The notes under the pieces: generated by a model
What the model saw: only the letters and a program-made list of their open reading frames with translations
What the model was told of the DNA's origin: nothing
Database searches by the model: none
Translations under genes and position numbers: made by a program
NCBI RefSeq assembly: GCF_048264025.1
Contig: NZ_JBLXDN010000004.1
Coordinates: 30,026 to 94,025, forward strand
DNA from: Nitrincola sp.
Lineage (GTDB): Bacteria > Pseudomonadota > Gammaproteobacteria > Pseudomonadales > Balneatricaceae
Direction: 5' to 3'
DNA: 64,000 nt
In this document: piece by piece, positions 1 through 64,000 of the stretch
How positions within the stretch are numbered: position 1 is the stretch's first letter
Layout: each line of letters opens with the position of its first letter

Positions 1-1
1 A

Positions 2-2014
2 ACCCACACTTCGTCCAATTCAACTGAGCTTGAGCCACTTATCATTGCGCAAGACCGGGCATGGCCACCGTTTGCTTTTGTGGGAGAAAATGGTGAACCG
101 CGCGGTTTACTTATCGAACTATGGCGGGAGATCGCTGCTCAGATGGGGCGGCCGGTTGAGTTTTATCTGGTGGATTGGCCGGATTCAATACGTGCCGTTA
201 CAGAAGGGCGGGCACATCTGCATGGAGGGTTGTTTGCTTCAGAGGATCGGGCTGTTTTTATGCAGTTCAGTGAAGCAATTATGCCGCTCAGTGGGTATCT
301 GTTTGCACCAAGTGGTGGGCCGCTGACAGGATTTGATGATCTGCGTGATAAGCCGATTGGTGTGACGGATGGCAGTTATGAGATGGAGTATATTCAGCAC
401 CATTATCCTGATCAGCCAATACGTGCCTACCGCTCTAATGAATTGGTGGTTATGGCCGCTCTTGCAGGAGAAGTGGCGGCCTATTTGGCCGACTATCCGG
501 TCAGCATGTACTTGCTGGATCGCCATGGGCACCCTTCTAATTTTCATCCGTTAGTGCAGCTTTATACCCAGAATTTAGTTGCTGGGGTAGCGCTAGGGGA
601 TGAGCAGCTGTTGCAAGAAATTAACCAAGCGATCCAGCAACTTGATCAGGATTTTCTTAGCCAACTCAGTTACCGTTGGCTACGTAGTGAATTGGTGGTT
701 GAGGTTGTGCCACGTTGGTTCGTTGCACTGTTAGTGGTTACGATACTGTTACTGGTGTTGGCGGCTTATACACTGTTTCTGTCAAGGCAGCGTCGCGAGA
801 TCCAGCAGTTGGTTTCAATTCAAAACCAGGCTTTGCAGGAGAATGAGCATCTATTTCAGCGCTTAATCGAAAATGCTAATGATATTATCTATATCATATC
901 GGCTGATGCGACTATTGGTTATCTTTCTGGCGAGTGGGTTAATGTTACTGGTTATAGCCTGGAAGAGGCCGTGGGTCAGCCTTTTGCTAAGTATGTTCAT
1001 CCGCAAGACCTTCCATTTTTAGCTGAATGTCACGAGCACACTCTCAAAGGAGGGCGCTTGTCGGGCATTGCATTTCGACTGGTCGATGTCAGGGGGCAAG
1101 TGCATGACATGATTGCCAACGAGTCTTCAGCGCTTGATGCACAGGGTGAGGTTACCTATTACATGGGAATCGCTCGGGATATCACAGAACCCAAGCGAAT
1201 AGAAGCTGAGATGGAGCGTCGCCGAGAACTGTTGGAAGATGTCAAGGTTAAGCTGGAAAAAGAGATCGGGGAGCGCTCCCGTATAGCCAGAGACCTGGAA
1301 ATGGCTCAGGCGCGTGTTGCTCGTGCGCTCGAAGAGGAGCAGAAGGTTACTGTGGCGCAAAAGCAGTTTTTGCGGATTGTGACACATGAGTTCCGAACCC
1401 CGCTGGCAGTCATACAATCTTTAGGTGATCTGCTGGAGCTGGAGGTTAGTAACGATCCCCAGGTGAGGCAAAAGCATATAAGTCGGCTCAAAACGGCTGT
1501 GCAGCGTATGGCTAACTTGCTGAACAAAGCCTTGGATCAAGAACGTGTGGAAACTACTTTCTGGCGTACCAATGCCGCCTGGTTTGATATTAAAACCTTA
1601 TTGCAGGAGTTGGTTGGTGAGGCTGAGCGTTTAAATGGCGATAGTCGTCATTTTACGATTAACGCCATGTCTCGGCGCATGCAAGCGGATCGAGAATTGC
1701 TGATTATCTGCATTAATAACTTATTGGATAATGCGGTCAAGTTTTCACCTGATCAGAGTGAAATTTTCATTAGCGCCTACATGGATGAGCAGAATCGGGT
1801 TTGTATTAGTGTGACTGATCAAGGCAAGGGAGTTAATGAGCAGGATCGCTTCAAGATTTTTGGTAAATACTACCGCCGTAATGCTCAAACCAACCCTGGT
1901 TTAGGTCTGGGGCTCTATCTGGTTGATCAGATTATCCGTCTTCATGGTGGTGATGTGGTGGTCACGAATGCAGCTGATGCAGGGGCCTGCTTTATATTGA
2001 GAATACCCGCCTGA
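2..2014 (+). CDS. Sensor histidine kinase (periplasmic SBP-family-3-like domain, TM, PAS-like, HisKA, HATPase_c); 5' end probably outside the window
   Basis: Frame 2 is open from nt 2 (LEPLIIAQDRAWPPFAFVGENGEPRGLLIELW, a typical start of an amino-acid-binding SBP fold). The M at nt 80 is really an internal GTG. TM segment WFVALLVVTILLLVLAAYTLFL; PAS-like block NANDIIYIISADATIGYLSGEW; H-box VTHEFRTPL; ATPase boxes LLDNAVKFS, DQGKGV, GLGLGLYLV. Confidence 0.85.
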   Translation, partial: THTSSNSTELEPLIIAQDRAWPPFAFVGENGEPRGLLIELWREIAAQMGRPVEFYLVDWPDSIRAVTEGRAHLHGGLFASEDRAVFMQFSEAIMPLSGYLFAPSGGPLTGFDDLRDKPIGVTDGSYEMEYIQHHYPDQPIRAYRSNELVVMAALAGEVAAYLADYPVSMYLLDRHGHPSNFHPLVQLYTQNLVAGVALGDEQLLQEINQAIQQLDQDFLSQLSYRWLRSELVVEVVPRWFVALLVVTILLLVLAAYTLFLSRQRREIQQLVSIQNQALQENEHLFQRLIENANDIIYIISADATIGYLSGEWVNVTGYSLEEAVGQPFAKYVHPQDLPFLAECHEHTLKGGRLSGIAFRLVDVRGQVHDMIANESSALDAQGEVTYYMGIARDITEPKRIEAEMERRRELLEDVKVKLEKEIGERSRIARDLEMAQARVARALEEEQKVTVAQKQFLRIVTHEFRTPLAVIQSLGDLLELEVSNDPQVRQKHISRLKTAVQRMANLLNKALDQERVETTFWRTNAAWFDIKTLLQELVGEAERLNGDSRHFTINAMSRRMQADRELLIICINNLLDNAVKFSPDQSEIFISAYMDEQNRVCISVTDQGKGVNEQDRFKIFGKYYRRNAQTNPGLGLGLYLVDQIIRLHGGDVVVTNAADAGACFILRIPA

Positions 2015-2174
2015 TTGGTAGCTTTGACAGCAGGATGTCATGCTTCGCAGCCTTTAAAATCAAACAGCTATTTTATCTATGCAGATCTGGTTCATTTGTT
2101 GTTCAGGACTTGACTGTTCGATCAACTCTATAATAACTAATCAAAATCTGTTCGGATAGCTGAGGATCTGCTGT

Positions 2175-4805
2175 ATGTTGATGTTTCGGAGGGTACCGAA
2201 CCCTCAATCCCGCGTGTGGCGCCTGACCCGACTATTGCTGGTGGGGGCAGTCTCTATGGCGATTGGCGGGACAGTTTCAGCAGCAGAGCCCTCATCCTCG
2301 GATCAGCAAGCTAGCATTCAGCAGGACTATCACCGTTTGATGCTGAGTGCCCGAGCCGGTGAAATGGCGGGTGCGTATCTTCAGGAAAATGGCCAACGCC
2401 TGTTCATCACCCTGACGGACAGAGCCGATCTGAATGAATGGCGTCAGACCGGTGAGCGTCTGGTGCAGCAGTACAGTCTTTATCATGCGTCCAGCTTACA
2501 GACCCTGGGTGAGCGATCCCACCTGATAATTGATCTGGCCCGTCCGGTTTATCTGGTAGATGAAACGCTGAGCTTGTCAGTAGTTGGTTTGGTTAACTGG
2601 GAAATGGTGTTTGCTAACCTCGATGACACGGTTGTATCAGCAGAACTACTCGATTCGATCCAGGCTGAATCCCGTGGTGGTTTGATTGAATTAACCTTTA
2701 CCGGTCATCATGACCTGATTACTGAGTTAATGTTTGAACAGGACCCTGATCAACTGGTTATCGAATTACCCGGTGTGGATCCCCGACATTATTTACGTCA
2801 AGCCAATTTACAAATGCCCGCATTGCTGGGAATGCCCGAAGTGCAGGGGGCACCCAATGGACACTCCCGTTTGGTGTTTACTACCCAAGGGCCGCTGGAT
2901 CTGGTGGATGCACATACCAGTATTGATCCGGTGACCAACCGAAGCCGTATACATCTGTTGTTGGTACCTGATAGCGCTGTGTCTGAGCGCCTACTGATGG
3001 ACACAGAGCAATTGGATCGCTTTGAGCTTACCCGTGAAGCAGGTACTGGCCTCAATTTGATTATCGGCAAACTTGGCGAGTCTCGTGTGAATGGCTACTT
3101 TCTCGAAGCTCCAGGGCGTTTAATGGTGGACTTTCCCGGTGTCAGTCCCGAGGCTGTAGAGCAGGCGGTGTTTGCCTATTCCCCTGACCCTGATTACGTC
3201 AAGCGTATTCGCTATGGCAAAACCCGCCTGGGTTCAGCCAGAATAGAGTTAACGTTACAAGACGGTTATGCTGAGCAGTTGTCTCGGCAAACCGTTGCTC
3301 ATCGCGACAATTATGAGTTTGGAACACTGGTTTCACTACCTGAGGCCAGTCGCGTGTTATCAGAAGGAGATTATCCGGATGATTTGCAAGGTATTGCCTA
3401 CTTTGAACGCGATACGTTACGCCATTTGCCACGCTTTGACTTCAGTGTGCAGCCATCGTTGACTATAGGTTCAGTGACTCTATCGGGTGCTGAATACCGT
3501 GATGGCAGCAATTTGACAGCGCTGGAGCAAGGGCAACGATTCTCATTGATGACAGCCCTGGATGAAGCGATGCAGCGTGATCCAGCTTATCATGCAGCCC
3601 GGGCTGAGTTCCGTGCCACCCAGGAACTGATTCCTCAGGCACGTTCAGAATATTTGCCTCAGGTGAGTTTTTCGTATCAGTTTTCAGCTAAGAACCAGGA
3701 TGTGCTGAGTTCAGGATCCATTCCGGAAGAACAAACTACCTTGTCCGAACAAAACGCCTCCTTAACGTTGACACAACCTATCTACCGCCCGGGCAGTCTG
3801 ATTGGCCTGACGCAGGCTGAAAAAGCCGTTCAGCAAGCTGAATTGGCACTATTGGCTGCCGAGCAGTCGCTCATTATGCGTATTGCCGAGGCTTACCTGA
3901 ATGTGCTTTCTGCACAAGACAGTCTCGAAGTGGCTAAGGCTGAACACGAAGCCATAGCGACCCAGTTCCGTCAAACCGAGATCAGCTTTCGCAGTGGCTT
4001 GGCCAGTCGCAGTGATTTAAGCGAAGCCCAGAGTCTGACAGCGCTGACCCGTGCACGAATGATCGAGGCGCAGAACCGCCTGGATGATGCGCAGTTGGCT
4101 GTTAAAGAAATTATCGGCAGTGAAGTGGAAAGTCTGCATAGTTTTAGTGCGGATTTCCGGGCTGCACCACCTTTTCCTGCTCAGGTTGAGGCCTGGATCA
4201 GTGCCGCTCTGGATCAGAACCTGTCGTTGCAGTCGCAGCGTATGGCCGAGCAGATTGCCGGTAATCAGATTCGTCGTCAGCGTGCTGATCATTTGCCGAC
4301 AGTCGACTTGTTTGCATCCACCGGTTATCAGGATGCTGATAAAACGCTCTACAGTGATAGCCGTCAGACGGTCAGCAATTATGAAGTCGGCATTCGGGTC
4401 AATGTACCGATCTTTAGTGGTGGACGCACTTCCTCTCTGGTGCGCGAAGCAACAGCACGTTATGAACAGACCGGCCATGAAGTTGAGCTGGAGCATCGGC
4501 GCACTGAACGCACTGTGCGTTCAGCATTCAATGGGGTGACCAGCAGTGCGGAAATGTTGGCTGCGCTGCGTGAAGGGGTGTTGGCGCAGGAGGTTCGTCT
4601 GGCAACGCGGATGCGTGGTTTCCAGGCAGGACTGGAGTCAACCGTCGCGGTACTGGATGCCTACCAGAGCTACTATGCTGCACGACGTGATTTTCTGCAG
4701 TCACGTTATGATTATTTGATGAATCGACTGGTTCTGAAACAGTCTGTTGGCACGCTGAGTCGTCAGGATCTGGCTGAACTGGATCGCCTTCTGGAGCGCC
4801 ACTAA
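2175..4805 (+). CDS. TolC-family outer-membrane channel (C-terminal ~430 aa) with ~440-aa N-terminal extension carrying AMIN-like repeats
   Basis: Signal peptide LLLVGAVSMAIGGTVSAAEP. From nt ~3513 the sequence is TolC/OEP-like with two internally repeated halves (LMTALDEAMQRDPAYHAARAEFRATQELIPQARSEYLPQVSFSYQFS ... LSLQSQRMAEQIAGNQIRRQRADHLPTVDLFASTGY). The N-terminal part contains recurring strand motifs ending in hydrophobic-D/E-hydrophobic-P-G-V (LVIELPGVDP, LMVDFPGVSP, HLIIDLARP), as in AMIN domains. Confidence 0.85.
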   Translation: MLMFRRVPNPQSRVWRLTRLLLVGAVSMAIGGTVSAAEPSSSDQQASIQQDYHRLMLSARAGEMAGAYLQENGQRLFITLTDRADLNEWRQTGERLVQQYSLYHASSLQTLGERSHLIIDLARPVYLVDETLSLSVVGLVNWEMVFANLDDTVVSAELLDSIQAESRGGLIELTFTGHHDLITELMFEQDPDQLVIELPGVDPRHYLRQANLQMPALLGMPEVQGAPNGHSRLVFTTQGPLDLVDAHTSIDPVTNRSRIHLLLVPDSAVSERLLMDTEQLDRFELTREAGTGLNLIIGKLGESRVNGYFLEAPGRLMVDFPGVSPEAVEQAVFAYSPDPDYVKRIRYGKTRLGSARIELTLQDGYAEQLSRQTVAHRDNYEFGTLVSLPEASRVLSEGDYPDDLQGIAYFERDTLRHLPRFDFSVQPSLTIGSVTLSGAEYRDGSNLTALEQGQRFSLMTALDEAMQRDPAYHAARAEFRATQELIPQARSEYLPQVSFSYQFSAKNQDVLSSGSIPEEQTTLSEQNASLTLTQPIYRPGSLIGLTQAEKAVQQAELALLAAEQSLIMRIAEAYLNVLSAQDSLEVAKAEHEAIATQFRQTEISFRSGLASRSDLSEAQSLTALTRARMIEAQNRLDDAQLAVKEIIGSEVESLHSFSADFRAAPPFPAQVEAWISAALDQNLSLQSQRMAEQIAGNQIRRQRADHLPTVDLFASTGYQDADKTLYSDSRQTVSNYEVGIRVNVPIFSGGRTSSLVREATARYEQTGHEVELEHRRTERTVRSAFNGVTSSAEMLAALREGVLAQEVRLATRMRGFQAGLESTVAVLDAYQSYYAARRDFLQSRYDYLMNRLVLKQSVGTLSRQDLAELDRLLERH

Positions 4806-4832
4806 GTTGTGGAAGGTGAAGTTGAGTATTAA

Positions 4833-4854
4833 AGCGAGCTAACTCGCTGGAGGA
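4833..4854 (+). promoter_or_regulatory. Perfect 6-bp stem / 4-nt loop hairpin (AGCGAG-CTAA-CTCGCT) directly abutting the GGAGGA Shine-Dalgarno of the giant gene
   Basis: Read directly: 4833-4838 AGCGAG, 4839-4842 CTAA, 4843-4848 CTCGCT, 4849-4854 GGAGGA, ATG at 4861. No U-tract follows, so it is not an intrinsic terminator. Confidence 0.35.
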
Positions 4855-4860
4855 TTACAC

Positions 4861-7800
4861 ATGGGAAGCGCAGCACGCTATCTGCACAATGCGGCTGGAC
4901 AGTCCTGGAAGCATCGGGCCTTGCGGCAATGGCATGGCCTGATCAGGCGTTCGCTGGACACTCAGCGGGTTAATAGCCAGCGTCAAGCGACCACTGAGGT
5001 GGAGTTGCTTGAGCAGCGTTTTATGCTTTCCGGTGATCTGTTGGTGATACCACCCACCCCTCAGGATTCGCAGGAATCTGTGATCAATCTGCAGCACCAG
5101 GCAGAAGCCGATATGCTGGCGGATTTTTCACTTGGTGGCGTACAGCAGCAAAGCTTGATTGATGAGCTGATCTTCATTGATACGGCTGTTGAGCAGCCTG
5201 AATATCTGATAGAGCAAGCATTAGCCCAGCGTGGTGATGGCCAGGCCCGTGTTGAAGTGGTTTATCTGGATGCCGGTGCAGACGGTGTGCAGCAAATCAG
5301 CCAGTGGTTGTCGCAATATGCTGATTTGCAAGCGATCCATATTATTTCTCATGGCGAAGCCGCCAGTGTGCAGCTGGGCAACACCACACTTGATACGACC
5401 TCACTGGATGCTTATGCAGAAGTACTCAGTAGCTGGCAAACCGCTTTAGCTGAAGGCGCTGATCTGTTGTTTTATGGCTGCTCTGTGGCCGAGGGAGAGG
5501 CAGGTCAGGCTTTTGTTGAGCGTATTGCTGAACTCACTGGTGCGGATGTAGCGGCATCGGATGACATGACTGGTGCGGAGCAGTTGGGTGGTAATTGGAT
5601 CTTCGAATACACCACCGGGGTAATCGAAACCCAGGCATTATTCAGTGCCGGCCATACGGTTTACGATGCCTTACTGGCTGATCTGACATTTACGGATGAA
5701 TCAAAATCCGCCATATTGACTGCGCTGCAGAACCTGGACCAACTGGGTAACCAGGCACTCAATGATGCGTTATCTAATGCGGATATACCCGGGCTGAGTA
5801 ACACCAGTATCCTGAGCCTGTTGGACTTAGGTGGTGCCAATTTTGATTTGCATGCAAACGCCAATAACTATTTTGCCAGTGGCGGCCCACACACCCTCTC
5901 TGGGCTGGTCAGCTATCTCAACAATAATAGCGCTTTATTGCTTATTGACGGTATAGAAGCCACGCTGACAGTCGATGCCAGCAATCCAGCTATGCCAATC
6001 TATGGCTTGCGTCTGACAGCGGATCTACAGCGTAACTCGACACACACAGTAACACTGAATCCGGCTGGCTATACACTCGATGCTATCACAGCCGATGCTG
6101 TCACCCGGCTGAAACTGGCACTCGAAGCCGGTATTCGCTTGAGTACGGACCCGAGTGTTGACCCCGAGGGTTTTATCCGCGCAGATAAGCTGCAACTCAG
6201 TACGCAGATGTCCGGTGAAGGTGATTTTAGCCTGAATTTGGGTGCCGCGTTTACCTTGCAGGATCCAGACAATCTGGATAACAGTCGCCAGATCACCAAT
6301 AGCGAATATGCTGTTAGTCTGATTCAACGTCAGGTGACAGCTGAAGCTCAGGGGCGTTTTGCCTTAAGTGGTGCTACACAGCAGGCTGCATTTGGTGCTC
6401 AGGCCTATCTGGCGCTGCAGGGTATACTGAATGGCGACGCGCTGAGTTTCAATTTTTACCGTGATGCCAATCTAAGTGATGCAGCCATTCAGGCGCAACT
6501 GCAAACGTTGTTGGCGCACTGGGCGCAGTTGGCGGTACAGCTGGATCAGTTGCAAGCACTTTCTGTCGAGTTACCGCTGGTCGATCAGTCACTCCTGTCG
6601 CTGATGGTGACGGAAGATGGCCGCACTCTGGGTGATATTTTCCAGTTTGGTTACTATCTGCCGGGTGGCGGTTTTACCACTGTGTTGCAGCAATACCTCT
6701 CTCAGGGTGATGCCACCTACATGGGGTTGATGTTGGAGTTGCAGGATTACCTGCATGGCCGTGGGACTTATAGCAGTTTGCAGTCGCTGATTCCGGCCGA
6801 TGCCAGTGATTCCCTGTTCAACGTGACGGGAGGGCTTAATACGGCGGGTAACGAACTCGCTTTAGGCCTGGAGTTGGCACTAAACCGTGAGTTTCTGGCA
6901 CAGCTCAGCTTTGGTGATGCGCTTGCCAAGGTGGGTTTTGCCTGGGGTGATGGACAGGGAATAACCCTGAATGCTCTAATCGATCTCAAGTTTGATCACC
7001 GCATTACCACGTCTTCGGCCAGCTTTGACCTCAATGAACTTGCGTTACAGGTTAGTGCGCCTACTGGAACCTTCTATGCACCCGCTCTATTGGGTGCCTT
7101 GCCAGTCACTGCCAGTGGTGTGCTGACATTTGACTCTGGACGAGTCACTGTGACAGCCGTTGATGACGTTGTGTCAGCTGATACCTCAACTGCTGAGGTC
7201 AATGCTGCTCTGAGTATGACCCTTTCAGGTGATCTGTTTGGGGTGCCTCTGGAAACTCTGGCCGGTGGTGTTCCTGGGGTTGAGATCAGTTTTAATAATG
7301 GTGCGGCGACCTCTTGGACAGACATTGCCAACTATAACTCTGAGGTGACGCTGTCCCACTTTACTCAGTTGAGTGCATTGAGCAGTCTGGAACCCCAGCA
7401 GTTGATGGATATGCTGTCTGATGTTGTCCTGTACCTGGAATCCTTGCGTGATTCTGGTGAATTTGACGGTTTGCTCCCTTTCACTGAGGTGAATCTGGGG
7501 CAGGGGCTGGATTTCAGTCAGGGCCTGATGGCCTTGTTTAACGAGGGCCTGCAGGCAACCCGTCAGGAAATACTTGCGGGTCAGGCGGTATCACCACGTT
7601 TGACGGACAATCTGTCATTTGATTTACAGGTGCAAATGCCAGGGCAGTCAGAGCTGTCGGTATTGACCATTACACTGCTAGCCAGCGAAACCAGCAGCTT
7701 TACCCATATCAATCAACTCGCCAGCCTCATTGATCAGAAAATAGCGCAGGCCGCTAACGCTGTATTGGGCTGGCAATTGCTGGATAGTGATGTGCCGGTA

Positions 7801-10800
7801 ACAGCGCTGGTACCGGTGGCGGCAGTCACTGAGCTGATCAAAGGCGGCCTGTTACAAGCAGGTCGCTATAGCAACGCTCAGCAGCAGGTCAGGTTGCACA
7901 CCAGCGGGGGCGATTTCCGTATCCGTGTTGGGGATGGCAGTTGGTCTGCAGAGGTCTCCAGTTATAGCAGTGCGGCAGAATTGCAGCGTGTATTGGAGAA
8001 TCTGCCGGAGATTGGCAAGGGTAATGTGCAGGTCACAGGGGACGCACGTAACTGGCAGGTTACTTTTGTCGGTGCATTGTCGGGTCAGGAGGTCGCACCG
8101 CTGGAAGTGGAATTTGCTGCCAATGCCAAGGCCGGTGGTTTGTTAGAAGTCTCCGCACAGGATCTGGACCGCGTCGATGGGCTCACCTACGGGCGCCTGG
8201 TGATCTCTCAAACACAGCCAGGTACGTTTGAGAAATTGAATATTGCACCATCTGTAGGGATTCAATTTAGCGAAGAACAGGCCGCGGCATTTGATGTCGA
8301 TGAAGATACACCGGTGCAACCAGCGGTGTATCAGTTGCAGTTGATTCATGCGGCCGGTGGTAGTTTCAGCGTTAATTTCAGCTATGACGGACAGTCATTT
8401 GAGACTGAGACGATCAGTCTGGAGGGCGAGGGAACCTGGAGCGATCGGATTGCATTGGCCTTGAATAAGGCGATTAACGATGCCTACCGTGAGGATAATG
8501 CGGGGCATGTAGATCAGGAATATCTCACAGTAGAACTGGCTCCCTTGGGCACTACCAATGACGGTATCCAGTCATTCTATATTGCAGCGAATATTCTGGA
8601 GGTCAGCGCCGGAAAAACCTTGAGCGGCTTCTCGGCTGATATTACTGAGCTCCGTTCTCAACCCGGTGTACAGGTGTTCGTGACTACCCTACAAGAGGGT
8701 CGCGTGGGTACCTCTGCGGAAGGGCGGTTGGGTGAAGTTCAGCGTCTGACCTTGGCGAATGTTGCCGGTGGCAGTCTGCAGATGCTATTGAATCTGGCTG
8801 ATGAAGCACTGGAATCTGATGTCCTGAGTCTTACCACATCGGGTGAGTTGAAAACGGCCAATCAATTAGCGGCCGATCTTGCTTCCACGCTCTATCAGAT
8901 GCTGATTAAGGTCTATGCCGACCTGGATCCAGCTGATATTCAGGTGTCAGTTGTCGCGGGTCAGGGCTATACCTTCGATATCCGTTTTACCGGTCAATTG
9001 TCCGGCCAGGATATAAATACCCTGTCAATCAATAAAACCAGCATAGTCTCAGCATCGGATTTTACCACCAGCTATGCCGATCTTACCTTGGCTGGTTTTC
9101 AGGCGGCAGGCGAGTCCATGCAGACTCATTCACAGCCGGGATTCACTGATTGGCACGTGTTGATGGACCGTTTCCAGCACGCAACCAACAGCCTGTTGAA
9201 TAACACCCTGACAACTGAATTTGCCGAGTTCAGTGTCAATCCTCGTTTTGATCTGGCCAGCCAAACACTCTGGCTGGACCTGTTCGTAGGCTCAGGTATC
9301 CAGATCGATGCAGTTCAGTTGCTATTGGATGCTGAAGCGGGTGGACTAGAGGGGTTCAGTGTCGATGCCTGGATGGATATTACTCATGAAACCTTTTTCA
9401 ATGGATCATTGGGCTTTGACCTGAGTCAGCCACAGGCTATTTCACTCCTGGCTGTGGGGCCTGTGGTGGGCTCTGTGACTGGAACTCAGGCTGATCCTGT
9501 GCTTAACAACCAAACGCTGTCGCTAGGATTTAATGTGGATGGACGCCAGTTTAATCTGGCTGACATACTGGCTGCTCAACCCACTGAAAATGGATTCGCC
9601 AGTGCGGCAGGCGCACAAGTATCGGTGACCTCGCAGACTGATTATATTAACAGCAGCGTCAATGCATTTATTCGTGTTAATGGCAGCGTGCTGGAAAACA
9701 GTGAAATCAGTGCCGTAGGCCGTGCGCCCGGCCTGGCGCTAAAGGTTGGTAGTGATGAGTATGTTAGTGTCATTAATGGGCTGGATGCTGGAGCAACCAT
9801 TGAGGTCGTTATCCAGATCAATGGTGTTGAGCGGTCGTTATTAGTTGATTCGACTATCACTGCCAATGCTCTCAGAGACAGCATCAATAGTGCCTTTAAT
9901 AGTGCATTTGACGCCACCCTGAACGGTGATCGGCTGGTGTCCATTCTGAATGCGGAGCTGGCCGCAATTGCCGGCACTGGACCTCTGTCAGGCTATGATA
10001 ATCTGGCTGGTGCACTGTATTTCGAGTTGACTGCAGAAGGGCAGTTGCAACTCCGCACCTTTGCCGCGGTTAACCAGATTATTCTGACACAGCCGAATAC
10101 GGCGGAGGGTGTTGTTGGACTGGAGGCTCTAGGAATCCAAATGGGTGTTGAGAACGCCATCCGACCCGCACCTGATTCTAACTATACACTCCCGTCTGAT
10201 GGACGACTGACAGAAGATGCTGCATTCCAGCTGCGCCTCGATAATGCCACAGCTATTGATATTACCCTTCCAGCTTCACTGACGGTTGATAACACTTCGT
10301 TGGCAGATCTGATGGCGGATATTCAGCAGGTACTGAATTCAATTGATATTTCGGCACATGCTTATCTGGGTACGCTAGACGGCGGGTTGGGCTATACCCA
10401 CCTGGGTCAGTTGATCCGCGCAAATTTGCTTTCCACTGAAATCAATACCGGGCTGGACCTCAGCTTTGGAAACGAAGCAGACGCTGATCAGGATATAGAA
10501 CATAGCTACTACCTGGAGCTGCAGGTTCTTGGCAATAAAATTGCGCGTGCCCAGATTGAGATGGCGGATGAGGGCAATATTGGTAACCGTGAACTCGGTC
10601 TGACGGCCAGACAATCGGTAAAAACAGCCGCTGTTTCGATGCAACTGCAAAATGCCATGATAGGTGGCCAGCTCAGTGCCGCAATGCAGGCCGGTGGTTC
10701 GGCTTCGGGTCAGCAAGGGTTGCTGGAGCTGCTTTTTGGCGATATCCAGATTGCCGATGGCGCCTATCAGGGTGCATTTGCGTACTATCTGGTTGATACC

Positions 10801-13800
10801 CTCAACAGCAACGACACCAGCCTGGATTTTAATGCCGCCCTCGACAGTGTGCTGGTACAGGGTGCACAGCTGGGGTTGACGGCAGATACCCAGGTTCGCG
10901 ATGAGACTACATTGCTCCTTACTCCGTTCAACCAGCAGGGTCAGACGGTACATGATGTTGGTCTGACGATCAGTTTCGATGCTTTTACACTGGGTAATCA
11001 GGCCTATGAGGCCTTTGATTTGGCCGTAGTACTACGCCAGTTGGCAACACAGAATAACACCTCGGTTGCTGATCTGGCGGCCGATCTGAATGCCGCTATT
11101 CATGCAGCGCTGAGTGCACATTTTGAAGGGGAGACAAACCCTTTTGATGGTCATGTGTTTGTGGTCGTTGATGATACCGGGCGCTTTGAAAAATTGCGTT
11201 TTGTGACTCTTGCACATGGTGAGGGTGCGACCCGAGTTGAACAGCAAAAAGTTCAGATGACACTGCGCAATCGGTTATTGCTGGATGAGTACAGTGCGGA
11301 GGGGTTGGTCTGGTCGGAGTCGACACAGGCGGCAATCACTCTGGGTGCTATTCAGGTCGGTTTACCCGAAGGGTTCAAGGATCAGTTCGGTAATACCCTG
11401 AGTGCTCCTGATATTAGCGAGTCATTGGTGCTGAATTTAGCGAACGCCGCTGAGGTCTTGAGTCTACCGGATATTCTGGCTGACATTGATGGCGATCTGC
11501 CTGATTTTGGACTCTATCAAGGCCTGGCTGAGCAGAGCTGGGCTGGGGTGCTGGATGACCTGACGCAACTGGCCTCTTTGTTGGGTAATCTGGCGAACAT
11601 GAGCGAATTAAGCTTGTTTGGTCAGAAATTACCGGTACTGAACAAGTCATTGCACGAGTTACTTAATCTTCAAGGTCACTTCAACCAGGTTTATGACGAG
11701 CTGAGTCAGATAGATCAGGCCAGCTTTCGTTCGTTACAGACCTTGCTGGAGTCAGCCTTTGGCCTGGAAGCCAATACGATTGACTACTACCTGGATACAG
11801 ACCGCCAAGCGCTGGTAATCAATATCCCCTTTACGCTGGCGTTTGAATCACTGGAGCAGTTCAATCTGCTGCTGGCTGACGCACGGCTTATGCAGATGTT
11901 TTCGGCTGCAGATCAAACTTTATTAAAAGAGTTGCTCGGTCCTACCCTGAGTATTACCGATGCAAATCAGGAAAGTTTGTTGCGCTTGTTCCGTGAAGTA
12001 ACCTTCAATCTGGAATTAGGGCTGGATCTGGCGCGGGAAGACGAGGGGCAGCCTAATTCTAATCTTGGGCGCTTGTTCCTGTTTAATGCGCGAGACCAGG
12101 GCGGAACGTCGATGCAGTTCCGGCTGTTCAATGATACCGATCAGACGCTGAATTTCACCTCGCCCGTTACGCTATATGAATTGCAGGTTGATGGTGGCAA
12201 GGTCGAGCTGGACCTGGAGGGCGGCTATCAGCTAAACAGCGATGGTGGTCGTCTCTATTTGGGTGAATATGCTGCGCATATCGTTGCCTCCATGTTACCC
12301 GTGCAGGTACAAGCCACGGATGAAAATGGTCAACCACTGTTTGAAGACGATGGCACGACGCCGGTGATGGTGAGTTCAGCCAATACAGATGCCAGCAATG
12401 CTGTCAAAGCGATAAAACAGGGAGCCTTCGACCTGTCCTTGACTGGTGATATTGAAGTCAGCTTACCCCTGAGTATCGTGGTTTCCGACCATTTGGCAGA
12501 CCTTACCGCTGAAGAGTTACCGATATTTGTCAATCCTATGCCTATAGGCACGGCAGAAATTGCTATTCGGGATCTGAATAAACTGCTGAGTAAAATGCTG
12601 GGTGATAGTCTCAGTTTAGCCACCCAGGTGGCTGAAGCGGCCAGGCCGCCACTGGTGAACAATGGCGGTGGCGATTTGAACCAGGAGGGTGTGCCTGGTG
12701 ATACTCAGGACGAGTCTGATTTGCCCGGTGTGGATCTGACTCCGGATAACCCGCTGACCGGTGGCGAAGGTCAATATACCCAGCCCAGTGATGATATTCA
12801 GGTGCCGGTCTTTTCTGCACCTGAGATACAACCTGGCAGTGACGGGTTTGATCTGAGTCTGATACTGCCTAACCTCGGTGGATGGCAGGAGACCTTCCTT
12901 CAGGTGCTACAGAATGCCGGTCTGGGTGAAGATTTTTGTGATCCAGATGGTGTCAGACTGAAAAGTGCCCCCTTACTTTTCTTGTTGAGTGATCCGGCTT
13001 TTGTGGTGGAAACGCTAGATACGGTATTGAGTGCTTTCCAGAGTGTGATCGACACCCTGACATCCGGCGTGGTTGGGCCAATCATCGGTGCTGAAGCCTT
13101 GCAGGAAATGACCCAGTTTGTTGCCGGTCTTCGCGAAGGCTTTATCAGCAGTTTAACTAATGCGTTGAACTCGGTAATTTTCAATTATGGCAGTCTCGAC
13201 AATGCACTGCGCATGGTGCTCTTTGATCTGCTCTACCATCCGGATAATCCATATCTGAACTTCCTGCGCGATTACAATGGCGACGGCATCATTACCCCAG
13301 ATGATATTGTGCTTGAGTACGTAGCCCAGGATGCCGACCAGTACACCTTTGTGAATATCCCTGAGCTGACAACGCTACTTGAAGCTGAACAGCTTTGGGC
13401 AATTCGTAACCTGACTGAGGGCGGACAACGTACTGGGTGGGTGGCATCAGGTGAGCGACTGCAACAGGCTGATGCTGATGGAAATCTGGTATTCCGTGAC
13501 GCTACCGGTAACGCTTATATTCGCATGCCCCAGTTGGATGAGATGGACCAGCAGCGCGAGGATGAAGACGGTAATTTGCTGTTTGAATACTATGCCGCTG
13601 TGCGTGTCAATGTAGCTTCCGAAGGTGAAACACCCGTCTACGAAATCCAGCCGGTCGTAGGTGCCGAGGCTGTTGAATTAGATGCAGACAAGCTCAAACC
13701 CTGCTATTTGGGAATTGCTGGTCAGGTGATTGTTGATCTGACTTATCAGGATTTGTTTGGCGGATTCTGGTATCGCGAGAATATGTCCGGTGACCCAGAC

Positions 13801-16800
13801 TTCCTGACTGATGATCAGGCCGAAGCGATCGATGCCTTCCTGGCATCAGATGCGTTTCTGAGTCAGTTCCCTGGCTGGGACGGTGAGTTGACGGCTGATG
13901 TCATTGAGGTGATCCGTGAAGAGTTTATTAATGACTCCGACCTGCGCGAACTGAAATTTGTCAGCTACTCAGACGAGCAGGTGAACGCCTCCAAACAACT
14001 GGTGTTTGCGCAGAGCAGCGCTGTCCAGTTCCGCATGAACTTGGGTCAAACCATCGAGTTACCCGATGCGTCAGTGGCCTTTGATGTCGGCGTGCCTGGC
14101 CTGAACCTGGAGATAGACGGCGGATTGGCTGTTAATCTGGACTGGGATTTTTTCCTTGGGTTTGGTCTGGATGTCAATCAGGGTTTTTATCTGGTGGCAA
14201 ATATGCCAGGCCATGCAGGTATCGGCCAGGTAACTGAATTTGCTGAAGACAGTCAGGAGTTGTATGGCAAAGCCTGGGTAGCTACCGGTTTTGCTGATGC
14301 AGGTATTTTGCGTGATTCAGCCGGTTTTCCTGTGGATGCCGATGGTAACCGCATTCTCAACGATGAGGGCTATCCTCTCACTGTTGAGGAGGAGGCCCTC
14401 TATGCAGATCAACTCGTGTCGATGGATGAAGCTATCAGCAATCTCTGGTCATTGGATGATGGTGTTGAAGTATCTGAGATACAGTTCCAGATTAGCGCCT
14501 TTCTGGCACCTTCACCGAATGAGACTAATTTCTATGAGCAGCGTGTAGTTGAAGAATATTTCAATCTTGAAACCAAGCAGATTGAGAAGCGCTTCGTCAA
14601 GAACGGTAGTGAATATGTTTATGAAGTAGTTTACACCGACCAGCCCAAACTGGATGCTGAAGGCAATACACTCTATGAGCTGGCCTGGGAATATGAAACC
14701 GAGGTGGTGGATGGTCGTGAACAGATAAAATACGAAGCCTTGCTCAGTGCGGCCGGTCATTTTGTCTACCGTCGTCAGACTGGAAATGGGCAATACGAGT
14801 ATAAAGAAGAAAGCAGCCGTCTTACCAATACTGGTGGCTGGGAGCTGATGCTGCAAACGGACCGCTTCGGTGATCCGATTCCGATCTATACACTGGATGG
14901 CGGTGGTCAGCGTATCGCCGTGATGGTGGATGGCGAACAGGCATTAATGACTGATCGTTTTGGTCGCTATGTGCCTCAATATAAAGAATTGCGTGCTCCG
15001 GCGAGTCTGCAAGCCGAATTGCTGTTTATGAATGGCACCATCACGGATAATTATTCAGGCTGGATTAAAGATAATGAAGGTCGTGTCTGGGGTGATCGTG
15101 AAGCCTGGCAGGATGACACCTTTGGTACCATCTGGTACGACGATCAGTCCAACTTTGATGCCTGGGGTGTCAGCGACACGCTGTTTGATGGCAAGACCGG
15201 CTATGAAGGTTCCAGAACGCAGTTCCTGGCCAGATTTGAAATAGATCTTACCGATAATGCATCACTCGGCTTCAGCTCAGGAGACACTCTGGGATTGGAT
15301 GAAGGTGTGGCTGGGGAAGTGGACGATATACTCGATGGCACCTTTGGTGGCAGCGATGGTCGTCTGACATACAATGTGTTGACCACCAATGACCTGGGTG
15401 ATCTGTTTGAGACACATTGGGAAGCCTATGCACAGATTAACCTGCAGATGCAGCTTGGTGTGGGTTTTGGTGATGCGATTCAACCGGACCTGTTGCCGGC
15501 CATCGAGGGTAACTTCCAGCTTACCTGGTCAGCGGAGAAAGAAGACCCAGATCAGCCGGAATGGCAGCAGTGGATGGATCGTTTTGAGGAATTGACCTCC
15601 AGCGACTACTACTCCCTGTTTGCCGATCAGCCGGGTGTATGGATGACTGATATCGCGTTGGATATGGGGACTTTCTTCTCCAACTTCCTGGAGCCAGTGA
15701 TCGATGTGATTTCAGTGGTTACAGATCCGTTTGCACCAGTCATTGAGCAACTGACCAAGCCGATACCCGGTATTTCTGACCTGATGCGTAAGAACTACTC
15801 GCTGGTGGATATGGCGGTAGACTTCTCCAAAATCAGCGGTGGCAATGCCAAAATAGATTTTATTGTCTCGCTGATCAGCCTGTTTGATACCATCAACAGC
15901 CTCAAAGCCGTGATTGATGCCGGTGGTTCGACAGTCAAGCTGCCGGTGTTTGATGTGTTGTTACTGGCAGGCAATAGTCATTCAGAGTTTGCTCTGGATA
16001 ATGTCCTCAACTACATCGGTGACGTAGCAGATTTCAGTGCCGTTGCCAAAGCGATCCCTGGCGAAACCACCATTTCGCTGGATCAAGGCATGAATGACTT
16101 CTTTGCTGCGCTGGAAAAACCTGCCAATGCGCTGCAGTTCCCGATTATCGATAATCCGGGTGATGCCGTACTGGGTCTGTTGTTTGGTAAACCGGTTGAC
16201 CTGGTAACTTATACTCCGGCTAATCTGGAAGTCGGTGTTGGCTTTCGCAAAAGCTTCCCTGTCTATCCACCGCTGTTTGTCGGTGTAGGGGGGGAGATCA
16301 AGCTGGAGGCTTTTATTACGCTGGGATTCGATACCTATGGTGTGATCAAGTTCCTCGACAGCAAGAATGTTGTGGATGTCATGGATGGATTCTACATCAG
16401 TGACAATATTGACTCCCGAGGGGTAGACCAGCCAGAAGTGATGCTGTCTGCACAACTGGTTGCCTTTGCCGAATTGAATGCAGTAGTCGCACGTGGTGGT
16501 GTGGAAGGAGGAATACGTTTTGAAGGTACGCTGGATCTGTGCGATCCGGACCAGGATGGCAAGGTGCGTGGTTCTGAAATCTACGCAATAATTGCTAAAA
16601 ATCCAGCCGCACTGGTTAGCTTAGATATGCGTGCCACTGCCTTTATCCGCGCTTATCTGGACGTTTTGGCACTGATCAAGTACGTTCGTGTGTGGGAATA
16701 TACCTTCATGGACGTGACGCTGTTTGAGTGGTCACTGGATCTTTGTAATCAGGATCCAGTTCTGGCTTCTATGGATGGTAGCGTGCTGGTGTTGAATACC

Positions 16801-19800
16801 GGTTCCGGTTTTGCGGGTGTCGATGGTTATCCGAAAATCAGTTTTGATGCTTCAGACCGCTTGCGTAAGAGCACCGAAGATGGTGATGAACATTACACTT
16901 TGAACCTGTCTGGTAGCAATATCGAAATAGTAGCGGTATTGCCGAATGGTCAGGAATACACCCAGACCTATCGTCGCTCCACCGCAGTACATGGCTTTAG
17001 TGGAGCCGGAACGGATGTGTTTGATGCGCGCGGTCTTGGCAATATCCCAGTCTATTTTGTCGCGGGTAGTGGTGATAACACCTTCTATGCCAGTAATGCT
17101 GCCAGCGGTAATGTGCTGATTGGTGGTACCCAGGGCATTGCGCGCCTTTACGGAGGCAGTGGTGAGGATATGCTCATTGCTCGGGGTGGGCAAACCGTCA
17201 TGGAAGGTAAGGCCGGGGATGATACCTACCGTTTCCTCAACGAGTGGGGCCGCGTCACTATCAGTGACAACCAAGGCCGTAATATTCTTGATTTCAGTGC
17301 TCAGAAACGCAGTGTGACCTTTGATGATGCAGCGTTGAATGCTGTGCAAGGACGCAATGTTGTGCAATGGCAGGCAAGCACCCAGATTAATCTGGTTAAA
17401 GGTGGTCAGGCCAATGACTGGCTGAACTTCGCCGGTAATGCCCAGAACCTGATGATTACTCTGACCGGGTTAAATGCCGGTTGGGTAACCAGCTCTACCA
17501 GTGGCATGGGGCAGTCCAATTTACCGGCCAATGGCACTCAGCAAGGTGCTGCTGAAACGTCTGGACAAGGCTTTACCTTTGTCGGTTTCGAAAATGTACT
17601 CGGCGGTAAAGGCAGCGACGTATTTCGAGTTCAGGCTGGGGCATCGGTTACAGGTAGTCTGCGTGGCGATACCGGCATGGATAACGTCAATGCCCGTAAC
17701 ACGATCGACTTCTCAGAGTTTACCCAAGGTGTTCAAGTTGATCAGACCGGCACCAGCCGTTTTTCTGGCACTGGTAATATCAGTATTCGTGGTTTCCACA
17801 ATATGTTTGGTGGTGCTGGCAATGATGTACTGATCGGCAACAGCTACAACAATCTGATTGTCGGCAATGGTGGCAGTGATAATCTCAGTGCCATTGGCGG
17901 ACATAATCTACTGATCGCTGATAGCTTTCGGACCTACCGCAATGGCGATAGCAGCGTGTCCGCTATTCAAGTGGGTGACTATACCAGCCTGCAACAGGCT
18001 GGGCTCGCTGGCGGTCATGGCAATGATGGTCGGATGTGGTTGTGGAAAGACAAGACCCTGGAGTCCATCGGTCTGGGCAATGGCAGCCAGGTACTGCGAG
18101 GTGCCGGAGGCAATGACATATTGATGGGATCATTGGGAAGTGATCGAATCCTTTCCGGGGAAGGTAATAATACCATTATGGCCGACCTTGGCCTGATTCG
18201 GGTGGATTTCAATTATAACCTGCCGCTCTATCTGGAAAGCTTCGGGGCAGCCGGTGGCGGCAATGACAGTATCTTCCTCGGCGGTGGTAACAATATTGTT
18301 ATAGCCGGGAATGGCAACGACAGTATTACTGCAGCCGATCGCCCGGAAAGCCTGAATATTATCCTGGGTGATAATGGTCGCATTGCCTTCAAAACTGACC
18401 AACGCACCTTTGCTGTGAATTCGCAGGGTTTTCGTATGCTGGACTATATTGAAGCCCCCGTGAATGAGATGGGGGGTGCCGGGGGTAACAATCTGATCCA
18501 GATGGGCAGTGGCTCGGCGATCATTTTCGGCGGAGCCGGTAATGATGTCATCAGTATGGCAGCATCCAGTTCTACGGCCCAGAATGTGCGTTTTATTGCC
18601 GGTGATCATGCCCGCATCGAAACGGATGGCAATGGCGGCGTGGTGCTGTTCAAAACGTTGGATATCGAAAACAGCAGCGGTGGTGATGACTTCATCCGTA
18701 TCGGTGATGGCGCTGATTCAGCACTGCGTCATCTAGGAAGTAATTTTATCCTCGGCGGCATGGGCTCAGACACGATTCTTATCTCGGCACATTATGATGA
18801 CAATGGGCAACTGATTCGTGGCCTGGCTCAGAGTGAAGATGTGATTATCGGAGATAATGGCGAAATTCGCTGGACAGTGTCCGGTAATGGTAAACCTAAT
18901 CTATTGCAGAGCGTTCGTACCCTTGAAGATGACAAGGGTGGCGATGATGTCATCATAACTGGCAATGCGGGTAAGGTGATTTTGGGTGGTTTTGGCTCTG
19001 ATGAGATCGCTGCACTGGACGGTATCAATATTGTCTTCGGTGACAATGCTGAACTGCAATATGACGCGGTTGCTGTCAATGGCGTGCTCCGTCTGGCGCA
19101 GTCGAAAAATGAAGTGCTGGGCGGTAACGACACCATTACGCTGGGTGAGGGTTATAAGCTGGTTAGCGGTGGTATCGGTGATGATGTGATTTCAATCGAT
19201 GCGCAAGGCACCCCAGAGGCCTTTGGTGTGGAGTGGGATACCGATGGCGGATTCCTTGCTGGTGTAACGGGGATCTCCGCTGTTATTGCCGGGTTTGGCG
19301 GGGTGTTAACAGTACCCGCTCAGGAAGCACGGGGCCGAACCGGTCGCTATATCGCCGGTGATAACCTGCGAGCCACCTTTGATCAGCGTGGCGGTTTAAC
19401 TAACCTGGCGACAACCGACCAGATCGCAGCGACCGGTGGTGATGATCAAATCACCACCGGTCGACAGAATACCAGTGCTTATTTGGGCCTAAACGTGGTG
19501 TTCGGTGGTATGGGGGGGGATCAGATTCTGGTGCAGTCTGGCAGTATGGCTGAGAACGTTATATTTGGTGATAACGGTCAGTATGATCGTCAGGCACTCA
19601 GCTATCAGATGCTGTCACTCACCAGTAGCATTCCCAACTCCGGTGGCAGTGACACAATACAGGTAGGATCTGGCGATAACATTCTGATCGGCGGCTTTGG
19701 CAATGATACTCTGCGCCTAGACTCTGATGATCAACATGCCTTGGTTGCGGCGCATTTCAACCGCAGCATTGTGCTGGGCGATTCAGGTGAAGTTGTCTAT

Positions 19801-22800
19801 TCCGGTGGTGCACTGCAGCGCATCGAAAGCCTGGGACACAATGCTGGGGGCCGTGATAGCGTTACCATCGGCGATGGTGACGTTACCTTCGTTGGGGGCT
19901 TTGGCGGTGATACGCTGAACATTAACTCTAACCGCACGGCCTTCCGTATTCTGGCGGGCGACAATGCACGTATTATTTTTTCACCGGTTCAGGATATTCG
20001 TGAACAGGCCGCCAGCCTGACGCGTATCATCACTCTGGATCAGGTGTCAGCCACCGGTGGTAATGATGTGATGAACATCGGCATTTCCGGAGCTTCCACT
20101 GGCGATATGGGTGAAGTCATCGCACTGGGTGGTGTGGGTTCTGATGCGATCCGTGTGTCTGGTGAACGCGCTCGGGTAACCTTGATTGGTGACAATGGTG
20201 AGGTGCAGCGTGTGGCTGGGCACCAGGGACATCGCTTGCTGGTTAGCAGTCTGGATCCAACACTCGGTGCGGGGGGGACCTTGCAGACTGTAGCCGGTGA
20301 CTATGTCATTATCGGTGGTTCTGGAAGCGATAATATTCGTACTGGTAAAGGTACAGGGGTCGTATTTGGGGACCATGGACGCATCAGCTATTCAGCATCG
20401 GGTTACCTGAGCTCTTTGACCAGTTTGTCGATTGCACAGGGTGGTAATGACACCATCGAGCTGGGTGTCGGTAGTGGTATCGATGGTCATAAATATGTTA
20501 TCGGTGGCGTTGGCTCTGACAACATTACCCTAAGTTCTAACCGCGGTTCAGCTGCAGACCCTATCGAGCGCGCTATTGCCGGTGACAACGTCAGTATGGC
20601 CTTTGATGTCTTGGGACGAATGACCAGTTTCACTACACTCGACAGTGAGTTGGCAACCGGCGGTAACGACCAGATTACCCTGAGTATGTCAGGTGATCGT
20701 GAGAGTGAAGTGATCACGGATTACAATGTTGTTGCCGGTGGTATGGGTGATGACGATATCAATATACAAGGGTCAACACGCAGTAGTGATGTGGTTTCAG
20801 GTGATAACCTGGATTATCGCCGTAGCATCAGTGTTAGCGGCGAACGCCAACATCTGTTTGCTGGAGTGCTAGTGCCAACAGCCGGCGGTAATGACATTAT
20901 TCGTGTTGGCGCTGGTGAAAAGATCCTGTTCGGTGGACAAGGGAATGATCGCATTACCGCTAATACCGAGTCTGGTGATCGTACCGTTATGTTCGGCGAT
21001 GCTGGTAATGCGGTGTTTAACAGCAACGGCAATGGTGAGTTGATCCAGTTACTTTCAACCTCTGCGCAGTTGGGTGGTCAGGATAACCTGACGGTAACCG
21101 GTGGTGAACTGTTCCTGTTTGCTGGACTGGGCCGTGACACTGTGACGGTGACCGGAAATGATGAATCAACACGTATAATCAGTGCGGCCAGTGCTCAGGT
21201 TAACTTTGATCAGGGCGTTGCAGTACTGCTGCAAAGTGCAGGGCCTGATCAGGTTGATGCGGGCAGTGCTGACACCCATTTCATTCTGCCCAACTCAGGT
21301 ACCAATTTTGTTATTGGGGGGGCTGGTTTTGATACGCTTACAGGCAGTCAGGGCGATCAGCATCGACTTTTACCTGGCAGCGGTTCGATCAACCTGCTGA
21401 CTAAAGTAGTCAGTGTGGTGGTGTTAGGTGATGAGGGCGAACTTGGTTTCACTTTAGAGGGTGAGTATGCCACTGGGCTGCCTGATGAGAACGGCGTTTA
21501 TTTGAAACGTCCAGGACGTGATTTTGTTCGTGCTGCCCCGGTGGTGGACCCGGATGATCCAGATCCTGCTGACCCGGATGAGCCGACTGATTTCACCTAT
21601 TTTGGTGCGGGCAGTGTGACCGAGGACCTGGCTAACGAAATTTCCGGACGGATCGCCTATCCTGCACTGGAGGGTGGTTTTGCCACCTTTGATGCTCAGC
21701 AAAATAGCCAGGCTGGACTGTATGGCTACCTCACTGTGTTGGAAAATGGTGCCTGGCGTTACAACCTGGCCCATGACGCGCAAGGATTAAATGCTGACTT
21801 GAATGCTCGGGTACAGGCGTTGACTGATGGTGATCAGCGTACTGAGTATTTCACCGTAACGACCACCGATGGTAGTACTACCACGGTCATCATCACAGTG
21901 AATGGTCGTACAGATACCCCGGCAGATGTGAATGCCCAGATACAGGAAGATGCTGAGCAACTGAGTATTTCTGGTCAGGTAGTCGATACAAATGATCCGC
22001 AACAGCGCACGCTGTTCCAGCCGTTTGAGTCCGTGGGAACTTTTGGTGTTCTAGTGCTCCATGCTGATGGACGCTGGGAGTACCAGTTGGATAATGACAA
22101 AGCCCAGTCACTACGTGAGGGTGAACTGGGAATAGAGCTGTTCCTGGTACAAACCCTGGATGGAGCAACCAGCCAAATTGCCATCACTGTCGAAGGTGTC
22201 AATGATGCGGCTGAAATTCAAGGCAGTTCGACTGCCGCACTGGTAGAAGATGCGCTGGATGCCGAACGTGAACTGCGGGTGGAAGGTCAACTTCGTGTTG
22301 TGGACCCGGATACAGGTGAAGATCGCTTTGATTTGCAACGAATCGAGGCGGCTCAGGGCGTGCTTGGACAACTGCAACTCAGTGCTGAGGGCGACTGGGT
22401 TTACACTCTGCACAATGGTGATATTCAGTATCTGCATGCAGGCGAAACACTGATTGAAACTTTCACCGTTTACTCACTGGATGGCACCGCATCAGAGGTG
22501 ATACAGATTACCTTGACCGGGGTAAATAACCCTGCTCAGATTGCCGGCCAGTTCAGTGGACAAGTGGTTGAAAAACAACAACTCAGTGCCTCAGGCAGCC
22601 TGACTGTCATGGATGCTGATCAAGATCAGTCGTCTTTCCAGCCAGCCAGCTACCACAGTGCTTATGGCCAATTGCAGATCAATGCTCAAGGCCAGTGGGG
22701 CTATCAGTTGCAGGCTGACAGTCAAGCACTGCGTGATCTGAATCGTGATCAGGTGGTTTATGACCGTTTCACACTGAATACACTGGATGGCACGACCTTC

Positions 22801-23427
22801 ATCGTGGAGGTTCGGATCACGGGTGAAACGGGTGTACGAGAAGCCGGTCAAGACAGTGATGCTCTATACCCGCCAAGTGCCATTGATTGGGGGCAGCTGT
22901 CTCCCTCAAATTCGGTGAAAGCCTCCTACAGTCATACTAGCGATGTTGATACTGATCGTGATGGCAAAGACGATGATGATCTGCCAGATGTTCAAATCAG
23001 TCTACTCACACTGGGTCAGCAAGGCTTTATGCAACTCAAGCCGCTGGCTCCCCCTGTAACGGGGGTACAGTTGCGTACCGATCTTTCCAAAGGGCTGCTG
23101 GAGCAGGGTTTACAGATAGAGTCGCTGCCCCTGGCAAACACTGATGCCGATGAAGCCGTCGATAATGATGAACAAGACGCTGTCGAGCAAGCTGATCAGG
23201 TCCTGGATTTACTGGATCCAGGTTTATCAGCCGAGGGTGAGTCTTTCAACCCTACTGGTTCAGAGATACCTGATGAAGAGGATCAAGAGCTCGATGCAAC
23301 CGAAGAAGCAGAAGAAACCCAAGAGATAAATGAAGACGCTGCCAGTTTGCAAGCGTTGCAGACCCTGGCACAGACCGCCGCGTTAACAACCCGTCCTGGA
23401 CGTATTCTCTGGGGTTGGAACGGATGA
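4861..23427 (+). CDS. Giant 6188-aa secreted-adhesin-like protein (LEPR-XLL-like motif, DUF4347-like domain, long mostly non-repetitive body, RTX-like repeats, ~70-aa super-repeats, 4 VCBS-type repeats, acidic tail)
   Basis: Uninterrupted 18.6-kb ORF with GGAGGA 7 nt upstream of the ATG. No hydrophobic signal peptide. Only about 5 Cys seen by eye. Gly/Asp-rich Ca-binding-type repeats and VCBS-like repeats are typical of type-1-secreted giant adhesins. Confidence 0.9.
   Translation: [6188 protein letters not shown]
5008..5028 (+). other. LEPR-XLL-like N-terminal motif (LEQRFML) of the giant protein
   Basis: [12 protein letters not shown] at residues ~48-59 resembles the LEPRxLL(S/F)(A/G)D signature found at the N-termini of very large repetitive bacterial proteins. 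Confidence 0.5.
5155..5640 (+). other. DUF4347-like domain of the giant protein
   Basis: [14 protein letters not shown] ... [48 protein letters not shown] ... [38 protein letters not shown] ... GGNWIFEY matches my memory of the DUF4347 pattern. Confidence 0.7.
17060..18190 (+). repeat. RTX-like Gly/Asp nonapeptide-type repeat blocks (protein level)
   Basis: [85 protein letters not shown] and [29 protein letters not shown] all fit GGxGxDxUx-like units. Confidence 0.7.
18250..21215 (+). repeat. About 14 tandem ~60-75-aa super-repeats (GGxDxI ... GGxGxDxI ... GDNGxI/F), protein level
   Basis: Recurring units start with [120 protein letters not shown] and [10 protein letters not shown]. Each is followed by a second GGxGxD box and a GDN(G/A)-x-(I/V/F) strand. 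Confidence 0.7.
21610..22827 (+). repeat. Four tandem ~100-aa VCBS-type repeats (protein level)
   Basis: Each unit ends with a strand plus a V/TxG-x-N/T-D/N-x-A/P boundary: [102 protein letters not shown]. Each has an internal G-x-W-x-Y motif (GAWRYNL, GRWEYQL, GDWVYTL, GQWGYQL). Confidence 0.75.
22840..23424 (+). other. Acidic, low-complexity C-terminal tail of the giant protein
   Basis: [15 protein letters not shown] ... [24 protein letters not shown] ... [29 protein letters not shown]. Confidence 0.7.
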
Positions 23428-25535
23428 AATCAGACACAATGAACCGAGTATTTTCCATGCAGTTCAGAAAAACACCTCGACAGTACACGACTGGGTACCT
23501 GACCCAGGCGATCAGAATGGCCCTAATAGGAGTGGTATGTGTGCCCATGCATACCGCCGTTCAAGCCAGCGATGTTAGTAGTCAGGTTACCAGCGTGTTC
23601 TATGATCCGGATACAGCTGTCGATCAGTTGCAACCCAACCGCACGGATATGCGCATTCCCCAGCGCATGCAGGGTCGTGTGGTGGTACGCGCGCCCCGTG
23701 CTGTTCGAGTGGATCCGGTGTTAACTGCACCGGTTGAAAATCTGGAGCAGCGGCGTTTCTCACTGGATGCTGTGCGCATGATTGACTCGCAGTTATTTGA
23801 TGAGCAGGAGTTAATGGCAGTAATGACTCCCTGGACTGAGCGCCAGTTGTCCTTCGCCGAGTTTCAATTGGCAGCGCTGACACTCCTGGAACACTTGCGT
23901 GAGCATGGCCATCCTGATGCGGTGTTACGTTTTTCTCAACTTCAGTTTCTTGAAAATCAGCAAGTGGCTGTGGCGATTGACGGTCTAACACCGACAGATA
24001 GCTATCAGGACGGTTCACCACGTATCCAGGTAGCTGGATTTGACGTGCAGGGCGTGACGCTGCTGGATAATGCTGTGGTTCAGTCTCACCTTGCCCCTTG
24101 GACGGGGCGGGCACTTAGCGTTGATGAATTGAGTGAAGCGGTTGAATCAGTTGCTCAGTTGCTGCGTGATCAGGGTTATGCCTTGGCGCAGGCCTGGTTG
24201 CCACCGCAGGAAATTACTGATGGCCAGGTTAAAATTGAGGTGCTGGAAGGGGTCGTAGACGGCGAATCCGGTCATCAAGGTATTACTGTAGCAGATACTC
24301 AACGTATCAAGTCTGAGGTGATTGCGGCTTATCTGGCGGAAGGTGTAGTGGCAGATCAGCCACTTAACATCAATGCGTTGGAGCGTCAGGTACGCCTGCT
24401 GAACGAAATGCCGGGCATTCGCAGTGTTCAGACAGACCTGGCTCCTGGGTCTGTAGCGGGTACCACACAGGTCATTGCTGAGGTTGAAGAAGACGCTCTC
24501 CTGACCTCGGCCGTCACGCTGGATAATTATGGCAGCAAATTCTCTGGTGAAGAGCGTCTGGGGTTAAACCTGAACCTGAACAGTCCGATGGGCTATGGTG
24601 AGCAGTTTTTTGTCAATTATACTGGTTCTGAAGGAACCAATAGCTACAAGCTGGGCGTGCATGCCCCTGTGGGTTACTCCGGTTTGCGCATGGGGGCATC
24701 CTATGCCGCAATGGATGTAAAGCTCAACGAGGGTAGTATTGCGCCGCTTAATCAGAGCAGTGACTCGGAGTCTTTCTCCCTATTTGCCAATTATCCACTG
24801 GCCCGTAGTGCGGCACGCAATATCGATCTGTTTGCCAGCCTGGATCATAAATCCTATCAAAACAACTACCCGGATTTTGGTTTTTTTGACAATCAGCGTG
24901 ATATTACCAGCCTGACAGTCGGTGCCAGTGGTAACCAGATAGACCGCTATCAAGGACGAACAGGTTGGGGTGTTTCCTTGACTCAGGGCGACTTGTCTTT
25001 GAAGGGCAGTGGTGACTCAAGCACTGAAGGCAGTTTCAGCAAGGGTAACTTCAATATTTCCAGACTGCAGGCTTTGCCAGCCGATCAATGGTTTGTTTAT
25101 GCCAGTATGAGTGGGCAGCTAGCCAGTGGCAATCTTGATAGTGCCGAAAAATTTCAGCTAGGCGGACCGATGGGTGTACGCGCCTGGCCAGTAGGTGAAG
25201 CGATTGGTGATCATGGCTGGTTGGCCAATCTGGAACTGCGTCGCAATCTGGGTAATCACGGCGATGCTAATTTCGAAGCCTTTGGTTTTTATGATATCGG
25301 TGGCGTTACCCAGTATGCCAACTCAGCGGATGCTCCAGCCTATTCAGGTCCAAACACCTATGAACTTGGTGGCTATGGTGTCGGGCTAAGCATGACTTAC
25401 AGCGAAACAGGCAATGTACGTCTGGTGTATGCCCAGAAAGACCGTAGTAACCCCAACCCCACAGCCAGTGGCACAGACAGTGATGGCACTGATCAGTCAG
25501 GACGTATCTGGCTGATTGGTACCCTGTTATTCTGA
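23424..25535 (+). CDS. TpsB (ShlB/FhaC/HecB-family) two-partner-secretion outer-membrane transporter with POTRA domains
   Basis: ATG 23424 overlaps the giant-gene stop (ATGA, 23424-23427); a TTG at 23415 is the alternative start. Signal-like MALIGVVCVPMHTAVQA. POTRA-like blocks (FDVQGVTLLDNAVVQSHLAPWTGRALSVDELSEAVESVAQLLRDQGYALAQAWLPPQEITDGQVKIEVLEG). The beta-barrel ends in an aromatic residue (...IWLIGTLLF). Confidence 0.9.
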   Translation: MKSDTMNRVFSMQFRKTPRQYTTGYLTQAIRMALIGVVCVPMHTAVQASDVSSQVTSVFYDPDTAVDQLQPNRTDMRIPQRMQGRVVVRAPRAVRVDPVLTAPVENLEQRRFSLDAVRMIDSQLFDEQELMAVMTPWTERQLSFAEFQLAALTLLEHLREHGHPDAVLRFSQLQFLENQQVAVAIDGLTPTDSYQDGSPRIQVAGFDVQGVTLLDNAVVQSHLAPWTGRALSVDELSEAVESVAQLLRDQGYALAQAWLPPQEITDGQVKIEVLEGVVDGESGHQGITVADTQRIKSEVIAAYLAEGVVADQPLNINALERQVRLLNEMPGIRSVQTDLAPGSVAGTTQVIAEVEEDALLTSAVTLDNYGSKFSGEERLGLNLNLNSPMGYGEQFFVNYTGSEGTNSYKLGVHAPVGYSGLRMGASYAAMDVKLNEGSIAPLNQSSDSESFSLFANYPLARSAARNIDLFASLDHKSYQNNYPDFGFFDNQRDITSLTVGASGNQIDRYQGRTGWGVSLTQGDLSLKGSGDSSTEGSFSKGNFNISRLQALPADQWFVYASMSGQLASGNLDSAEKFQLGGPMGVRAWPVGEAIGDHGWLANLELRRNLGNHGDANFEAFGFYDIGGVTQYANSADAPAYSGPNTYELGGYGVGLSMTYSETGNVRLVYAQKDRSNPNPTASGTDSDGTDQSGRIWLIGTLLF

Positions 25536-25549
25536 TAGAGGCACAGAGA

Positions 25550-28500
25550 ATGAAAAAGAATAGAAAATACAACGCATCGGTTCGGGCTTTTACCCCCCGA
25601 CTGTTGCCACTGCTGATTGCCTCGGCCATATCACCGATGACGGCGATCGCTGCACCGGATGCCAATGAATTACCCAATGGGGGGCAAATAGTTCATGGGC
25701 AAGGGGCTATTTCCCAGGCGGGTAATGTGATGAATGTTCAACAGAACACGCAGAACATGATTACTAACTGGAACAGCTTCAACGTAGGTAGTCAGGCGAC
25801 TGTGAACTTCCATCAGCCTGGTGCGAGTTCTACGGTGTTGAACCGGGTCACATCCGGTGATCCCAGCCAGATTCATGGTCAGATCAATGCCAATGGTAAT
25901 GTGATCATTGCTAACCCGGCTGGCGTCATGTTCGGGCAGTCGGCCCGCGTGGATGTCGGTGGCTTGATGGCAGCGGGTCAGGATATTGCTGATCAGGATT
26001 TTGTCGAAGGTAATCTGCAACTGGATAAGATGTCAGCCGGTGGACAGGTGATCAACCAGGGACAGATTCATACCCGAAGTGGTGGATTCGTAATTCTGGC
26101 GGCTGATCAGGTCAGTAATAGCGGACGCATCGAAGCCCCGGAAGGCACGGTGGCGTTGCTGGCTGGCGAGCAGGCGCGTGTAGAACTGACGGCAGGCGGG
26201 CTGATCGGTATTCGGGTGGATGGCGAAACCGCAACTGCCGCCATTCAAAACACGGGTGTGCTGGTATCCGACGGTGGCAAGGTTCTCATTCAGAGTCGAC
26301 AGGCCACCGGTGCCTTGGCGGCTGCTGTCAATCAGACGGGTATTATCCGTGCTAATTCAGTGGCTGAAAATGAAGGGCGCATCATTATTGACGGGGGGCA
26401 GGGCGATGTGCTGCTGGCGGGCAGGGTTGAAGCAACTGGTCTTGAACCCGATCTGTCCGGAGGCTATATCAGTGCCACAGGTGACCGGGTGCTGGTCAGT
26501 GGTGAACTGGATGCCAGTGGCGCCAATGCTGGTGGCGAGGTTTATCTGGGAGGTGGTTGGCAAGGGCAGGATGCTGCGATTGCTGAAGCACGTCAGGTAC
26601 ATATCGAGATGGGGGCACGGGTAACTGCCGATGCTACGGTGGAAGGTGATGGTGGACAGATAGCGCTCTGGTCTTCTGAAGTGACCACCCATGCCGGGGT
26701 TATTTCAGCACGTGGTGCCGGTGATGGACAAGGCGGTGCAGTCGAAACTTCCAGTCGCGGTGCTTTGGGTGTGACGGGTGAGGTGGATGTGTCTGCAACC
26801 ACGGGCCAGGGGGGCTTGTGGCTACTTGATCCTGAAAATATCACCGTGGTCACCCCAGGCGGTGTTAACTGGGATGGAGCTGGCGCGGGAAATGTCAGTG
26901 TGAGTAACACCTCCATACAGAATACTCTCAATACCGGTGGTAACGTTATTCTTCAGGCCGATGACAGCATCACTATTGCAGCCAATATTTCCAAAACATC
27001 GGGTGGTGATGCACGTCTGACATTTGATGCGGGTGGCAACATTACCCTGAACACGGGTATCGATATATCGGCTACCACTGGACGGCTACATCTGGATTTC
27101 GGTACCACGTTACCCAGTACCGGCACGGCCTTCATTAATGGTCGACTGGCCACCAACGGTGGTACGGTCACTTTCTGGAAAGATGCCCAGATGGGGGCTT
27201 CCAATCCTGTCAGTACCCAAATCACCGGAATAGTGGGTGGCACAGGCCCTTATACCTCAGGTGATATCATCTTCAAACAGGATCTCTTGCTGGCGGCCAG
27301 TGATGCCAATGTCACCCTGGGCGCACAGGGACAATCTGACGGTGGTTTCACCGGTCTGGGTGGTGATATTCGTATTGAGGGTGATATATACAGCGTAGAA
27401 GCAGCCAATCAGTTACTTCGACCTCAGTCCCTGACGCTGGATACGCGTGGCACATCAGCGGGTGCGATTGTATTGGGCAGTGACGCCAGTAATTTTGTTG
27501 GTGGCAACGGCCAGTCGGCCTTACGACAGCTAAGCTTTCTCGGTCCTCAGACAATTACCCTGAACGCCGGCCTGATCAATCTGTTGTCACCCTCGGGTGC
27601 GGTGATCACTGCTGGATCGACATTGGGAACCCCCGAGTTACAGCTGAATGCCGCACATACCATAATAAATATTAACGGTGGCACGGTATCCGGTGTCACT
27701 GGCTATACCGACTATGTGCAGGATACCTTTGATATTCGTGGAATGAGTACGGCGGAATCATTGGTGATCAATTCCGACCGTTCGATCAAGATTCTGAATC
27801 AGCAAATTGCTGCCGACAGAGCCGAAGGGATGGATGTGATCCTGAATCCCTTTGTTGCCGCTGATGCATTAGGTGGTGCTGTGATTATGCTGGAAGCTGC
27901 GATTCTCACTAACGGTGGCAATATTTTTCTCGGCGGTGCCTCGAACCTGACTAATGCCGGTGTGGTGAATAATGCTGATGTTGACCAGTTTGCCGCAGGT
28001 TTTGCCGGTGACAGTGACAGCCGTACCGATGGGGTGTTTCTGCAGAATGTCCAGTTGGACAGTCGTGGTACGGATACCGATGGACTGATCAATATCAGTG
28101 GCCGAGCGCCTTTGGCGCAATCAGCCGGTGCCGGGGTGCGTATTGCCGGTGCGGCGACACGGATTGAGTCGGGCCGTAATGATATACAGGTGATTGGGCG
28201 TGTTACTACCCAGACCAATGCCGGTAATAAAGACGGTGTTATTATTGGTGAAGGCAGTGCGGCACGCTCATTGCTGGCGACCAGCAGCGGTAATCTGATT
28301 GTTGAAGGTGATGCGTCTGCCGTGGTGAATCCAAGCGGTGGTACCCGTTATAACGGCTTGATGCTGTCTTCCGGGGTGCTGTTGCGTACCGAGACAGGTG
28401 ATATACAGTTAACCGGGCGCGGTGGTGGTGGCAACCAGAACTTTATTCAGGAGAACCATGGTATTCGCATGGAAGACCTGAATACCAGTGTGATTTCCGA

Positions 28501-31500
28501 ATCTGGTAATATTCTGCTGTTGGGCGCTTCGGGTGGCAAAACCTCTGATCAAGGGGAAAACAGCTATGGCATCTATGCTGCTGGTAATGCCATGTACATT
28601 GGCCGGGATCAGAACCGCAGTACCGCCGCAGGAGATATCGTCTTCGTAGGTGACTCCATGCAGTTCGTCAACACCTCAGATCAGCGTCTGCAGGTGTCTA
28701 GCAGTGGTCACCTGGTCATTCGTCCCGAGCATGACGACACCAATATCCATCTGGGCAATGCCGGCACCCGCCCCGAACTAAATGGGGTCAGTACCCTTTA
28801 TTTAGGCGAGAACTGGTTTAACGGCAGTGCCCTGGGGGTGTTTCTGCCAGGACCAGTGATCACAGCCAGTAATGTATCCACTAATGTGCAGCAACTCTCT
28901 ATACAGGGTAATGCTGGTGGTGCTTTCACTCTGGTTATCGGTGAGCAGGAAACCGCGGCCATTACCTATACCACTAACCTGACAGATCTACGTGATCAGA
29001 TTCAGGCCGCTATACAGGGGATAACCGGACATGAGGGAGCCACTGTCAGTATTTCCGGTAGTAACTTACGGATTAACTTTACCGCTGCTCCCGCCAGTCT
29101 AGTGGTCGCTGGTGGCGATACCCGCGGCTTTGAAGCGATCACGTTGGGCCGCAGTGATCTGACCGGCCAGATTCAAGTGAATGCACCCACGACTTTCCGT
29201 GATGATGTGACGTTTTTGAGTGGCACGCATGGCAGCGACTATCAGGCCAATATGGTCATTAATTCGGCATTGACCGTACAACGTCAACCCAATTCAACCC
29301 AGCATGGATTGCTGACACTGGTAGCGAATGCTTTGGATAAACGAGCGTTGGTGGCCAAAGGGTTGATTACAGCCAATCAACTTAATTTGCTGGGCGCAGG
29401 TCAGTTTATAGCGACTGCCAGTAACCAGATTGCAGGTTTCTCCGCCGAGGTGGAAGGTGATGTCACACTGCGTAACAACCAGTCACTTCAGATTACAGAA
29501 AATGAATCACTCTGGCTGGATGCTATCGATTATGCGGGTAATCCGGTTCTGACCACCCCCACCGCTCAGACAACCACAGGTATTACCCTGACCGGTGGTC
29601 GACAGCTTGAAGTGCTGCTGGATACAGGTGATTTACGCCAGTCAGAAAATGTTTTCGTTGAAAGTGGCAAAGTCAGCCTGGTGACCGGTGGTGGACGTAT
29701 TATTCAGGAAAATAATGCCATTATTCGTGCTGCTAACCTTTGGTTATCAGCTACTACGGGCATTTCAGCGTTACACAGTGATAATGAAATCGACGCCTTG
29801 GCGGGCAACTTTACTGGTAGCGCCGGGCTAGAATTTAGCAATGCTCAGACGCTGTCGATAGACGGAGTGTCGATTGATCAATATCGTGCTGATACCGCTT
29901 CAACCAGTCTGGAAGGACAAGTGAATACCACCGAGTCAGATCGAAATGGTCTGCGTGGCGCCACTGGCGCCAGTGGTGGCACACTGGCAGTTGTTGTCAG
30001 ACAGGGAGATTTGTTACAGGGTGCGACTGAAGGTAGTTCGCAGTTACGGGCACAGCGAGCGGTGCTGCTGGCTGACCAAGGTAGCCTGTTGCTACAGAAT
30101 CAAACCAATCAAATCAGTATATTAACTGCCAAAGTGAATGCTGATAATGAGGATATAACCGTGTTCAATGCCCAGGCGATGACGCTTGGTAGTGTCACCG
30201 GGCTATCTGAAGCTCTCATTACTGGCGGCACTCAAGTAGGCGCTCAGGCAGCTGAGGGTGGTAATATCACCCTGGCGACAGTCAATGGCACCTTGACGGT
30301 AGCACGAGATGTGATGACGCTTGGCAGTGGAAATATCGATTTGCGTGCCGGTGGCACAGCGTCAAATCTAGCCATTGTGCCGGAGTCTGGTCAGCTTGCT
30401 TCGATCAGCAGTGGCAGCGGACAGATACAGCTGTTGGCCGGGCAAAGTATTACTACGCAATCCACCAGCGATGCTAGCGCTGAAGTGAGCACTGCTGGCA
30501 ATGTAATGCTACAGGCGGGCAGTGCGATAGGTTCTCAACAGAATCGAATCGAACTATCCGGTGTCGATACCCTGGCAGCCACGGCAGGTAATGGCAGCAT
30601 TTGGCTGCGCAGTCTCGGTACAGATCCAATAATATTGGGTCAAGTGAATGCATTGAATTCGGCTCAGTTAGTCGGTGGTGCGGTCACTGATCTTGCTGGA
30701 CTGATTACACAGCAGGGTAATGGTAATATCACCCTGACCACTCAGGGCGGTGATATTCGTGTGGTGTCAGCGCTGAATGCCAATGGCAGTGGTTATGTTG
30801 ATTTGCGCACAGCGGGCACAGGTAATATTGACATCAATGGCGCGACAATTACCTCTGCAACCGGGACGCTGCAGTTGGTTGCGGGTGGGGCTATTGGTAC
30901 CAATACTCTGACCGGTACTCAGGCAGAGCTGGCGACAGCCGGTCAGGTGTTGCTGAGTAGTGGCGGTCAGATAGGCACAGAAACCCAGCGCATCGAGATC
31001 GCCAGTGCCGCTCAGTTGGCCTCTCAGAGTCTTGGCAGTCAGTTTATTGCGCATAGCGGTGATGATCTGGCGATCAGTCAGGTTAATGCTGTTAATAGCA
31101 GCAGTGAGCTGGATAGGAGTGTCACCTCACTCAGTGGCATGAACGCCGGTCAGGGCAGTGTAATCGATCTGGATGTAGATCAGGCACTGTCACTGAATGC
31201 GGGTATCAGCACAACAACGACTGCTGGCATTGTCCGACTGGCGGCTGCCAGCATCAGTCAGTTAGTCGACAGTGGTAGCGAAATCTTGACGCAGGGTCTG
31301 CAACTGATTTCCCGTGTCGGCGATCTGCGCTTGGAAAACACCCACAACAGTGTGACAACACTGGCGGCCCGTGCTGCAGCGGGAGCCAGTTATACCAACC
31401 TTGGAAACTTGCAGGTTGATACGGTTTCTGGGGTGCAGGGCATCACAGCGGCCACAGATATTACCCTTCGCAGTGTCGAAGGTGATTTGACCCTGCTGCA

Positions 31501-32965
31501 AGCGCTGGAGGCTGATCAAGCGGCTGGTGTGATTACCCTGCAAGCGTTGCAAGGGGGTGTCCAGTCAGGCAATGCAGCCATCAGCACCGACGCCTTGAGA
31601 CTGGTTGCGGCCCAGAGCAGCGATCTGAGTCATGCCGGCAATCAACTAAACCGTGTGGCGGTGCAGTTGTCGCAGACTCATGCCGACTTCGAGTTAGTGA
31701 ACCAGAGCGGTTTTACCCTTGACAGGGTGATCACCAGTCTTGGGCACAGCGAGAGCCAGGGGCAAACGGATGGCATTCTCACCGCCGGTGGGAATATAAA
31801 CCTGCGGATTAGTGGTAGCGGGGATCTGCAACTCGCACAACAGCTATCCACGGGTTCTCGACAGCAAGGACGTGTCAGCTTAAACGCTGCAGATGGCTCT
31901 TTACTGCGCACGGCAACCGCTGGAATGATTACTGCTAATCAGCTGCAATTGCAGGCAAGTGGGGATGCGCTGCTGACGCAGCCGCAGAATGCGCTGAATA
32001 CAGCTTCTACAACACTCTTCCGTACCGAAAATGCCAATCAGGTAGCAGTTTTGGCAGCAGACCTGGGCGGCGACCTAATGTTTGCGGGTCTGGGGAGTCT
32101 GGAAGTTGGCCAGGTGCTGACGGATGGTGTTCAGGCTGATAATGTCTGGATACGTGCTCAGCAGGATCTCAGGCTGACTCAATCGGTAGTTGCTGACGCG
32201 ACTGGATTGCGTCCAGTGATATTGTCGGCGGGTAATCAATTTTTCAACCAGACGGGTCAGGGTACTGATGCAATTCAGGCTCAGGGTGGGTGGTTGATCT
32301 ATGAGCAGAGCGTCAATGGCTTTACCCAGCGGCTGGCTGGGTTGGTACCCGATTTCAGCTTTTTCAGCACTAGCTACGAACTGCAACGTCCAGGCAATGT
32401 TAGCTTGATGGGTAACGGTTATCTGGTGGGTACGCCGATTGCCGATCCAGAACAGTATCTGCGTCTTCCGGGAACAGAGAACAACACCAGTGGTAACCCT
32501 TTGACAGAGGGTGCAGCGTCTCAGCAGCCCAGTCCTTTGCTGGTATCCCTGGCACCGGTTATCGAGTCAGATCCAGATACCAGCTATGGCATGACGCTGT
32601 CGGTACTGCCTGCCGAAAGCGGATTTGCCAGTCTGACAACCCACTCAACGGGTGGACGTACCCTGGTAGCGCCTGTCGCTATGCAGGTTAGTGCGGATAA
32701 GCCGTTCCAGACCTTGCTGGGTCGTATACTGGGCGATGCAGAGTTGATTGGTGTTTCGCTGGTTGACGGTTCGCCATTACCGGATACACTGCAACTGCTG
32801 GGTAAGGGGCCTTCATTGCGACTGGTTGGCAGCCTGCCTTTGAGCAGCTCACCGTTGTTTATACGACTGGCCATGCAGCATCCGCACAGCGGTGAACCAC
32901 AATGGGTGGATATCCTGATTGAGATCACTGCGCCTGAAGACGACACTGAAACAACAATTATCTAA
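25550..32965 (+). CDS. TpsA exoprotein, filamentous-haemagglutinin-like (N-terminal TPS secretion domain plus long beta-helical repeats)
   Basis: Extended signal peptide. TPS domain LPNGGQIVHGQGAISQAGNVMNVQQNTQNMITNWNSFNVGSQATVNFHQPGASSTVLNRVTSGDPSQIHGQINANGNVIIANPAGVMFG. The body has recurring ...NQI..L.A...GD..L.N...L.I..V... beta-helix-type units. Confidence 0.9.
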   Translation: MKKNRKYNASVRAFTPRLLPLLIASAISPMTAIAAPDANELPNGGQIVHGQGAISQAGNVMNVQQNTQNMITNWNSFNVGSQATVNFHQPGASSTVLNRVTSGDPSQIHGQINANGNVIIANPAGVMFGQSARVDVGGLMAAGQDIADQDFVEGNLQLDKMSAGGQVINQGQIHTRSGGFVILAADQVSNSGRIEAPEGTVALLAGEQARVELTAGGLIGIRVDGETATAAIQNTGVLVSDGGKVLIQSRQATGALAAAVNQTGIIRANSVAENEGRIIIDGGQGDVLLAGRVEATGLEPDLSGGYISATGDRVLVSGELDASGANAGGEVYLGGGWQGQDAAIAEARQVHIEMGARVTADATVEGDGGQIALWSSEVTTHAGVISARGAGDGQGGAVETSSRGALGVTGEVDVSATTGQGGLWLLDPENITVVTPGGVNWDGAGAGNVSVSNTSIQNTLNTGGNVILQADDSITIAANISKTSGGDARLTFDAGGNITLNTGIDISATTGRLHLDFGTTLPSTGTAFINGRLATNGGTVTFWKDAQMGASNPVSTQITGIVGGTGPYTSGDIIFKQDLLLAASDANVTLGAQGQSDGGFTGLGGDIRIEGDIYSVEAANQLLRPQSLTLDTRGTSAGAIVLGSDASNFVGGNGQSALRQLSFLGPQTITLNAGLINLLSPSGAVITAGSTLGTPELQLNAAHTIININGGTVSGVTGYTDYVQDTFDIRGMSTAESLVINSDRSIKILNQQIAADRAEGMDVILNPFVAADALGGAVIMLEAAILTNGGNIFLGGASNLTNAGVVNNADVDQFAAGFAGDSDSRTDGVFLQNVQLDSRGTDTDGLINISGRAPLAQSAGAGVRIAGAATRIESGRNDIQVIGRVTTQTNAGNKDGVIIGEGSAARSLLATSSGNLIVEGDASAVVNPSGGTRYNGLMLSSGVLLRTETGDIQLTGRGGGGNQNFIQENHGIRMEDLNTSVISESGNILLLGASGGKTSDQGENSYGIYAAGNAMYIGRDQNRSTAAGDIVFVGDSMQFVNTSDQRLQVSSSGHLVIRPEHDDTNIHLGNAGTRPELNGVSTLYLGENWFNGSALGVFLPGPVITASNVSTNVQQLSIQGNAGGAFTLVIGEQETAAITYTTNLTDLRDQIQAAIQGITGHEGATVSISGSNLRINFTAAPASLVVAGGDTRGFEAITLGRSDLTGQIQVNAPTTFRDDVTFLSGTHGSDYQANMVINSALTVQRQPNSTQHGLLTLVANALDKRALVAKGLITANQLNLLGAGQFIATASNQIAGFSAEVEGDVTLRNNQSLQITENESLWLDAIDYAGNPVLTTPTAQTTTGITLTGGRQLEVLLDTGDLRQSENVFVESGKVSLVTGGGRIIQENNAIIRAANLWLSATTGISALHSDNEIDALAGNFTGSAGLEFSNAQTLSIDGVSIDQYRADTASTSLEGQVNTTESDRNGLRGATGASGGTLAVVVRQGDLLQGATEGSSQLRAQRAVLLADQGSLLLQNQTNQISILTAKVNADNEDITVFNAQAMTLGSVTGLSEALITGGTQVGAQAAEGGNITLATVNGTLTVARDVMTLGSGNIDLRAGGTASNLAIVPESGQLASISSGSGQIQLLAGQSITTQSTSDASAEVSTAGNVMLQAGSAIGSQQNRIELSGVDTLAATAGNGSIWLRSLGTDPIILGQVNALNSAQLVGGAVTDLAGLITQQGNGNITLTTQGGDIRVVSALNANGSGYVDLRTAGTGNIDINGATITSATGTLQLVAGGAIGTNTLTGTQAELATAGQVLLSSGGQIGTETQRIEIASAAQLASQSLGSQFIAHSGDDLAISQVNAVNSSSELDRSVTSLSGMNAGQGSVIDLDVDQALSLNAGISTTTTAGIVRLAAASISQLVDSGSEILTQGLQLISRVGDLRLENTHNSVTTLAARAAAGASYTNLGNLQVDTVSGVQGITAATDITLRSVEGDLTLLQALEADQAAGVITLQALQGGVQSGNAAISTDALRLVAAQSSDLSHAGNQLNRVAVQLSQTHADFELVNQSGFTLDRVITSLGHSESQGQTDGILTAGGNINLRISGSGDLQLAQQLSTGSRQQGRVSLNAADGSLLRTATAGMITANQLQLQASGDALLTQPQNALNTASTTLFRTENANQVAVLAADLGGDLMFAGLGSLEVGQVLTDGVQADNVWIRAQQDLRLTQSVVADATGLRPVILSAGNQFFNQTGQGTDAIQAQGGWLIYEQSVNGFTQRLAGLVPDFSFFSTSYELQRPGNVSLMGNGYLVGTPIADPEQYLRLPGTENNTSGNPLTEGAASQQPSPLLVSLAPVIESDPDTSYGMTLSVLPAESGFASLTTHSTGGRTLVAPVAMQVSADKPFQTLLGRILGDAELIGVSLVDGSPLPDTLQLLGKGPSLRLVGSLPLSSSPLFIRLAMQHPHSGEPQWVDILIEITAPEDDTETTII

Positions 32966-32987
32966 CAGCACCCTAGAGGATCAATGC

Positions 32988-33290
32988 ATGAGTGATGAAA
33001 ACGAACTGAAATCAGCCGCACAAGCTAACCCTGCCCAGTCGCCCAAAATCCACTGGGACGACAGTGAAATGCAGACTAACTATTCCAATGTCTGCAATGT
33101 CATGGGTACGCGTGAGGAGATCATGTTGCTGTTCGGTTCCAATCAGGCCTGGCAAACGGGTCAGACCGAAGTGAAGGTTAAATTATCCAATCGTATTCTG
33201 CTGACACCCCATGCGGCGAAACGCCTCAAGGTATTGCTGGAAATGGGCCTGAAAGAATATGAAACCAGATTCGGTGAAGTCAAACTCTGA
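32988..33290 (+). CDS. DUF3467-family small protein (100 aa)
   Basis: AGAGGA sits 7 nt upstream of ATG 32988. YSNVCNVMGTREEIMLLFG ... RILLTPHAAKRLKVLLEMGLKEYETRFGEV matches the DUF3467 pattern as I remember it. The longer ORF from 32919 would overlap the tpsA 3' end and was not used. Confidence 0.75.
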   Translation: MSDENELKSAAQANPAQSPKIHWDDSEMQTNYSNVCNVMGTREEIMLLFGSNQAWQTGQTEVKVKLSNRILLTPHAAKRLKVLLEMGLKEYETRFGEVKL

Positions 33291-35082
33291 TATTGCTGTG
33301 ACAGAATCATCCAACGACTGGCTCGGACAGCTACAACAGGCGTCTGAGCCAGATTTTTTTGTACGTTGGCTGGCGTTGTTACAGCAGGAGTTGCCAGGTC
33401 TTGAAGAGGCCGTATTGGTATTGGGACCAGCTGATCAGGGGCCTTTCAAGCCCATTGTGACACATCCACAGAACACCCCCTGTTCATCGGTGTTGATGCG
33501 CTTGTGCGAACAGGTTATGCAACTACGCCGTCCGTTGAGTCAGCGTAATGAGTCTGTGACCCACTGGGTAGTGCCTATTCAACAGGGTGGTGCACTACTG
33601 GGGGTATTGGGTCTGACGGCTAAGAGTCTCTCGACACAGCAACGCCAATGGCTGCAGTGGGGCCTGGGGTGGATACTGACCCGTACCGAGACTTATCAGC
33701 AGGCTGGAGACAGTGAGCTGAGTGAACGTCTGATGGTGCTGCTGGATCTGTTGATGTCCTCTGTTGGAGGGCAGTCATTGCAGGATGCTTGTCAGGCTGT
33801 TTTGTCTCAGGCTGCTGTGAATCTGGGTTGTGATCGAATAGCGCTGGGCTTTGCTACCGGGCAGAGTGTTCGCATGGTAACCCTCTCCAACAGTGCTGAA
33901 TTCACCCGCAGAATCGATCTGGTGCAGTGTATTGAAGGTGCCATGAACGAGGCCGTGGACCAGGGGCATAGTCTATGCTGGCCGCAGCAACAGACCAGTC
34001 TCGATACCTTCAGAGCACATCAGGCGTTAATTCGTGAGCAGGGTAATCACACGGTATTGACGGTACCCTTCATGACGGATGTCGAAAATTACGGCGCCAT
34101 CTGTTTCGAGTGGGCTGAAGCGCCTGATGAACAGCAGCCAGAGTTAGCTGAATCCATTGCCAGTGTTGTTGGCCGCGTGCTGTTGGAAAAGCGTCAGTCA
34201 GAACTGTCTTTGCTCAGTTATCTGGGCCGGCGCGTGAAACATGTCTGCAAGCGTCTGGTCGGGCCTCGCTACCTGGGCACCAAGCTGCTGGTGTTGTTAG
34301 TGACCGTGAGCGTGATATTTTTTACCTTGGCTGAAGGCACTTTCCGCTTAGCATCAGATGCTCGCCTTGAAGGGGCATCGAACCGCACTCTTTCGGCTCC
34401 CTTTGACAGCTATGTTATGGTTGCCCATTACCGTGCGGGTCAGACCGTGGAAGAAGGCGAGGTGCTGGCCGAGCTGGATGACAGTGATCTGCGCCTTGAG
34501 CAACTTCGCTGGCAGAGCCAGTTAGCACAGTTTGAACGTCAAATGCGCCAGTCCCAGGCGCAACGCGATACGGCTCAGGCAAGGGTTGCTGCCGCACAGA
34601 CCGAGCAGGCCGAAGCTCAACTGGCACTGACCAACTCATTGCTCAGCCGCACGCAGATTCGCGCACCCTTTACGGCGCTGATTACGCGAGGTGATCTATC
34701 CCAAGACTTGGGCCTGCCGGTTACCAAAGGGCAAGTGCTGTTTGAGCTGGCGCCACTGGATGAATATCGTTTAGTCCTGGATCTGGCAGAAACTGATATG
34801 GCACATATTCGTGAAGGGCAGCAAGGCCAGTTGGTTCTGAAAGCCTTTCCAGAGGCCAGAATCGATTTCGAGGTGATTAGCGTAACGCCCGTGGCCGAAG
34901 CTCGTGATGGCAAGAACCTGTTTCGCGTTGAAGCTGAAATCGCTCAGCTGTTACCCGCTATGCGTCCTGGTATGGAAGGTGTGGCAAAAGTGGAGGTCAG
35001 TCAGCAGCGTTTGATCTGGATATGGACACGTACACTGGTAGACTGGGCACGTCTGCAATGGTGGAAGTGGTTGGGGCGCTAA
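33259..35082 (+). CDS. Tandem GAF-like cytoplasmic domains, 1 TM, then a periplasmic HlyD-family adaptor
   Basis: The ATG at 33259 overlaps the upstream gene by 32 nt; an in-frame GTG at 33298 is the alternative start. GAF-like blocks (ACQAVLSQAAVNLGCDRIALGF ... VLTVPFMTDVENYGAICFEW). TM LLVLLVTVSVIFFTLA. HlyD features: lipoyl-like hairpin VAHYRAGQTVEEGEVLAELDD, a coiled coil, and TQIRAPFTALITR. Confidence 0.8.
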   Translation: MKPDSVKSNSDIAVTESSNDWLGQLQQASEPDFFVRWLALLQQELPGLEEAVLVLGPADQGPFKPIVTHPQNTPCSSVLMRLCEQVMQLRRPLSQRNESVTHWVVPIQQGGALLGVLGLTAKSLSTQQRQWLQWGLGWILTRTETYQQAGDSELSERLMVLLDLLMSSVGGQSLQDACQAVLSQAAVNLGCDRIALGFATGQSVRMVTLSNSAEFTRRIDLVQCIEGAMNEAVDQGHSLCWPQQQTSLDTFRAHQALIREQGNHTVLTVPFMTDVENYGAICFEWAEAPDEQQPELAESIASVVGRVLLEKRQSELSLLSYLGRRVKHVCKRLVGPRYLGTKLLVLLVTVSVIFFTLAEGTFRLASDARLEGASNRTLSAPFDSYVMVAHYRAGQTVEEGEVLAELDDSDLRLEQLRWQSQLAQFERQMRQSQAQRDTAQARVAAAQTEQAEAQLALTNSLLSRTQIRAPFTALITRGDLSQDLGLPVTKGQVLFELAPLDEYRLVLDLAETDMAHIREGQQGQLVLKAFPEARIDFEVISVTPVAEARDGKNLFRVEAEIAQLLPAMRPGMEGVAKVEVSQQRLIWIWTRTLVDWARLQWWKWLGR

Positions 35083-37238
35083 TGTCTTCTCTTTTTTCAG
35101 CGTCCTGGTATCGCTTGGCAGATCTGGTCCCTCGGCTACGTACACAAACCCGGATTTTTCGGCATGTCTATCGTGGTCAGCGCTGGCATGTCATTCAGGA
35201 TTTAGCCAGTGGCAAATTCTTGCGTCTGAACCCCACAGCTTACAGTATCCTCTCGCTGGTGGATGGACAGTCTACGCTTGATCAAATCTGGAAACAGGCG
35301 GTTGAGCAGTTGCAGGATGATGCGCCGAGTCAGGATGAGGTGCTGCAGTTGATGACGCAGTTAAACCAGATCGGTGTACTGACCAGCAATCGAACTCCCG
35401 ATATTGAAGAGCTTAGCGAACGCTCTATCAAAGCACGACGCAATCGTGTTAAACAATATATTGCCAACCCATTGGCGCTAAGGGTGCCATTGATTGATCC
35501 GGATCGTTTTTTGCAGCACTTAGTGGGTCATATTCCAGTCTGGGCACGACCGCTGCTGCTGACTATCTGGTTAGTCACTGTGGTGTTCGGTATCAGTCTT
35601 GCGGCACTTCACTGGCCCGAACTGACCGGTGATCTGACACGACTGGTATTTACCCCGGAGTATATTTTTACGCTGATCCTGGTGTTTCCACTGATCAAAG
35701 CGATCCATGAATTGGGACATGGTATTGCGATCAAACTGTTTGGTGGCCAGTGTCATGAAATGGGGTTGATGTTTCTGGTGATGGTCCCGATTCCCTACGT
35801 TGATGCCAGTCATGCCATAGCATTTAAGAGCAAATACCAGCGTATGCTGGTGGGCGCTGCCGGGATGATGATTGAGCTATTTGTTGCCAGTCTCGCACTG
35901 TGGCTCTGGACCTGGACACAGCCGGGACTGCTGAGGGTCTTTCTACACGATATTGTGATCCTCGCGGGTGTGGTAACGCTGTTATTCAACTTGAACCCTT
36001 TATTAAGATTCGATGGTTACTACATTTTCAGTGACTGGCTGGAAATTCCCAATCTGGGGAATAAAGCGAATCAGTATTTTGGCTATTTACTGAAACGTTA
36101 CTTGTTGCGTATTGACCGAGGCTTACAGCCGCCACGTCTAACGGCTGGAGAACCGGCTTGGTTGATTAGCTTTGCACTGTTGTCTTTTGTATATCGGATG
36201 TTCATTGTCGGGATGATTCTGCTGTTTGTCGCCTCCCAGTTTTTTGTCATCGGGGTGCTGCTGGCGGCCTATGCGTTCTTTTTGATGATTTTGATGCCGT
36301 TGAGTCGTACCCTCAAGACAGCCTTTAGCGATCCATTAATCAGTGAAAAGCGTCCTCGTCTGTACCTGGTCAGTTTCACGGCTGTTAGTCTGCTGGTAGG
36401 GTTGGTCGGGGTGCTGCCCTTGCCATCAGCGACCTTTGTAGAGGGGGTGGTGTGGATGCCGGAGCAGTCACAGGTACGCGCACGGACCGACTGTTTTGGT
36501 CAGCAGGTACTACACAACCCCGGGGTCGTGAAAGCCGATGAGCCCCTGCTATACTGTGATGAGCCTGTATTGCCAGCCGAGCTGCAGGAAACGCAGGCAC
36601 GTTTGGCTGAGCTGGATGCGGAGTTGCTGCTGGCGAGAGGGACAGACAGAGTCCTGGCACAAAATCTTCTGGAAGAGCGCCAGCATGTTGAGCAGCGTGT
36701 TGCTACGCTTGAACAGCGTATTGATGCCTTCGAAATTCGCAGTCCACATGCGGGTGAATTTGTGATGTCATCGCCTGATGACTTTATGGGTCGCTGGTAT
36801 CATCGTGGCGATATTATTGGCTATCTGCTGGATCCTAGCCACTTCACTTTACTTGTTGCTGTTGATCAGGCCGATGTTGACCGTATTCGCAGTGACAGTG
36901 TCAGTATTGCTATGCGTTCTGCCGACTCAGTACATCAGTCACACCCACTTCGAATATTGCGAGCTGTGCCAGCAGCCACGCGTGATCTGCCAAGCCTGGC
37001 GTTGTCATTGCAAGGGGGAGGGCGTATTGGCTTAAGCCCTGACGGAGCGCCGGGAAGTCGGCCTCAGGCACTCAATCCGGTATTTCTGTTCGAACTGGAA
37101 CTGCTGCAGCCCGAAAACTTTGCGGTACAGGCTTTGGGTGGACGTGTCTATGTTCGCTTTGCGCATACCGATGAGTCAGCGGCACGGCAGATATACCGTC
37201 ACCTGCGTGAACTCTTTATTCGTCGTTTTGGAATCTGA
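35082..37238 (+). CDS. PqqD/RRE-like domain, polytopic M50 (site-2-protease-type) metallopeptidase and C-terminal HlyD-like domain, fused
   Basis: Start at the ATG of TAATG (35080-35084), overlapping the upstream stop. N-terminal FLRLNPTAYSILSLVDGQSTLDQIWKQAVEQL...VLQLMTQLNQIGVL is PqqD-like. HELGH at 35706-35720; NPLLRFDG at 35994-36017. Several TM helices. The C-terminal coiled coil plus FEIRSPHAGEF is HlyD-like. Confidence 0.8.
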   Translation: MSSLFSASWYRLADLVPRLRTQTRIFRHVYRGQRWHVIQDLASGKFLRLNPTAYSILSLVDGQSTLDQIWKQAVEQLQDDAPSQDEVLQLMTQLNQIGVLTSNRTPDIEELSERSIKARRNRVKQYIANPLALRVPLIDPDRFLQHLVGHIPVWARPLLLTIWLVTVVFGISLAALHWPELTGDLTRLVFTPEYIFTLILVFPLIKAIHELGHGIAIKLFGGQCHEMGLMFLVMVPIPYVDASHAIAFKSKYQRMLVGAAGMMIELFVASLALWLWTWTQPGLLRVFLHDIVILAGVVTLLFNLNPLLRFDGYYIFSDWLEIPNLGNKANQYFGYLLKRYLLRIDRGLQPPRLTAGEPAWLISFALLSFVYRMFIVGMILLFVASQFFVIGVLLAAYAFFLMILMPLSRTLKTAFSDPLISEKRPRLYLVSFTAVSLLVGLVGVLPLPSATFVEGVVWMPEQSQVRARTDCFGQQVLHNPGVVKADEPLLYCDEPVLPAELQETQARLAELDAELLLARGTDRVLAQNLLEERQHVEQRVATLEQRIDAFEIRSPHAGEFVMSSPDDFMGRWYHRGDIIGYLLDPSHFTLLVAVDQADVDRIRSDSVSIAMRSADSVHQSHPLRILRAVPAATRDLPSLALSLQGGGRIGLSPDGAPGSRPQALNPVFLFELELLQPENFAVQALGGRVYVRFAHTDESAARQIYRHLRELFIRRFGI

Positions 37239-37241
37239 TCC

Positions 37242-39221
37242 ATGTATGCATTGCAAACACGCACTGTTCAGTATCCGCAACGTACAGATTGGCATGAAGA
37301 TCCCTTGTTAGTGCGATTCTGGGACCGCGGTGCGACGTTGTTTCGTCGGCTGATTCTGATGAATGAAGCGCGACAAAAGGCATTCGTACGGGCGGTGTCA
37401 AAGTGTGAAATGGAACTGCAGGGGGCAACGTCTGAAGTGTTACAGCAGGCTTTATGTGATGTGCGCCTGCATTTGCGTCGGGAGGGTCTACAGCAGCGGC
37501 ATTTGGCACAGGCTTTTGCACTGGTGCGTGTGGCATCGCAACAGACGCTAGGGTTACGCCATCATGATGTACAGATTCGTGGCGGCCATGCCTTAGTGCA
37601 GGGTTTTCTGATCGAAATGAATACCGGCGAAGGTAAAACACTGACGGCTACCCTGGCCGCTGCTGTGGCGGCACTGTCAGGTCGACAAGTTCAGGTGGTG
37701 ACGGTCAATGATTATCTGGCTCAACGGGATGCTACTGAAATGCAGCCTCTCTATGAATGGTTGGGGCTACGCATCGCCTGGGTGCTTGAACAGGCCGGAC
37801 CGGCTGAACGACGCCAGGCCTATCAGGCTGATATTGTGTACTGCACCGGAAAAACGCTGACCTTTGACTACCTCAAGGACCGTATCGCTCTGGATGATCG
37901 TGTATCGCCTTTAAAAATGTTACTGGATGCCTACACCGGTCGCTGGCAACAACAGGTGCTCTTGCCAGGATTGCAGTTTGCCATAGTGGATGAAGTGGAC
38001 AGCATTCTGATCGATGAAGCACGCACACCGCTGATTATTTCATCCTCTGGCGGCTCAGCAGAAGAAGACGCTTTTTATGTCAGCGCGATTGAATTCGCCC
38101 AGCAACTGCGACAGGCAGAACATTTTCAATTCAGCGAAAACCGTCAGTTGATTGACCTGACACTGGCTGGACGTCATCTGCTGGAGCAACTGACTGCTGA
38201 AGCGGAAGGGCTGTGGTGTAACCGTTTTCGGCGAGAAGAAGCGATATTGCAAGCACTCAGTGCATTGCATCGCTTTCAACGGGATATTCATTATATTGTT
38301 CGCGACGACAAGGTGCTGATTGTTGATGAACATACTGGGCGGATCATGCCAGATCGTTCCTGGGAGAAAGGTATGCAGCAGCTGATTGAGGTCAAGGAGA
38401 GTGTTTCCTTGACACCGCCTCGTGTCACTCTGGCAAAAATCAGTTTTCAGCTGTTCTTTCGTCGCTTTCTGCAACTTTCCGGAATGTCGGGCACCTGTCG
38501 TGAAATTGCCGGGGAGATCAGTCGGGTGTACAACCTGCGGATGATCCGTATCCCGCCGCATAAACCCAGCCAACGTGTACAACATGCCAATCAGTTATTC
38601 GCCGATGTAGAGCAAAAATGGCTGGCAGTTGAAGCCTGTATTATTGAGTGCCAGCAACGCGGGCAGCCGGTGCTGGTTGGGACCCGTTCGATTTTAGCCG
38701 CAGATACCTTATCATCGCGCCTGCAGTCCCGTGGCGTTGAGCACCAATTATTACATGCCCGCCAGGATGAAACTGAGGCAGAAATTGTTGCACAGGCAGG
38801 GCAGCGCGGGCGCGTCACCATCGCTACGAATATGGCTGGACGAGGAACCGATATCAAACTGCAAGCGGGTGTAGCTGAACTGGGTGGTTTGCATGTACTG
38901 ATCACTGAGTTGCATGATAATCAGCGTATCGATCGGCAATTAATTGGCCGTTGTGCTCGACAGGGCGAACCCGGTAGTTGGCAGGAAATATTGTCACTTG
39001 AGGATGAGCTGGTGGCCAACTGGTTACCTGTATTAAATCGTCTACTGAGCCTGTTGTTGCGCTCTGCTCCTGAAAATCGAGCAATTCAATGGATGGCCCG
39101 CCGCTATTACCGATCCGCACAGTGGATGCTGGAGCGCTTACACCGGCGTATTCGTGCCAAACTGCTTAAGGCCGAATTCAATTTGCGCCGGTCACTTTCT
39201 TTTACCGGTAAGATGGAGTAA
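37242..39221 (+). CDS. Truncated SecA-like ATPase (659 aa; NBD1, reduced preprotein-binding region, NBD2; no C-terminal scaffold/wing/linker)
   Basis: Collinear with E. coli SecA. LGLRHHDVQIRGGHALVQGFLIEMNTGEGKTLTATLAAAVAAL (GEGKT at 37626-37640), VVTVNDYLAQRD, FAIVDEVDSILIDEARTPLIIS (DEVD at 37989-38000), YIVRDDKVLIVDEHTGR, GMSGT, PVLVGT, TIATNMAGRGTDIKL, GGLHVLITELHDNQRIDRQLIGRCARQGEPGS. The protein ends about 75 aa after the last motif. Confidence 0.9.
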   Translation: MYALQTRTVQYPQRTDWHEDPLLVRFWDRGATLFRRLILMNEARQKAFVRAVSKCEMELQGATSEVLQQALCDVRLHLRREGLQQRHLAQAFALVRVASQQTLGLRHHDVQIRGGHALVQGFLIEMNTGEGKTLTATLAAAVAALSGRQVQVVTVNDYLAQRDATEMQPLYEWLGLRIAWVLEQAGPAERRQAYQADIVYCTGKTLTFDYLKDRIALDDRVSPLKMLLDAYTGRWQQQVLLPGLQFAIVDEVDSILIDEARTPLIISSSGGSAEEDAFYVSAIEFAQQLRQAEHFQFSENRQLIDLTLAGRHLLEQLTAEAEGLWCNRFRREEAILQALSALHRFQRDIHYIVRDDKVLIVDEHTGRIMPDRSWEKGMQQLIEVKESVSLTPPRVTLAKISFQLFFRRFLQLSGMSGTCREIAGEISRVYNLRMIRIPPHKPSQRVQHANQLFADVEQKWLAVEACIIECQQRGQPVLVGTRSILAADTLSSRLQSRGVEHQLLHARQDETEAEIVAQAGQRGRVTIATNMAGRGTDIKLQAGVAELGGLHVLITELHDNQRIDRQLIGRCARQGEPGSWQEILSLEDELVANWLPVLNRLLSLLLRSAPENRAIQWMARRYYRSAQWMLERLHRRIRAKLLKAEFNLRRSLSFTGKME

Positions 39222-39224
39222 ATC

Positions 39225-39950
39225 ATGCGTTGGATGAAACAACAGATAGCTGCCGGGTTTTGCGTACTTGCCGTTGCTGTACCTATTCAGGCAACTGAGC
39301 TGTCAGTGCTGAGTTGTTTGCTGGAACCTTCACTGGATGCCGAGTTAGGTGTGCCTGTTGAGGGTGTGCTGGCTAAGGTTCATGCTGAGCGTTCGGTAAG
39401 GGTAGAGCAGGGTGCCGTATTGGCAGAGCTGGACCTCTCGGTAGAGCAAGCGATAATTAGCATGCAGCGTGCTCGCGAAAATTATGCCAGTCGGCGTCTG
39501 GAGCGCATTCAGGAGTTGCAATCAGGCAACCTGATACCCGCTCAGGAAGTGGATGACATCCGCACTGAGCAGCAACTGGCCCGCCTTGAGCTGGCTGTCC
39601 AGCAGGAACAATTGGAACTGCGCCGAGTGGTTAGTCCATTTTCCGGTATCATTGTGGAACGCTATGCTGATGTCGGTGACTTGATACAAAAAAGTCATAT
39701 TTTTCGATTAGTGCAGTTGGACCCGCTTTATGTTGAGGTGGTGATGACACTGGATCAATTTGGTCGGGTCGTTCCCGGCGACAGGTATCAGGTACATTTG
39801 CAACATCTAGAGACACAGCATGATGCTGAAGTGATTGCTGTTGATCCGATTATAGATGCCGGAAGTGGTACCTTTCGCGTGCGTCTGTCATTACCCAATC
39901 CGGATTCGCATATCCCGGCAGGTTTGAGTTGTAGTATTAACCCACTTTAA
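39225..39950 (+). CDS. Small (241 aa) periplasmic HlyD/MFP-type adaptor with signal peptide
   Basis: ATG lies 3 nt after the SecA-like stop. Signal peptide AAGFCVLAVAVPIQA. Lipoyl-like VEGVLAKVHAERSVRVEQGAVLAELD; short coiled coil; RRVVSPFSGIIVERYADVGD; beta-barrel-like FRVRLSLPNPD. Confidence 0.75.
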   Translation: MRWMKQQIAAGFCVLAVAVPIQATELSVLSCLLEPSLDAELGVPVEGVLAKVHAERSVRVEQGAVLAELDLSVEQAIISMQRARENYASRRLERIQELQSGNLIPAQEVDDIRTEQQLARLELAVQQEQLELRRVVSPFSGIIVERYADVGDLIQKSHIFRLVQLDPLYVEVVMTLDQFGRVVPGDRYQVHLQHLETQHDAEVIAVDPIIDAGSGTFRVRLSLPNPDSHIPAGLSCSINPL

Positions 39951-40008
39951 CTTTACGGATTGCGCATAAGGCTCTATCCGACATGAATAACTGATCAGAG
40001 ATTTAAGT

Positions 40009-40752
40009 ATGTATAAGAAACTGGTTCCACTGAACAAAGAACATCATCAACAATTGCGTATCCAGCCGATCAATGGCTTTCAGTTTGCAGCTGGTGTGCA
40101 CGTTGCCGCCGTTATGCTGCATGAGTTTGCCCGCGCCTCCGCGATTTACCCGATAGTGTTTCTTGAAGATCAGGCTCAGGATAAATTCTATCCCGTTGCT
40201 CTATTAGGTCTGGAGCAGAATGAGAATCTGTTTGTGACCGATGAAGGACGTTGGCAAGCCTCCTACATTCCCGCTGTAATTCGGCGTTATCCATTTGCAT
40301 TGGCTCGTTCGGGTGAAGACGAAGTGTTTACCGTCTGTATTGACGAAGACGCCGAATTGGTTAGTACCCAGGAAGGTAATCCGTTGTTCTCTGATACCGG
40401 TGAACCTGCTGAGGTGATTGAACAGGTCAAACGCTATTTGGGTGAGTTACAGCAAATGGAAGTGATCACTGAAGCATTTTGTCGGTTTCTGCAAAGCCAC
40501 AATCTGTTTACACCGCTAAATATGCAGGTTCGTGTGGGTAATAAAGTACAAAATGTGACCGGGTGCTATGTTGTGAATGAGCAGCGTTTTGCCAATCTTT
40601 CTGACGAGCTTTTTCTACAGATTCGTCATCAGCACTATCTGGCACCCATCTATGCACACCTGACTTCACTGTCGCGTACTGAAAATCTGGCGCTACTTAA
40701 GCAGGGTATTACATCGGTTAGTCAACCCTCGGATGACGACCAGGTTCATTAA
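40009..40752 (+). CDS. SapC-family protein
   Basis: HEFARASAIYPIVFLEDQAQDKFYPVALLGLEQNENLFVTDEGRWQASYIPAVIRRYPFAL is the characteristic SapC-family core. Confidence 0.85.
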   Translation: MYKKLVPLNKEHHQQLRIQPINGFQFAAGVHVAAVMLHEFARASAIYPIVFLEDQAQDKFYPVALLGLEQNENLFVTDEGRWQASYIPAVIRRYPFALARSGEDEVFTVCIDEDAELVSTQEGNPLFSDTGEPAEVIEQVKRYLGELQQMEVITEAFCRFLQSHNLFTPLNMQVRVGNKVQNVTGCYVVNEQRFANLSDELFLQIRHQHYLAPIYAHLTSLSRTENLALLKQGITSVSQPSDDDQVH

Positions 40753-40967
40753 TGATTCAAAATCAACAGGGAATATTCATTTTTTGTTCAGGACATATAG
40801 CCGTATCGACACTAGACTGGTTTATAAACAGCGTATCCCCTTCAAAGACTCGCGTGCAACAGGAGATGGGGCCTGAACGAACAAGGATGTTCGTGACAGG
40901 TTCTGGCAGAAAGTCTTAATTTCTGTCACTATAAATTTCTCTATTAATACCAATACGGCGAGTTAAG

Positions 40968-41462
40968 ATGATCAAAATGAATAAACTTCGTTCTTCACTA
41001 TTACTGACTTTATTTTTTTCGTCAGTGACCTTCGCACAAACACCGCAAACAACAGAGTATCAGGACTGGGTTGGCATTTGTGCTGAGGTTCAGGGTCAAG
41101 AGCGTTGTGAAATACAGCAAGTGCTGAATATGGAGAACGAACAGGGTAATACTCGACTGCTCAGAGCAACAATAAGCAAGCTAGATAATCAGTTGATTAT
41201 GCAACTGCTTTTGCCTCTGGGACTGGATGTTCGTCCGGGCGTAGTGATGCAGATCGATGAAGGTGCCGAGTTTGGCGCGCCATTTTTGACCTGCGTTCAG
41301 GAAGGTTGTCTGGTTGCAGTACCCCTGGACGAAAATCGCTTGACTGAACTGCGTTCGGGTAGTGTTGCCAAGGTGGGTTTCCGGCCTTTTAATACAGAAC
41401 AAACACTGGTAGTAGAACTCTCGTTGATGGGCTTTACGCGTGCCAGCCAGACGGTAAAATAA
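40968..41462 (+). CDS. Invasion-associated locus B (IalB)-family periplasmic protein
   Basis: Signal peptide LLLTLFFSSVTFAQ. YQDWVGICAEVQGQERCEIQQ ... FLTCVQEGCLVAVPLDENRLTELRSGSVAKVGF is the IalB pattern. ATG 40977 is an alternative start. Confidence 0.75.
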   Translation: MIKMNKLRSSLLLTLFFSSVTFAQTPQTTEYQDWVGICAEVQGQERCEIQQVLNMENEQGNTRLLRATISKLDNQLIMQLLLPLGLDVRPGVVMQIDEGAEFGAPFLTCVQEGCLVAVPLDENRLTELRSGSVAKVGFRPFNTEQTLVVELSLMGFTRASQTVK

Positions 41463-41566
41463 TCTCAACGCATTGGGATGTTGCAAATCAAGGTTAGGCC
41501 GTATTCGGGTTTAGTTTAAGTGATTTTTTGCTATGCTAAGGTTAGTGTATTCAAATTGAATTTTGT

Positions 41567-42355
41567 TTGAAAAGGAGCCTTGTATTGGCTACCCAGTTTC
41601 CAGAATCCTTGACTAAACCCGGTTGCGGCTATTGTTTTGTTCCATTGGGCTTCGAGTTTACGTTTGCTTTTCAACCCATTGTGGATATGGAAGCGCGTGA
41701 GATTTTTGGCTATGAAGCCTTGGTGCGAGGCCCCCAGGCTGAATCCGCTTATAGTATTCTTAATCGTATCAATGATGAAAATCGCTATGCTTTTGACCAG
41801 GCTTGCCGGGTTAAGGCTATCCACCTGGCCAGTGAGTTAGGGCTGGATAAGGTATTAAGCATCAACTTTTTGCCTAATGCGGTGTATGAACCGGCGCATT
41901 GTATTCGCAGTACCCTGGCGGCCGCGCGAGAAAGTGGTTTTCCGATTGAAAAGCTCATGTTTGAAATTACCGAATCAGAATATGTGTATGATCGGGCTCA
42001 CCTGACCAATATTTTTAAGCATTATGAAAAACAGGGCTTTATTACCGCGCTGGATGACTTTGGTGCCGGCCATGCCGGGCTGAATATGCTGGCCAGCTTT
42101 ATACCCCAAATCCTCAAAATCGATATGGAGCTAGTGCGTGATATCGATAGCCATTCCGTCAAGCAGATTATTGTTGAGGGTCTGCTTGGCATGTGTGCAA
42201 AGTTAGGGATTACAGTGCTGGCTGAAGGCGTGGAAACCGAAGCCGAAATGCTGTACTTCCGTAAGCATGGGGTTAGGTTGATGCAGGGTTACTATTTTGC
42301 CAAGCCAGGATTTGAAAGCCTGCCCGGATATGATTTTTCTACACAGTCAATCTGA
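41567..42355 (+). CDS. Stand-alone EAL-domain c-di-GMP phosphodiesterase (start codon uncertain: TTG 41567 or TTG 41584)
   Basis: FQPIVD, YEALVRG, NFLPNA, FEITESE, DDFGAGHAGLNMLA, LKIDMELVRD, AEGVETE and QGYYFAKP: all canonical EAL catalytic motifs are present. Confidence 0.85.
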   Translation: MKRSLVLATQFPESLTKPGCGYCFVPLGFEFTFAFQPIVDMEAREIFGYEALVRGPQAESAYSILNRINDENRYAFDQACRVKAIHLASELGLDKVLSINFLPNAVYEPAHCIRSTLAAARESGFPIEKLMFEITESEYVYDRAHLTNIFKHYEKQGFITALDDFGAGHAGLNMLASFIPQILKIDMELVRDIDSHSVKQIIVEGLLGMCAKLGITVLAEGVETEAEMLYFRKHGVRLMQGYYFAKPGFESLPGYDFSTQSI

Positions 42356-42425
42356 CGCTTTTTGTTATACGTAACCTGTTGATCAGATGCTAGCATGCCA
42401 GTTTTTACTCAGTGGTATGCCTAGT

Positions 42426-42899
42426 ATGAAAGCGTTTTTGTTTCGTTATCCTAACCTGTTTCGTCGAGTGATGAATCTCTGGCCGCCACTGTTTTTTAGT
42501 GGCATCAAGCTGGTAACCATCAGTTCTGACTTCCGTTCGGCACGAGTGGATCTGAAGTGGCGCCCCTGGACTAAAAATATCAATGCCAGCCAGTATGGCG
42601 GCAGTCTCTTCTCTATGACTGATCCTTACTACGCCCTGTTGTTGTTCGGTTGTCTGGGCTATGAGCGCTATATTATCTGGGATAAATCAGCCGATATCGA
42701 TTTTATTTCACCTGGTATCGGACGTCTGACTGCCGAGTTTCATCTTGAGGATGAGCAACTGCACCAGATTCGTGAAATGACCGCTGAGGGCGATAAGTGT
42801 TTTCCTGAGTTTGTGGTGTATATTCGCGATCAGCAGGGCACCCTGGTTGCCAAGGTGACCCGACGTCTGTATGTGCGTTTACATGCGAAGCACCGTTAA
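42426..42899 (+). CDS. DUF4442 / hotdog-fold thioesterase-like protein
   Basis: MKAFLFRYPNLFRRVMNLWPPLFFSGIKLVTISSDFRSARVDLKWRPWTKN...GGSLFSMTDPYYALLL resembles the DUF4442 (YiiD C-terminal-like) family. Start chosen at ATG 42426. Confidence 0.6.
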   Translation: MKAFLFRYPNLFRRVMNLWPPLFFSGIKLVTISSDFRSARVDLKWRPWTKNINASQYGGSLFSMTDPYYALLLFGCLGYERYIIWDKSADIDFISPGIGRLTAEFHLEDEQLHQIREMTAEGDKCFPEFVVYIRDQQGTLVAKVTRRLYVRLHAKHR

Positions 42900-42901
42900 A
42901 C

Positions 42902-43921
42902 TCAACTGACTTTACGTGGATCAAAGGCATCACGCACGGCTTCACCGATAAAAATCAGCAGGGTCAGCATCAGTGCCAGGGTAAAGAAGGCTGATAGCCC
43001 CAACCAGGGCGCATGCAGGTTTTCTTTACCCTGAGCGACTAACTCACCCAGCGAGGGTGAACCGGGCGGCAGACCAAAGCCCAGGAAGTCCAGAGCTGTC
43101 AGGGTGACAATCGAGCCATTGAAAATGAACGGCATGAAGGTCAGAGTGGCTACCATCGCATTGGGCAGTACATGGCGGAACATGATCGTTGAGTTGCCTA
43201 ACCCTAAGGCTCTGGCGGCACGTACATATTCCAGATTGCGTCCTCGCAGAAACTCAGCACGCACCACATCGACCAGTTGCATCCAGGAAAACAGCAACAT
43301 GATTCCCAGCAGCCACCAGAAGTTGGGTTCAACAAGGCTGGCAAGAATGATCAACAGAAACAGCACCGGTAAGCCTGACCAGATCTCAATAAAGCGTTGA
43401 AACAGTAGGTCAACCTTACCGCCGTAATATCCCTGTACAGCCCCTGCGGCGACGCCAATGACGGAACTGGCCAGTGTCAGAACCAAGGCAAACACAATCG
43501 AGATACGGAAACCATAGATCACCCGTGCCATCACATCGCGGGCCTGATCATCGGTACCCAGCCAGTTCTCCCAGGAAGGTGGAGAGGGAGCGGGTGAGGG
43601 CAAGTCATAGTTGATGGTCTGGTAGTGATAACGGATCATCGGCCAGACCATCCAGCCGCCAGCATCTTCAATCAGGGATTGTATAAACGGATCACGAAAA
43701 TCGGCAGGCGCATCAAACTCTCCCCCGAACTCCAGCTCAGAGTAGTTATTGAAAACAGGTGAATAGAGACTGCCTTGATAACTGACCAGTATTGGCTTGT
43801 TGTTGGCAATCAGCTCGGCACCTAATGACAGGATAAATAATGCCAGAAAAATCCACAGCGACCAGAAACCCCGGCGGTTGCGGCAGAAAGCATCGATGCG
43901 GCGGCGCATAATCGGCGTCAT
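42902..43921 (-). CDS. yejE: Microcin C / oligopeptide-type ABC transporter permease YejE
   Basis: Collinear with E. coli YejE: NRRGFWSLWIFLALFILSLGAELIANNKP, NWLGTDDQARDVMARVIYGFRISIVF, VQGYYGGKVDLLFQRFIEIWSGLP. Confidence 0.85.
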   Translation of the reverse strand: MTPIMRRRIDAFCRNRRGFWSLWIFLALFILSLGAELIANNKPILVSYQGSLYSPVFNNYSELEFGGEFDAPADFRDPFIQSLIEDAGGWMVWPMIRYHYQTINYDLPSPAPSPPSWENWLGTDDQARDVMARVIYGFRISIVFALVLTLASSVIGVAAGAVQGYYGGKVDLLFQRFIEIWSGLPVLFLLIILASLVEPNFWWLLGIMLLFSWMQLVDVVRAEFLRGRNLEYVRAARALGLGNSTIMFRHVLPNAMVATLTFMPFIFNGSIVTLTALDFLGFGLPPGSPSLGELVAQGKENLHAPWLGLSAFFTLALMLTLLIFIGEAVRDAFDPRKVS

Positions 43922-43923
43922 GA

Positions 43924-45015
43924 TCAGCCCTCCCTGCTACTGAAGTCGATACGCGGGTCGACCAGCGTATAGGTGATGTCACTCACTAGCTTGAGCAACA
44001 AACCGACCAGGGTGAAGATATACAGTGTACCGAAGATTATCGGATAATCACGGCGAATAACGGCTTCGTAACCCAGTAATCCTAGCCCGTCGAGTGAGAA
44101 GATGACTTCGATAAGCAGCGAGCCGGTAAAGAAGATACCGATCAAGGCGGCAGGCATGCCGGCAATAATCAGTAGCATAGCGTTGCGAAACACATGGCCG
44201 TAAAGCACACGGTTTTCTTTCAGGCCTTTAGCTTTAGCAGTTAGCACATACTGTTTGTGAATTTCATCCAGAAATGCATTCTTGGTCAGCATCGTCAAGG
44301 TGGCGAAGCTGGAAATTACCGATGCAAGTACCGGCAGCGAAAGATGCCAGAAGTAATCGCCAATTTTTTGTAGCAGTGTCATTTCATCAAAGTTGGCTGA
44401 TGTCAGGCCTCGTAGCGGAAACCAGTCAAAGTAAGTGCCTCCAGCGAACAGTACGATCAACAGGATGGCAAATAAAAAGTTGGGGATTGCATAGCCGATA
44501 ATGATCGCGCTACTGGTCCACATATCAAACGCGGTGCCATCACGGACAGCTTTACGTATGCCCAGAGGGATAGATACCAGGTAGGCGATCAGTGTGGTCC
44601 AAAGCCCGAGTGATATGGATACCGGCATTTTTTCAATGATCAGTTCCATTACGGTTTTATTGCTGTAAAAGCTGCTGCCAAAATCAAATTTCAGGTAGCT
44701 GACCAGCATCTGCATAAAGCGCTCATGTGCGGGCTTATCGAAACCATACATTTTTTCGATTTCGGCAATCAGAGAAGGATCCAGCCCCTGCGCGCCTCGG
44801 TAGCCTGTTCCTCCTGAGGATGGTGCTGAAGCCAGGTCAGAGCTAGGGCTGCTGCCAATACGCTCTCCAGCCGTATCGCCAAAGCCTTGCAGGTGCGCAA
44901 GGGTCTGTTCAACCGGTCCGCCGGGTGCCAACTGTACGATTAAAAAGTTCAGCAGCAATATACCGAACAGTGTGGGAATAATCAGCAGTAAACGTCGGAC
45001 AATGTAGGCGACCAT
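43924..45015 (-). CDS. yejB: ABC transporter permease YejB
   Basis: Collinear with E. coli YejB: [118 protein letters not shown]. Confidence 0.9.
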
Positions 45016-46814
45016 CAGGGTTTAATCCACCAGGTATCAAAACCTATTGCATGGTTTGGGCGAATATCGGGTATACCGAACTTGTTCCAGTAGGCAATAC
45101 GGTAAGCGTTAGTGTGATAATGCGGAATAACATAATGATTCCATTGCAAAGCACGGTCAAGTGCTCTGGCTCTGTAGACTAGCTGCTCTCGATCAGGTGC
45201 CTGTATCAATTGTTCAACCAGGTGGTCTATGGCGGGGTTGCGGATACCTATTATATTGCGACTACCCTGGCGTTCAGCGCTGGATGAATGCCAGTATTCG
45301 CGTTGTTCATTGCCCGGCGAATTTGACTGGGCAAAGCTGCCCACGACCATATCAAAGTCATAATCACGCAGACGATTGATGTATTGAGAAATATCCACTA
45401 CGCGAATGCTAACCTGAATGCCCATGCGTTCCAGGTTGCGGATAAAGGGCGAGATCAGGCGTTCCAGGTTATTTTGAAAAATAAGTATTTCAAAACGAAA
45501 GGGTTGGCCTTGCTCATTGCGGAGTACGCCCTGATCCAGGTTCCAGCCGGATTTGGCCAGTAGTCGTAACCCTTCACGTATCTGCGTACGTATATTACCG
45601 TCGCCATCGGTTTGTGGCGCACGATAAACCTGGGTAAAGACTTCTTCTGGCAGTTGTTCCCTTAGTGGTTCCAGTATCGCCAGCTCTTCTGCACTGGGCA
45701 GTTCATCAGCGGCCATCTCCGAGTTGGAAAAATAGCTATGGCTGCGCTTGTAGGCATCGTAAAAAATAGCGCGATTGGTCCATTCAAAATCGAAAGCGTG
45801 CGCCAGGGCATAACGTACCTGCGCATCTTCAAAGAGCGAGCGCCGGGTATTCATTACAAAAGCCTGCATGCCGGTAGGATTTTCATGCTCAATGGATTCT
45901 TTGATTATCCGTCCTTCGTTCAGCGCTGAGCCAGTATAGCCGGTAGCCCAGTTCTTTGCGGCATATTCGGTGCGGAAGTCATACCGGCCTGCCTTGAAGG
46001 CTTCCAGTGCCACGGTGCCGTCGCGATAATAATCAAATACCCATTCATCAAAATTATACCGTCCCCGTTGTACCGGCAGGTCTTTACCCCAATAGTCAGG
46101 GTTACGTTTATAGGTGATGGAACGTCCTGGGTCGTAGCTGGCTAGTAGATAAGGTCCTGAGCCGATGGGTACTTCCAGGCCAGACTCTTCAAAGTTGCGC
46201 TGATCCCAGAAGTGCTTTGGCAGTACCGGTACTTCACCGACAATCAGCGCCAGTTCACGGTTTTCTGTTTCAGCAAACTCAAACCGAACGCGGTGACTAC
46301 TGAGTGCTTCGATGCGAGTGATGTCAGCATAGTAAGCACGATAAAATGGGCTGCCTTTTTCTCGTAGTAACTGAAAGGTGTTTACCACATCTTCGGCAGT
46401 GACCGGCACACCATCACTGAACACGGCCTCTTTACGCAGTTCAAATTCGATCCAGCGACGATCATCCGGCAGGGTGATGTGTTCAGCCAGGAGTCCGTAT
46501 ACAGAAAAAGGCTCGTCATCGGATTTTGTGGTCAGACTGTCATACAGCAGGCCGATCCCATCAGCCGGGGTGCCTTTAACTATGAATGGATTGAAGCTGT
46601 CAAAGCTGCTGCCAGCCGCTGCTTGCGCAACGCGGCCGCCTTTGGGTGCGTCAGGGTTAACATATTCAAAGTGGGGAAAGTCAGCAGGGTATTTAAGATC
46701 ACCATGCATGGCGATGCCATGAGTGGTGGTTGTGTCTGCAAAACTCCAACTGCTGAGGCTAAAAAAAAGGATGCTTGCCGTGATGCGTGTAGTGTGTTGC
46801 AGGCGTTTTATCAT
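45015..46814 (-). CDS. yejA: Periplasmic solute-binding protein (family 5) YejA
   Basis: Signal peptide, ~600 aa, family-5 SBP motifs. It heads the yejA-yejB-yejE order with start/stop overlaps. Confidence 0.8.
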
Positions 46815-46820
46815 AGAGTC

Positions 46821-48014
46821 TTAACCTGATTCAGACCTTGTAGTTTTGAGTGCTATATTGGTGCTGTCAGCCGGAACAAGCAAGGTCTGGCCGACACGAA
46901 TGTTGGTGGTGTTTAATTTATTTGCCTGTTGTAACGCCGAAACGGTAGTGCTGTAACGTCGTGCAATAGCACCCAGCGTGTCGCCTGAATTAATGGTGTA
47001 GTGTTGATAATTAACCCGTTGTTCAGCGGGTAATGAAACCAGCGCGCTCTGGAATTGATCCGCTTGCTCAACCGGTACCAGCAGACGGTGTGGTCCCTCT
47101 GGTGCTGTTGCCCAGCGATTGAAGCCAGGGTTGAGGCGTTTCAGTTCCTCCAGGTCTATCTCTGCCAGTTCGGCTGCCTGAGATAGATCGAGTTGTCCAC
47201 CTGTATCAATTTCGGTGAAGTAAGGTTCAGCAGGGATGGCCTCTAGCTCAACCCCCAAACTGTCGGCATCACGAATCATTTTTGCTGTGGCCAGCAGTTT
47301 TGGAACATAACGCATCGTTTCACCAGGCAAGCGTAATGACCAGTAGTCAATAGGCTGATTGGCATTGTTGTTGCGCTTTATAGCGCGCAATACATTACCT
47401 TCACCCGCATTATAGGCTGCAAAGGTAAGCAACCAGTCACCATCAAACATATCGTTGAGCTTGGTTAGATAGGTCAGTGCGGCATCAGTGGAGGCAACTA
47501 TGTCACGACGGCCATCGTACCACCAGTTACTTTCCAGACCAAAGTTGCGAGCGGTACCAGGAATGAACTGCCAAGGGCCAGCCGCTCTAGCTGGAGAGAC
47601 TGCAAAAGGGTTGTAGCCGCTTTCTATGAATGGAATCAGAGCGACTTCAGCTGGCATGCTTCGCTCAATTACCTGCTCAAGAATATAGTGATAGTAGGGA
47701 AGTGCTCGGTGGCTTACGGCAGTCAAATGCTCAGGGTTTTCAGCTAGCCAGTCCAGCTCCCGTGTCACTCTGATATCCTCTCGGTCCAGTTCCAGAAGCA
47801 GGTGTTCTCGGGTCAGGTCCCAGGCGGTCACAGGTTCGATTTTTTGTTGAGATACACTACGCTTATACAAGTTACCCATGTGCATTCTGGAAATCAGTAG
47901 ACTCTGTTCATAGGTATTATGACTTATTTCTTGAGTGGGCTTACTGCTGCTGGCACAGCCGCTGATGACGGCCGCGGCAAGCAGAGAGAATAGACCTGTG
48001 CGTAATTTAGACAT
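46821..48014 (-). CDS. mltD: Membrane-bound lytic murein transglycosylase D-like lipoprotein with one LysM domain
   Basis: Lipobox LLAAAVISGCAS. SLT core LIPFIESGYNPFAVSPARAAGPWQFIPGTA ... AYNAGEGNV. LysM YTINSGDTLGAIARRYSTTVSALQQANKLNTTNIRVGQTLLVP. Position next to gloB as in E. coli. Confidence 0.8.
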   Translation of the reverse strand: MSKLRTGLFSLLAAAVISGCASSSKPTQEISHNTYEQSLLISRMHMGNLYKRSVSQQKIEPVTAWDLTREHLLLELDREDIRVTRELDWLAENPEHLTAVSHRALPYYHYILEQVIERSMPAEVALIPFIESGYNPFAVSPARAAGPWQFIPGTARNFGLESNWWYDGRRDIVASTDAALTYLTKLNDMFDGDWLLTFAAYNAGEGNVLRAIKRNNNANQPIDYWSLRLPGETMRYVPKLLATAKMIRDADSLGVELEAIPAEPYFTEIDTGGQLDLSQAAELAEIDLEELKRLNPGFNRWATAPEGPHRLLVPVEQADQFQSALVSLPAEQRVNYQHYTINSGDTLGAIARRYSTTVSALQQANKLNTTNIRVGQTLLVPADSTNIALKTTRSESG

Positions 48015-48077
48015 AAATAATCTGAACCTGAATGTGAACTTAACCGCACATTCTATCAGTCAAACACTCAGACGCAA

Positions 48078-48857
48078 TCAAAAACTGTTTTTCCATTCCC
48101 TCAACAGCGCTAAAGTTTGTGCTGGCGTGTCAGGATGTTCGCCGCTGTGACCATAAACCGTATGAATAACAGAGGTTTCACGGGTGCGCATGAAGGGGTT
48201 AATGGCTTTCTCCAGACCGATTCGAGACGGTAGTGTTGGCAGGTCCTGTTCGCGCATGCTGCGGCATTTTTCTGTCATCACGCGTATGTCCTGATTTTCG
48301 GGTTCAACAGCATGAGCAAATGCCAGATTGGACAGAGTGTATTCGTGTGCTGCGCAAACGCGGGTATCATCGGGCAGGCTGGCAAAGTAATCCATTGCTG
48401 CTTGCATCTGCTCGGCGGTGCCTTCAAAAAGTCGTCCGCAACCCGCCATGAACAGCGTATCACCACAGAGCAATAAAGCCGCAGACGGCGCATAATAGCT
48501 GATATGATCGAGGGTGTGTCCGGGAACGGCTTTGACTTCAAAAGCCGTATCAAGTAAACAAATCAGATTGCCTTCACTGAGTGGTTGAGTAATACCTTCA
48601 AAGGGAGAGTTGGAAGGCCCGTAGACGGGGCAGTAGTCATTTTGTTGCTGTAGCTCAGTGACGCCGCCGGTATGGTCTTCATGATGGTGGGTAATGAGTA
48701 TGGCAGCGAGATTTTTGTTATTTTCCTGAAGCCATTGCTGAACGCCTTCCGCACTGCCGGGGTCTACTATGATAACGCCTGAATCAGGGGCTTCAGGGTT
48801 ACAGATAGCCCATATATAATTGTCGTTGAATGCGGGGATGGGGGTCAGATTAAGCAT
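48078..48857 (-). CDS. gloB: Hydroxyacylglutathione hydrolase (glyoxalase II)
   Basis: IPAFNDNYIWAI, ILITHHHEDHTGG, VPGHTLDHISYY and CAHEYTLSNLAFA are typical GloB motifs. Confidence 0.9.
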   Translation of the reverse strand: MLNLTPIPAFNDNYIWAICNPEAPDSGVIIVDPGSAEGVQQWLQENNKNLAAILITHHHEDHTGGVTELQQQNDYCPVYGPSNSPFEGITQPLSEGNLICLLDTAFEVKAVPGHTLDHISYYAPSAALLLCGDTLFMAGCGRLFEGTAEQMQAAMDYFASLPDDTRVCAAHEYTLSNLAFAHAVEPENQDIRVMTEKCRSMREQDLPTLPSRIGLEKAINPFMRTRETSVIHTVYGHSGEHPDTPAQTLALLREWKNSF

Positions 48858-48978
48858 AATATGCTCCGGTTAATAAAACTTTAGCCTTAATCGATTGTAC
48901 TGTAATTAAGCATGGCATGTTTAGTCAGTGGGGAAATAATCTGCTGTAACCTGTCTTTCATACCACAGAGGACGCTGT

Positions 48979-49755
48979 ATGAGTCAAGCACAACACATCT
49001 CTGCCGAAGGCCTGACGGAAGGCCTTAAAGACTGGTTTGCTTCGCCACTAGGCCAGGAAATAGCAGCCTGTGAACGTCAGATGGCTGATCAGTTGATCCA
49101 TACAGCCTTTGGTTATCATCTGGTGCAAATAGGCTATGACGCTTCGGTGAAGCTGTATGAGCCGAGCCCGGTTTCGCATAAAGTGATGCTCTGTCCGCGG
49201 ATGTCATTGGGTATGGATGAACACACCATTATTGCTCAGCCGCATGAGTTACCCTTGCCTGATAGCACCATGGATGTTGTGATTCTGCACCATACACTGG
49301 ATTTTGCTGATCAGCCCCATCAGGTGTTGCGAGAAGCCTCGCGGGTATTGCGTCCTGGTGGTCATATGTTGATCGTGAGTTTCAATCCGACCAGCTTCTG
49401 GGGGATTTGTCGACGCAGTAAGCGTGGTGCCAGAGTGCCTTGGGTGGCGCATGGCTTCAGTCATTGGCGCTTGAATGACTGGGTGCGTTTGCTGGATTTG
49501 ACCGAACTCAAAAGTGTCAGTGCTTTTCATCGTCCACCACTGGAGAATGAACGTTGGCGCAAACGTATGGGTTTTCTTGAAAAATGGGTATCTCGCTTTC
49601 CTACCTACAGTGGCGTGGTGTTAATGATGTTAATCCGCAAGGATGTTGCGGGTGTTACCCCATTAAAACCTGCCTGGAAAACGCGTAAACTTATCCCTTT
49701 TCCGGTGGCTGAGCCATCGGCACGTAACAAAACCGCTCGAGGGAAGTCAGTTTGA
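48979..49755 (+). CDS. yafS: Class I SAM-dependent methyltransferase, YafS-like
   Basis: Similar to E. coli YafS ([57 protein letters not shown]). Conserved gloB / yafS-rnhA-dnaQ arrangement. Confidence 0.7.
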
Positions 49756-50198
49756 GTCTAGTGGAAATATTTACCGATGGCGCTTGTAAGGGGAATCCTG
49801 GGCCAGGAGGTTGGGGTGCCTTGTTGCGCTATGAAGGTAAGCAGAAAGAGTTGTATGGTGGTGAGCCAGATACGACCAATAACCGCATGGAAATGACTGC
49901 CGCTGTGGAGGCGCTTAAATGCCTGAAGCGGCCCTGTCAGATACGTTTAACTACCGATTCGCAGTATTTACGTAAAGGGATTACCGAGTGGCTCAAGGGT
50001 TGGAAAAAAAACGGTTGGAAGACGGCCGCAAAGCAGCCAGTTAAAAATGCTGATCTATGGAAGGCGCTTGATGAACAGGTTGCTCGACATCAGGTCGAGT
50101 GGTGCTGGGTAAAGGGTCATAGTGGCCATGTGGAAAATGAGATAGCCGATACCTTGGCAAACCGTGGTGTCGATGAATTCGGTAGGCGAGAAGCGTAA
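49752..50198 (+). CDS. rnhA: Ribonuclease HI (start uncertain: TTG 49752 or GTG 49761)
   Basis: [89 protein letters not shown]. Confidence 0.9.
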
Positions 50199-50932
50199 TG
50201 AGACAGATTATTCTGGATACGGAAACCACCGGTATCGATCCGGCACAGGGCCATAATATTATTGAAATCGGTTGTGTTGAGATGCAGTTACGCCGGCTTA
50301 CGGGTAATACCTATCATCAATATATCCAACCGGATCGTGAGATTGAAGCTGAAGCAATCGCTGTGCACGGGATCACCAATGCCGATCTTGCGGATAAGCC
50401 AAAATTTGCCGCCATCAGCGAGGCGTTTATTGAGTTTGTGCGTGGAGCTGAGCTGATCATTCATAACGCGGCCTTCGATATAGGCTTTCTGGATGCGGAG
50501 TTAGCGCGCAACGGTTATACCGAGCGGATGGAAGATATTTGCCCGAAGGTAACCGATACGCTGATGTTGGCTCGGAGGAAATTTCCAGGGCAAAAAAATA
50601 ATCTGGATGCACTGTGCCGTCGTTTTGGTGTTGAGCATTTTGACCGTGAGTTGCACGGGGCTTTACTGGATTCGAAAATCCTGGCAGAAGTCTATCTGCT
50701 GCTCACCGGTGGGCAAACGGCATTGGCGCTGGGGCAGGAGGGTGATAATGAAGATGACGACGGGGTGTTTGGTGTGCGTCCGGTTAACACTGAAAATCTG
50801 ACTTTCAGAGTGATTGAGCCTTCCGAAGCCGAACTGCAGGCGCACCAGGCGTTTCTAAATCTGCTGGATAAAAAATCAGCGGGTAATTGTGTCTGGCTTA
50901 AGCAGGATAGTGAATCTAAAACAGCAAGTTAG
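50198..50932 (+). CDS. dnaQ: DNA polymerase III epsilon subunit (3'-5' proofreading exonuclease)
   Basis: RQIILDTETTG, IIEIGCVE, LIIHNAAFDIGFLD and HGALLDSKILAEVYL (Exo I-III motifs). Start within TAATG after rnhA. Confidence 0.9.
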   Translation: MRQIILDTETTGIDPAQGHNIIEIGCVEMQLRRLTGNTYHQYIQPDREIEAEAIAVHGITNADLADKPKFAAISEAFIEFVRGAELIIHNAAFDIGFLDAELARNGYTERMEDICPKVTDTLMLARRKFPGQKNNLDALCRRFGVEHFDRELHGALLDSKILAEVYLLLTGGQTALALGQEGDNEDDDGVFGVRPVNTENLTFRVIEPSEAELQAHQAFLNLLDKKSAGNCVWLKQDSESKTAS

Positions 50933-50940
50933 GATTGATT

Positions 50941-51525
50941 ATGCAGGATTTACGTGAAGCTTTGTCGCAAGCCGTTGATGAGGATGAGTTTGCCGCATTG
51001 TCGCGCGAAGCGCAGTTAAGCCGTTGGCAGCAGCAGGCTCAGTTTTGTCATTGTTGTGCCTCGCCCTTGCAACCCCATGCCGAGGAGGCGATAGCGCGGG
51101 AGTGCACTCACTGCGGCCATGTGCATTACCCCCCTGTGTCGCCCTGCATCATCGTACTGATTACCAAGGGTGATCAATGCTTATTAGCGCATGCGGCCAA
51201 TTTCGCACCTGGACGCTACAGTACCCTGGCCGGTTTTATTGAGCCTGGCGAGACGGCCGAGCAAGCCGTTGCCAGGGAAGTGCGTGAAGAGGTCGGGATT
51301 GAAGTGACTAATATTCGTTACTTCAAAAGCCAGTCCTGGCCCTTTCCTCATTCACTGATGTTGGGCTTTTTTGCCGAATATGCAGGCGGGGAGTTGCAGC
51401 CTGATGGTGTGGAAATACTCGCTGCGGACTGGTTCTCGGCTGACAAAATGCCCTATATGCCACCGTCATTTTCTATATCACGGCAGCTAATCGAGCATTT
51501 TCTGACCGGACGAATCAACGACTAA
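50941..51525 (+). CDS. nudC: NAD+ diphosphatase (NADH pyrophosphatase), short form
   Basis: Zinc ribbon CHCCASP...CTHCGHVHYP. Nudix box GFIEPGETAEQAVAREVREEVGI. NudC signature SQSWPFPHSLMLGF. Confidence 0.8.
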   Translation: MQDLREALSQAVDEDEFAALSREAQLSRWQQQAQFCHCCASPLQPHAEEAIARECTHCGHVHYPPVSPCIIVLITKGDQCLLAHAANFAPGRYSTLAGFIEPGETAEQAVAREVREEVGIEVTNIRYFKSQSWPFPHSLMLGFFAEYAGGELQPDGVEILAADWFSADKMPYMPPSFSISRQLIEHFLTGRIND

Positions 51526-51838
51526 AGAGTTTGCCCAGGCGAGTGGCCAGCATGATATTGCCTTCGGCTCGCAGTTGGCCTTTCATGAACGCGCTCATGC
51601 CATCCTGTTCACCACTGATGACTCGAATCAGCGTTGCTTCATCCATCAATAGGGTGATGTCTGGATCTGGATGGTCACCATAATGGCTTTCGCAGTGGGT
51701 ATCTATGATGGTCAAATAAAAAGAGGCTGCATCGGTCACTCTGAACTGATAGATGGCTTTCAGACCCTTGGACTGCTCTGGGTTAAATTTTGCAGGCAGT
51801 TTTAGGACAATTTTATCAAGTGTAATATTTGTGCTCAT
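51515..51838 (-). CDS. SCP2 sterol-binding-domain protein (YhbT-like)
   Basis: LKAIYQFRVTD...DITLLMDEATLIRVISGEQDGMSAFMKGQLRAEGNIMLATRLGKLF is a typical SCP2 C-terminus. Start placed at the internal ATG (MSTNITL) to avoid overlapping the sohB start region. Confidence 0.7.
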   Translation of the reverse strand: MSTNITLDKIVLKLPAKFNPEQSKGLKAIYQFRVTDAASFYLTIIDTHCESHYGDHPDPDITLLMDEATLIRVISGEQDGMSAFMKGQLRAEGNIMLATRLGKLFSR

Positions 51839-51928
51839 GCAGTGGCTTCCGGGCTCATTATTACGTATATATGTTACATTAGCCCGCCGCGAAAGCGAAC
51901 CTGATGCAATTTCCTGTACTTGGAGAAG

Positions 51929-52996
51929 ATGGTGATCGATTTTCTGACACAATATGGCCTGTTTCTGGCCAAAACACTGACATTGGTATTAGCAATTTTG
52001 CTGGTCATAATTGTTGCGGCGAGTTTGGTCAGTCGCCGTCGTCATCAGCAGTCTGAAGGACATGTTGAAGTAAAAAATCTTAATGACAAGTACAAGGAGA
52101 TGTACGAAGCGCTGGAAGAGGCTGTGCTGGATGATGAGTTGCTGCGTCAGCGCATCAAACAAGAGCGTAAGCAAGAAAAATCGGACGCCAAGGCCCGTCG
52201 AAAAGCCGCGAAGAAGGGTGAGTTAGAAGAGGACGATAAAAAACGCATTTATGTGTTGGATTTTGATGGTGATATCAGTGCCTCGGCTACGGATCAGCTG
52301 CGCGAAGAGATCACCGCTATCCTGGCCATTGCCCGTCCTGAAAAAGATGAAGTGGTACTGAACCTGGAAAGCCCCGGTGGCATGGTACATGCTTATGGCT
52401 TTGCTGCCTCACAGCTGGAGCGCTTGCGCCGCAAACAGATTAATCTGACCATTTGTGTCGATAAGGTGGCGGCGAGTGGTGGCTATATGATGGCATGTAT
52501 TGCCAACAAAATCCTGGCCGCACCCTTTGCTGTTGTGGGTTCGATTGGTGTGGTTGCGCAATTACCCAACTTTCACCGCTTGCTGAAGAAAAACGATATC
52601 GACTACGAAATACTGACGGCAGGTGAGTACAAGCGTACCTTGACGGTATTTGGACAGAACACCGATAAAGGTCGGGAGAAGTTTGTTGAAGAGCTGGAAG
52701 AGACGCATCAGCTCTTTAAAACCTTTGTTACCGAATACCGTCCCCAGTTGGATATCGCCAAGGTGGCAACGGGTGAGATTTGGTATGGTCGCCAGGCCAT
52801 AACCGAACAGTTAGTGGATCAGCTGATCACCAGCGATGAATATCTGACCGAGGCGGCTGAAGAGGCTGACTTGTACAAAGTCAGTTACGAACACAAAAAA
52901 GGTTTGCAAGATAGATTGGGCGAATTGGCCGCTGATTCTTCCGATCGGTTGTTATTGCGCTGGTGGCAGCGTATTAGTCAGCGCCCCTTAATGTAA
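51929..52996 (+). CDS. sohB: Peptidase S49 family inner-membrane protease SohB
   Basis: N-terminal TM, Lys/Glu-rich linker, then the S49 core (IYVLDFDGDISAS, LESPGGMVHAYG, AASGGYMMACIANKILAAPFAVVGSIGVV). Confidence 0.85.
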   Translation: MVIDFLTQYGLFLAKTLTLVLAILLVIIVAASLVSRRRHQQSEGHVEVKNLNDKYKEMYEALEEAVLDDELLRQRIKQERKQEKSDAKARRKAAKKGELEEDDKKRIYVLDFDGDISASATDQLREEITAILAIARPEKDEVVLNLESPGGMVHAYGFAASQLERLRRKQINLTICVDKVAASGGYMMACIANKILAAPFAVVGSIGVVAQLPNFHRLLKKNDIDYEILTAGEYKRTLTVFGQNTDKGREKFVEELEETHQLFKTFVTEYRPQLDIAKVATGEIWYGRQAITEQLVDQLITSDEYLTEAAEEADLYKVSYEHKKGLQDRLGELAADSSDRLLLRWWQRISQRPLM

Positions 52997-53005
52997 TAAT
53001 TATCA

Positions 53006-53033
53006 CTGACATTCCGGCTAAAATTTGTATAAT
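53006..53033 (+). promoter_or_regulatory. Putative sigma70 promoter of the TetR-family gene (-35 CTGACA, 16-nt spacer, extended -10 TGTATAAT)
   Basis: Read directly: CTGACA at 53006-53011, TG at 53026-53027, TATAAT at 53028-53033. A small inverted repeat TTGAA-TAGT-TTCAA at 53039-52 just downstream could be an operator. Confidence 0.35.
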
Positions 53034-53085
53034 AGGTGTTGAATAGTTTCAAACGCAGGTTCGTCTTTAAGGGAGTATACGGAAG

Positions 53086-53748
53086 ATGGTGATGAAACGT
53101 CGAGTGAAAACCGCTACAAGGATCATTCTGGCAGCAGAGGCCTTGTTTGCAGAGCAGGGTTTCACTGAAACCACCATGCGGCAAATTACGTCAGCGGCTG
53201 ATGTAAATCTGGCTGCTGTGAATTATCACTTCCGCTCAAAGCAAGGGCTGGTAAATGCTGTATGTGAGCGTCTGATGGAGCCGCTCTGTGATGAGATCGA
53301 ATCAGCGCTTGAAGATCGTATGCTTGATCCCTCACCTGTACGTATTGAAGAACTTCTCGAAATTCTGATGCGTGCGTTGCTGAATGTAAGTCAGATTAAC
53401 ACCTACTCGCTGTCAGTTTTTATGCGTTTGTTAGAACTGGCGTATATGAAGAACCAGGAAGAGTTACGCGAATTCTTTATTACTGAGTATTGGCATAGGC
53501 TGGAAAAATTCATGGATTGCCTACGTAAAGATGCCGCCCCGATGGAAGATAATGAGTTTTTCTGGCGGTTGCATTTTTTGCTTGGCTCAATCGTGTTTAC
53601 CCTGTCCAACTACCATATGCTGTTGACCTTAGAAAAAAGCAGTTTCAAGGACAGTGCTGAAATTGAGCGTATTTTACATCGCATGATCCCAGTACTGGCC
53701 GCTGGCATGCAGGCGCGTGGTGAAAAAACCTATTTCTGCCGCATCTGA
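53086..53748 (+). CDS. TetR/AcrR-family transcriptional regulator
   Basis: N-terminal HTH: ILAAEALFAEQGFTETTMRQITSAADVNLAAVNYHFRSKQGL. Confidence 0.85.
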   Translation: MVMKRRVKTATRIILAAEALFAEQGFTETTMRQITSAADVNLAAVNYHFRSKQGLVNAVCERLMEPLCDEIESALEDRMLDPSPVRIEELLEILMRALLNVSQINTYSLSVFMRLLELAYMKNQEELREFFITEYWHRLEKFMDCLRKDAAPMEDNEFFWRLHFLLGSIVFTLSNYHMLLTLEKSSFKDSAEIERILHRMIPVLAAGMQARGEKTYFCRI

Positions 53749-54236
53749 TGACCGCCGTAGCCATCCAAGTCTCGATTGCCAGGCAGCAACTTCAGCTGTT
53801 TATTCCAGGCGAGTCAGTTCGTAGTTATGCTGTCTCCACGGCTAAAAAGGGTATAGGTAATACCGAAAACAGTGGTTGCACACCCGTTGGCTTGCATTAT
53901 GTCCGTGCTAAAATTGGCTCGGGTTTGCCTGTGAATGCCGTGTTTGTCGGTCGTCGATTTACCGGTGAATACTATACGCCGGCATTAGCGGCGCGTTACC
54001 CGCAGCGTGACTGGATTCTGACACGTATTCTCTGGCTGTGTGGCCTTGAACCTGGCATCAACCGCTTAGGGCGGGTCGATAGCATGCGCCGTTTTATCTA
54101 CATTCATGGCACCCCCGATTCAGAACCCATGGGGTTACCCTTATCTCATGGCTGTGTGCGCATGCGCAATGCCGATATAATTGAACTTTTTGAACTGATT
54201 CCGGCGGGTTGTCGGGTCAGCATTACTGCTGAGTGA
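53748..54236 (+). CDS. L,D-transpeptidase (YkuD) catalytic-domain protein
   Basis: FIYIHGTPDSEPMGLPLSHGCVRMRNADIIELF contains the HG...SHGC(V/I)R active-site signature. Start within TGATG after the TetR gene. Confidence 0.8.
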   Translation: MTAVAIQVSIARQQLQLFIPGESVRSYAVSTAKKGIGNTENSGCTPVGLHYVRAKIGSGLPVNAVFVGRRFTGEYYTPALAARYPQRDWILTRILWLCGLEPGINRLGRVDSMRRFIYIHGTPDSEPMGLPLSHGCVRMRNADIIELFELIPAGCRVSITAE

Positions 54237-54244
54237 GAGAATAC

Positions 54245-55258
54245 ATGGCAACAGGCGCCTTGATGCTGGACCTGGTTGGCACAAAGCTGACCGCTGAGGA
54301 AGCGACAACCCTTCAACAACCAGAAGTGGGTGGGCTGATTTTATTTAGCCGTAACTACACCGATCCGGTGCAGCTTCAGCAACTGATGCAAGCAATTCGG
54401 TCGATACGACCTGATTTGATCGTTGCTGTAGATCAGGAAGGTGGACGGGTGCAGCGTTTTCGCGACGGTTTTACCAGGCTGCCGCCAATGGCTGTCCTGG
54501 GGCGTATGTACCAACAAGATCCAGTCGAGGCTTGTGCTTCAGCGCATGAGCTGGGTTGGTTGATGGCTGCCGAGTTGCGGGCTTTTGATATAGATATCAG
54601 CTTTGCCCCAGTGCTGGATATTGACTGGCAGCAAAGCTCCATTATCGGCGATCGAGCCTTCGCATCTGAGCCTGAAACCCTGGCCAAATTGGCGCTGGCC
54701 TTTATGCAGGGTATGCATGAGGCCGGTATGGCGGCAACTGGTAAACATTTTCCCGGGCATGGCTGGGTACAGGCTGATTCACATCTGGAATTGCCTGTTG
54801 ATGAGCGTGACGAATCCCGTCTTGAACAGTCCGATATCCAGCCATTTAAGTATTTGATTGCAAAGGGTTTGGATGCCATTATGCCTGCCCATGTAGTGTA
54901 CAGTAAGATTGATGCGGAACCGGCAGGCTTTTCACCTTATTGGCTAAAAGAGAAACTTCGCAAACAATTGGGCTTTTCCGGAGTCATATTCAGTGATGAC
55001 CTGACTATGGAAGGTGCCAGTATTGCCGGAAGTTATGCGCAACGCTGCCAAAAAGCTTTGGACGCTGGCTGTGATATGGTGCTGGTCTGCAATAAGCCGC
55101 AGCATGCGCTTGAGGTATTGGACTATTTAAAAACTAGGCCGGTGGTAAACAATCCGCGCATTGCCACGATGCGTGGAAAACCCAGTGACTTACTGCAGGA
55201 CACCCAGCGACTTGAGCAGGCCCGTGAGTTGGCGGGCCGTTGTGTGGCGCTGATCTGA
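54245..55258 (+). CDS. nagZ: Beta-N-acetylhexosaminidase (peptidoglycan recycling)
   Basis: GGLILFSRNY, VAVDQEGGRVQRF, FAPVLD, KHFPGHG and VIFSDDLTMEGA are NagZ (GH3) motifs. Confidence 0.9.
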   Translation: MATGALMLDLVGTKLTAEEATTLQQPEVGGLILFSRNYTDPVQLQQLMQAIRSIRPDLIVAVDQEGGRVQRFRDGFTRLPPMAVLGRMYQQDPVEACASAHELGWLMAAELRAFDIDISFAPVLDIDWQQSSIIGDRAFASEPETLAKLALAFMQGMHEAGMAATGKHFPGHGWVQADSHLELPVDERDESRLEQSDIQPFKYLIAKGLDAIMPAHVVYSKIDAEPAGFSPYWLKEKLRKQLGFSGVIFSDDLTMEGASIAGSYAQRCQKALDAGCDMVLVCNKPQHALEVLDYLKTRPVVNNPRIATMRGKPSDLLQDTQRLEQARELAGRCVALI

Positions 55259-55300
55259 TAGTGAGTTAACCCGTAGTCCTACGAAAATTTAAGAGCAACG

Positions 55301-57046
55301 ATGCAAGCAACAACACGCGAGTCAACAGGTGACAAATCCCGCTGGTTGAAAGGACTGTTGGGTAATGAGAAACGCTGGGTTCGGCTCAGTGTTGCCGCCG
55401 GTATATTTGCTGGCTTAATGCTGGTGCTGCAGGCGCATTTGTTAGCGCGTGCCGTGAATGAGACCCTGTTTCAGGGCGCTCAGCTCAGTGAGCTGAAAGG
55501 GCTTATAGTTATCCTGTTGTTAGCTTTACTGTTCCGTGCCGCTGCCGGTGTGTTCAGAGAATGGAGCGGTCAACGTGCCTCTGTAGGAGTGCGCTCCAGG
55601 TTACGCGCTGAACTACTGGCCAGGTTAGCGCAACTGGGGCCAGCCTATAGCAAGAGCCAGCGTAGTGGTGAGCTTAGCAGCCTGCTGATGGAGCAGGTCG
55701 AAGCACTGGATGGCTTCATCGCACGCTATCTTCCGCAAATGGCCCTGGCTGGCATTATTCCATTAGTTATTTTGGCTTTTGTATTACCGATTAACTGGGC
55801 CGCGGCACTGATTTTTCTGGCAACCGCGCCACTGATCCCTTTGTTCATGGCGCTGGTCGGGACCCGGGCAGCCGAAGCTAACCGTCGTAATTTTCGCGCT
55901 TTAGCACAGCTGAGTGGCTATTTTCTGGATGTTGTTCAGGGATTGGGCACACTGAAGCTGTTTTCCCGTAGCCAGGAGCAACAGCGTGTTATCGCTGATA
56001 ATGCTGATGAGTTCCGTATTCGCACCATGCAGGTATTGCGGCTGGCTTTTTTGTCCTCAGCCGTCCTGGAGTTTTTTGCCTCTATATCTATTGCCATTCT
56101 GGCCGTTTACCTGGGTTTCAGTTTTTTGGGTTTGCTTGATTTCGGTAGCTGGGGCGCTGAAATCACACTCTACCATGCACTGTTTCTGTTGATTCTGGCG
56201 CCGGAGTTTTACTTGCCATTGCGGGAGTTGGGCACACATTACCATTCCAAGCAGGAAGCCATTGCCGCTGCTGAGCGGATCATTGAACTGCTTGATCAAC
56301 ATGAGCACCTGCAATCGGGTGGTCAACAAGTGTTACCTGAACACCAACCTGCGCTTACGTTGGATCGGATCAGTTTTAGTTACCCTGAACAATCCCAGCC
56401 CGTGCTAGACAATTTTTATTTACAGGTTGAACCTGGCGAATGTGTTGCACTGGTAGGGCCTAGTGGAGCAGGTAAATCGACTGTACTGAATTTACTGGCA
56501 GGCTTCGATTGTCCGCAGCAGGGTGACATTCTTATAAGTGCTATCCCCTTGGCAAAATTATCACGTTCACAGTGGATGGATAAGGTCGCATTTGTCAGCC
56601 AGCATACGACGTTATTTCCAGGCAGTATTCGTGACAACCTTTTGATGGCTAACCCTCAAGCGACCGATGATCAACTCAGGCTGGCCTGTGATCAGGCCGC
56701 AGCCAGTGAGTTTATTGATCGCCTTGAGGAGGGGCTGGATACGTCGGTTGGCGAAGCCGGGGCAAACTTTTCTGGTGGTCAGATTCAGCGTTTATCCTTA
56801 GCGAGAGCCTTTTTGAAGAATGCACCGGTGCTGCTGCTGGATGAACCTACCGCGAGCCTGGACCATGCCAGTGAAGAGCTGGTGTTGCAGGCATTGTCTC
56901 GACTCTGTCGTGGGCGGACCACCCTGCTGCTAACACACCGCCCGGCTACTATGAAGTTAGCTGATCGCGTGTGTGTGTTGCAGCAAGGTCGGTGTGTTGA
57001 AGCAGATGCGGCTATGAGACAAGCGTTACAGGGGGCAGTTAACTAA
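55301..57046 (+). CDS. cydD: Thiol-reductant (cysteine/glutathione) ABC exporter subunit CydD
   Basis: Fused TMD-NBD half transporter (GPSGAGKST, LSGGQIQRLSLARA, LLLDEPTASLD). Paired with a second half transporter through a TAATG overlap, in CydD-then-CydC order. Confidence 0.8.
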   Translation: MQATTRESTGDKSRWLKGLLGNEKRWVRLSVAAGIFAGLMLVLQAHLLARAVNETLFQGAQLSELKGLIVILLLALLFRAAAGVFREWSGQRASVGVRSRLRAELLARLAQLGPAYSKSQRSGELSSLLMEQVEALDGFIARYLPQMALAGIIPLVILAFVLPINWAAALIFLATAPLIPLFMALVGTRAAEANRRNFRALAQLSGYFLDVVQGLGTLKLFSRSQEQQRVIADNADEFRIRTMQVLRLAFLSSAVLEFFASISIAILAVYLGFSFLGLLDFGSWGAEITLYHALFLLILAPEFYLPLRELGTHYHSKQEAIAAAERIIELLDQHEHLQSGGQQVLPEHQPALTLDRISFSYPEQSQPVLDNFYLQVEPGECVALVGPSGAGKSTVLNLLAGFDCPQQGDILISAIPLAKLSRSQWMDKVAFVSQHTTLFPGSIRDNLLMANPQATDDQLRLACDQAAASEFIDRLEEGLDTSVGEAGANFSGGQIQRLSLARAFLKNAPVLLLDEPTASLDHASEELVLQALSRLCRGRTTLLLTHRPATMKLADRVCVLQQGRCVEADAAMRQALQGAVN

Positions 57047-58704
57047 TGTCAGCACTTATGCCTTTTATCCGCTTGATGAAACCGCATCTGGGTTGGGTGC
57101 TGTTAGGTAGCTTTCTGGGTTTGGTCACGCTGCTGTCAAGTGTCGGGTTGTTGACCCTCTCCGGTTGGTTTATTTCAGCCACGGCTCTGGCTGGGGTGTC
57201 AGTGGTCTCTGCACAGGCATTTAATTACATGACTCCAGGTGGAGGGGTGAGGGCCTTTGCTATAGCCAGAACCGCTGGGCGGTATTTTGAGCGGGTCACA
57301 ACACATGAAGCAACCTTCAGGTTATTGGCACAGCTGCGCAGTTGGTTTTATGCCCACCTGGAACCCTTGAATCCAGCACGTCTGCGGCATTATCGCTCGG
57401 CTGACCTGCTTAACCGTTTGATTAGTGATATTAACTCACTTGATAATCTGTATTTACGGGTAATTTCTCCCAGCCTGGTTGCGTTGGTTACAGCTGTACT
57501 GGTGTCCTTGTTCCTCTGGTGGATTTCCCCTTCACTGGGGGTGTTGCTGTTGCTGGCTTTATCGGTATCGGGGGTGTTAATCCCCATGCTAGGGCATAAG
57601 CTAGGTGCAGTGACAGGGCGGGACATGGTTGGCCAGGCATCAGCGTTGCGTCAGCGTACCTTGACCTATGTGCAGGGAATGGCAGAGCTGCATGTATATT
57701 CGGCCCTGGATAAACAACAGCTGGAGTTGCAGCAATCTCAGCAGATTTTGTTGCAAGCGCAACTACGTATGAGTCTGGTGAGTGGCGTGACAGCGGCACT
57801 GATGACGTTGGCGGCTGGATTGACTACACTGCTGGCGTTGATGATTGGCATCAATCTGGTGACCGAAGAGCAACTGTCGCCAGCCTGGCTGGCGTTGGTG
57901 GTGTTTTGTGTGCTGGCAAGTTTCGAGGCCGTAGCCTCACTGCCGCTGGCTTACCAATACCTGGGTAAAACCCGTGCGGCGGCAGAGAACCTGCAGGAGA
58001 TCACTTCCCAACGTTCAGATATCGAGTTTCCCGACCAGCCCATAGTGGTTGTAAGAGCAGGAGAAATTCAGTTTGATCAGGTGAGTTTTGCCTATGATTC
58101 CGCCCCAGTATTGCAAGGGTTGTCTATGCAGGTGAATCCAGGGGACAAAGTTGCATTGGTGGGTCATACGGGCAGTGGTAAAAGCTCAATCATTAATTTG
58201 TTATCCCGCTTTTGGCAATACCAACAAGGGCGCGTGTTAGTGGGGGGAGTGGTTGTTGAATCCTACCCCGAACAGCAGTTGCGTGACCAGATGGCGGTCT
58301 TGTCTCAGCCGGTACAGCTGTTTGCCGGTAGTGTCCGTGCGAATTTGCAAGTGGCTGATGCTGAAGCCTCTGATCAGCAGATGCTGGCGTTGTTGGGTCA
58401 GCTTGGCATGACAGAGATGCTCGGCAGCGAAGGCTTGGACCGTGAAGTGGGTGAGGGGGGGAATCGCCTGTCGGGTGGGCAGCGTAAGCGCCTGGGTATT
58501 GCGCGAGCCTTGTTGAAGACGGCACCGATACTGATTCTGGATGAGCCCACAGAAGGTTTGGATATTCACACTGCTGCACAAGTCATGGAGACCGTGTTCA
58601 GTTACCGGCCAGGGCAAACCCTGTTGATTATCACCCACCATATGCAAGAGCTGCATCGTTATGATCAGGTTATCAGGCTGGATCAGGGTCGACGTTTGGA
58701 TTAG
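57046..58704 (+). CDS. cydC: Thiol-reductant ABC exporter subunit CydC
   Basis: Fused TMD-NBD (GHTGSGKSS, LSGGQRKRLGIARA, LILDEPTEGLD), immediately after cydD. Confidence 0.8.
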   Translation: MSALMPFIRLMKPHLGWVLLGSFLGLVTLLSSVGLLTLSGWFISATALAGVSVVSAQAFNYMTPGGGVRAFAIARTAGRYFERVTTHEATFRLLAQLRSWFYAHLEPLNPARLRHYRSADLLNRLISDINSLDNLYLRVISPSLVALVTAVLVSLFLWWISPSLGVLLLLALSVSGVLIPMLGHKLGAVTGRDMVGQASALRQRTLTYVQGMAELHVYSALDKQQLELQQSQQILLQAQLRMSLVSGVTAALMTLAAGLTTLLALMIGINLVTEEQLSPAWLALVVFCVLASFEAVASLPLAYQYLGKTRAAAENLQEITSQRSDIEFPDQPIVVVRAGEIQFDQVSFAYDSAPVLQGLSMQVNPGDKVALVGHTGSGKSSIINLLSRFWQYQQGRVLVGGVVVESYPEQQLRDQMAVLSQPVQLFAGSVRANLQVADAEASDQQMLALLGQLGMTEMLGSEGLDREVGEGGNRLSGGQRKRLGIARALLKTAPILILDEPTEGLDIHTAAQVMETVFSYRPGQTLLIITHHMQELHRYDQVIRLDQGRRLD

Positions 58705-58794
58705 CCTGTTTTGCTTGAGTCACCCTGAGCTTGGGGCTATGCTGAATACTATAAGTTTATATAAACTGTCACTATCGATAAGTGTGGTATCTCC

Positions 58795-60366
58795 TTGAAG
58801 TATCAGGAAACCTTGAATACCATCTACGCGCGCCTTGATCGATTAGGTGATTTGCCGGTATTCAGTGCAACGGTCAATCATATTCGCCAGATCAGTAGTG
58901 CTGGTGATACGGATGCTATGGCACTGGCCATCGCCGTCATGAAGGACGCCAATCTGACCACCAAGCTACTGCGTCTGGCCAACTCTAATCATTATAACCG
59001 TGGCAGTGGCAAAATAACGGCCATCTCACGCGCTGTAGTATTGATAGGTTTTGAGCGTATACGTAACCTCTGCATGACATTAAAGCTGATCGAAAGCTTT
59101 GGCGAGAAAGAGCCGAATCGCCATGTAGAGGATCTGTTGGTTAGCGCTGTTCTGAATGCTTCAACCGCACGTGATCTGGCACTGAGTGCTGGCATCGATG
59201 ATGTTGAGGAAACCTATATTTGTGGCTTACTCTTCAGCTTAGGTGAAATTGTTGTCGCCTTTACCCTACCTGATACCTATCGCGCCATGCTGGAACAGCG
59301 TAAGCAACGTCTGTTGAGCTGGGTGAACATCCAACAGCAAACCCTGGGAGGAGAGTTTGTTACCCTTGGACGTGACTTAATTCAGAGCTGGGGTTTTTCT
59401 AAACGCGTTGTTAGTAGTCTGCGTACGGGTGAGCCTCAACCGGGAGTATCCGAGCAGGAACGACTTAATCAGCAGATCGTTTCCGGCTGTCATCAATTGT
59501 TCGAGCAGGTTTATCAGCGCTCTCCGCAACTGGAAGGTAATGAATATACCGAGCAACTAAAGCTGATGTCAGCGTTGACTCGTCAACCTGCCGAAAAACT
59601 TGAAGAAACACTGCATTATTCTGTCCGGCAGTTGTGTGACCATATTGATCAGTATGGATTGTCGCACCGCGCGTTAATTCCACCCGTTTCCGCTAGTGGT
59701 AATGAATCGCTTGATGAACTCAGTCGTAAAGTGTCCTTTTATGTGCATGCACGACAGGAACAGCAAAGCTCGAAAAAATATCAGGAGGACGCTTATTCTG
59801 TGGAACAACAAAAGCGTCTGGCTGAATACAATCAATTGCAGCTGAAATATCTGGAAAAAATGAATGAACTGATGACCGGTCAGGCACCCACAACTCAGGT
59901 ATTATTGACCTGTGTTGAAGGTATTGAGGCCAGCAGTTCACTGGAACGAGTGGTGTTTTGTCTTAGTGTTAATGCTGGCCAGCAATTGGTGGCAAAGCTG
60001 CTTGAGGGTGAGCAATTGGACCCACTAATGAGTTACTTTCAGTTGAACCGGACAGATAAAAACAGCCGCCTGTTCTTTCATATTATGGACCGAGGTGTTG
60101 CGTTGCTGGTATCTGATGCCAGCGACCCAAGCTGGCAGAATCGTTTGCCAGATGATTACTTACACAGTGTCAGGCCGGGTGGTTTGATCGTGTCACCACT
60201 GATAGTATCCGGCAAAGTCCTGGGCTTACTCTATGCGGATAAAACTGACGTGGCTGGCCCGGTTGAAGATCGTGATTTCAGAGTGTTTAACCAATTTTTG
60301 GTACAATGTCGAATTGCGCTGGAAATGGGTAAGCATTTCAGCACCGACCTGACCAAAAAAGCCTAG
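58795..60366 (+). CDS. HDOD-domain signalling protein with GAF-like C-terminal half (TTG start uncertain)
   Basis: LPVFSATVNHIRQISSAGDTDAMALAIAVMKDANLTTKLLRLANSNHYN ... VVLIGFERIRNL is an HDOD N-terminus. The C-terminal part (VALLVSDASD...SPLIVSGKVLGLLYAD) is GAF-like. Confidence 0.7.
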   Translation: MKYQETLNTIYARLDRLGDLPVFSATVNHIRQISSAGDTDAMALAIAVMKDANLTTKLLRLANSNHYNRGSGKITAISRAVVLIGFERIRNLCMTLKLIESFGEKEPNRHVEDLLVSAVLNASTARDLALSAGIDDVEETYICGLLFSLGEIVVAFTLPDTYRAMLEQRKQRLLSWVNIQQQTLGGEFVTLGRDLIQSWGFSKRVVSSLRTGEPQPGVSEQERLNQQIVSGCHQLFEQVYQRSPQLEGNEYTEQLKLMSALTRQPAEKLEETLHYSVRQLCDHIDQYGLSHRALIPPVSASGNESLDELSRKVSFYVHARQEQQSSKKYQEDAYSVEQQKRLAEYNQLQLKYLEKMNELMTGQAPTTQVLLTCVEGIEASSSLERVVFCLSVNAGQQLVAKLLEGEQLDPLMSYFQLNRTDKNSRLFFHIMDRGVALLVSDASDPSWQNRLPDDYLHSVRPGGLIVSPLIVSGKVLGLLYADKTDVAGPVEDRDFRVFNQFLVQCRIALEMGKHFSTDLTKKA

Positions 60367-60375
60367 GAGTCATTC

Positions 60376-61188
60376 ATGTCATCCATGCACTCATCTTTGC
60401 GAGCTACACTGGTGCAATGCGATTTGCGCTGGGAAGATCCGGTAGAAAATTGTGACCGTATCGATACTATGCTAGGTGACCTAGGTTCGGATGTTACCGA
60501 TTTGATCGTGTTACCGGAAATGTTTGCCACCGGTTTTACTATGAACTCACGTGAAATGGCACAGCCTTATGACGAAAGCGATGTGGTCAAATGGATGCGA
60601 GATCAGGCGATTCAGCGGGGCTGTGTCATTACCGGTAGTGTAGCGGTAAAACAGAACGAGCAGTATTATAACCGCATGATCTGGGCAACCCCGGACGGTG
60701 AGCTAACTTTTTATGATAAGCGTCACCTGTTTCGTATGGCGGGGGAACACCAACGCTATGCCATGGGGCAGGAAAGGGTTGTAGTTGAGTTAAACGGTTT
60801 TCGTATCTTGCTAAGCGTCTGCTATGACTTGCGTTTTCCAGTCTGGTTACGCCAGCAATCATCGTCTGAACAGCCTTTTGAATATGATTTGTTACTTTGT
60901 GTGGCTAACTGGCCTGCACCGCGAGCGCACCCCTGGCGTATATTGCTTCAGGCGCGAGCCGTCGAAAATCTGAGTTATGTCATTGGCGTTAATCGAGTAG
61001 GAGATGATGCCAAGGGTAATCAGTATAGTGGTGATTCGATGCTGGTTGATTTTAAAGGGGAAGCGCTGTGTGATTATCCCAAGGGGGAAGCCTTTATTGA
61101 AACCTGTCAATTAAGTAAGGCGGCACTCGACGGTTTTAGAGATGGTTTTCCTGCCTGGCAAGATGCTGATAAGCATCAAGTGTATTAA
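60376..61188 (+). CDS. yafV: Carbon-nitrogen hydrolase family omega-amidase, YafV-like
   Basis: Collinear with E. coli YafV: LPEMFATGF, FYDKRHLFRMAGEHQRY, VCYDLRFPVW, VANWPAPR, DSMLVDFKGE, FPAWQDAD. Confidence 0.85.
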   Translation: MSSMHSSLRATLVQCDLRWEDPVENCDRIDTMLGDLGSDVTDLIVLPEMFATGFTMNSREMAQPYDESDVVKWMRDQAIQRGCVITGSVAVKQNEQYYNRMIWATPDGELTFYDKRHLFRMAGEHQRYAMGQERVVVELNGFRILLSVCYDLRFPVWLRQQSSSEQPFEYDLLLCVANWPAPRAHPWRILLQARAVENLSYVIGVNRVGDDAKGNQYSGDSMLVDFKGEALCDYPKGEAFIETCQLSKAALDGFRDGFPAWQDADKHQVY

Positions 61189-61198
61189 TCATGCTGTG

Positions 61199-62428
61199 CT
61201 AACTATAACTACTGGCTGTGTCATACAAAGCTTGCATGGATTCTTTGGTTAGCTTCAGGCCACCACGATAGGCATTTTCATACAGCTCACCATCAAAATC
61301 AGCCGGTAGCTTATCCCATTCGCCACTTTCATAGCTCATCACCTGAGATAAAATATCGCCCAGCGGACCGCTGTATTGACTGATGGCCTCTTTTATATCA
61401 TCAGCCAAGGGTAGCTGCTGCAATAGTTCATCCTGCTGTATATCCAATAATAAGTGAATACCGGACATCATACCCACCATAAAATAGGAGGAGTGCGGTA
61501 AGCGCTTCTGTTTGGCGGCAATCAATTCGCACATATGTGCACGTGTCAGTAAGTTACGCGTCAATTCTTCAGGTTTACCAGTATGCGCATCCAACGAAAT
61601 AACGGTTGCCCACTTTCTCACTTGCTCAAGTCCAAGCAGTACCACCGCCTGAGCGACTGATTCCACTTCTCTGACCAGTGCATAGGCCGCCGAGTTAACA
61701 ATGCGCAGCAGTTTGTATGTCAGTACTGGATCTTGCAGAATCAGCTTTTCAATTTTTTCCGGCGTGGCTTTGGGATCACCGAGTATCTGCAGTAACTGAA
61801 TCAGAACCACTTGATTAGCTTTGACTTTTTGTCCAGGCATGGCGCGGGGTTTGCTGAGAAAATTTCCCTGGAACAAGCTGAACTTGCTGGATACACAAAG
61901 TTCCAGGGTTTCATAGTCACTGATATGGGTGGCCATCAACGGCCGTTTCCAGGGCGCCAGATGCTGTTGCAAGGCGTGGATTTCGTCAGGTGATTTACCA
62001 TCCACACTGACTTTAATCAAATAGACCAATTTCAACAGGGAAGAAAAAGCCTCTGGGTCGTCAACGTTACTGACAGAAACCCGATAGCCCTCATTAATCA
62101 GTGGCAGTAGATTACGCAGTGCATCTTTAGGGTCTGCACCTCTGAGACTGAATTCAAGGATGACCTGTTTTTTTGGCAAGCCAGGCAGACCGGTTTGTTT
62201 AAGCAAGGCAAAAGACAAGGAAATAAAGGCAGGAACTCTTTTGACTTCCCCCTGATCTGAAATGCTAGTGTAGGCATCCAGCACCGCCGCTGACGACAGG
62301 CTGTCGTCTTCGGCACTGACCAGTTGCTGTATGGACTCACTTTGGCAGAGCAATTCATAGGCTACAACTTTTTGATGGGCATCAAAGATCGGTTGTCGGG
62401 TAAGAAGAATTTGCGCCTGTGTGCCCAT
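61199..62428 (-). CDS. EAL-like plus HDOD two-domain signalling protein (COG3434-type)
   Basis: N-terminal LTRQPIFDAHQKVVAYELL (degenerate EAL). HDOD part ILQDPVLTYKLLRIVNSAAYAL...AVVLLGLEQVRKW. Confidence 0.75.
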   Translation of the reverse strand: MGTQAQILLTRQPIFDAHQKVVAYELLCQSESIQQLVSAEDDSLSSAAVLDAYTSISDQGEVKRVPAFISLSFALLKQTGLPGLPKKQVILEFSLRGADPKDALRNLLPLINEGYRVSVSNVDDPEAFSSLLKLVYLIKVSVDGKSPDEIHALQQHLAPWKRPLMATHISDYETLELCVSSKFSLFQGNFLSKPRAMPGQKVKANQVVLIQLLQILGDPKATPEKIEKLILQDPVLTYKLLRIVNSAAYALVREVESVAQAVVLLGLEQVRKWATVISLDAHTGKPEELTRNLLTRAHMCELIAAKQKRLPHSSYFMVGMMSGIHLLLDIQQDELLQQLPLADDIKEAISQYSGPLGDILSQVMSYESGEWDKLPADFDGELYENAYRGGLKLTKESMQALYDTASSYS

Positions 62429-62474
62429 ACCGATGGAAAACCTTAATTTGTACTGAGGAGTGGTGTCATGAAAG

Positions 62475-62482
62475 TGTATAAT
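62475..62482 (+). promoter_or_regulatory. Possible extended -10 element (TGTATAAT) upstream of ylqF
   Basis: TGTATAAT at 62475-62482, 66 nt before the ylqF ATG. No convincing -35 at 16-18 nt spacing. An 8-nt direct repeat GTTTGTAG occurs twice just downstream (about 62483-62490 and 62504-62511). Confidence 0.25.
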
Positions 62483-62547
62483 GTTTGTAGTAAGAGCGCA
62501 CTAGTTTGTAGCACTGAATCCCTTTAAGTTATATAAGTCTGAAATCT

Positions 62548-63468
62548 ATGAGTCAAATCAACTGGTTCCCAGGACACATGCACAAAGCGCGTAAAGAGAT
62601 CGCTGAAGTGATGAGTGAAATCGACCTGGTAATCGAAGTACTGGATGCCCGTTTGCCACGATCCAGCGAAAATCCACTGGTTAATCAACTCCGTAAAGGT
62701 AAACCAGTGTTGAAAATCCTCAATAAGCAGGACTTGGCTGACCCGCAAGTCACTGAAGAGTGGCTTGCGCATTTTAATAGCCAGGACGGTGTGCGGGCCA
62801 TTGCACTGGACGCTTCTCAACAGAAATTAGTGAAGCGACTACCTGAGATCTGCAAGCAAATGATACCGGCGAGGGCCAAAGCTGAACGTCCGGTTAGAGC
62901 GATGATTATGGGCATACCCAATGTGGGTAAATCCACGCTGCTGAATGCCATACTGGGACGTAAGCTTGCGAAAGTGGGTAATGAGCCAGCGGTCACGCGT
63001 CAGCAGAAGCGCTACACAGTTCAAGGTGGACTGGCACTGTCTGATACGCCAGGTATACTCTGGCCTAAAATTGAAGATTTGGATTCTGGATACCGTTTGG
63101 CGGCAAGTGGTGCGATTAAAGACACGGCCATTGAGCATGAATTAGTCGCCACGTTTGCTGCACGCTTTATGCTGGATCACTATGCCGATAATCTGCGCGA
63201 ACGTTACCGTTTGACAGACTTGCCGGAGATAGCTGATGACCTGCTCGATGTGATTGGCCGAAAGCGCGGCTGTTTGCGTCCTGGTGGTGTGGTAGACAGA
63301 CATAAAGCATCCGAAATACTGATTAATGAGATGCGCGCCGGTACCTTGGGTCGCATCAGTTTCGAAACCCTTACAGAATGGCAGCAAAAAGATGAAGCGG
63401 CTCGGCTCGCTGCGCTTGAAGCTGAAAATGCAGCCGCGACCGGAGAGAAAAGTAATGACACGCATTAA
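62548..63468 (+). CDS. ylqF: Ribosome biogenesis GTPase A (YlqF/RbgA, circularly permuted GTPase)
   Basis: INWFPGHMHKARKEI, DLVIEVLDARLP, LNKQDL, GIPNVGKSTLLN and DTPGILWPK show the circularly permuted G4-G1-G3 order. Confidence 0.9.
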   Translation: MSQINWFPGHMHKARKEIAEVMSEIDLVIEVLDARLPRSSENPLVNQLRKGKPVLKILNKQDLADPQVTEEWLAHFNSQDGVRAIALDASQQKLVKRLPEICKQMIPARAKAERPVRAMIMGIPNVGKSTLLNAILGRKLAKVGNEPAVTRQQKRYTVQGGLALSDTPGILWPKIEDLDSGYRLAASGAIKDTAIEHELVATFAARFMLDHYADNLRERYRLTDLPEIADDLLDVIGRKRGCLRPGGVVDRHKASEILINEMRAGTLGRISFETLTEWQQKDEAARLAALEAENAAATGEKSNDTH

Positions 63469-63796
63469 AAAACAGCGCAAGTCGGTAAAAGTTATCCTGA
63501 TGGAAACAGCACCGAAGAAAAAAGAACGCTTATCGGATCCGGACAGCTATGCAAGCCGCAAGCAGCAGGCGCAGAAAAAGCGTAAAAAACACCTGTCAGT
63601 CTATGAAAAAGCACGCCTGGAAGCTGAGCAGCAAGCACGTAATGAGGCATCTGGGCGCCGTGGTTCACAAACCTTTGGTCCGCTGGCTGATAAGATTCGC
63701 AAACTCAATGCCAAGAAAAAACAGCAGGAGGCCCGTGCCTCCAAGTCAGCCGAGGCTGAAGAGTCTAGCGACGCAACTAAAGAGTCATCAGATTAA
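63455..63796 (+). CDS. Hypothetical small Lys/Glu/Gln-rich protein (113 aa)
   Basis: GGAGAG lies 8 nt upstream of ATG 63455, which overlaps the ylqF 3' end by 14 nt. MTRIKKQRKSVKV...KKRKKHLSVYEKARLEAEQQARNE...KKKQQEARASK. Low complexity; no family recognised. Confidence 0.45.
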   Translation: MTRIKKQRKSVKVILMETAPKKKERLSDPDSYASRKQQAQKKRKKHLSVYEKARLEAEQQARNEASGRRGSQTFGPLADKIRKLNAKKKQQEARASKSAEAEESSDATKESSD

Positions 63797-63820
63797 GTCA
63801 CTCAAGGGGTAAAGTTTTTA

Positions 63821-64000
63821 ATGTATTTTGGTAGTGATAACCAAACTGGGGCTTCGGAGCAGGTGCTTAAAGCCCTAGTTGAAGCTAACACGGGTATTTG
63901 TGCATCCTACGGTGATGATCAATGGACTGCGGCGGCGGTCAAGGCCGTACAAGCCACATTTGAGTGCGACTGTGAGGTGTTCTTTGTCGCCAGTGGTACG
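63821..64000 (+). CDS. ltaE: Low-specificity L-threonine aldolase-like (beta-eliminating lyase family), 5' part only; continues past the window
   Basis: MYFGSDNQTGASEQVLKALVEANTG...YGDDQWTAAAVKAVQATFECDCEVFFVASGT is a typical N-terminus of threonine aldolases. Confidence 0.65.
   Translation, partial: MYFGSDNQTGASEQVLKALVEANTGICASYGDDQWTAAAVKAVQATFECDCEVFFVASGT

Follow-up and report, generated by a model that had tools for sequence, protein, structure and literature searches.

Within the analysed window, a stretch of 64,000 nucleotides from a Nitrincola species, re-reading of the open reading frame list located ten genes at positions 2175-40752 (38.6 kb), all on the plus strand. The genes and the features identified in them are the following:

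2175-4805, + strand: gene 1, TolC-family duct (876 aa)
4861-23427, + strand: gene 2, giant exoprotein (6188 aa)
4999-5061, + strand: LEPR-XLL motif, giant residues 47-67 (NF012209, 25.8 bits against a cut-off of 17)
5167-5652, + strand: DUF4347 domain, giant residues 103-264 (PF14252, 9.6e-54)
16996-18177, + strand: RTX-type calcium-binding nonapeptide repeats of the giant (HemolysinCabind, 23.7 bits; partial NCBIfam RTX-family matches)
22282-22731, + strand: VCBS / bacterial cadherin-like repeats of the giant (TIGR01965, 224 bits, 4 stretches; Cadherin_4, 2.1e-12)
23335-23424, + strand: C-terminal tail of the giant, an Ala/Leu/Thr-rich stretch followed by G-R-I-L-W-G
23424-25535, + strand: gene 3, TpsB, the Omp85-type transporter of two-partner secretion (TPS)
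25550-32965, + strand: gene 4, TpsA (2471 aa)
32988-33290, + strand: gene 5, DUF3467 protein (100 aa)
33259-35082, + strand: gene 6, adaptor 1 (GAF and HlyD-type)
35082-37238, + strand: gene 7, PqqD-M50-adaptor fusion
35706-35720, + strand: HELGH motif of the M50 core
36429-37235, + strand: periplasmic adaptor domain of the M50 fusion
37242-39221, + strand: gene 8, truncated SecA paralogue (659 aa)
39225-39950, + strand: gene 9, adaptor 3 (short HlyD-type)
40009-40752, + strand: gene 10, SapC family protein (PF07277, 1e-74)
40968-41462, + strand: IalB family protein (PF06776, 4.2e-25), beyond the coordinates of a preliminary description of this DNA

The ORF coordinates were re-derived, and the ten plus-strand genes and their sizes agree with the preliminary description, as do its domain labels, for which Pfam and NCBIfam profile matches were found across the block. 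The nine junctions were also read as before: 55 nt, an ATGA overlap, 14 nt, 22 nt, a 32-nt overlap, a TAATG overlap, 3 nt, 3 nt and 58 nt. Among in-frame alternatives, the start of TpsB was placed at 23424 rather than at 23439 or 23457, that of the DUF3467 protein at the ATG 32988 rather than at the mechanical TTG 32919, and that of the M50 fusion at the ATG 35082 rather than at 35022; the latter two choices are supported by the gene calls of a close relative (L002), with a 94-aa DUF3467 and a 718-aa M50 protein. The earlier statement that no opposite-strand ORF looks real was borne out: minus-strand ORFs comprise at most 192 aa and are nested in plus-strand genes. None of the eight tested gave a Pfam match above threshold, and seven gave none at E ≤ 0.01; one ORF showed a sub-threshold match to DUF3060 (16.1 against 23.1 bits). 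Promoter and terminator scans across the block returned signals equal to background. By itself, the same-strand run is weak evidence for a real unit. The decisive evidence is a gene order that is kept in all 87 loci examined.

These loci, 80 of which come from a scan of species-representative genomes, span the Gamma-, Beta- and Alphaproteobacteria, the Magnetococcales and the Desulfobacterota. An identical order was found in 87 of 87 for a core of four genes, coding for the GAF-adaptor, the PqqD–M50 protease–adaptor fusion, the truncated SecA and the short adaptor. A pattern scan for this core gave matches in 211 species genomes, and within Nitrincola the whole block and both flanks, whose conservation had been proposed as a check, are kept in the relatives compared. 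The cluster is genuine and widely conserved, with DUF3467, AMIN-TolC, SapC and IalB as recurring accessories. In 60 of the 87 loci, a DUF3467 gene immediately precedes that of the GAF-adaptor; DUF3467 is absent in the Rhodobacterales, Achromobacter and Kistimonas subgroups, some of which are without a LEPR match or C-terminal motif. In addition, sister loci devoid of SecA retain the M50-adaptor fusion, two adaptors and the OEP beside LEPR/DUF4347 proteins, which implies that SecA is dispensable for the general scheme. In ten metagenomic LEPR/DUF4347 loci, an OEP, two adaptors and an M50-adaptor fusion are encoded directly upstream of the LEPR/DUF4347 protein.

The preliminary description had called the layout, with a TPS pair within a TolC/HlyD context, non-standard. 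This is correct, but the SecA/HlyD/M50 core itself was described in silico in 2015, when Kamneva, Poudel and Ward predicted a conserved "secondary SecA_DEAD" module on computational grounds only (PMC4452313). Their module comprises the same four genes, for a GAF and HlyD protein, a Peptidase_M50-like membrane protein, a SecA_DEAD protein lacking wing and scaffold, and an HlyD/biotin-lipoyl adaptor, with an OEP sometimes present; as here, SecA was proposed to provide the ATPase activity and M50 the membrane part or pore (PMC4452313). In that account of the module, no substrate is named, and DUF3467, LEPR-XLL/DUF4347 giants, TPS pairs, SapC and IalB are not mentioned (PMC4452313). The present analysis adds the assignment of a cargo, the adaptor fold at the C-terminus of the M50 protein, the terminal motifs, the co-inheritance of the TPS pair and the SecA-less variant.

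The TolC protein (TIGR01844, 299.5 bits against a cut-off of 225; Pfam OEP, 1.2e-56) carries an N-terminal extension of about 450 residues, which holds a signal peptide and an AMIN domain (9.2e-09). AMIN-TolC is encoded directly upstream of the LEPR/DUF4347 giant in every relative reachable (L088, L089, L091-L096, L115, L116), and on a Methylosinus plasmid TolC directly follows the core. Three proteins of the block carry periplasmic-adaptor folds or domains. Adaptor 1 consists of a cytoplasmic N-terminus of about 338 residues with a GAF domain (9.7e-10), one transmembrane helix (residues 339-357) and a periplasmic HlyD-type domain (HlyD_3, 4.8e-15). Adaptor 3 is a short periplasmic HlyD-type protein (HlyD_D23, 1e-14; TIGR01730, 109 bits against a cut-off of 94.9), the hydrophobic N-terminus of which is a signal or an anchor. 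The third is the M50 fusion, composed of a PqqD-type peptide-recognition domain (1.5e-08), a polytopic M50/site-2-protease-like core and a periplasmic adaptor domain. Its Pfam M50 score of 19 bits is below the gathering threshold of 27.2; the catalytic motifs, HELGH and a second motif N-x-N-P-L-L-R-F-D-G, are invariant across 92 sequences. In an AlphaFold2 model of the fusion (pLDDT 86.9), the C-terminal 270 residues resemble MexA, MacA and AcrA (Foldseek E 3e-10, probability 1.0).

The SecA-like protein (SecA_DEAD, 1.4e-94, with SecA_PP_bind and P-loop_SecA) aligns to residues ~35-604 of the 841 residues of Bacillus subtilis SecA and scores below every NCBIfam SecA and SecA2 cut-off. NBD1, the preprotein cross-linking domain (PPXD) and NBD2 are present, as is the beginning of the scaffold helix, and the Walker A, DEVD and arginine-finger motifs are intact; the wing domain, the two-helix finger and the C-terminal tail are missing. 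Judged from its sequence, it is a SecA paralogue with ATPase and preprotein clamp intact and the SecY-docking parts missing. No ABC transporter was identified in a domain search of the block genes, and most likely the truncated SecA and the membrane metalloprotease replace the ABC pump under the TolC duct, as far as their domains indicate.

The DUF3467 protein (PF11950, 9.5e-25) was modelled by AlphaFold2 with three beta strands and one helix (pLDDT 88.6), and a structure search with this model gave no significant PDB neighbour; it is regarded as a cytoplasmic accessory factor. A RiPP-type system, in which PqqD, the HExxH membrane protease and the HlyD adaptors would mature and export a small peptide with the giant as a mere neighbour, is suggested by the PqqD domain and by the daptide intramembrane metalloprotease family (NF041824, E 4e-47), which the M50 protein matches best in NCBIfam. 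The corresponding score of 161 is, however, far under the cut-off of 300, and the block contains neither modification enzymes nor a variable precursor gene, DUF3467 being well folded and highly conserved and thus no precursor. Since a giant gene also adjoins the core in essentially every locus, such a system is highly improbable.

A very long plus-strand gene was found directly upstream of the core in all 68 loci whose upstream flank was long enough. It codes for a homologue of the Nitrincola giant in 50 of these, with matches to giant residues ~4300-5990, and for TpsA in 13, which represent the Nitrincola/Marinobacterium-type lineage, that of the window. Free exchange or absence of the giant gene in relatives had been named as an argument against a common unit; where the flank is visible (68 loci), the giant is never exchangeable or absent. 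Also in agreement with the preliminary description, the giant has no signal peptide, as no N-terminal hydrophobic segment is present. A basic stretch precedes the LEPR-XLL motif, which lies above the curated cut-off in the giants of the Nitrincola block, Marinobacterium and the Methylosinus plasmid (30.2 bits in the latter), and the motif E-x-x-E-P/Q-R-Y/F-L/M-L-S is conserved in the giants of L088, L089 and L091. This region is a candidate N-terminal targeting or leader element. In the DUF4347 domain, the SHG...YGC residues are invariant, with H and C constant in the alignment; a weak match (E 0.013) was obtained to PDB 9qpe_G, a "DUF4347 domain-containing protein". At the other end, 35 of 53 distinct upstream giants have [ILVMF]-x-W among their last 100 residues, compared with 0-0.24 occurrences per 100 residues elsewhere in these proteins. 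In most cases an A/G/L-rich hydrophobic stretch comes before the motif and basic residues come after it. The 6188-aa giant is the probable cargo of the predicted export machine next to it.

It is considered fairly probable that the block is a co-inherited unit, consisting of a dedicated envelope-spanning exporter ("secondary SecA_DEAD / type-I-secretion-related"), its cargo and accessory surface proteins. The giant, which has no Sec signal, would be made in the cytoplasm, where the PqqD domain of the M50 fusion would bind its basic N-terminus with LEPR-XLL, possibly with the help of DUF3467. Powered by ATP, the truncated SecA would then thread the unfolded giant, starting from its N-terminus, into a platform in the inner membrane that the M50 core would build together with the anchors of the adaptors. 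To our knowledge, no M50 protease has ever been shown to conduct a protein. The three adaptor domains would link the platform to AMIN-TolC, so that the giant would exit without a periplasmic stage, and the RTX, VCBS and cadherin-like repeats would fold with calcium outside the cell. The M50 active site may trim the leader and/or cut the Ala/Gly-rich C-terminal tail, which would otherwise serve as a tether. In the literature, no experimental study of the four-gene module or any of its components was found.

The RTX repeats and the conserved C-terminal element are equally compatible with classical, C-terminus-first type I export. A LapA-type polarity would make the C-terminal tail the secretion signal and the folded LEPR/DUF4347 part a retention plug under TolC, with PqqD-M50 releasing the adhesin on a GAF-sensed signal in the manner of LapG/LapD. 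Besides the repeats and the C-terminal element, the folded alpha/beta DUF4347 domain just behind the N-terminal motif, the GAF domain of the adaptor and the existence of SecA-less variants speak for it. However, an ABC transporter to read a C-terminal signal is missing, SecA motors operate from an N-terminal signal onward, the combination of PqqD and protease fits the logic of an N-terminal leader peptide, and the tails of many giants, hydrophobic and then basic, resemble a stop-transfer anchor rather than a type I signal. This polarity is regarded as unlikely, and export from the N-terminus is preferred.

As in the type I secretion of giant RTX adhesins (LapA/LapBCE, MpIBP, SiiE), periplasmic adaptors and a TolC duct are present, and a repetitive calcium-binding giant without a Sec signal is encoded beside the exporter. 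In contrast to type I systems, a truncated SecA and an M50-adaptor fusion are found where the ABC transporter sits, three different adaptor-type proteins are present instead of one, and the cargo has an N-terminal LEPR-XLL. With peptidase-containing ABC bacteriocin exporters, the block shares a protease fused to the inner-membrane component and the predicted recognition of a leader; in function, it would be comparable to such an exporter in which SecA stands in for the ABC ATPase and M50 for the C39 peptidase. The Gram-positive SecA2/SecY2/Asp systems for serine-rich giant adhesins likewise have a dedicated SecA paralogue beside a very large adhesin, but Nitrincola is Gram-negative, the block contains a TolC duct and no SecY2/Asp genes, and its SecA-like protein differs by the missing wing domain, two-helix finger and C-terminal tail. 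In Omnitrophota and Actinobacteria, the ATPase and preprotein-binding domains of SecA, lacking scaffold and wing, are also tied to giant proteins, and the built-in SecA_DEAD was proposed to help export the giant itself; there, the SecA part belongs to the giant polypeptide, and a set of adaptors, TolC or M50 was not described (bioRxiv 10.1101/2023.11.21.568195). In Chlorobium chlorochromatii, SapC and TolC flank the giant symbiosis genes Cag_663/Cag_665, whose products have no known transport signals and for which SapC and TolC were proposed as export route (bioRxiv 10.64898/2026.03.19.712371); no SecA-like/M50 core is linked at Cag_663/Cag_665. That organism has also acquired a secA, Cag_1676.

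Genes 3 and 4 form a standard TpsB/TpsA pair like FhaC/FhaB and ShlB/ShlA, but unlike these they lie within a TolC/adaptor/SecA-like locus and are inherited together with it. TpsB contains POTRA_2 (1.4e-20) and ShlB (1.2e-28) domains. TpsA has a Sec-type signal peptide, with a hydrophobic segment at residues 18-36, and the TPS domain reported earlier (PF05860, 127.9 bits; TIGR01901, 82.6 bits); a direct comparison with the giant revealed no sequence similarity. In Betaproteobacteria and Magnetococcales, orthologues of both proteins adjoin the core, with 40-48% identity for TpsA across at least 1100 residues and 38-45% for TpsB. There the pair lies downstream of the core, and in the Nitrincola/Marinobacterium-type lineage between giant and core. 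Across Gamma-, Betaproteobacteria and Magnetococcales, the divergence of the pair equals that of the core proteins, and this, together with orthology, rules out a chance insertion. The earlier question of whether the pair is exchangeable thus received a divided answer: it is no chance insertion, but as it adjoins the core in no more than 21 of the 49 fully flanked loci, it is a clade-specific accessory and not a universal part. TpsA would be exported separately through Sec and TpsB and would presumably act together with the giant on the cell surface.

On known principles, a TPS pair requires no other genes of the block. TpsB/TpsA, and with them SapC and IalB, might be an independent neighbouring adhesin module without a mechanistic link to the SecA-like apparatus, which would comprise TolC, the giant and the core. 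The complete TpsB, the Sec signal and TPS domain of TpsA, its lack of shared sequence with the giant, the absence of the pair next to 28 of 49 loci and the restriction of SapC at the core to few lineages are in line with such a juxtaposition. It is nevertheless judged rather doubtful, since the pair co-diverges with the core across three classes, adjoins it in two different arrangements, shares the ATGA overlap with the giant gene and never occurs without DUF3467 (21 of 21 loci, compared to 14 of 28 without the pair; Fisher p 7e-5, with no correction for phylogeny). The co-inherited unit thus remains the preferred reading.

SapC is a recurrent, non-universal accessory, which was also found beside the core in L001, L002, L009 and L015; on an Alisedimentitalea plasmid, its gene is divergent from the giant gene. 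IalB follows SapC in the Nitrincola relatives, and the block probably reaches this gene as its eleventh member. In L088, L091, L093 and L094, IalB is encoded immediately upstream of AMIN-TolC.

The ten genes on the + strand between 2175 and 40752 are best read as a putative dedicated exporter encoded together with its own cargo. The run reported in the preliminary description was reproduced from the ORF list and by direct reading of the nine junctions, which run, in order, as a 55-nt gap, an ATGA overlap, gaps of 14 and 22 nt, a 32-nt and then a TAATG overlap, two gaps of 3 nt and one of 58 nt. Pfam and NCBIfam labels assign the products of the block, and an IalB gene follows it:

from 2175, + strand: AMIN-TolC
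4861-23427, + strand: giant exoprotein of 6188 aa, the presumed cargo
23424-25535, + strand: TpsB
25550-32965, + strand: TpsA
from 32988, + strand: DUF3467 protein
next gene, + strand: GAF-HlyD protein (GAF-adaptor), first gene of the core
from 35082, + strand: PqqD/M50-like protein (M50 fusion), core
next gene, + strand: SecA-like protein of 659 aa, core
next gene, + strand: short HlyD adaptor, last gene of the core
up to 40752, + strand: SapC
40968-41462: IalB

The starts of the DUF3467, M50 and tpsB genes are picks among in-frame alternatives; the first two agree with the gene calls of close relatives. The labels also agree with the description of the giant, which lacks a signal peptide and contains RTX, VCBS and cadherin-like repeats beside a DUF4347 domain, and of TpsA, which carries a TPS domain. 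As had been claimed, no ORF on the opposite strand is credible, since those present are short, nested and without a Pfam match above threshold, and recurrent - strand "families" in relatives proved to be artefacts, read antisense to the core and giant genes. Promoter and terminator scans gave counts at shuffle expectation, with zero sites inside the intergenic gaps. Within Nitrincola both the block and its surroundings are kept: a sensor kinase and a response regulator in the left flank, and IalB, EAL, DUF4442 and ABC permease genes in the right one. Overall GC is 0.519 in the block versus 0.48-0.49 in the flanks; a recent foreign island is nevertheless unsupported, because third-position GC equals that of the flanks (0.509 versus 0.503) and both flanks are conserved across the genus. 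The feature is real and its earlier interpretation partly supported: the unit of giant, AMIN-TolC and core has strong support, whereas the TPS pair was found to be integrated in one clade and optional overall.

The core was already predicted in 2015. Kamneva, Poudel and Ward (PMC4452313) described "secondary SecA_DEAD" proteins of Gram-negative bacteria, from which the wing/scaffold domain has been lost. Their gene neighbours code for a GAF+HlyD protein, a membrane protein of Peptidase_M50-like type, a second HlyD protein and, in some cases, an OEP. A type-I-secretion-related system was proposed there, in which SecA would act as ATPase and M50 would form the membrane part. The window core shares both characters of this module, the wing/scaffold loss and the GAF+HlyD, M50-like and HlyD neighbours. 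The accessible text names no substrate and does not mention DUF3467, TPS or SapC. An experimental follow-up of the module was not found in the searchable literature, and searches for DUF3467, DUF4347, LEPR-XLL, PqqD with SecA and HlyD, and SecA-like with TolC returned incidental mentions and zero functional studies. SecA_DEAD domains without scaffold or wing have also been reported as built-in parts of Omnitrophota giant proteins (bioRxiv 10.1101/2023.11.21.568195). Relative to that literature, the assigned cargo, its terminal motifs, the finding of an adaptor fold in the M50 protein and a SecA-less variant appear to be new, as do DUF3467, TPS, SapC and IalB as accessories.

When 185,579 species-representative genomes were scanned with two peptide patterns from the M50 protein alignment, 211 loci were confirmed, of which 80 were fetched; the system is present in at least 211 such genomes. 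Carriers were identified in the Gammaproteobacteria (Nitrincola, Marinobacterium, Oceanisphaera, Kistimonas, Motiliproteus), the Betaproteobacteria (Achromobacter, including A. xylosoxidans, Bordetella hinzii, B. trematum, Zoogloea, Roseateles, Limnobacter, Sulfuritalea), the Alphaproteobacteria (Thioclava, Yoonia, Rhodobacter), the Magnetococcales and the Desulfobacterota. Among them are opportunistic pathogens (A. xylosoxidans, B. hinzii, B. trematum), the animal-associated Kistimonas and magnetotactic bacteria, as well as plasmids of rhizobia and methanotrophs. Plasmid-borne copies were seen on replicons of Methylosinus, Rhodobacterales, Rhizobium, Sinorhizobium, Ensifer and Mesorhizobium (for example NZ_AP022333.1 and NZ_CP123586.1), a location that fits the horizontal transfer proposed in PMC4452313. 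The order GAF-adaptor, M50 fusion, SecA-like protein, short adaptor is identical in 87 of 87 loci, and DUF3467 lies directly 5' of the core in 60 of them. Up to 10 kb downstream of the core, no further recurrent gene family was identified apart from TPS and SapC. On the Methylosinus plasmid pMSC49a the order is giant (8847 aa), DUF3467, adaptor, M50, SecA-like, adaptor and TolC. Database labels for these genes mislead: the SecA-like gene is annotated as "prepilin peptidase" or "DEAD/DEAH box helicase", and the M50 fusion as "PqqD family peptide modification chaperone" or "PqqD family protein".

The SecA-like protein, which has an identical counterpart recorded for a Nitrincola species, aligns to residues ~35-604 of B. 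subtilis SecA. The ATPase motifs are intact (Walker A GEGKT, DEVD, and GRGTD...RQGEPG with the arginine finger), and so is the preprotein cross-linking domain (SecA_PP_bind, 4.3e-26). The protein has no SecA_SW Pfam match and ends within the first scaffold helix, so that the wing domain, the two-helix finger and the C-terminal tail are missing. While the ATPase and preprotein parts of SecA/SecA2 are kept, the scores fall below every curated NCBIfam cut-off for the full-length proteins (570 versus 862, 554 versus 800 and 481 versus 930 bits). The block is not a Sec or SecA2 system.

For the M50 fusion, HExxH and NxNPLLRxDG were invariant in 92 sequences (H209, E210, H213, N303, N305, P306 and D311), and the protein has the site-2 protease (peptidase M50) signature of HExxH and NxxPxxxxDG in a polytopic core. 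It scores 19.0 bits against Pfam PF02163, below the gathering threshold of 27.2; relatives pass, with 29.0 bits in the SecA-less sister locus L100 and 29.7 in Marinobacterium sp. D7 (L088). The AlphaFold2 model (pLDDT 86.9) consists of a PqqD-like N-terminus, a helical membrane core (141-443) and a C-terminal domain of 270 residues, which matches MexA, MacA and AcrA (Foldseek E 3e-10, probability 1.0). Given this fold, the system holds three adaptor-type proteins: the first has a cytoplasmic GAF region of ~338 residues and a single transmembrane helix, another is fused to the protease, and the third is periplasmic. HlyD_3/HlyD_D23 matches were obtained for two window proteins. Export of a RiPP was rejected, as the daptide HExxH model NF041824 reached 161 bits where 300 are needed, and precursor and modification genes are absent from the block.

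With type I secretion the block shares the adaptors and the TolC-family duct. However, the ten block proteins gave zero ABC_tran or ABC_membrane matches, and without an ABC transporter the block does not qualify as a type I system. The nearest genes for ABC exporters, two adjacent half-transporter genes (ABC_membrane and ABC_tran), lie at 55301-58704, 15 kb downstream, outside the cluster and without an adaptor gene alongside.

Upstream sequence sufficed in 68 loci to show what adjoins the core on that side, and there it is a very long + strand ORF. This ORF is homologous to residues ~4300-5990 of the window giant in 50 loci and is TpsA in 13, the latter all of Nitrincola, Marinobacterium, Oceanisphaera or Ectothiorhodospiraceae type; the giant genes reach past the 10-kb flank limit, which cut off their far ends. 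Giant lengths on record include 9239, 11,395 and 11,635 aa. At the N-terminus, a basic stretch is followed by LEPR-XLL at residues 47-67 (NF012209, 25.8 bits versus a cut-off of 17), which is conserved in the giants adjoining AMIN-TolC and recurs in the Methylosinus giant, where DUF4347 is lacking. At the other end, [ILVMF]-x-W was identified in the last 100 residues of 35 of 53 distinct core-adjacent giants, versus 0-0.24 per 100 residues elsewhere in the same proteins, usually after an Ala/Gly/Leu-rich hydrophobic stretch and before basic residues; the window giant ends in ...TRPGRILWGWNG. The motif is absent from TpsA C-termini, which for Nitrincola points to the giant as cognate cargo rather than to TpsA. 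Between the two proteins there is zero sequence similarity.

In the DUF4347 domain (window 5167-5652), an invariant Ser-His-Gly is followed ~40 residues on by an invariant Tyr-Gly-Cys, and both motifs appear to come after hydrophobic, strand-like stretches. From the sequence, this His/Cys arrangement appears to follow the pattern of a caspase-like His/Cys dyad. The sole PDB relative by profile is weak (9qpe chain G, "DUF4347 domain-containing protein", E 0.013). Another DUF4347 protein, Pseudomonas aeruginosa PA0256, was proposed to be an Hcp-dependent type VI effector (PMC8262886).

The system was also viewed from the cargo side, by a metagenome scan with the LEPR+DUF4347 N-terminus, which yielded 19 loci. 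All five window-like giants among them have AMIN-TolC directly upstream. Ten other loci encode an OEP, two adaptors, an M50-adaptor fusion and the LEPR/DUF4347 protein, in this order, and lack the SecA-like gene; none was present in the downstream flank of L100 and L109, two of these sister loci, and no SecA-like or DUF3467 gene lies within reach of the sister loci. The common denominator of LEPR/DUF4347 proteins is therefore an M50-adaptor fusion, two more adaptors and an outer-membrane factor, while the SecA-like protein and DUF3467 characterise the subfamily of the window. Given these SecA-less variants, SecA has only a putative role in export. Sister loci include L097, L100-L103, L105, L106, L108 and L109. 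In L100 (3508-14470), for example, the set comprises an OEP of 563 aa, an HlyD adaptor of 281 aa, a second adaptor of 467 aa and an M50-adaptor fusion of 713 aa, followed by the giant (a 1633-aa ORF), an AAA_25 gene and an integrase gene. The second adaptor of the sister sets has a cytoplasmic N-terminus of ~200 aa, and HELGH is intact in their M50 fusion.

In the most likely mechanism, the PqqD domain would recognise the leader of the giant, the SecA-like motor would thread the chain at the expense of ATP through the M50/adaptor platform into TolC, the M50 site would process the giant, and its repeats would fold with calcium outside the cell. A LapA-like route, with export of the C-terminus first, is a viable alternative; the RTX repeats of the giant score 23.7 bits against a cut-off of 23, and a conserved C-terminal tail is present. 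The locus family can tentatively be taken, as a possibility short of probable, for a distinct Gram-negative secretion class for giant LEPR-XLL proteins. In such a class, a site-2-protease/adaptor fusion with a peptide-recognition domain would be the substrate-specific inner-membrane unit of a TolC-linked duct, a large subfamily would be driven by a SecA-derived ATPase no longer fitting SecYEG, and a co-evolving TPS pair would be the surface partner. If the export model holds, SecA would have been co-opted outside the Sec translocon as the motor of a TolC-linked exporter, which would be a new way of moving proteins of 6,000 to >11,000 residues across two membranes. The LEPR-XLL motif, DUF4347, DUF3467 and a neglected SecA paralogue would each gain a role.

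The TPS pair itself is a regular member of the two-partner secretion (type Vb) family, with POTRA and ShlB barrel in TpsB and an N-terminal TPS domain and a Sec signal peptide, called by inspection and hydropathy, in TpsA. In the Nitrincola/Marinobacterium-type lineage it lies between giant and DUF3467; in Betaproteobacteria and Magnetococcales its orthologues follow directly 3' of the short adaptor, with 40-48% identity over at least 1100 residues for TpsA and 38-45% for TpsB, comparable to the 40-52% of the core proteins. Where at least 3 kb of sequence was available to either side (49 loci), TPS is adjacent in 21 (11 downstream, 10 upstream) and not adjacent in 28, and TPS without DUF3467 was found in 0 cases. 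Orthology, parallel divergence and this adjacency argue for an old, co-inherited accessory of one large subfamily; the pair is not a universal component.

DUF3467 is cytoplasmic and highly conserved, with 712 clusters at 50% identity, nearly all of stand-alone proteins. Its model (pLDDT 88.6) shows three strands and one helix. A SecB-like chaperone is not supported, since a profile search of PDB sequences gave nothing below E 0.29 and Foldseek no significant neighbour (best PC4, E 0.12; SecB absent among the 50 matches listed). A "G-R-I-x-W-D" at the C-terminus of the giants resembles the near-invariant "P-K-I-x-W-D-D-S" at the N-terminus of DUF3467, as compared between window 23335-23424 and 33045-33070 and for the upstream giants in loci L005-L082 of other genomes. 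The DUF3467 segment lacks regular secondary structure in the model, yet has a pLDDT of ~94. Judged by residue pattern, the two may share a putative binding epitope.

In Nitrincola relatives, in Marinobacterium and on several metagenomic contigs, AMIN-TolC was found immediately 5' of the LEPR/DUF4347 giant; the window protein scores above the TIGR01844 cut-off. The AMIN domain is otherwise known from secretins and amidases. Here it lies in an unusual N-terminal periplasmic extension of ~450 residues (window 2175-3525), which is kept in every close TolC homologue found (851-996 aa); the search gave at least 14 matches with a word index that limited recall. SapC, with zero matches to PDB sequences, recurs in Nitrincola, one Ectothiorhodospiraceae genome and an Alisedimentitalea plasmid, there divergent from the giant gene. 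SapC and TolC also flank the giant symbiosis genes of Chlorobium chlorochromatii (bioRxiv 10.64898/2026.03.19.712371), and these Chlorochromatium proteins may share the export route. IalB lies 3' of SapC in Nitrincola and 5' of AMIN-TolC in Marinobacterium-type loci, so that the unit probably extends to 41462.

Marinobacterium sp. D7 (L088:1-6209) encodes a further DUF4347 protein, smaller than the giant (2140 aa, with He_PIG repeats). Next to it come an HlyD adaptor of 448 aa and an additional M50-adaptor fusion, and this set lies a few kb 5' of IalB, AMIN-TolC and the 9239-aa giant. In two other loci (L091:1-9957 and L094), IalB, AMIN-TolC and the giant are immediately preceded by a classical type I set, made up of an ABC_tran protein and an AprE-type adaptor, together with a Calx-beta/RTX protein of 5873 aa; AMIN-TolC may accordingly serve two exporters.

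A sensor kinase gene (SBP_bac_3, PAS, HisKA, HATPase) at 1-2014 crosses the left edge of the window, and since its relatives have 698-700 aa, the 644-aa GTG ORF is an artefact of that edge. The kinase lies, together with an OmpR-type regulator, directly 5' of tolC in all Nitrincola relatives and is a candidate regulator of the cluster; in Marinobacterium sp. D7 a different kinase/regulator pair occupies this position. Just right of IalB, an EAL-domain gene (41567-42355) keeps its flank position in relatives, with chemoreceptor and GST genes inserted ahead of it in one of them (L001). Two HDOD-domain genes lie further right (58795-62428), and from their domains the EAL and HDOD genes could hint at a cyclic-di-GMP context for an adhesin locus.

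Follow-up and report, generated by a model that had tools for sequence, protein, structure and literature searches.

The window, that is, the whole 64-kb stretch of Nitrincola DNA analysed here, contains an intact ORF for a 6188-aa protein, as the sequence-only reading had stated, together with genes for a TolC-family outer-membrane factor, a TpsB–TpsA pair and a block of four genes encoding a GAF-HlyD protein, an M50 metalloprotease, a SecA-like ATPase and a short HlyD-family adaptor (Table 1). The giant ORF is genuine and conserved, and is neither an orphan nor an artefact. Its ortholog P0241 (6157 aa) aligns with all 6188 residues in a single HSP at 81% identity, and homologs of 6.5–7.7k aa are colinear with it; the interruption in independent assemblies by which the earlier reading proposed to refute the ORF was thus not encountered.

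The TolC-family gene is recognised by the Pfam OEP (1.2e-56) and AMIN models as well as by TIGR01844 (299.5 against a cut-off of 225), and its pairing with a cargo gene recurs in loci L001 and L002, three genera, including that of the window, sharing the arrangement. At the other end of the giant gene, the stop codon overlaps the tpsB start in an ATGA, as had been noticed, with an in-frame TTG at position 23415 as an alternative start. The TpsB–TpsA pair is kept beside the core block in type A and type B loci. The DUF3467 protein is nearly invariant across phyla (32 orthologs) and is missing from type C loci; a SecB-like chaperone function was tested for it and was not supported. In a recent study, SapC is likewise described beside the LEPRxLL giants of Chl. 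chlorochromatii (bioRxiv 10.64898/2026.03.19.712371). Histidine-kinase matches occur near the block also in L003 and L067, and GGDEF/EAL regulators adjoin the cargo in L003 and L077. We propose that TpsB/TpsA, DUF3467, SapC and IalB are accessory components present only in some lineages. No T1SS ABC transporter is encoded in the 64-kb window, in agreement with the sequence-only reading: the sole ABC_membrane/ABC_tran pair (55301–58704) exceeds the respective NCBIfam thresholds of CydD and CydC. Family scans found neither a LapA-type retention module nor LapG or LapD genes.

Table 1. Genes of the window considered here and features of the giant protein
Feature	Position (nt)	Strand	Basis or remark
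SBP/PAS histidine kinase, possible regulator	80..2014	+	start as listed, perhaps cut by window edge
AMIN-domain TolC-family outer-membrane factor, 876 aa, signal peptide	2175..4805	+	directly upstream of giant
Giant ORF, 6188 aa	4861..23427	+	ATG start, stop TGA 23425-23427
LEPR-XLL leader motif, aa 47-67	4999..5061	+	NCBIfam NF012209, 26.2 bits vs cut-off 17
DUF4347 domain, aa 103-264	5167..5652	+	Pfam PF14252, E 9.5e-54
Non-repetitive middle region, aa 265-3579	5653..15597	+	colinear conservation only within close family
~90-aa module, three copies, aa 1005-1095, 1154-1266, 1291-1402	7873..9066	+	iterated HMM
Conserved ~400-aa domain, aa 3580-4000	15598..16860	+	widespread; 'hydrophobic patch' stretch of the sequence-only reading
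Gly-rich RTX-like repeat region, aa ~4040-5560	16978..21540	+	Pfam HemolysinCabind, self-repeats
Four VCBS/Cadherin_4/BIg-type ~100-aa extender domains, aa ~5580-5990	21598..22830	+	TIGR01965, Cadherin_4
Acidic low-complexity C-terminal tail, aa 5991-6188	22831..23424	+	sequence
TpsB (POTRA_2 + ShlB)	23415..25535	+	ATG 23424-23426 overlaps TGA of giant
TpsA, 2471 aa, signal peptide + TPS domain	25550..32965	+	next to tpsB
DUF3467 small protein, ~100 aa	32988..33290	+	Pfam 5.9e-25
GAF-HlyD	33259..35082	+	cytoplasmic GAF, one TM helix (aa 339-357), periplasmic adaptor
PqqD(RRE)-fused M50/S2P-like polytopic metalloprotease, 738 aa	35022..37238	+	HELGH, NPLLRFDG
Truncated SecA-like ATPase, 659 aa	37242..39221	+	NBD1, PPXD, NBD2
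Short periplasmic HlyD-family adaptor, 241 aa, signal peptide	39225..39950	+	end of block 33259-39950
SapC-family protein	40009..40752	+	Pfam 1e-74
IalB-like protein, possibly associated	40968..41462	+	also adjoins AMIN-TolC in L002
EAL-domain protein, possible c-di-GMP link	41567..42355	+	present in L006 too

Domain architecture of the giant protein

The giant is acidic (D+E 13.6% versus K+R 4.9%) and contains exactly five Cys (positions 207, 2693, 2948, 3894 and 3962), matching the estimate made by eye, and a Kyte-Doolittle scan detected neither a hydrophobic segment at its N-terminus nor a TM helix, which bears out the reported lack of a signal peptide. What the earlier account of the N-terminus missed is a recognised LEPR-XLL leader and, behind it, a protease-like DUF4347 domain. 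The leader motif, which includes LEQRFMLSG (aa 50–58) and follows a basic stretch, places the giant above the curated cut-off for LEPR-XLL domain-containing proteins (NF012209) and is the single occurrence of LEPR-XLL in the six-frame translation of the window. In a set of 121 sequences, comprising the window giant and 120 DUF4347 homologs, 62 carry the strict LEPR-XLL pattern, and inspection by eye shows looser versions of it in many of the rest.

The second N-terminal element matches DUF4347 (PF14252) with 182 bits against a gathering score of 24.6. Its putative dyad, His164 (nt 5350–5352) and Cys207 (nt 5479–5481), is invariant in the 121 sequences; in the AF2 model (pLDDT 91), the His and the Cys come after strands E65-71 and E105-114, so that alignment and model together put a conserved His and Cys where two neighbouring strands end, as in clan CD proteases. 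The top Foldseek match of the model is Tce1 (9qpe_G, E 1.2e-5, TM 0.53–0.57), followed by caspases, legumain and Csx29, which have TM values of 0.35–0.45 and are mixed with flavodoxin-like folds. Tce1 (PA0256, PDB 9qpe), a T6SS effector described as a putative cysteine protease (PMC13323088), is itself a DUF4347 protein. Judging from the model, DUF4347 appears to adopt a caspase/CPD-like α/β fold and is protease-like, with putative catalysis.

The middle region (aa 265–3579) displays no self-similarity and no Pfam or NCBIfam matches, and a profile of aa 291–1000 found no match in the PDB. P0242, P0244 and P0245 are colinear with this region at 28–37% identity; what had been presented as an oddity of this gene, the non-repetitive first ~4000 residues, is instead the colinear architecture of a family of 6–8k-aa proteins. 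In a tiled BLASTP self-comparison (E<1e-4), no internal similarity was detected in aa 1–4400, and repeats were found only in aa ~4400–5500 and ~5600–6000 (nt ~18060–22860), whereas RTX-like Gly-rich sequence starts at aa ~4040 (nt ~16980); taken together, these limits agree with the earlier confinement of tandem repeats to nt ~17060–22830. No tandem arrays were found at the DNA level by TRF. The loose recurring modules described for residues ~270–4000 are real, if few: iterated HMM searches delineate three copies of a ~90-aa module in the giant and a fourth within the neighbouring TpsA (nt 28880–29134).

The hydrophobic stretch at nt ~15600–16800, previously offered as an example of a unique segment, is a discrete conserved domain (aa 3580–4000), with long helices N-terminally and then 8–10 long β strands (long-β-hairpin). 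Its profile matches 1738 cluster representatives at E<=1e-3; among the 150 representatives listed, nearly all instances lie within proteins several thousand residues long (median 3.4k aa, maximum 7.9k aa), and the domain is kept in L026, L029 and L032. A Foldseek search with the AF2 model of this domain (pLDDT 74) returned no significant structural match.

Further downstream, the giant carries RTX nonapeptide repeats near the C-terminus, as expected of a T1SS substrate. HemolysinCabind recognises six stretches at 23.7 bits (cut-off 23), and the region, which matches the RTX blocks of serralysin and CyaA, is kept in type A giants. The extender domains that follow are recognised by TIGR01965 (224 bits, four stretches) and by Pfam Cadherin_4, and match the MhLap extender structure (PDB 6xi1) with an E-value of 5.8e-82. 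With only four VCBS units, the giant lacks the bulk of near-identical Ig-like repeats that characterises LapA, SiiE and BapA. Nor does it match any MARTX family, and it scores 36.8 bits with the generic RTX_toxin model, for which the cut-off is 1000. The RTX-like repeats and VCBS/BIg extenders of the giant are features typical of extracellular proteins that fold with Ca2+, and the best reading is that it belongs to the LEPR-XLL/DUF4347 class of surface or secreted proteins, with predicted export.

The M50/SecA-like block and its linkage to LEPR-XLL giants

The M50 protein combines HExxH and NxxPxxxxDG motifs with a polytopic core of 6–7 hydrophobic segments, as is typical of M50/site-2 proteases, and 63 of 64 loci retain the catalytic motifs. 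A ~270-aa C-terminal extension resembles HlyD_3 only weakly (E 0.021). By its scores, which are below the curated cut-offs (19 bits versus 27.2 for Pfam, 161 versus 300 for daptide_HExxH), the protein is outside curated subfamilies. The SecA-like ATPase aligns to positions ~23–604 of B. subtilis SecA and matches solved SecA structures with ~400 bits, its Walker A, DEVD and arginine-finger motifs being intact, but it is devoid of the HWD, the two-helix finger and the C-terminal tail. This truncation is universal over 55 loci (all <=~661 aa), in which Walker A is conserved in 54 of 55 cases and DEVD in all 55. The 659-aa protein has neither the full SecA/SecA2 architecture nor an equivalog-level score: with NCBIfam models it reaches at most 569.9, where 862 would be required, and it remains below every SecA/SecA2 cut-off. 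The predicted topology of the block components fits an envelope-spanning assembly.

A genome scan with the M50 protein yielded 66 loci in Proteobacteria and Myxococcota. Where the flank suffices, the partners are present in the large majority of loci (GAF-HlyD in 55/57, SecA-like in 54/56, short HlyD in 49/53), and in L056, L057 and L073 no SecA-like gene adjoins the M50 block. A giant and/or TpsBA accompanies the block in 29 of the 32 loci with both flanks; three loci have no cargo within 10 kb. LEPR-XLL giants adjoin the block in several proteobacterial classes, and the order of the genes takes three different forms. In type C loci, the core is directly followed by a LEPR/DUF4347 ORF of ~1000 to >2200 aa; most of these ORFs are cut by the contig end. 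Approached from the cargo side, all four LEPR-bearing proteins (P0107, P0113, P0029 and P0082) adjoin an M50/HlyD block, which in the case of P0113 has no SecA-like gene, whereas neither of the two LEPR-less cyanobacterial proteins (P0119 and P0108) does, in what is a small control of four against two. The LEPR-XLL giant is the only gene class that accompanies the block through the three rearranged orders. The block at 33259–39950, which co-occurs with such giants across phyla, is most likely the missing energiser of the giant.

Export of the giant and alternative readings

Our best reading, held with slightly better than even confidence, is a leader-dependent, TolC-coupled exporter with a SecA-like motor, of which we found no published description. 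It starts, on the sequence side, from a giant with no Sec signal and with a LEPR-XLL leader followed by the caspase/CPD-like DUF4347 and, on the side of comparative genomics, from the linkage of such genes to the four-gene block, joined here by AMIN-TolC. By analogy, the M50 protein would recognise the leader through its cytoplasmic RRE domain and cut it off with its active site. The SecA-like motor, retaining the ATPase core and preprotein clamp without the SecY-engaging parts, would drive the unfolded chain into an inner-membrane complex, which the two HlyD-type adaptors may join to the AMIN-TolC duct for one-step export. Outside the cell, the RTX-like and VCBS/BIg regions would fold with Ca2+, and DUF4347 may autoprocess or release the passenger. 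The functional passenger would be the long non-repetitive region together with the helix/β-hairpin domain, for which cell-cell or surface interaction is a guess. Several considerations count against this exporter. To our knowledge, M50/S2P proteins are known as proteases and not as protein-conducting channels, and RTX-like repeats close to the C-terminus classically mark proteins that a T1SS exports C-terminus first. The three loci in which the block has no adjacent SecA-like gene, the three with no cargo within 10 kb and the small size of the cargo-side control also weigh against it. The TolC-type export envisaged by the sequence-only reading is supported as far as the Ca2+-type domains, the lack of a Sec signal, the adjacent TolC gene and the lack of a nearby T1SS ABC gene are concerned, but it overlooked the LEPR-XLL leader and DUF4347.

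A broader proposition, to which we give somewhat less than even credence, is that the window might be a complete example of an unrecognised diderm secretion system, in which the RRE-fused M50 and SecA-like proteins replace the ABC transporter and act with two HlyD-type adaptors and AMIN-TolC. Such a system would export LEPR-XLL proteins of ~2,000 to >11,000 residues, leader first, and would also serve the giants of the Chlorochromatium symbiosis and those of magnetotactic bacteria.

An unlikely alternative, albeit the strongest, is that the giant is a conventional T1SS RTX adhesin of the LapA/MpIBP kind, exported C-terminus first by this TolC and an HlyB-type ABC transporter encoded outside the window, the M50/SecA-like block only processing or quality-controlling the N-terminus or serving another substrate. 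This would account for the RTX-like repeats and BIg/VCBS extenders near the C-terminus, the acidic, Cys-poor composition and the adjacent TolC gene, and a sap-like T1SS, consisting of SapC, TolC and an unlinked HlyD, is proposed in the Chlorochromatium study as the exporter of Cag_663/Cag_665 (bioRxiv 10.64898/2026.03.19.712371). However, no HlyB-type ABC gene is found in the 64-kb window, nor do the genes called in the inspected related contexts include an ABC gene, except one ~8 kb from the LEPR-less P0119. Furthermore, the conserved element of the giant is N-terminal, whereas its C-terminal tail of ~200 aa has no tblastn match in 71 loci, even among close relatives, although T1SS signals are poorly conserved in any case and have no reliable sequence signature. 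The adjacency of the SecA-like block in three gene orders is also hard to explain if the block is unrelated to the giant.

Maturation and export of a RiPP- or bacteriocin-like peptide by the block, with the giant adjacent through shared regulation or island structure, is quite improbable. In its favour, RiPP pathways typically feature PqqD-type RRE domains and HExxH intramembrane proteases, bacteriocin exporters are accompanied by HlyD adaptors, and the NCBIfam models that the M50 protein matches best, though below cut-off in both cases, are those of daptide and epipeptide proteases. By contrast, the block includes no conserved precursor-peptide-like small gene or modifying enzyme; the near-invariance of DUF3467 is not that of a precursor, and its lack in type C loci likewise speaks against this role. 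A preprotein-clamp ATPase would have no obvious role for a small peptide, and it is the LEPR-XLL giant alone that follows the block through its rearrangements.

Even less probable is a role of the giant in the two-partner system, as a substrate or partner that crosses the outer membrane via TpsB. The ATGA overlap suggests translational coupling, TpsB/TpsA adjoin the system in both type A and type B loci, and TpsA shares the ~90-aa module with the giant. The overlap does not make the giant a TpsB substrate, because it has no TPS domain, in addition to lacking a Sec signal peptide, because the gene next to tpsB encodes the cognate, canonical TpsA with both, and because cargo and core occur without tpsB in type C loci and in L072, L073, L074 and L077. 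Least of all do we expect the giant to remain unexported, whether as a scaffold in the cytoplasm or periplasm or as a relic that is rarely expressed: it does lack a classical signal, and its export is a prediction, but its domains are of the types found in extracellular Ca2+-dependent proteins, its intact ORF is conserved over the full length in the ortholog, its gene is linked to those for outer-membrane and periplasmic adaptor proteins, and related LEPRxLL giants have been reported from outside the cells that produce them.

As far as we know, the movement of 5,000–30,000-residue proteins across two bacterial membranes is poorly understood. If the linkage reflects function, it names a signal (LEPR-XLL), a machine (GAF-HlyD, RRE-M50, SecA-like, HlyD and TolC) and tractable cultured hosts (Nitrincola, Marinobacterium, Zoogloea, Roseateles and Aquabacterium). 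If the leader-dependent exporter is real, it would provide a fourth kind of engine for TolC-coupled tripartite systems and a SecA paralog at work apart from SecYEG. Autoprocessing would be a testable role for DUF4347, which we know so far only from a T6SS effector.

Comparison with known systems

As modelled, the DUF4347 domain resembles clan CD CPDs (TcdB/MARTX CPD, caspases) and Tce1 in its α/β fold class and in the placement of a His after one strand and a Cys after the next, although its similarity to the solved clan CD proteases is modest by TM and the activity of DUF4347 domains in general is putative. Whereas Tce1 is a free effector and the MARTX CPD an internal toxin domain, DUF4347 is here an N-terminal module of the giant. 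MARTX toxins are also accompanied by rtxBDE, genes that are absent here. The T1SS RTX adhesins (LapA, MpIBP, SiiE; MhLap) are likewise giant, acidic and Cys-poor, with RTX-type repeats, Ca2+-rigidified BIg/VCBS extenders, a partner of the TolC family and, at the N-terminus, a folded domain that might serve as a plug. They differ from the giant in having an HlyB-type ABC transporter, which the window lacks, and dozens of near-identical repeats, and in relying on a C-terminal signal, whereas here the N-terminal leader is conserved.

The LEPRxLL giants of 'Chlorochromatium aggregatum' are exported and transferred to the partner cell and have no known transport signals, according to the available text of the 2026 study (bioRxiv 10.64898/2026.03.19.712371). 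As described there, Cag_663 and Cag_665 of Chlorobium chlorochromatii resemble the window giant in the N-terminal LEPRxLL without a recognised transport signal, the giant size, the Ca2+-binding β-rich C-terminal parts and the SapC and TolC genes that adjoin the giant genes. They are much larger (20–37k aa versus 6188), and DUF4347 is unmentioned for them in that text. The same source notes a 'recently acquired secA' in the genome (bioRxiv 10.64898/2026.03.19.712371), but its export proposal, as available, links neither an M50 protease nor a SecA paralog to export, unlike the present reading.

Like SecA and SecA2, the 659-aa ATPase consists of NBD1, a preprotein cross-linking domain and NBD2, but nothing in it corresponds to their helical wing domain, two-helix finger or C-terminal tail, and its gene is accompanied by those for the HlyD adaptors and the M50 protease, not by SecY2 or glycosylation genes. 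In colicin V export by CvaAB-TolC, and in peptidase-containing ABC transporters generally, a short N-terminal leader is recognised and cut by the protease of the inner-membrane exporter. By analogy, these leader-cleaving bacteriocin exporters would share the proposed logic of leader cleavage, an HlyD-type adaptor, TolC and a one-step route. They employ a C39 cysteine protease and an ABC domain, in place of which the Nitrincola locus has an RRE-fused M50 metalloprotease and a soluble SecA-like motor, together with two adaptors, and their cargo measures tens of residues, as opposed to thousands here.

Integrity and composition of the giant gene

The 6188-codon ORF of the giant is uninterrupted, and P0241, an orthologue of 6157 aa, aligns across all 6188 residues in a single HSP at 81% identity. 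Exhaustive searching among 1.84 billion cluster representatives, which yielded P0241, also recovered proteins of 6483-7701 aa that are colinear with 54-84% of the giant at 25-48% identity, and interior residues 453-1124 match the giant of an Oceanospirillales MAG. Given this full-length orthologue and the colinear homologues, the gene is neither an assembly artefact nor a pseudogene, and the architecture of its non-repetitive region is conserved. The giant adds a new member to a class that is annotated but has yet to be studied. In the Oceanospirillales MAG (locus L001, 10001-24855), the giant is called as two ORFs of 1618 and 9085 aa, which reflects a frameshift, a break in the assembly or a genuine split, and it carries pentapeptide repeats after DUF4347.

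The sequence-only reading placed the recognizable repeats late in the protein, after a largely non-repetitive early part. Tiled BLASTP self-comparison restricted internal similarity to aa ~4400-5500 and ~5600-6000 and found none within aa 1-4400; untiled self-BLAST of the entire protein returned only the identity match, tiling being needed to expose the repeats. Tandem Repeats Finder detected no DNA-level tandem array within the gene. The 'loose recurring modules' of the same reading correspond to three copies of a ~90-aa module recovered with an iterated HMM, and one further copy lies in TpsA, which hints at a binding or assembly function shared by the two exoproteins. The remaining elements were also borne out: a Kyte-Doolittle scan revealed neither an N-terminal hydrophobic segment nor a convincing transmembrane helix, in line with the lack of a signal peptide; the protein is acidic (13.6% D+E versus 4.9% K+R) and contains exactly five cysteines, where about five had been counted by eye; and its stop codon overlaps an ATG of tpsB. 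Leu accounts for 11.4% of residues, Gly for 10.7%, Ala for 9.5% and Asp for 8.2%.

Features of the giant and of its gene neighbourhood, in order along the window (all genes within 80-42899 lie on the same strand)
Feature	Window (nt)	Residues (aa)	Remarks
Histidine kinase	80-2014		
TolC-family protein		876	AMIN domain
N-terminal extension of the TolC-family protein	2175-3540	~450	contains the AMIN domain
Giant	4861-23427 (+)	6188	
LEPR-XLL leader		47-67	NCBIfam match above cut-off
DUF4347		103-264	E 9.5e-54
Middle region		265-3579	no Pfam, NCBIfam or PDB relative
~90-aa module, three copies	7873-9066	1005-1402	
Separate domain		3580-4000	the hydrophobic-patch stretch of the sequence-only reading
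RTX-like repeats		~4040-5560	Gly-rich
Four VCBS/BIg units		~5580-5990	
C-terminal tail		last ~200	acidic, low complexity
Stop/start overlap	23424-23427		ATGA
TpsB			
TpsA		2471	
~90-aa module, one copy in TpsA	28880-29134	1111-1195	
DUF3467 protein	32988-33290	~100	
GAF-HlyD adaptor			listed start overlaps the preceding gene by 32 nt (33259-33290)
M50 protein		738	N-terminal PqqD (RRE), M50-type core; listed start overlaps the preceding gene by 61 nt (35022-35082)
SecA-like protein		659	
Short HlyD-family adaptor		241	
SapC			
IalB-family protein	40968-41462		3' of SapC
EAL protein	41567-42355		
DUF4442 protein			
CydD and CydC	55301-58704		ABC transporter genes

Domain anatomy of the giant

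The strict LEPR-XLL motif (LEQRFMLSG in the giant), preceded by a basic stretch, is found in 62 of 121 sequences (the window protein and 120 homologues), and looser variants were seen by eye in many of the others. Across the 121 aligned DUF4347 domains, His164 and Cys207 are invariant. The top PDB match of an AlphaFold2 model of this domain (pLDDT 91, built on 30 sequences) is Tce1 (PA0256), itself a DUF4347 protein and a putative cysteine protease, the dyad of which lines up with the one in the TcdB protease domain (PMC13323088); caspases, legumain and Csx29 rank next, with modest TM-scores. By sequence and predicted fold, DUF4347 of the giant is a protease-like domain.

PDB sequence searches with aa 1-4400 yielded only weak RTX matches, and a family profile of aa 291-1000 found no match in the PDB. 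A word-indexed protein database that lists nothing longer than ~2100 aa returned 332 matches to aa 1-1200, all confined to the DUF4347 end, and none to aa 3560-4010. This database missed all interior homologues of the giant, so that its negatives for giant proteins are not to be trusted; the exhaustive library holds 1738 representatives of the domain at aa 3580-4000. Among the 150 matches listed, nearly all of these domains are located in multi-thousand-residue proteins (median 3.4k, maximum 7.9k aa), and in the giants of Limnobacter and Roseateles, the domain likewise immediately precedes the RTX-like region. In its model (pLDDT 74), the N-terminal helices are long and the eight to ten strands each span 15-20 residues. 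Foldseek retrieved no significant structural match; pore-state gasdermin/MACPF hairpins and small outer-membrane barrels were listed at TM-scores of 0.1-0.39, so that no fold is assigned. The VCBS/BIg units match the Ca2+-dependent extender of a Marinobacter adhesin (6xi1; E 5.8e-82). The C-terminal tail is conserved in none of the related loci.

The four-gene block and its association with LEPR-XLL proteins

Downstream of the DUF3467 gene lies a block encoding the GAF-HlyD adaptor, the M50 protein, the SecA-like ATPase and the short HlyD, for which NCBIfam has no system-specific models. The SecA-like protein, which aligns with residues ~23-604 of B. subtilis SecA, comprises both nucleotide-binding domains plus the preprotein cross-linking domain, and its catalytic motifs are intact. 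Missing are the helical wing, two-helix finger and C-terminal tail, and the protein scores under every NCBIfam SecA/SecA2 cut-off. The SecA-like family is large, and the window is 100% identical to a Nitrincola sp. record. Both HELGH and NPLLRFDG are retained in the M50 protein, which has six to seven hydrophobic segments; a HlyD-like domain in its C-terminal part is kept only as a hint, the HlyD_3 match being sub-threshold (E 0.021). GAF-HlyD has one membrane span and the short HlyD a signal peptide. The true starts of the GAF-HlyD and M50 genes are probably downstream of the listed ones because M50 orthologues begin ~14-20 residues later.

When one genome per species was scanned using the M50 protein as the query, 66 loci were identified; they belong to Gamma-, Beta- and Alphaproteobacteria, Magnetococcales, Myxococcota and one Syntrophobacter MAG. 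Where the flanks were sufficient, GAF-HlyD was present in 55 of 57 loci, the SecA-like gene in 54 of 56 and the short HlyD in 49 of 53; a giant and/or TpsBA accompanied the block in 29 of the 32 loci with both flanks. The M50 motifs are retained in 63/64 loci and the SecA-like Walker A in 54/55, and the SecA-like genes are short in all loci compared. No additional LEPR-only cargo was detected within the flanks of L045, L049 and L060, the loci without a giant. Three gene orders were distinguished: giant-DUF3467-core-TpsB-TpsA in Betaproteobacteria and Magnetococcales (type A); TolC-giant-TpsB-TpsA-DUF3467-core-SapC in Oceanospirillales, including the window (type B); and, in Methylococcales, Methylophagaceae and Thiotrichaceae, the core followed directly by an LEPR/DUF4347 ORF of ~1000 to >2200 aa, the majority of these ORFs being interrupted by a contig end (type C). 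In an Oceanospirillales MAG, Limnobacter and Magnetococcus, the block is next to an 11,395-aa ORF, an 11,635-aa ORF or TpsA. From the cargo side, relatives were chosen solely for long contigs: all four LEPR-bearing DUF4347 proteins adjoin the block, and neither of the two cyanobacterial DUF4347 proteins lacking the motif does. Taken together, a functional link between cargo and core machine is proposed with moderate to good confidence.

Several accessory genes recur. The DUF3467 protein is almost invariant (WDDSxMQTTYANVCNVxGTREE...NPYAAKRL) in Gamma- and Betaproteobacteria and Magnetococcales (L003-L067), is absent from type C loci and had no match in a PDB sequence search; a role as a SecB-like chaperone was dropped, as no similarity to SecB was detectable (hhalign probability of 0.5% against an approximate E. 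coli SecB sequence). In type C loci L039 (6312-8054) and L047 (6431-8186), two paralogous ORFs of ~280-290 aa immediately precede GAF-HlyD. AMIN, also found in PilQ and AmiC, is a module associated with peptidoglycan; AMIN-TolC lies immediately 5' of the giant in two further genera (L001 and L002), in the same ~870-aa form. In L002, from Marinobacterium sediminicola, an IalB-family gene (6821-7324) is directly upstream of AMIN-TolC. Besides the kinase and EAL genes of the window, L003 encodes a GGDEF regulator, L074 and L077 a hybrid histidine kinase with Hpt directly after the cargo, and L077 two GGDEF-EAL proteins. The recurrence of kinases and c-di-GMP enzymes, together with the cytoplasmic GAF domain of the adaptor, suggests regulated secretion.

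A proposed export route and its relation to known systems

The sequences themselves show that the giant has a leader, a protease-like domain and domains of extracellular type, and that genes for LEPR-XLL proteins repeatedly lie beside the four-gene block. From this we infer that such proteins are exported by the block in conjunction with TolC. The LEPR-XLL leader would dock onto the RRE of the M50 protein and be removed at the M50 site; the SecA-like ATPase would power movement of the unfolded chain, the two HlyD-type adaptors would form the bridge to TolC, and, once outside the cell, the RTX-like and VCBS parts would fold with Ca2+. Our confidence in this stepwise mechanism is lower than in the cargo-machine link. 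Alternatively, but less probably, the giant may be exported by an ABC exporter unlinked to the locus and encoded beyond the 64-kb window. In three loci (L056, L057 and L073), no SecA-like gene adjoins that of the M50 protein, which speaks against SecA-like-driven export; in these variants, the motor would be either encoded elsewhere or dispensable. Furthermore, we know of no channel function for M50 proteins, which weighs against an M50-based route. The order in L073 is short HlyD, GAF-HlyD, M50, a 1943-aa LEPR/DUF4347 cargo and an OEP gene. A T1SS hidden within the window is rejected, as its only ABC transporter genes pass the NCBIfam equivalog cut-offs for CydD and CydC, upholding the earlier remark that no T1SS ABC transporter is nearby.

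The closest studied case comes from Chlorobium chlorochromatii, in which two LEPRxLL giants are encoded beside SapC and TolC and reportedly reach the partner cell; the authors state that the giants have no known transport signals, propose a sap-like T1SS and mention a 'recently acquired secA' without tying it to export (bioRxiv 10.64898/2026.03.19.712371). Neither component is mentioned in such a role in a review of tripartite systems (Chem Rev, 2021), and no description of the system emerged when full texts, including few subscription papers, were searched for DUF4347, DUF3467, LEPR-XLL and combinations of the components. The proposed machine is at minimum a novel form of TolC-coupled tripartite export and possibly a new secretion system. 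In exporters of the colicin V type, a protease borne by the exporter removes the N-terminal leader, and HlyD and TolC complete the path. These exporters provide the nearest working analogy to the route proposed here.

Follow-up and report, generated by a model that had tools for sequence, protein, structure and literature searches.

The window analysed here, a 64,000-nucleotide stretch of a Nitrincola genome, contains a gene for a 6188-aa protein with a LEPR-XLL domain (the tag) near its N-terminus. It also contains a cassette of genes for HlyD-type adaptors, a membrane protease fusion and a SecA paralogue. The features are listed below by position and strand.

2175..4805, forward strand: TolC-family outer-membrane channel with an AMIN domain (Pfam OEP and AMIN; TIGR01844, 299.5 bits), directly upstream of the cargo gene
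4849..4854, forward strand: GGAGGA, Shine-Dalgarno-like, 6 nt 5' of the ATG at 4861 (direct reading)
4861..23427, forward strand: gene for the 6188-aa cargo (Cadherin_4, Big_9, few RTX repeats, acidic C-terminus)
4861..4998, forward strand: variable basic part of the candidate leader, residues 1-46 (charge, codon changes, pLDDT)
4999..5061, forward strand: LEPR-XLL domain, VELLEQRFMLSGDLLVIPPTP, residues 47-67, with the core LEQRFML at 5008-5028 (residues 50-56)
5062..5166, forward strand: linker between the tag and DUF4347, residues 68-102, of variable length and low conservation
5167..5652, forward strand: DUF4347 globular domain, residues 103-264 (Pfam PF14252, E 1.7e-53)
33259..35082, forward strand: GAF-HlyD adaptor (Pfam GAF and HlyD_3)
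35022..37238, forward strand: PqqD/RRE-M50-HlyD fusion (PqqD 35.3 bits against a cut-off of 23.4; Peptidase_M50 match weak)
37242..39221, forward strand: short SecA paralogue, 659 aa (Pfam SecA_DEAD, SecA_PP_bind and P-loop_SecA)
39225..39950, forward strand: small HlyD adaptor (profile matches)
40009..40752, forward strand: SapC-family gene (PF07277, E 1e-74), just 3' of the cassette

Residues 47-67 of the cargo match NF012209 (NCBIfam LEPR-XLL, LEPR-8K) in an hmmscan search at 25.7 bits (E 5.8e-6), the curated cut-off of the model being 17 bits. When the entire 4.47-Mb genome was searched in six frames, this tag was the sole match above the cut-off (29.5 bits, E 4.1e-6), with the runner-up at 12 bits. 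None of 14 control genomes has a match above the cut-off. A loose pattern for the motif occurs once in the 6188-aa protein, at residue 50, and is absent from the 19,375 residues downstream of the tag across 41 loci; the single genome match and the lack of downstream recurrence rule out a chance motif. In all 41 loci the motif falls 12-106 residues from the start of the open frame and never further down. Among 23 aligned N-termini, E51 and R53 are invariant (23/23), with L50 kept in at least 90%. Compared with Nitrincola lacisaponensis, the changed codons within codons 47-67 are 11 synonymous and 1 non-synonymous, and within codons 1-46 they are 10 synonymous and 9 non-synonymous. Of these parts, the LEPR block is thus under the tightest constraint. 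LEPR-XLL is here a genuine motif, placed N-terminally and maintained by purifying selection. In the AF2 model it is a coil with pLDDT below 50, and the adjoining DUF4347 domain is mostly above 90; a coil of this kind beside a well-folded domain fits a free linear motif.

The ATG at 4861 and the codons after it are kept in N. lacisaponensis, and the 100 nt upstream are 56% identical in an ungapped count, the alignment taking two single-base gaps. A start at GTG 4999, which would place the motif at the very N-terminus, is ruled out by the conserved ATG and its 46 coding codons, because the ATG-proximal codons are conserved as coding while the upstream DNA diverges and is gapped. Residues 1-49 are predicted to be disordered and contain 8 K+R and 3 D+E. 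Over residues 1-46 the pLDDT is 47-73, with a low-confidence helix at residues 15-33 (AF2). Across the 41 loci the stretch ahead of the motif is 8-100 aa long (median 31 aa), and its net charge has a median of +5. Hydropathy, as the Kyte-Doolittle mean over 15 residues, peaks at 1.08 in the leader of the window and at a median of 1.1 (maximum 2.02) in the 41 loci. The leader thus lacks a hydrophobic core, which rules out a Sec or Tat signal peptide. The sequence-only reading had translated 4861-5040 and located LEQRFML at 5008-5028, and both are exact. It had also described a basic, non-hydrophobic N-terminus ending in a LEPR-XLL likeness; the charge and hydropathy bear out the former, and the latter proves to be a true LEPR-XLL domain.

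The linker that follows is gap-rich over alignment columns 80-150, with 0 conserved columns, and has a pLDDT of 46-58. The DUF4347 domain is modelled at a pLDDT of about 74-98 per 10-residue block, and at least 94 over most of its length. H164 and G165 of this domain never vary, and C207 is kept in at least 90%. A Foldseek search with the model matched the DUF4347 part only, with Tce1 as the top match (9qpe_G, E 1.2e-5) followed by flavodoxin-like folds; the matches to CHAT and caspase folds were weak. The leader had no structural matches in this search, and phmmer found none for residues 1-300 among PDB sequences. Further along the cargo, the RTX matches are weak and fall at residues ~4406-4439 and 4927-4956 of 6188, more than 1200 residues before the C-terminus. 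The acidic C-terminus shows no clear conservation across five giants, a comparison to be read with the absence of a strict consensus in type I secretion system (T1SS) signals.

The end of the giant gene is separated from the cassette by 9.8 kb and from the M50 gene by about 11.6 kb, and a TpsB/TpsA pair lies between. The distance and the intervening pair count against the reading favoured below. The PqqD/RRE-M50-HlyD fusion, proposed here as a putative receptor and peptidase for the tag, is present in a single copy in the genome. The short SecA retains the preprotein cross-linking domain. It is possible that the SapC-family gene is an accessory part of the cassette; a copy that is 55% identical adjoins another cassette (locus L051). 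Just downstream of the cassette, at 41567-42355, is an EAL-domain gene. No HlyB-type ABC transporter is encoded between 2175 and 40752, the ABC genes at 55301-58704 being about 15 kb beyond the cassette. The best match of the genome to the HlyB model TIGR01846 (contig C53:10793-12853) reaches 447.6 bits, where the cut-off is 725.55, and the genome has no HlyB-type T1SS transporter above the family cut-off. Eight cassette loci of 20 kb each yielded no ABC ATPase, and there is no ATPase of any sort in the cassettes without SecA.

The window's fusion aligns to the NF041824 model (daptide_HExxH) over residues 38-425 at 161 bits, the equivalog cut-off being 300. All eight fusions scanned, from both of the clades described below, have the daptide RRE-fused intramembrane protease as their top NCBIfam match, at 120-200 bits. 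Judged by these profile scores, the fusion is a relative of the NF041824 family and not a member. All 9 fusion homologues compared have H229, E230, H233, D261, N323, P326 and D331 unchanged; the HExxH and the aspartate of NPxxxFDG (the zinc-binding D331) are thus intact in all those aligned. The operon contains no modification enzymes, and the putative substrate has 6188 aa and is not a short precursor peptide. The usual targets of site-2 proteases are membrane segments. The leader has none, unlike these usual targets, and this counts against the favoured reading. No M50 protein is known to act as a protein-conducting channel, which, with the lack of any ATPase in the SecA-free cassettes, also counts against it.

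The distribution of the tag and the fusion was determined in 401 genomes of one phylum, with two M50 candidates and three SecA candidates scored per genome. Both LEPR and the M50 fusion are present in 53 genomes, LEPR without the fusion in 4, the fusion without LEPR in 45, and neither in 299. A fusion homologue is therefore present in 53 of 57 LEPR-positive genomes, and LEPR or DUF4347 in 94 of 98 fusion-positive genomes; related genomes are not independent, so that Fisher p-values for this co-occurrence overstate the case. Two of the four fusion-negative LEPR genomes are 69% and 86% complete, and the other two have weak matches in frames of 64 aa and 771 aa. The Nitrincola genome of the window has one tag, one DUF4347, one fusion, and one short SecA beside the canonical SecA. 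Of the 90 LEPR matches listed, 41 share a contig with a listed M50 match, and for these the fusion and the giant open frame are within 10 kb in 34 and within 20 kb in 38. The remaining three tags are separated from the fusion by 35 kb, 610 kb and 1.23 Mb, and the machine would need to act in trans on some substrates. LEPR with M50 or short-SecA neighbours is found in 34 genomes from 26 genera and 20 families, and the open frames with LEPR-XLL in the sample reach 19,427 aa. With the M50 protein as sole query against the genome contigs, two loci were found, in N. lacisaponensis and a Pseudomonadota MAG. The tag co-occurs with the fusion and adjoins it. DUF4347, on the other hand, is absent from 13 of the 57 LEPR-positive genomes, in 9 of which the giant is 5 kb or less from the fusion. 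DUF4347 is thereby ruled out as the real link to the machine; the link is the tag.

The RRE-bearing protease and the SecA-like motor that the sequence-only reading had placed in this operon are both present, together with further HlyD adaptors and TolC. Its proposal that LEPR/DUF4347 proteins go with a SecA-like/M50 block stood for the M50 fusion (53/57) and failed for SecA as a universal partner. Among the matches listed, a short SecA is beside the fusion in 36 of 98 fusion-positive genomes (36/401 overall). This and the existence of a SecA-free form of the tag rule out SecA as the universal partner. For the same reasons the N-to-C threading of substrates by SecA, which had been offered as the ground for an N-terminal signal, cannot be the general logic.

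There are two flavours of the tag, LEPRxLL-S-A/G-D/E (S) and LEPRxMF-D-G-A-A (D). The S-flavour is found at 21 loci beside fusions of a strong clade (at least 287 bits to the window's protein) and the D-flavour at 18 loci beside fusions of a weak clade (182 bits or less), with one exceptional locus. The loci had been picked before the flavour was known. Tag flavour co-varies with fusion clade. All 18 D-flavour loci are without a short SecA on the contig, and 2 of 22 S-flavour loci (L034 and L036) have a strong-clade fusion with no SecA within 20 kb. Against NF012209, the D-flavour (LEPRxMFDGAA) scores 15.2 and 14.9 bits or has no match; this is under the cut-off of 17, so that part of the class escapes the model. 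Pfam PqqD was not detected at E <= 0.001 in any of the three weak-clade fusions scanned, but the daptide model still aligns to weak-clade fusions, from profile position 25-42.

The reading that we favour, with a probability of roughly 0.6, is that residues 1-67 act as a cytoplasmic recognition leader for an RRE-M50-HlyD exporter. Such a leader would consist of a variable basic stretch and then the constrained h-x-E-x-L-E-(P/Q)-R-x-L-L-S-(A/G)-(D/E), and would be unfolded in the cytoplasm, where the PqqD/RRE domain at the N-terminus of the fusion would bind the LExR block as a short linear motif. The giant would then dock on its own envelope-spanning apparatus of GAF-HlyD, RRE-M50-HlyD, small HlyD and TolC, joined in the clade of the window by the short SecA ATPase. 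Cleavage of the leader by the M50 protease is plausible by analogy, the model being the homologous daptide peptidase MpaP acting on peptide substrates; this intramembrane metalloprotease would probably cut near the conserved small-residue stretch C-terminal to the motif. Binding of the tag by the RRE, removal of the leader and the place of the cut, N-terminus-first export and the way across the inner membrane are inferred. The sole support for the putative RRE binding and leader removal is the co-variation of tag flavour with fusion clade. It is conceivable, at somewhat worse than even odds, that LEPR-XLL is in general the sorting signal of an uncharacterised TolC-dependent, ABC-free secretion pathway, in which RRE-M50-HlyD reads and trims the leader and in which leaders and machines co-evolve. 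The M50 fusion would then act as the signal peptidase in a new type of secretion, the S-flavour and strong clade usually being paired with the short SecA and the D-flavour and weak clade working without it.

The co-occurrence, adjacency and co-variation would be equally well accounted for if the tag were a tether. In LapA, an N-terminal retention module anchors the adhesin, and export is via an ABC transporter and a C-terminal signal. Here, RRE-M50-HlyD would hold the tag, keeping the N-terminus in the machine and the adhesin anchored to the cell, until the M50 protease, under the control of the GAF-HlyD sensor, cuts the tag and frees the protein. Such control could make use of the conserved catalytic residues of the protease and of the GAF domain in the scanned cassettes (a clear match in the window and in L054, weak in L049), and the EAL-domain gene just downstream also agrees with it. 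GAF-HlyD is likewise part of the locus described in the main-text sections of Kamneva, Poudel & Ward 2015 (PMC4452313). However, the cassettes have no ABC ATPase and the RTX matches end over 1200 residues short of the C-terminus, unlike LapA-type systems, and the tag is predicted to be disordered and in the model forms no folded plug. A tether is therefore considered unlikely.

Slightly less likely again is that the short SecA reads the tag as an unusual signal peptide, with the M50 fusion merely a scaffold or channel, a role suggested for it in the main text of Kamneva et al. (PMC4452313). LEPR is present in 33 of the 36 short-SecA genomes, in one cassette layout, present at seven loci, the tag begins roughly 0.2-0.7 kb downstream of the SecA gene, and the retained cross-linking domain would suit such a reader. 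This does not account for the 24 of 57 LEPR-positive genomes without a listed short SecA, for the 18 D-flavour loci, or for L034 and L036, where the strong-clade fusion has no SecA nearby, and the leader has no hydrophobic core. Least probable of all is that the tag serves the giant as a pro-segment, for example as an inhibitor or substrate of a His/Cys-bearing DUF4347, with the cassette merely co-located in adhesin islands and a classical T1SS elsewhere: the invariant His-Gly and near-invariant Cys of DUF4347, its weak fold likeness to CHAT proteases and caspase, and the ABC gene at C53:10793-12853 with its 447-bit, below cut-off HlyB-model match are outweighed by the 13 of 57 LEPR genomes without DUF4347 (9 of them with the tag 5 kb or less from the fusion), by a co-variation of flavour and clade that co-location alone would not lead one to expect, and by a model in which the tag is not packed on DUF4347.

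The favoured reading, recognition of a leader by the RRE-M50-HlyD machine, would make the unusual protease-adaptor machine beside the tag an unstudied export route, with the tag probably its address label and perhaps a leader that is cut off. An orphan annotation, LEPR-XLL is carried by some of the largest proteins of bacteria; the literature found makes only passing mention of it and gives no account of its function. No literature was found on the tag as a label for an M50-fusion machine, or joining SecA, M50, HlyD and PqqD. If the reading is true, there is a route out of the cell for many giant adhesin-like proteins that have neither a Sec signal nor an ABC transporter. A substrate would also be supplied for the gene set left without one in the main-text sections of Kamneva et al. 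2015. Leader recognition guided by an RRE would extend beyond the small RiPP peptides from which it is known, to proteins of thousands of residues. The D-flavour consensus could bring genome annotation to proteins missed by the current NF012209 model.

NF012209, which describes a domain at the N-terminus of very large proteins, is matched above its cut-off at the N-terminus of a giant protein with an LExR-x-hydrophobic-hydrophobic core. The tag here differs in having Gln in place of Pro and in beginning at residue 47 and not within the very first residues.

Giant RTX adhesins are exported by type I secretion through HlyB-HlyD-TolC, and LapA uses LapBCE with LapG/LapD. The window shares with these systems its HlyD-type adaptors and TolC, a giant repeat-rich cargo with some RTX, and the pairing of cargo and machine genes. 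It differs in having no ABC transporter in the cassette, a conserved signal that is N-terminal, RTX matches far from the C-terminus and a protease fused to the adaptor. In PCATs, a double-glycine N-terminal non-Sec leader is recognised and cut by the exporter's own peptidase, and the Gram-positive SecA2/SecY2 system has a dedicated SecA paralogue for giant serine-rich adhesins with an atypical N-terminal signal. The present arrangement resembles the former in its candidate N-terminal non-Sec leader and in a peptidase that would be part of the exporter, and the latter in its dedicated SecA paralogue, giant adhesin-like cargo and putative atypical N-terminal signal. It is set apart from both by a leader without a hydrophobic core and by the lack of a C39 peptidase, an ABC domain or SecY2 in the scanned cassette genes.

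Daptide MpaP/DapP, as far as the preprint text goes, has an RRE fused N-terminally to a site-2 protease, and the peptidase removes a leader carrying a short conserved motif (bioRxiv 10.1101/2023.03.08.531785). Both systems thus have an N-terminal RRE fused to an M50 protease, and both leaders have a short acidic/hydrophobic motif, ELExMEAP in daptides and ExLEPRxLL here. The fusions scanned score 120-200 bits, under the equivalog cut-off of 300. The fusion here has an extra periplasmic HlyD half and would work with TolC. Its putative substrate is 6188 aa compared with a peptide of ~25-40 aa, and the modification enzymes are absent.

In the main-text sections of Kamneva et al. 2015 (PMC4452313), no substrate or signal is named, and neither the LEPR-XLL link nor the SecA-less D-flavour cassettes appear. 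The secondary locus described there, made up of SecA_DEAD, Peptidase_M50, HlyD and GAF-HlyD with an occasional OEP gene and no ABC transporter, is identical in its four-gene set to that at 33259-39950 in the window.

The window contains one 18.6-kb open reading frame, which encodes the giant protein (6188 aa). Its translation agrees exactly with the first 60 residues quoted in the sequence-only reading, and with LEQRFML at 5008-5028. Residues 47-67, the LEPR block, match NCBIfam NF012209 (LEPR-8K, "LEPR-XLL domain-containing protein") at 25.7 bits against a cut-off of 17. The segment at 4861-5040, previously called only LEPR-XLL-like, is thus confirmed on sequence grounds as a member of the LEPR-XLL family. 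In a six-frame search of the organism's own 4.47-Mb assembly the model exceeds its cut-off once, at 29.5 bits (E 4.1e-6), with the second-ranking match at 12 bits, and it does so in none of 14 control genomes. Pfam DUF4347 follows the LEPR block, at residues 103-264. A loose motif pattern matches once across the 6188 residues, at residue 50, and is absent from 19,375 residues downstream of the motif in the 41 loci examined. The genome has one tag (residues 47-67 of the giant), one DUF4347, one PqqD/RRE-M50-HlyD fusion, and one short SecA besides the canonical SecA. The genes around the giant are as follows.

80-2014, sensor kinase (PAS/SBP_bac_3 histidine kinase), upstream of TolC
2175-4805, TolC with an AMIN domain
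4861-23427, + strand, giant
23415-25535, TpsB (ShlB/FhaC-type)
25550-32965, TpsA
33259-35082, GAF-HlyD
35022-37238, PqqD/RRE-M50-HlyD (the fusion)
37242-39221, short SecA
39225-39950, HlyD
40009-40752, SapC family (PF07277, E 1e-74), 3' of the cassette
40968-42355, IalB-family gene and EAL-domain (c-di-GMP phosphodiesterase-type) gene, after SapC

The four genes at 33259-39950 are the "secondary SecA_DEAD" locus of Kamneva, Poudel & Ward 2015 (PMC4452313), the abstract and sections 16-17 of which leave its substrate unnamed. TpsB starts within the end of the giant gene, 13 nt before its stop codon (23415-23427), and a 37% identical homologue stands at the cassette end in genome G006 (L052:5801-7651), so two-partner-secretion genes accompany this cassette clade. 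In G010 a SapC-like copy (L051:3207-3902, 55% identical) stands upstream of a cassette with TolC, HlyD, GAF-HlyD, M50 and SecA; SapC may be a further conserved component. The IalB gene, the EAL-domain gene and the histidine kinase may provide regulatory context for an adhesin locus. At its C-terminus the giant reads GRILWGWNG (about 23380-23424), and the G006 giant (L052) has GRIQWGQ about 35 residues from its end; the remaining C-terminal sequence of the five giants compared is acidic, of low complexity and cannot be aligned. Elsewhere in the genome, a 737-aa frame (C53:10793-12853) is the top match to the HlyB-type T1SS ABC model, scoring 447.6 bits where the cut-off is 725.55; the frame takes in the N-terminal extension.

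GGAGGA at 4849-4854 precedes the ATG at 4861. In the closest relative found, Nitrincola lacisaponensis 4CA (M50 fusion 87% identical, giant residues 1-300 85% identical), this ATG and the subsequent codons are kept; identity across the 100 nt upstream is only 56% when counted without gaps, and aligning that stretch takes two single-base gaps. The LEPR block (codons 47-67) has 11 synonymous changes and 1 non-synonymous change, against 10 and 9 in codons 1-46 and 14 and 6 in codons 68-100. This comparison places the start of leader translation at 4861, rules out GTG 4999 as an alternative start, and points to the LEPR block as the most constrained part of the leader. The description of the first 60 or so residues as basic and non-hydrophobic holds: residues 1-49 have 8 K+R, 3 D+E and 3 His, and hydropathy over 15 residues peaks at only 1.08, which rules out a Sec or Tat signal. 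An AlphaFold2 model of the N-terminal region, built from a 23-sequence alignment, has a pLDDT of 46-58 across most of residues 1-100, rising to 73 in block 21-30, within a helix at 15-33. Over the LEPR block the chain is modelled as coil with values below 50, whereas DUF4347 is mostly above 90. The tag thus has the appearance of a free linear motif carried on a flexible arm at the N-terminus, outside any folded domain.

The best NCBIfam match of all eight fusions scanned, from both the strong and the weak clade (set by bit score against the window's fusion), is NF041824, "daptide biosynthesis intramembrane metalloprotease". The scores, 161 bits for the window's protein and 120-200 bits for the seven others, are below the equivalog cut-off of 300, and the weak-clade fusions scanned have no Pfam PqqD match. 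Among nine aligned fusions H229, E230, H233, D261, N323, P326, F330 and D331 are invariant; these form the HExxH and NPxxxFDG motifs of the zinc site, and the protease should accordingly be active. By its sequence the fusion has the architecture of a leader peptidase that binds leaders, and its active site is intact. An active M50 domain would also serve a LapA-like tether freed by regulated M50 cleavage, although this is an unlikely role for the tag. The preferred reading, to which a probability of about 0.6 is given, is that the tag is a recognition signal for the fusion-based machine.

The same 401 genomes of Pseudomonadota were searched with four queries. The fusion was matched in 98, DUF4347 in 101, LEPR-8K (E <= 0.01) in 57 and the short SecA in 36, the last counted from the matches listed that exceeded 373 bits and lay in frames some 660-830 aa long. 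LEPR and the fusion occur together in 53 genomes, LEPR without the fusion in 4, the fusion without LEPR in 45 and neither in 299, counts that include related, hence non-independent, genomes of one phylum. LEPR stands without the fusion in G190 and G354 (69% and 86% complete, respectively), in G362 (20.6 bits) and in G397 (frame of 64 aa). When LEPR or DUF4347 is accepted, 94 genomes have both this and the fusion, 4 the fusion only, 20 LEPR or DUF4347 only and 283 neither. Of 90 listed LEPR matches, 41 share a contig with a listed fusion match; the giant is within 10 kb of the fusion in 34 of these and within 20 kb in 38, with three at 35 kb, 610 kb and 1.23 Mb. The other 49 have no listed fusion match on their own contig, many assemblies being fragmented and two fusion candidates being scored per genome. 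A tag adjoins a fusion or short SecA in 34 genomes from 26 genera and 20 families.

The association of LEPR proteins with a SecA-like/M50 block, proposed from the sequence, is therefore borne out for the M50 fusion but not for SecA as a constant partner. Every one of the 36 genomes with a short SecA also has the fusion, and 33 of these are LEPR-positive; in 62 of the 98 fusion-positive genomes a short SecA is absent from the matches listed. One branch has added SecA, the fusion being the constant partner, and recognition of the tag by the short SecA is improbable. Still less probable is a pro-segment linked to the His/Cys-bearing DUF4347: 13 LEPR-positive genomes are without DUF4347, and in 9 of them the giant is within 5 kb of the fusion, so the tag rather than DUF4347 carries the link to the machine. 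In DUF4347 itself (5167-5652) His164-Gly165 is invariant and Cys207 near-invariant. Its confident model best matches the T6SS effector Tce1 (9qpe_G, E 1.2e-5), followed by flavodoxin-like folds and, weakly, CHAT proteases and caspase-7; in one paper PA0256, a protein with DUF4347, is listed among putative effectors that depend on Hcp.

Recognition by the fusion is also consistent with the two forms of the tag. Forty N-terminal regions were picked by neighbour type before flavour was seen: 20 LEPR matches adjoining strong-scoring fusions or short SecA; 11 without short SecA, ten by weak-scoring fusions and one by a stronger fusion (304 bits); and 9 DUF4347 matches by weak fusions, eight in genomes and the ninth (L046) on a contig without a LEPR-model match at E <= 0.01. 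With the window, all 41 loci have L/I/M-E-x-R-x-hydrophobic-hydrophobic near the N-terminus, after a stretch of median 31 residues (range 8-100) and median net charge +5. The S flavour (r.rrl..E.LEpR.LLSad) is found at 22 loci including the window; 21 adjoin fusions of at least 287 bits against the window's protein, and L026, with its fusion outside the scored set, directly adjoins a short SecA. The D flavour (la.ALEpR.mFDgAavaT) is found at 18, all adjoining fusions of at most 182 bits, with no short SecA among the listed matches on the contig. The exception is L021, where a D-like "DGT" follows the core and a strong fusion lies 11 kb away on the opposite strand. Tag flavour thus co-varies with fusion clade, and not with SecA, since the S-flavour loci L034 and L036 have a strong-clade fusion and no SecA within 20 kb. 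D-flavour leaders reach 15.2 bits, 14.9 bits or no match against NF012209 and are missed by current annotation. LEPRxMFDGAA-type leaders at L038-L046 and other D-flavour loci fall just below the cut-off; many DUF4347 giants probably go unannotated as LEPR-XLL proteins.

In gene maps of eight 20-kb cassette loci, S-type cassettes have GAF-HlyD, the fusion, optionally SecA and, in most (not L048), a small HlyD. D-type cassettes have a second HlyD adaptor and the fusion by the giant, with GAF in L054 and a weak GAF match in L049; small HlyD and TolC were identified in L054 only. No ABC ATPase was found in the eight loci, and D-flavour L049 (G286), L050 (G123) and L054 (G159) have neither this nor a short SecA within 20 kb. 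Directly 3' of the fusion in G014, in SecA's usual slot and before an OEP gene, is a 650-aa frame without a Pfam match (L048:5742-7691), which may be spurious (high-GC region, overlapping ORFs).

In the proposed mechanism the RRE of the fusion would bind the LExR block in the cytoplasm and so dock the cargo onto the adaptor/TolC assembly, the M50 domain would cut the leader close to the small, conserved residues that follow the motif, and the short SecA, where present, would provide energy. Cleavage by M50, as an element of the preferred reading, is tentative, at somewhat under even odds. The weak points are the inner-membrane passage of a 6188-aa chain, for which the mechanism has no explanation, the energy source in SecA-less cassettes without an ATPase, the missing Pfam PqqD match in the weak-clade fusions and the restriction of the data to one phylum.

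The gene set around the fusion has been known since 2015 (Kamneva, Poudel & Ward; PMC4452313), and the LEPR-XLL label exists in NCBIfam; a literature search found neither a function for LEPR-XLL nor its naming as the cargo signal of this gene set. Taken as a whole, the system has a reasonable chance of being a secretion type of a new sort, built on known kinds, namely the logic of a leader and RRE-peptidase and a TolC/HlyD conduit. The daptide system, whose metalloprotease family is the fusion's best match, likewise has a leader with a short conserved motif: daptide substrates have ELExMEAP, and the leader is, according to the authors, cut off by an RRE-dependent peptidase in which an RRE is joined to the N-terminus of a site-2 protease (bioRxiv 10.1101/2023.03.08.531785).
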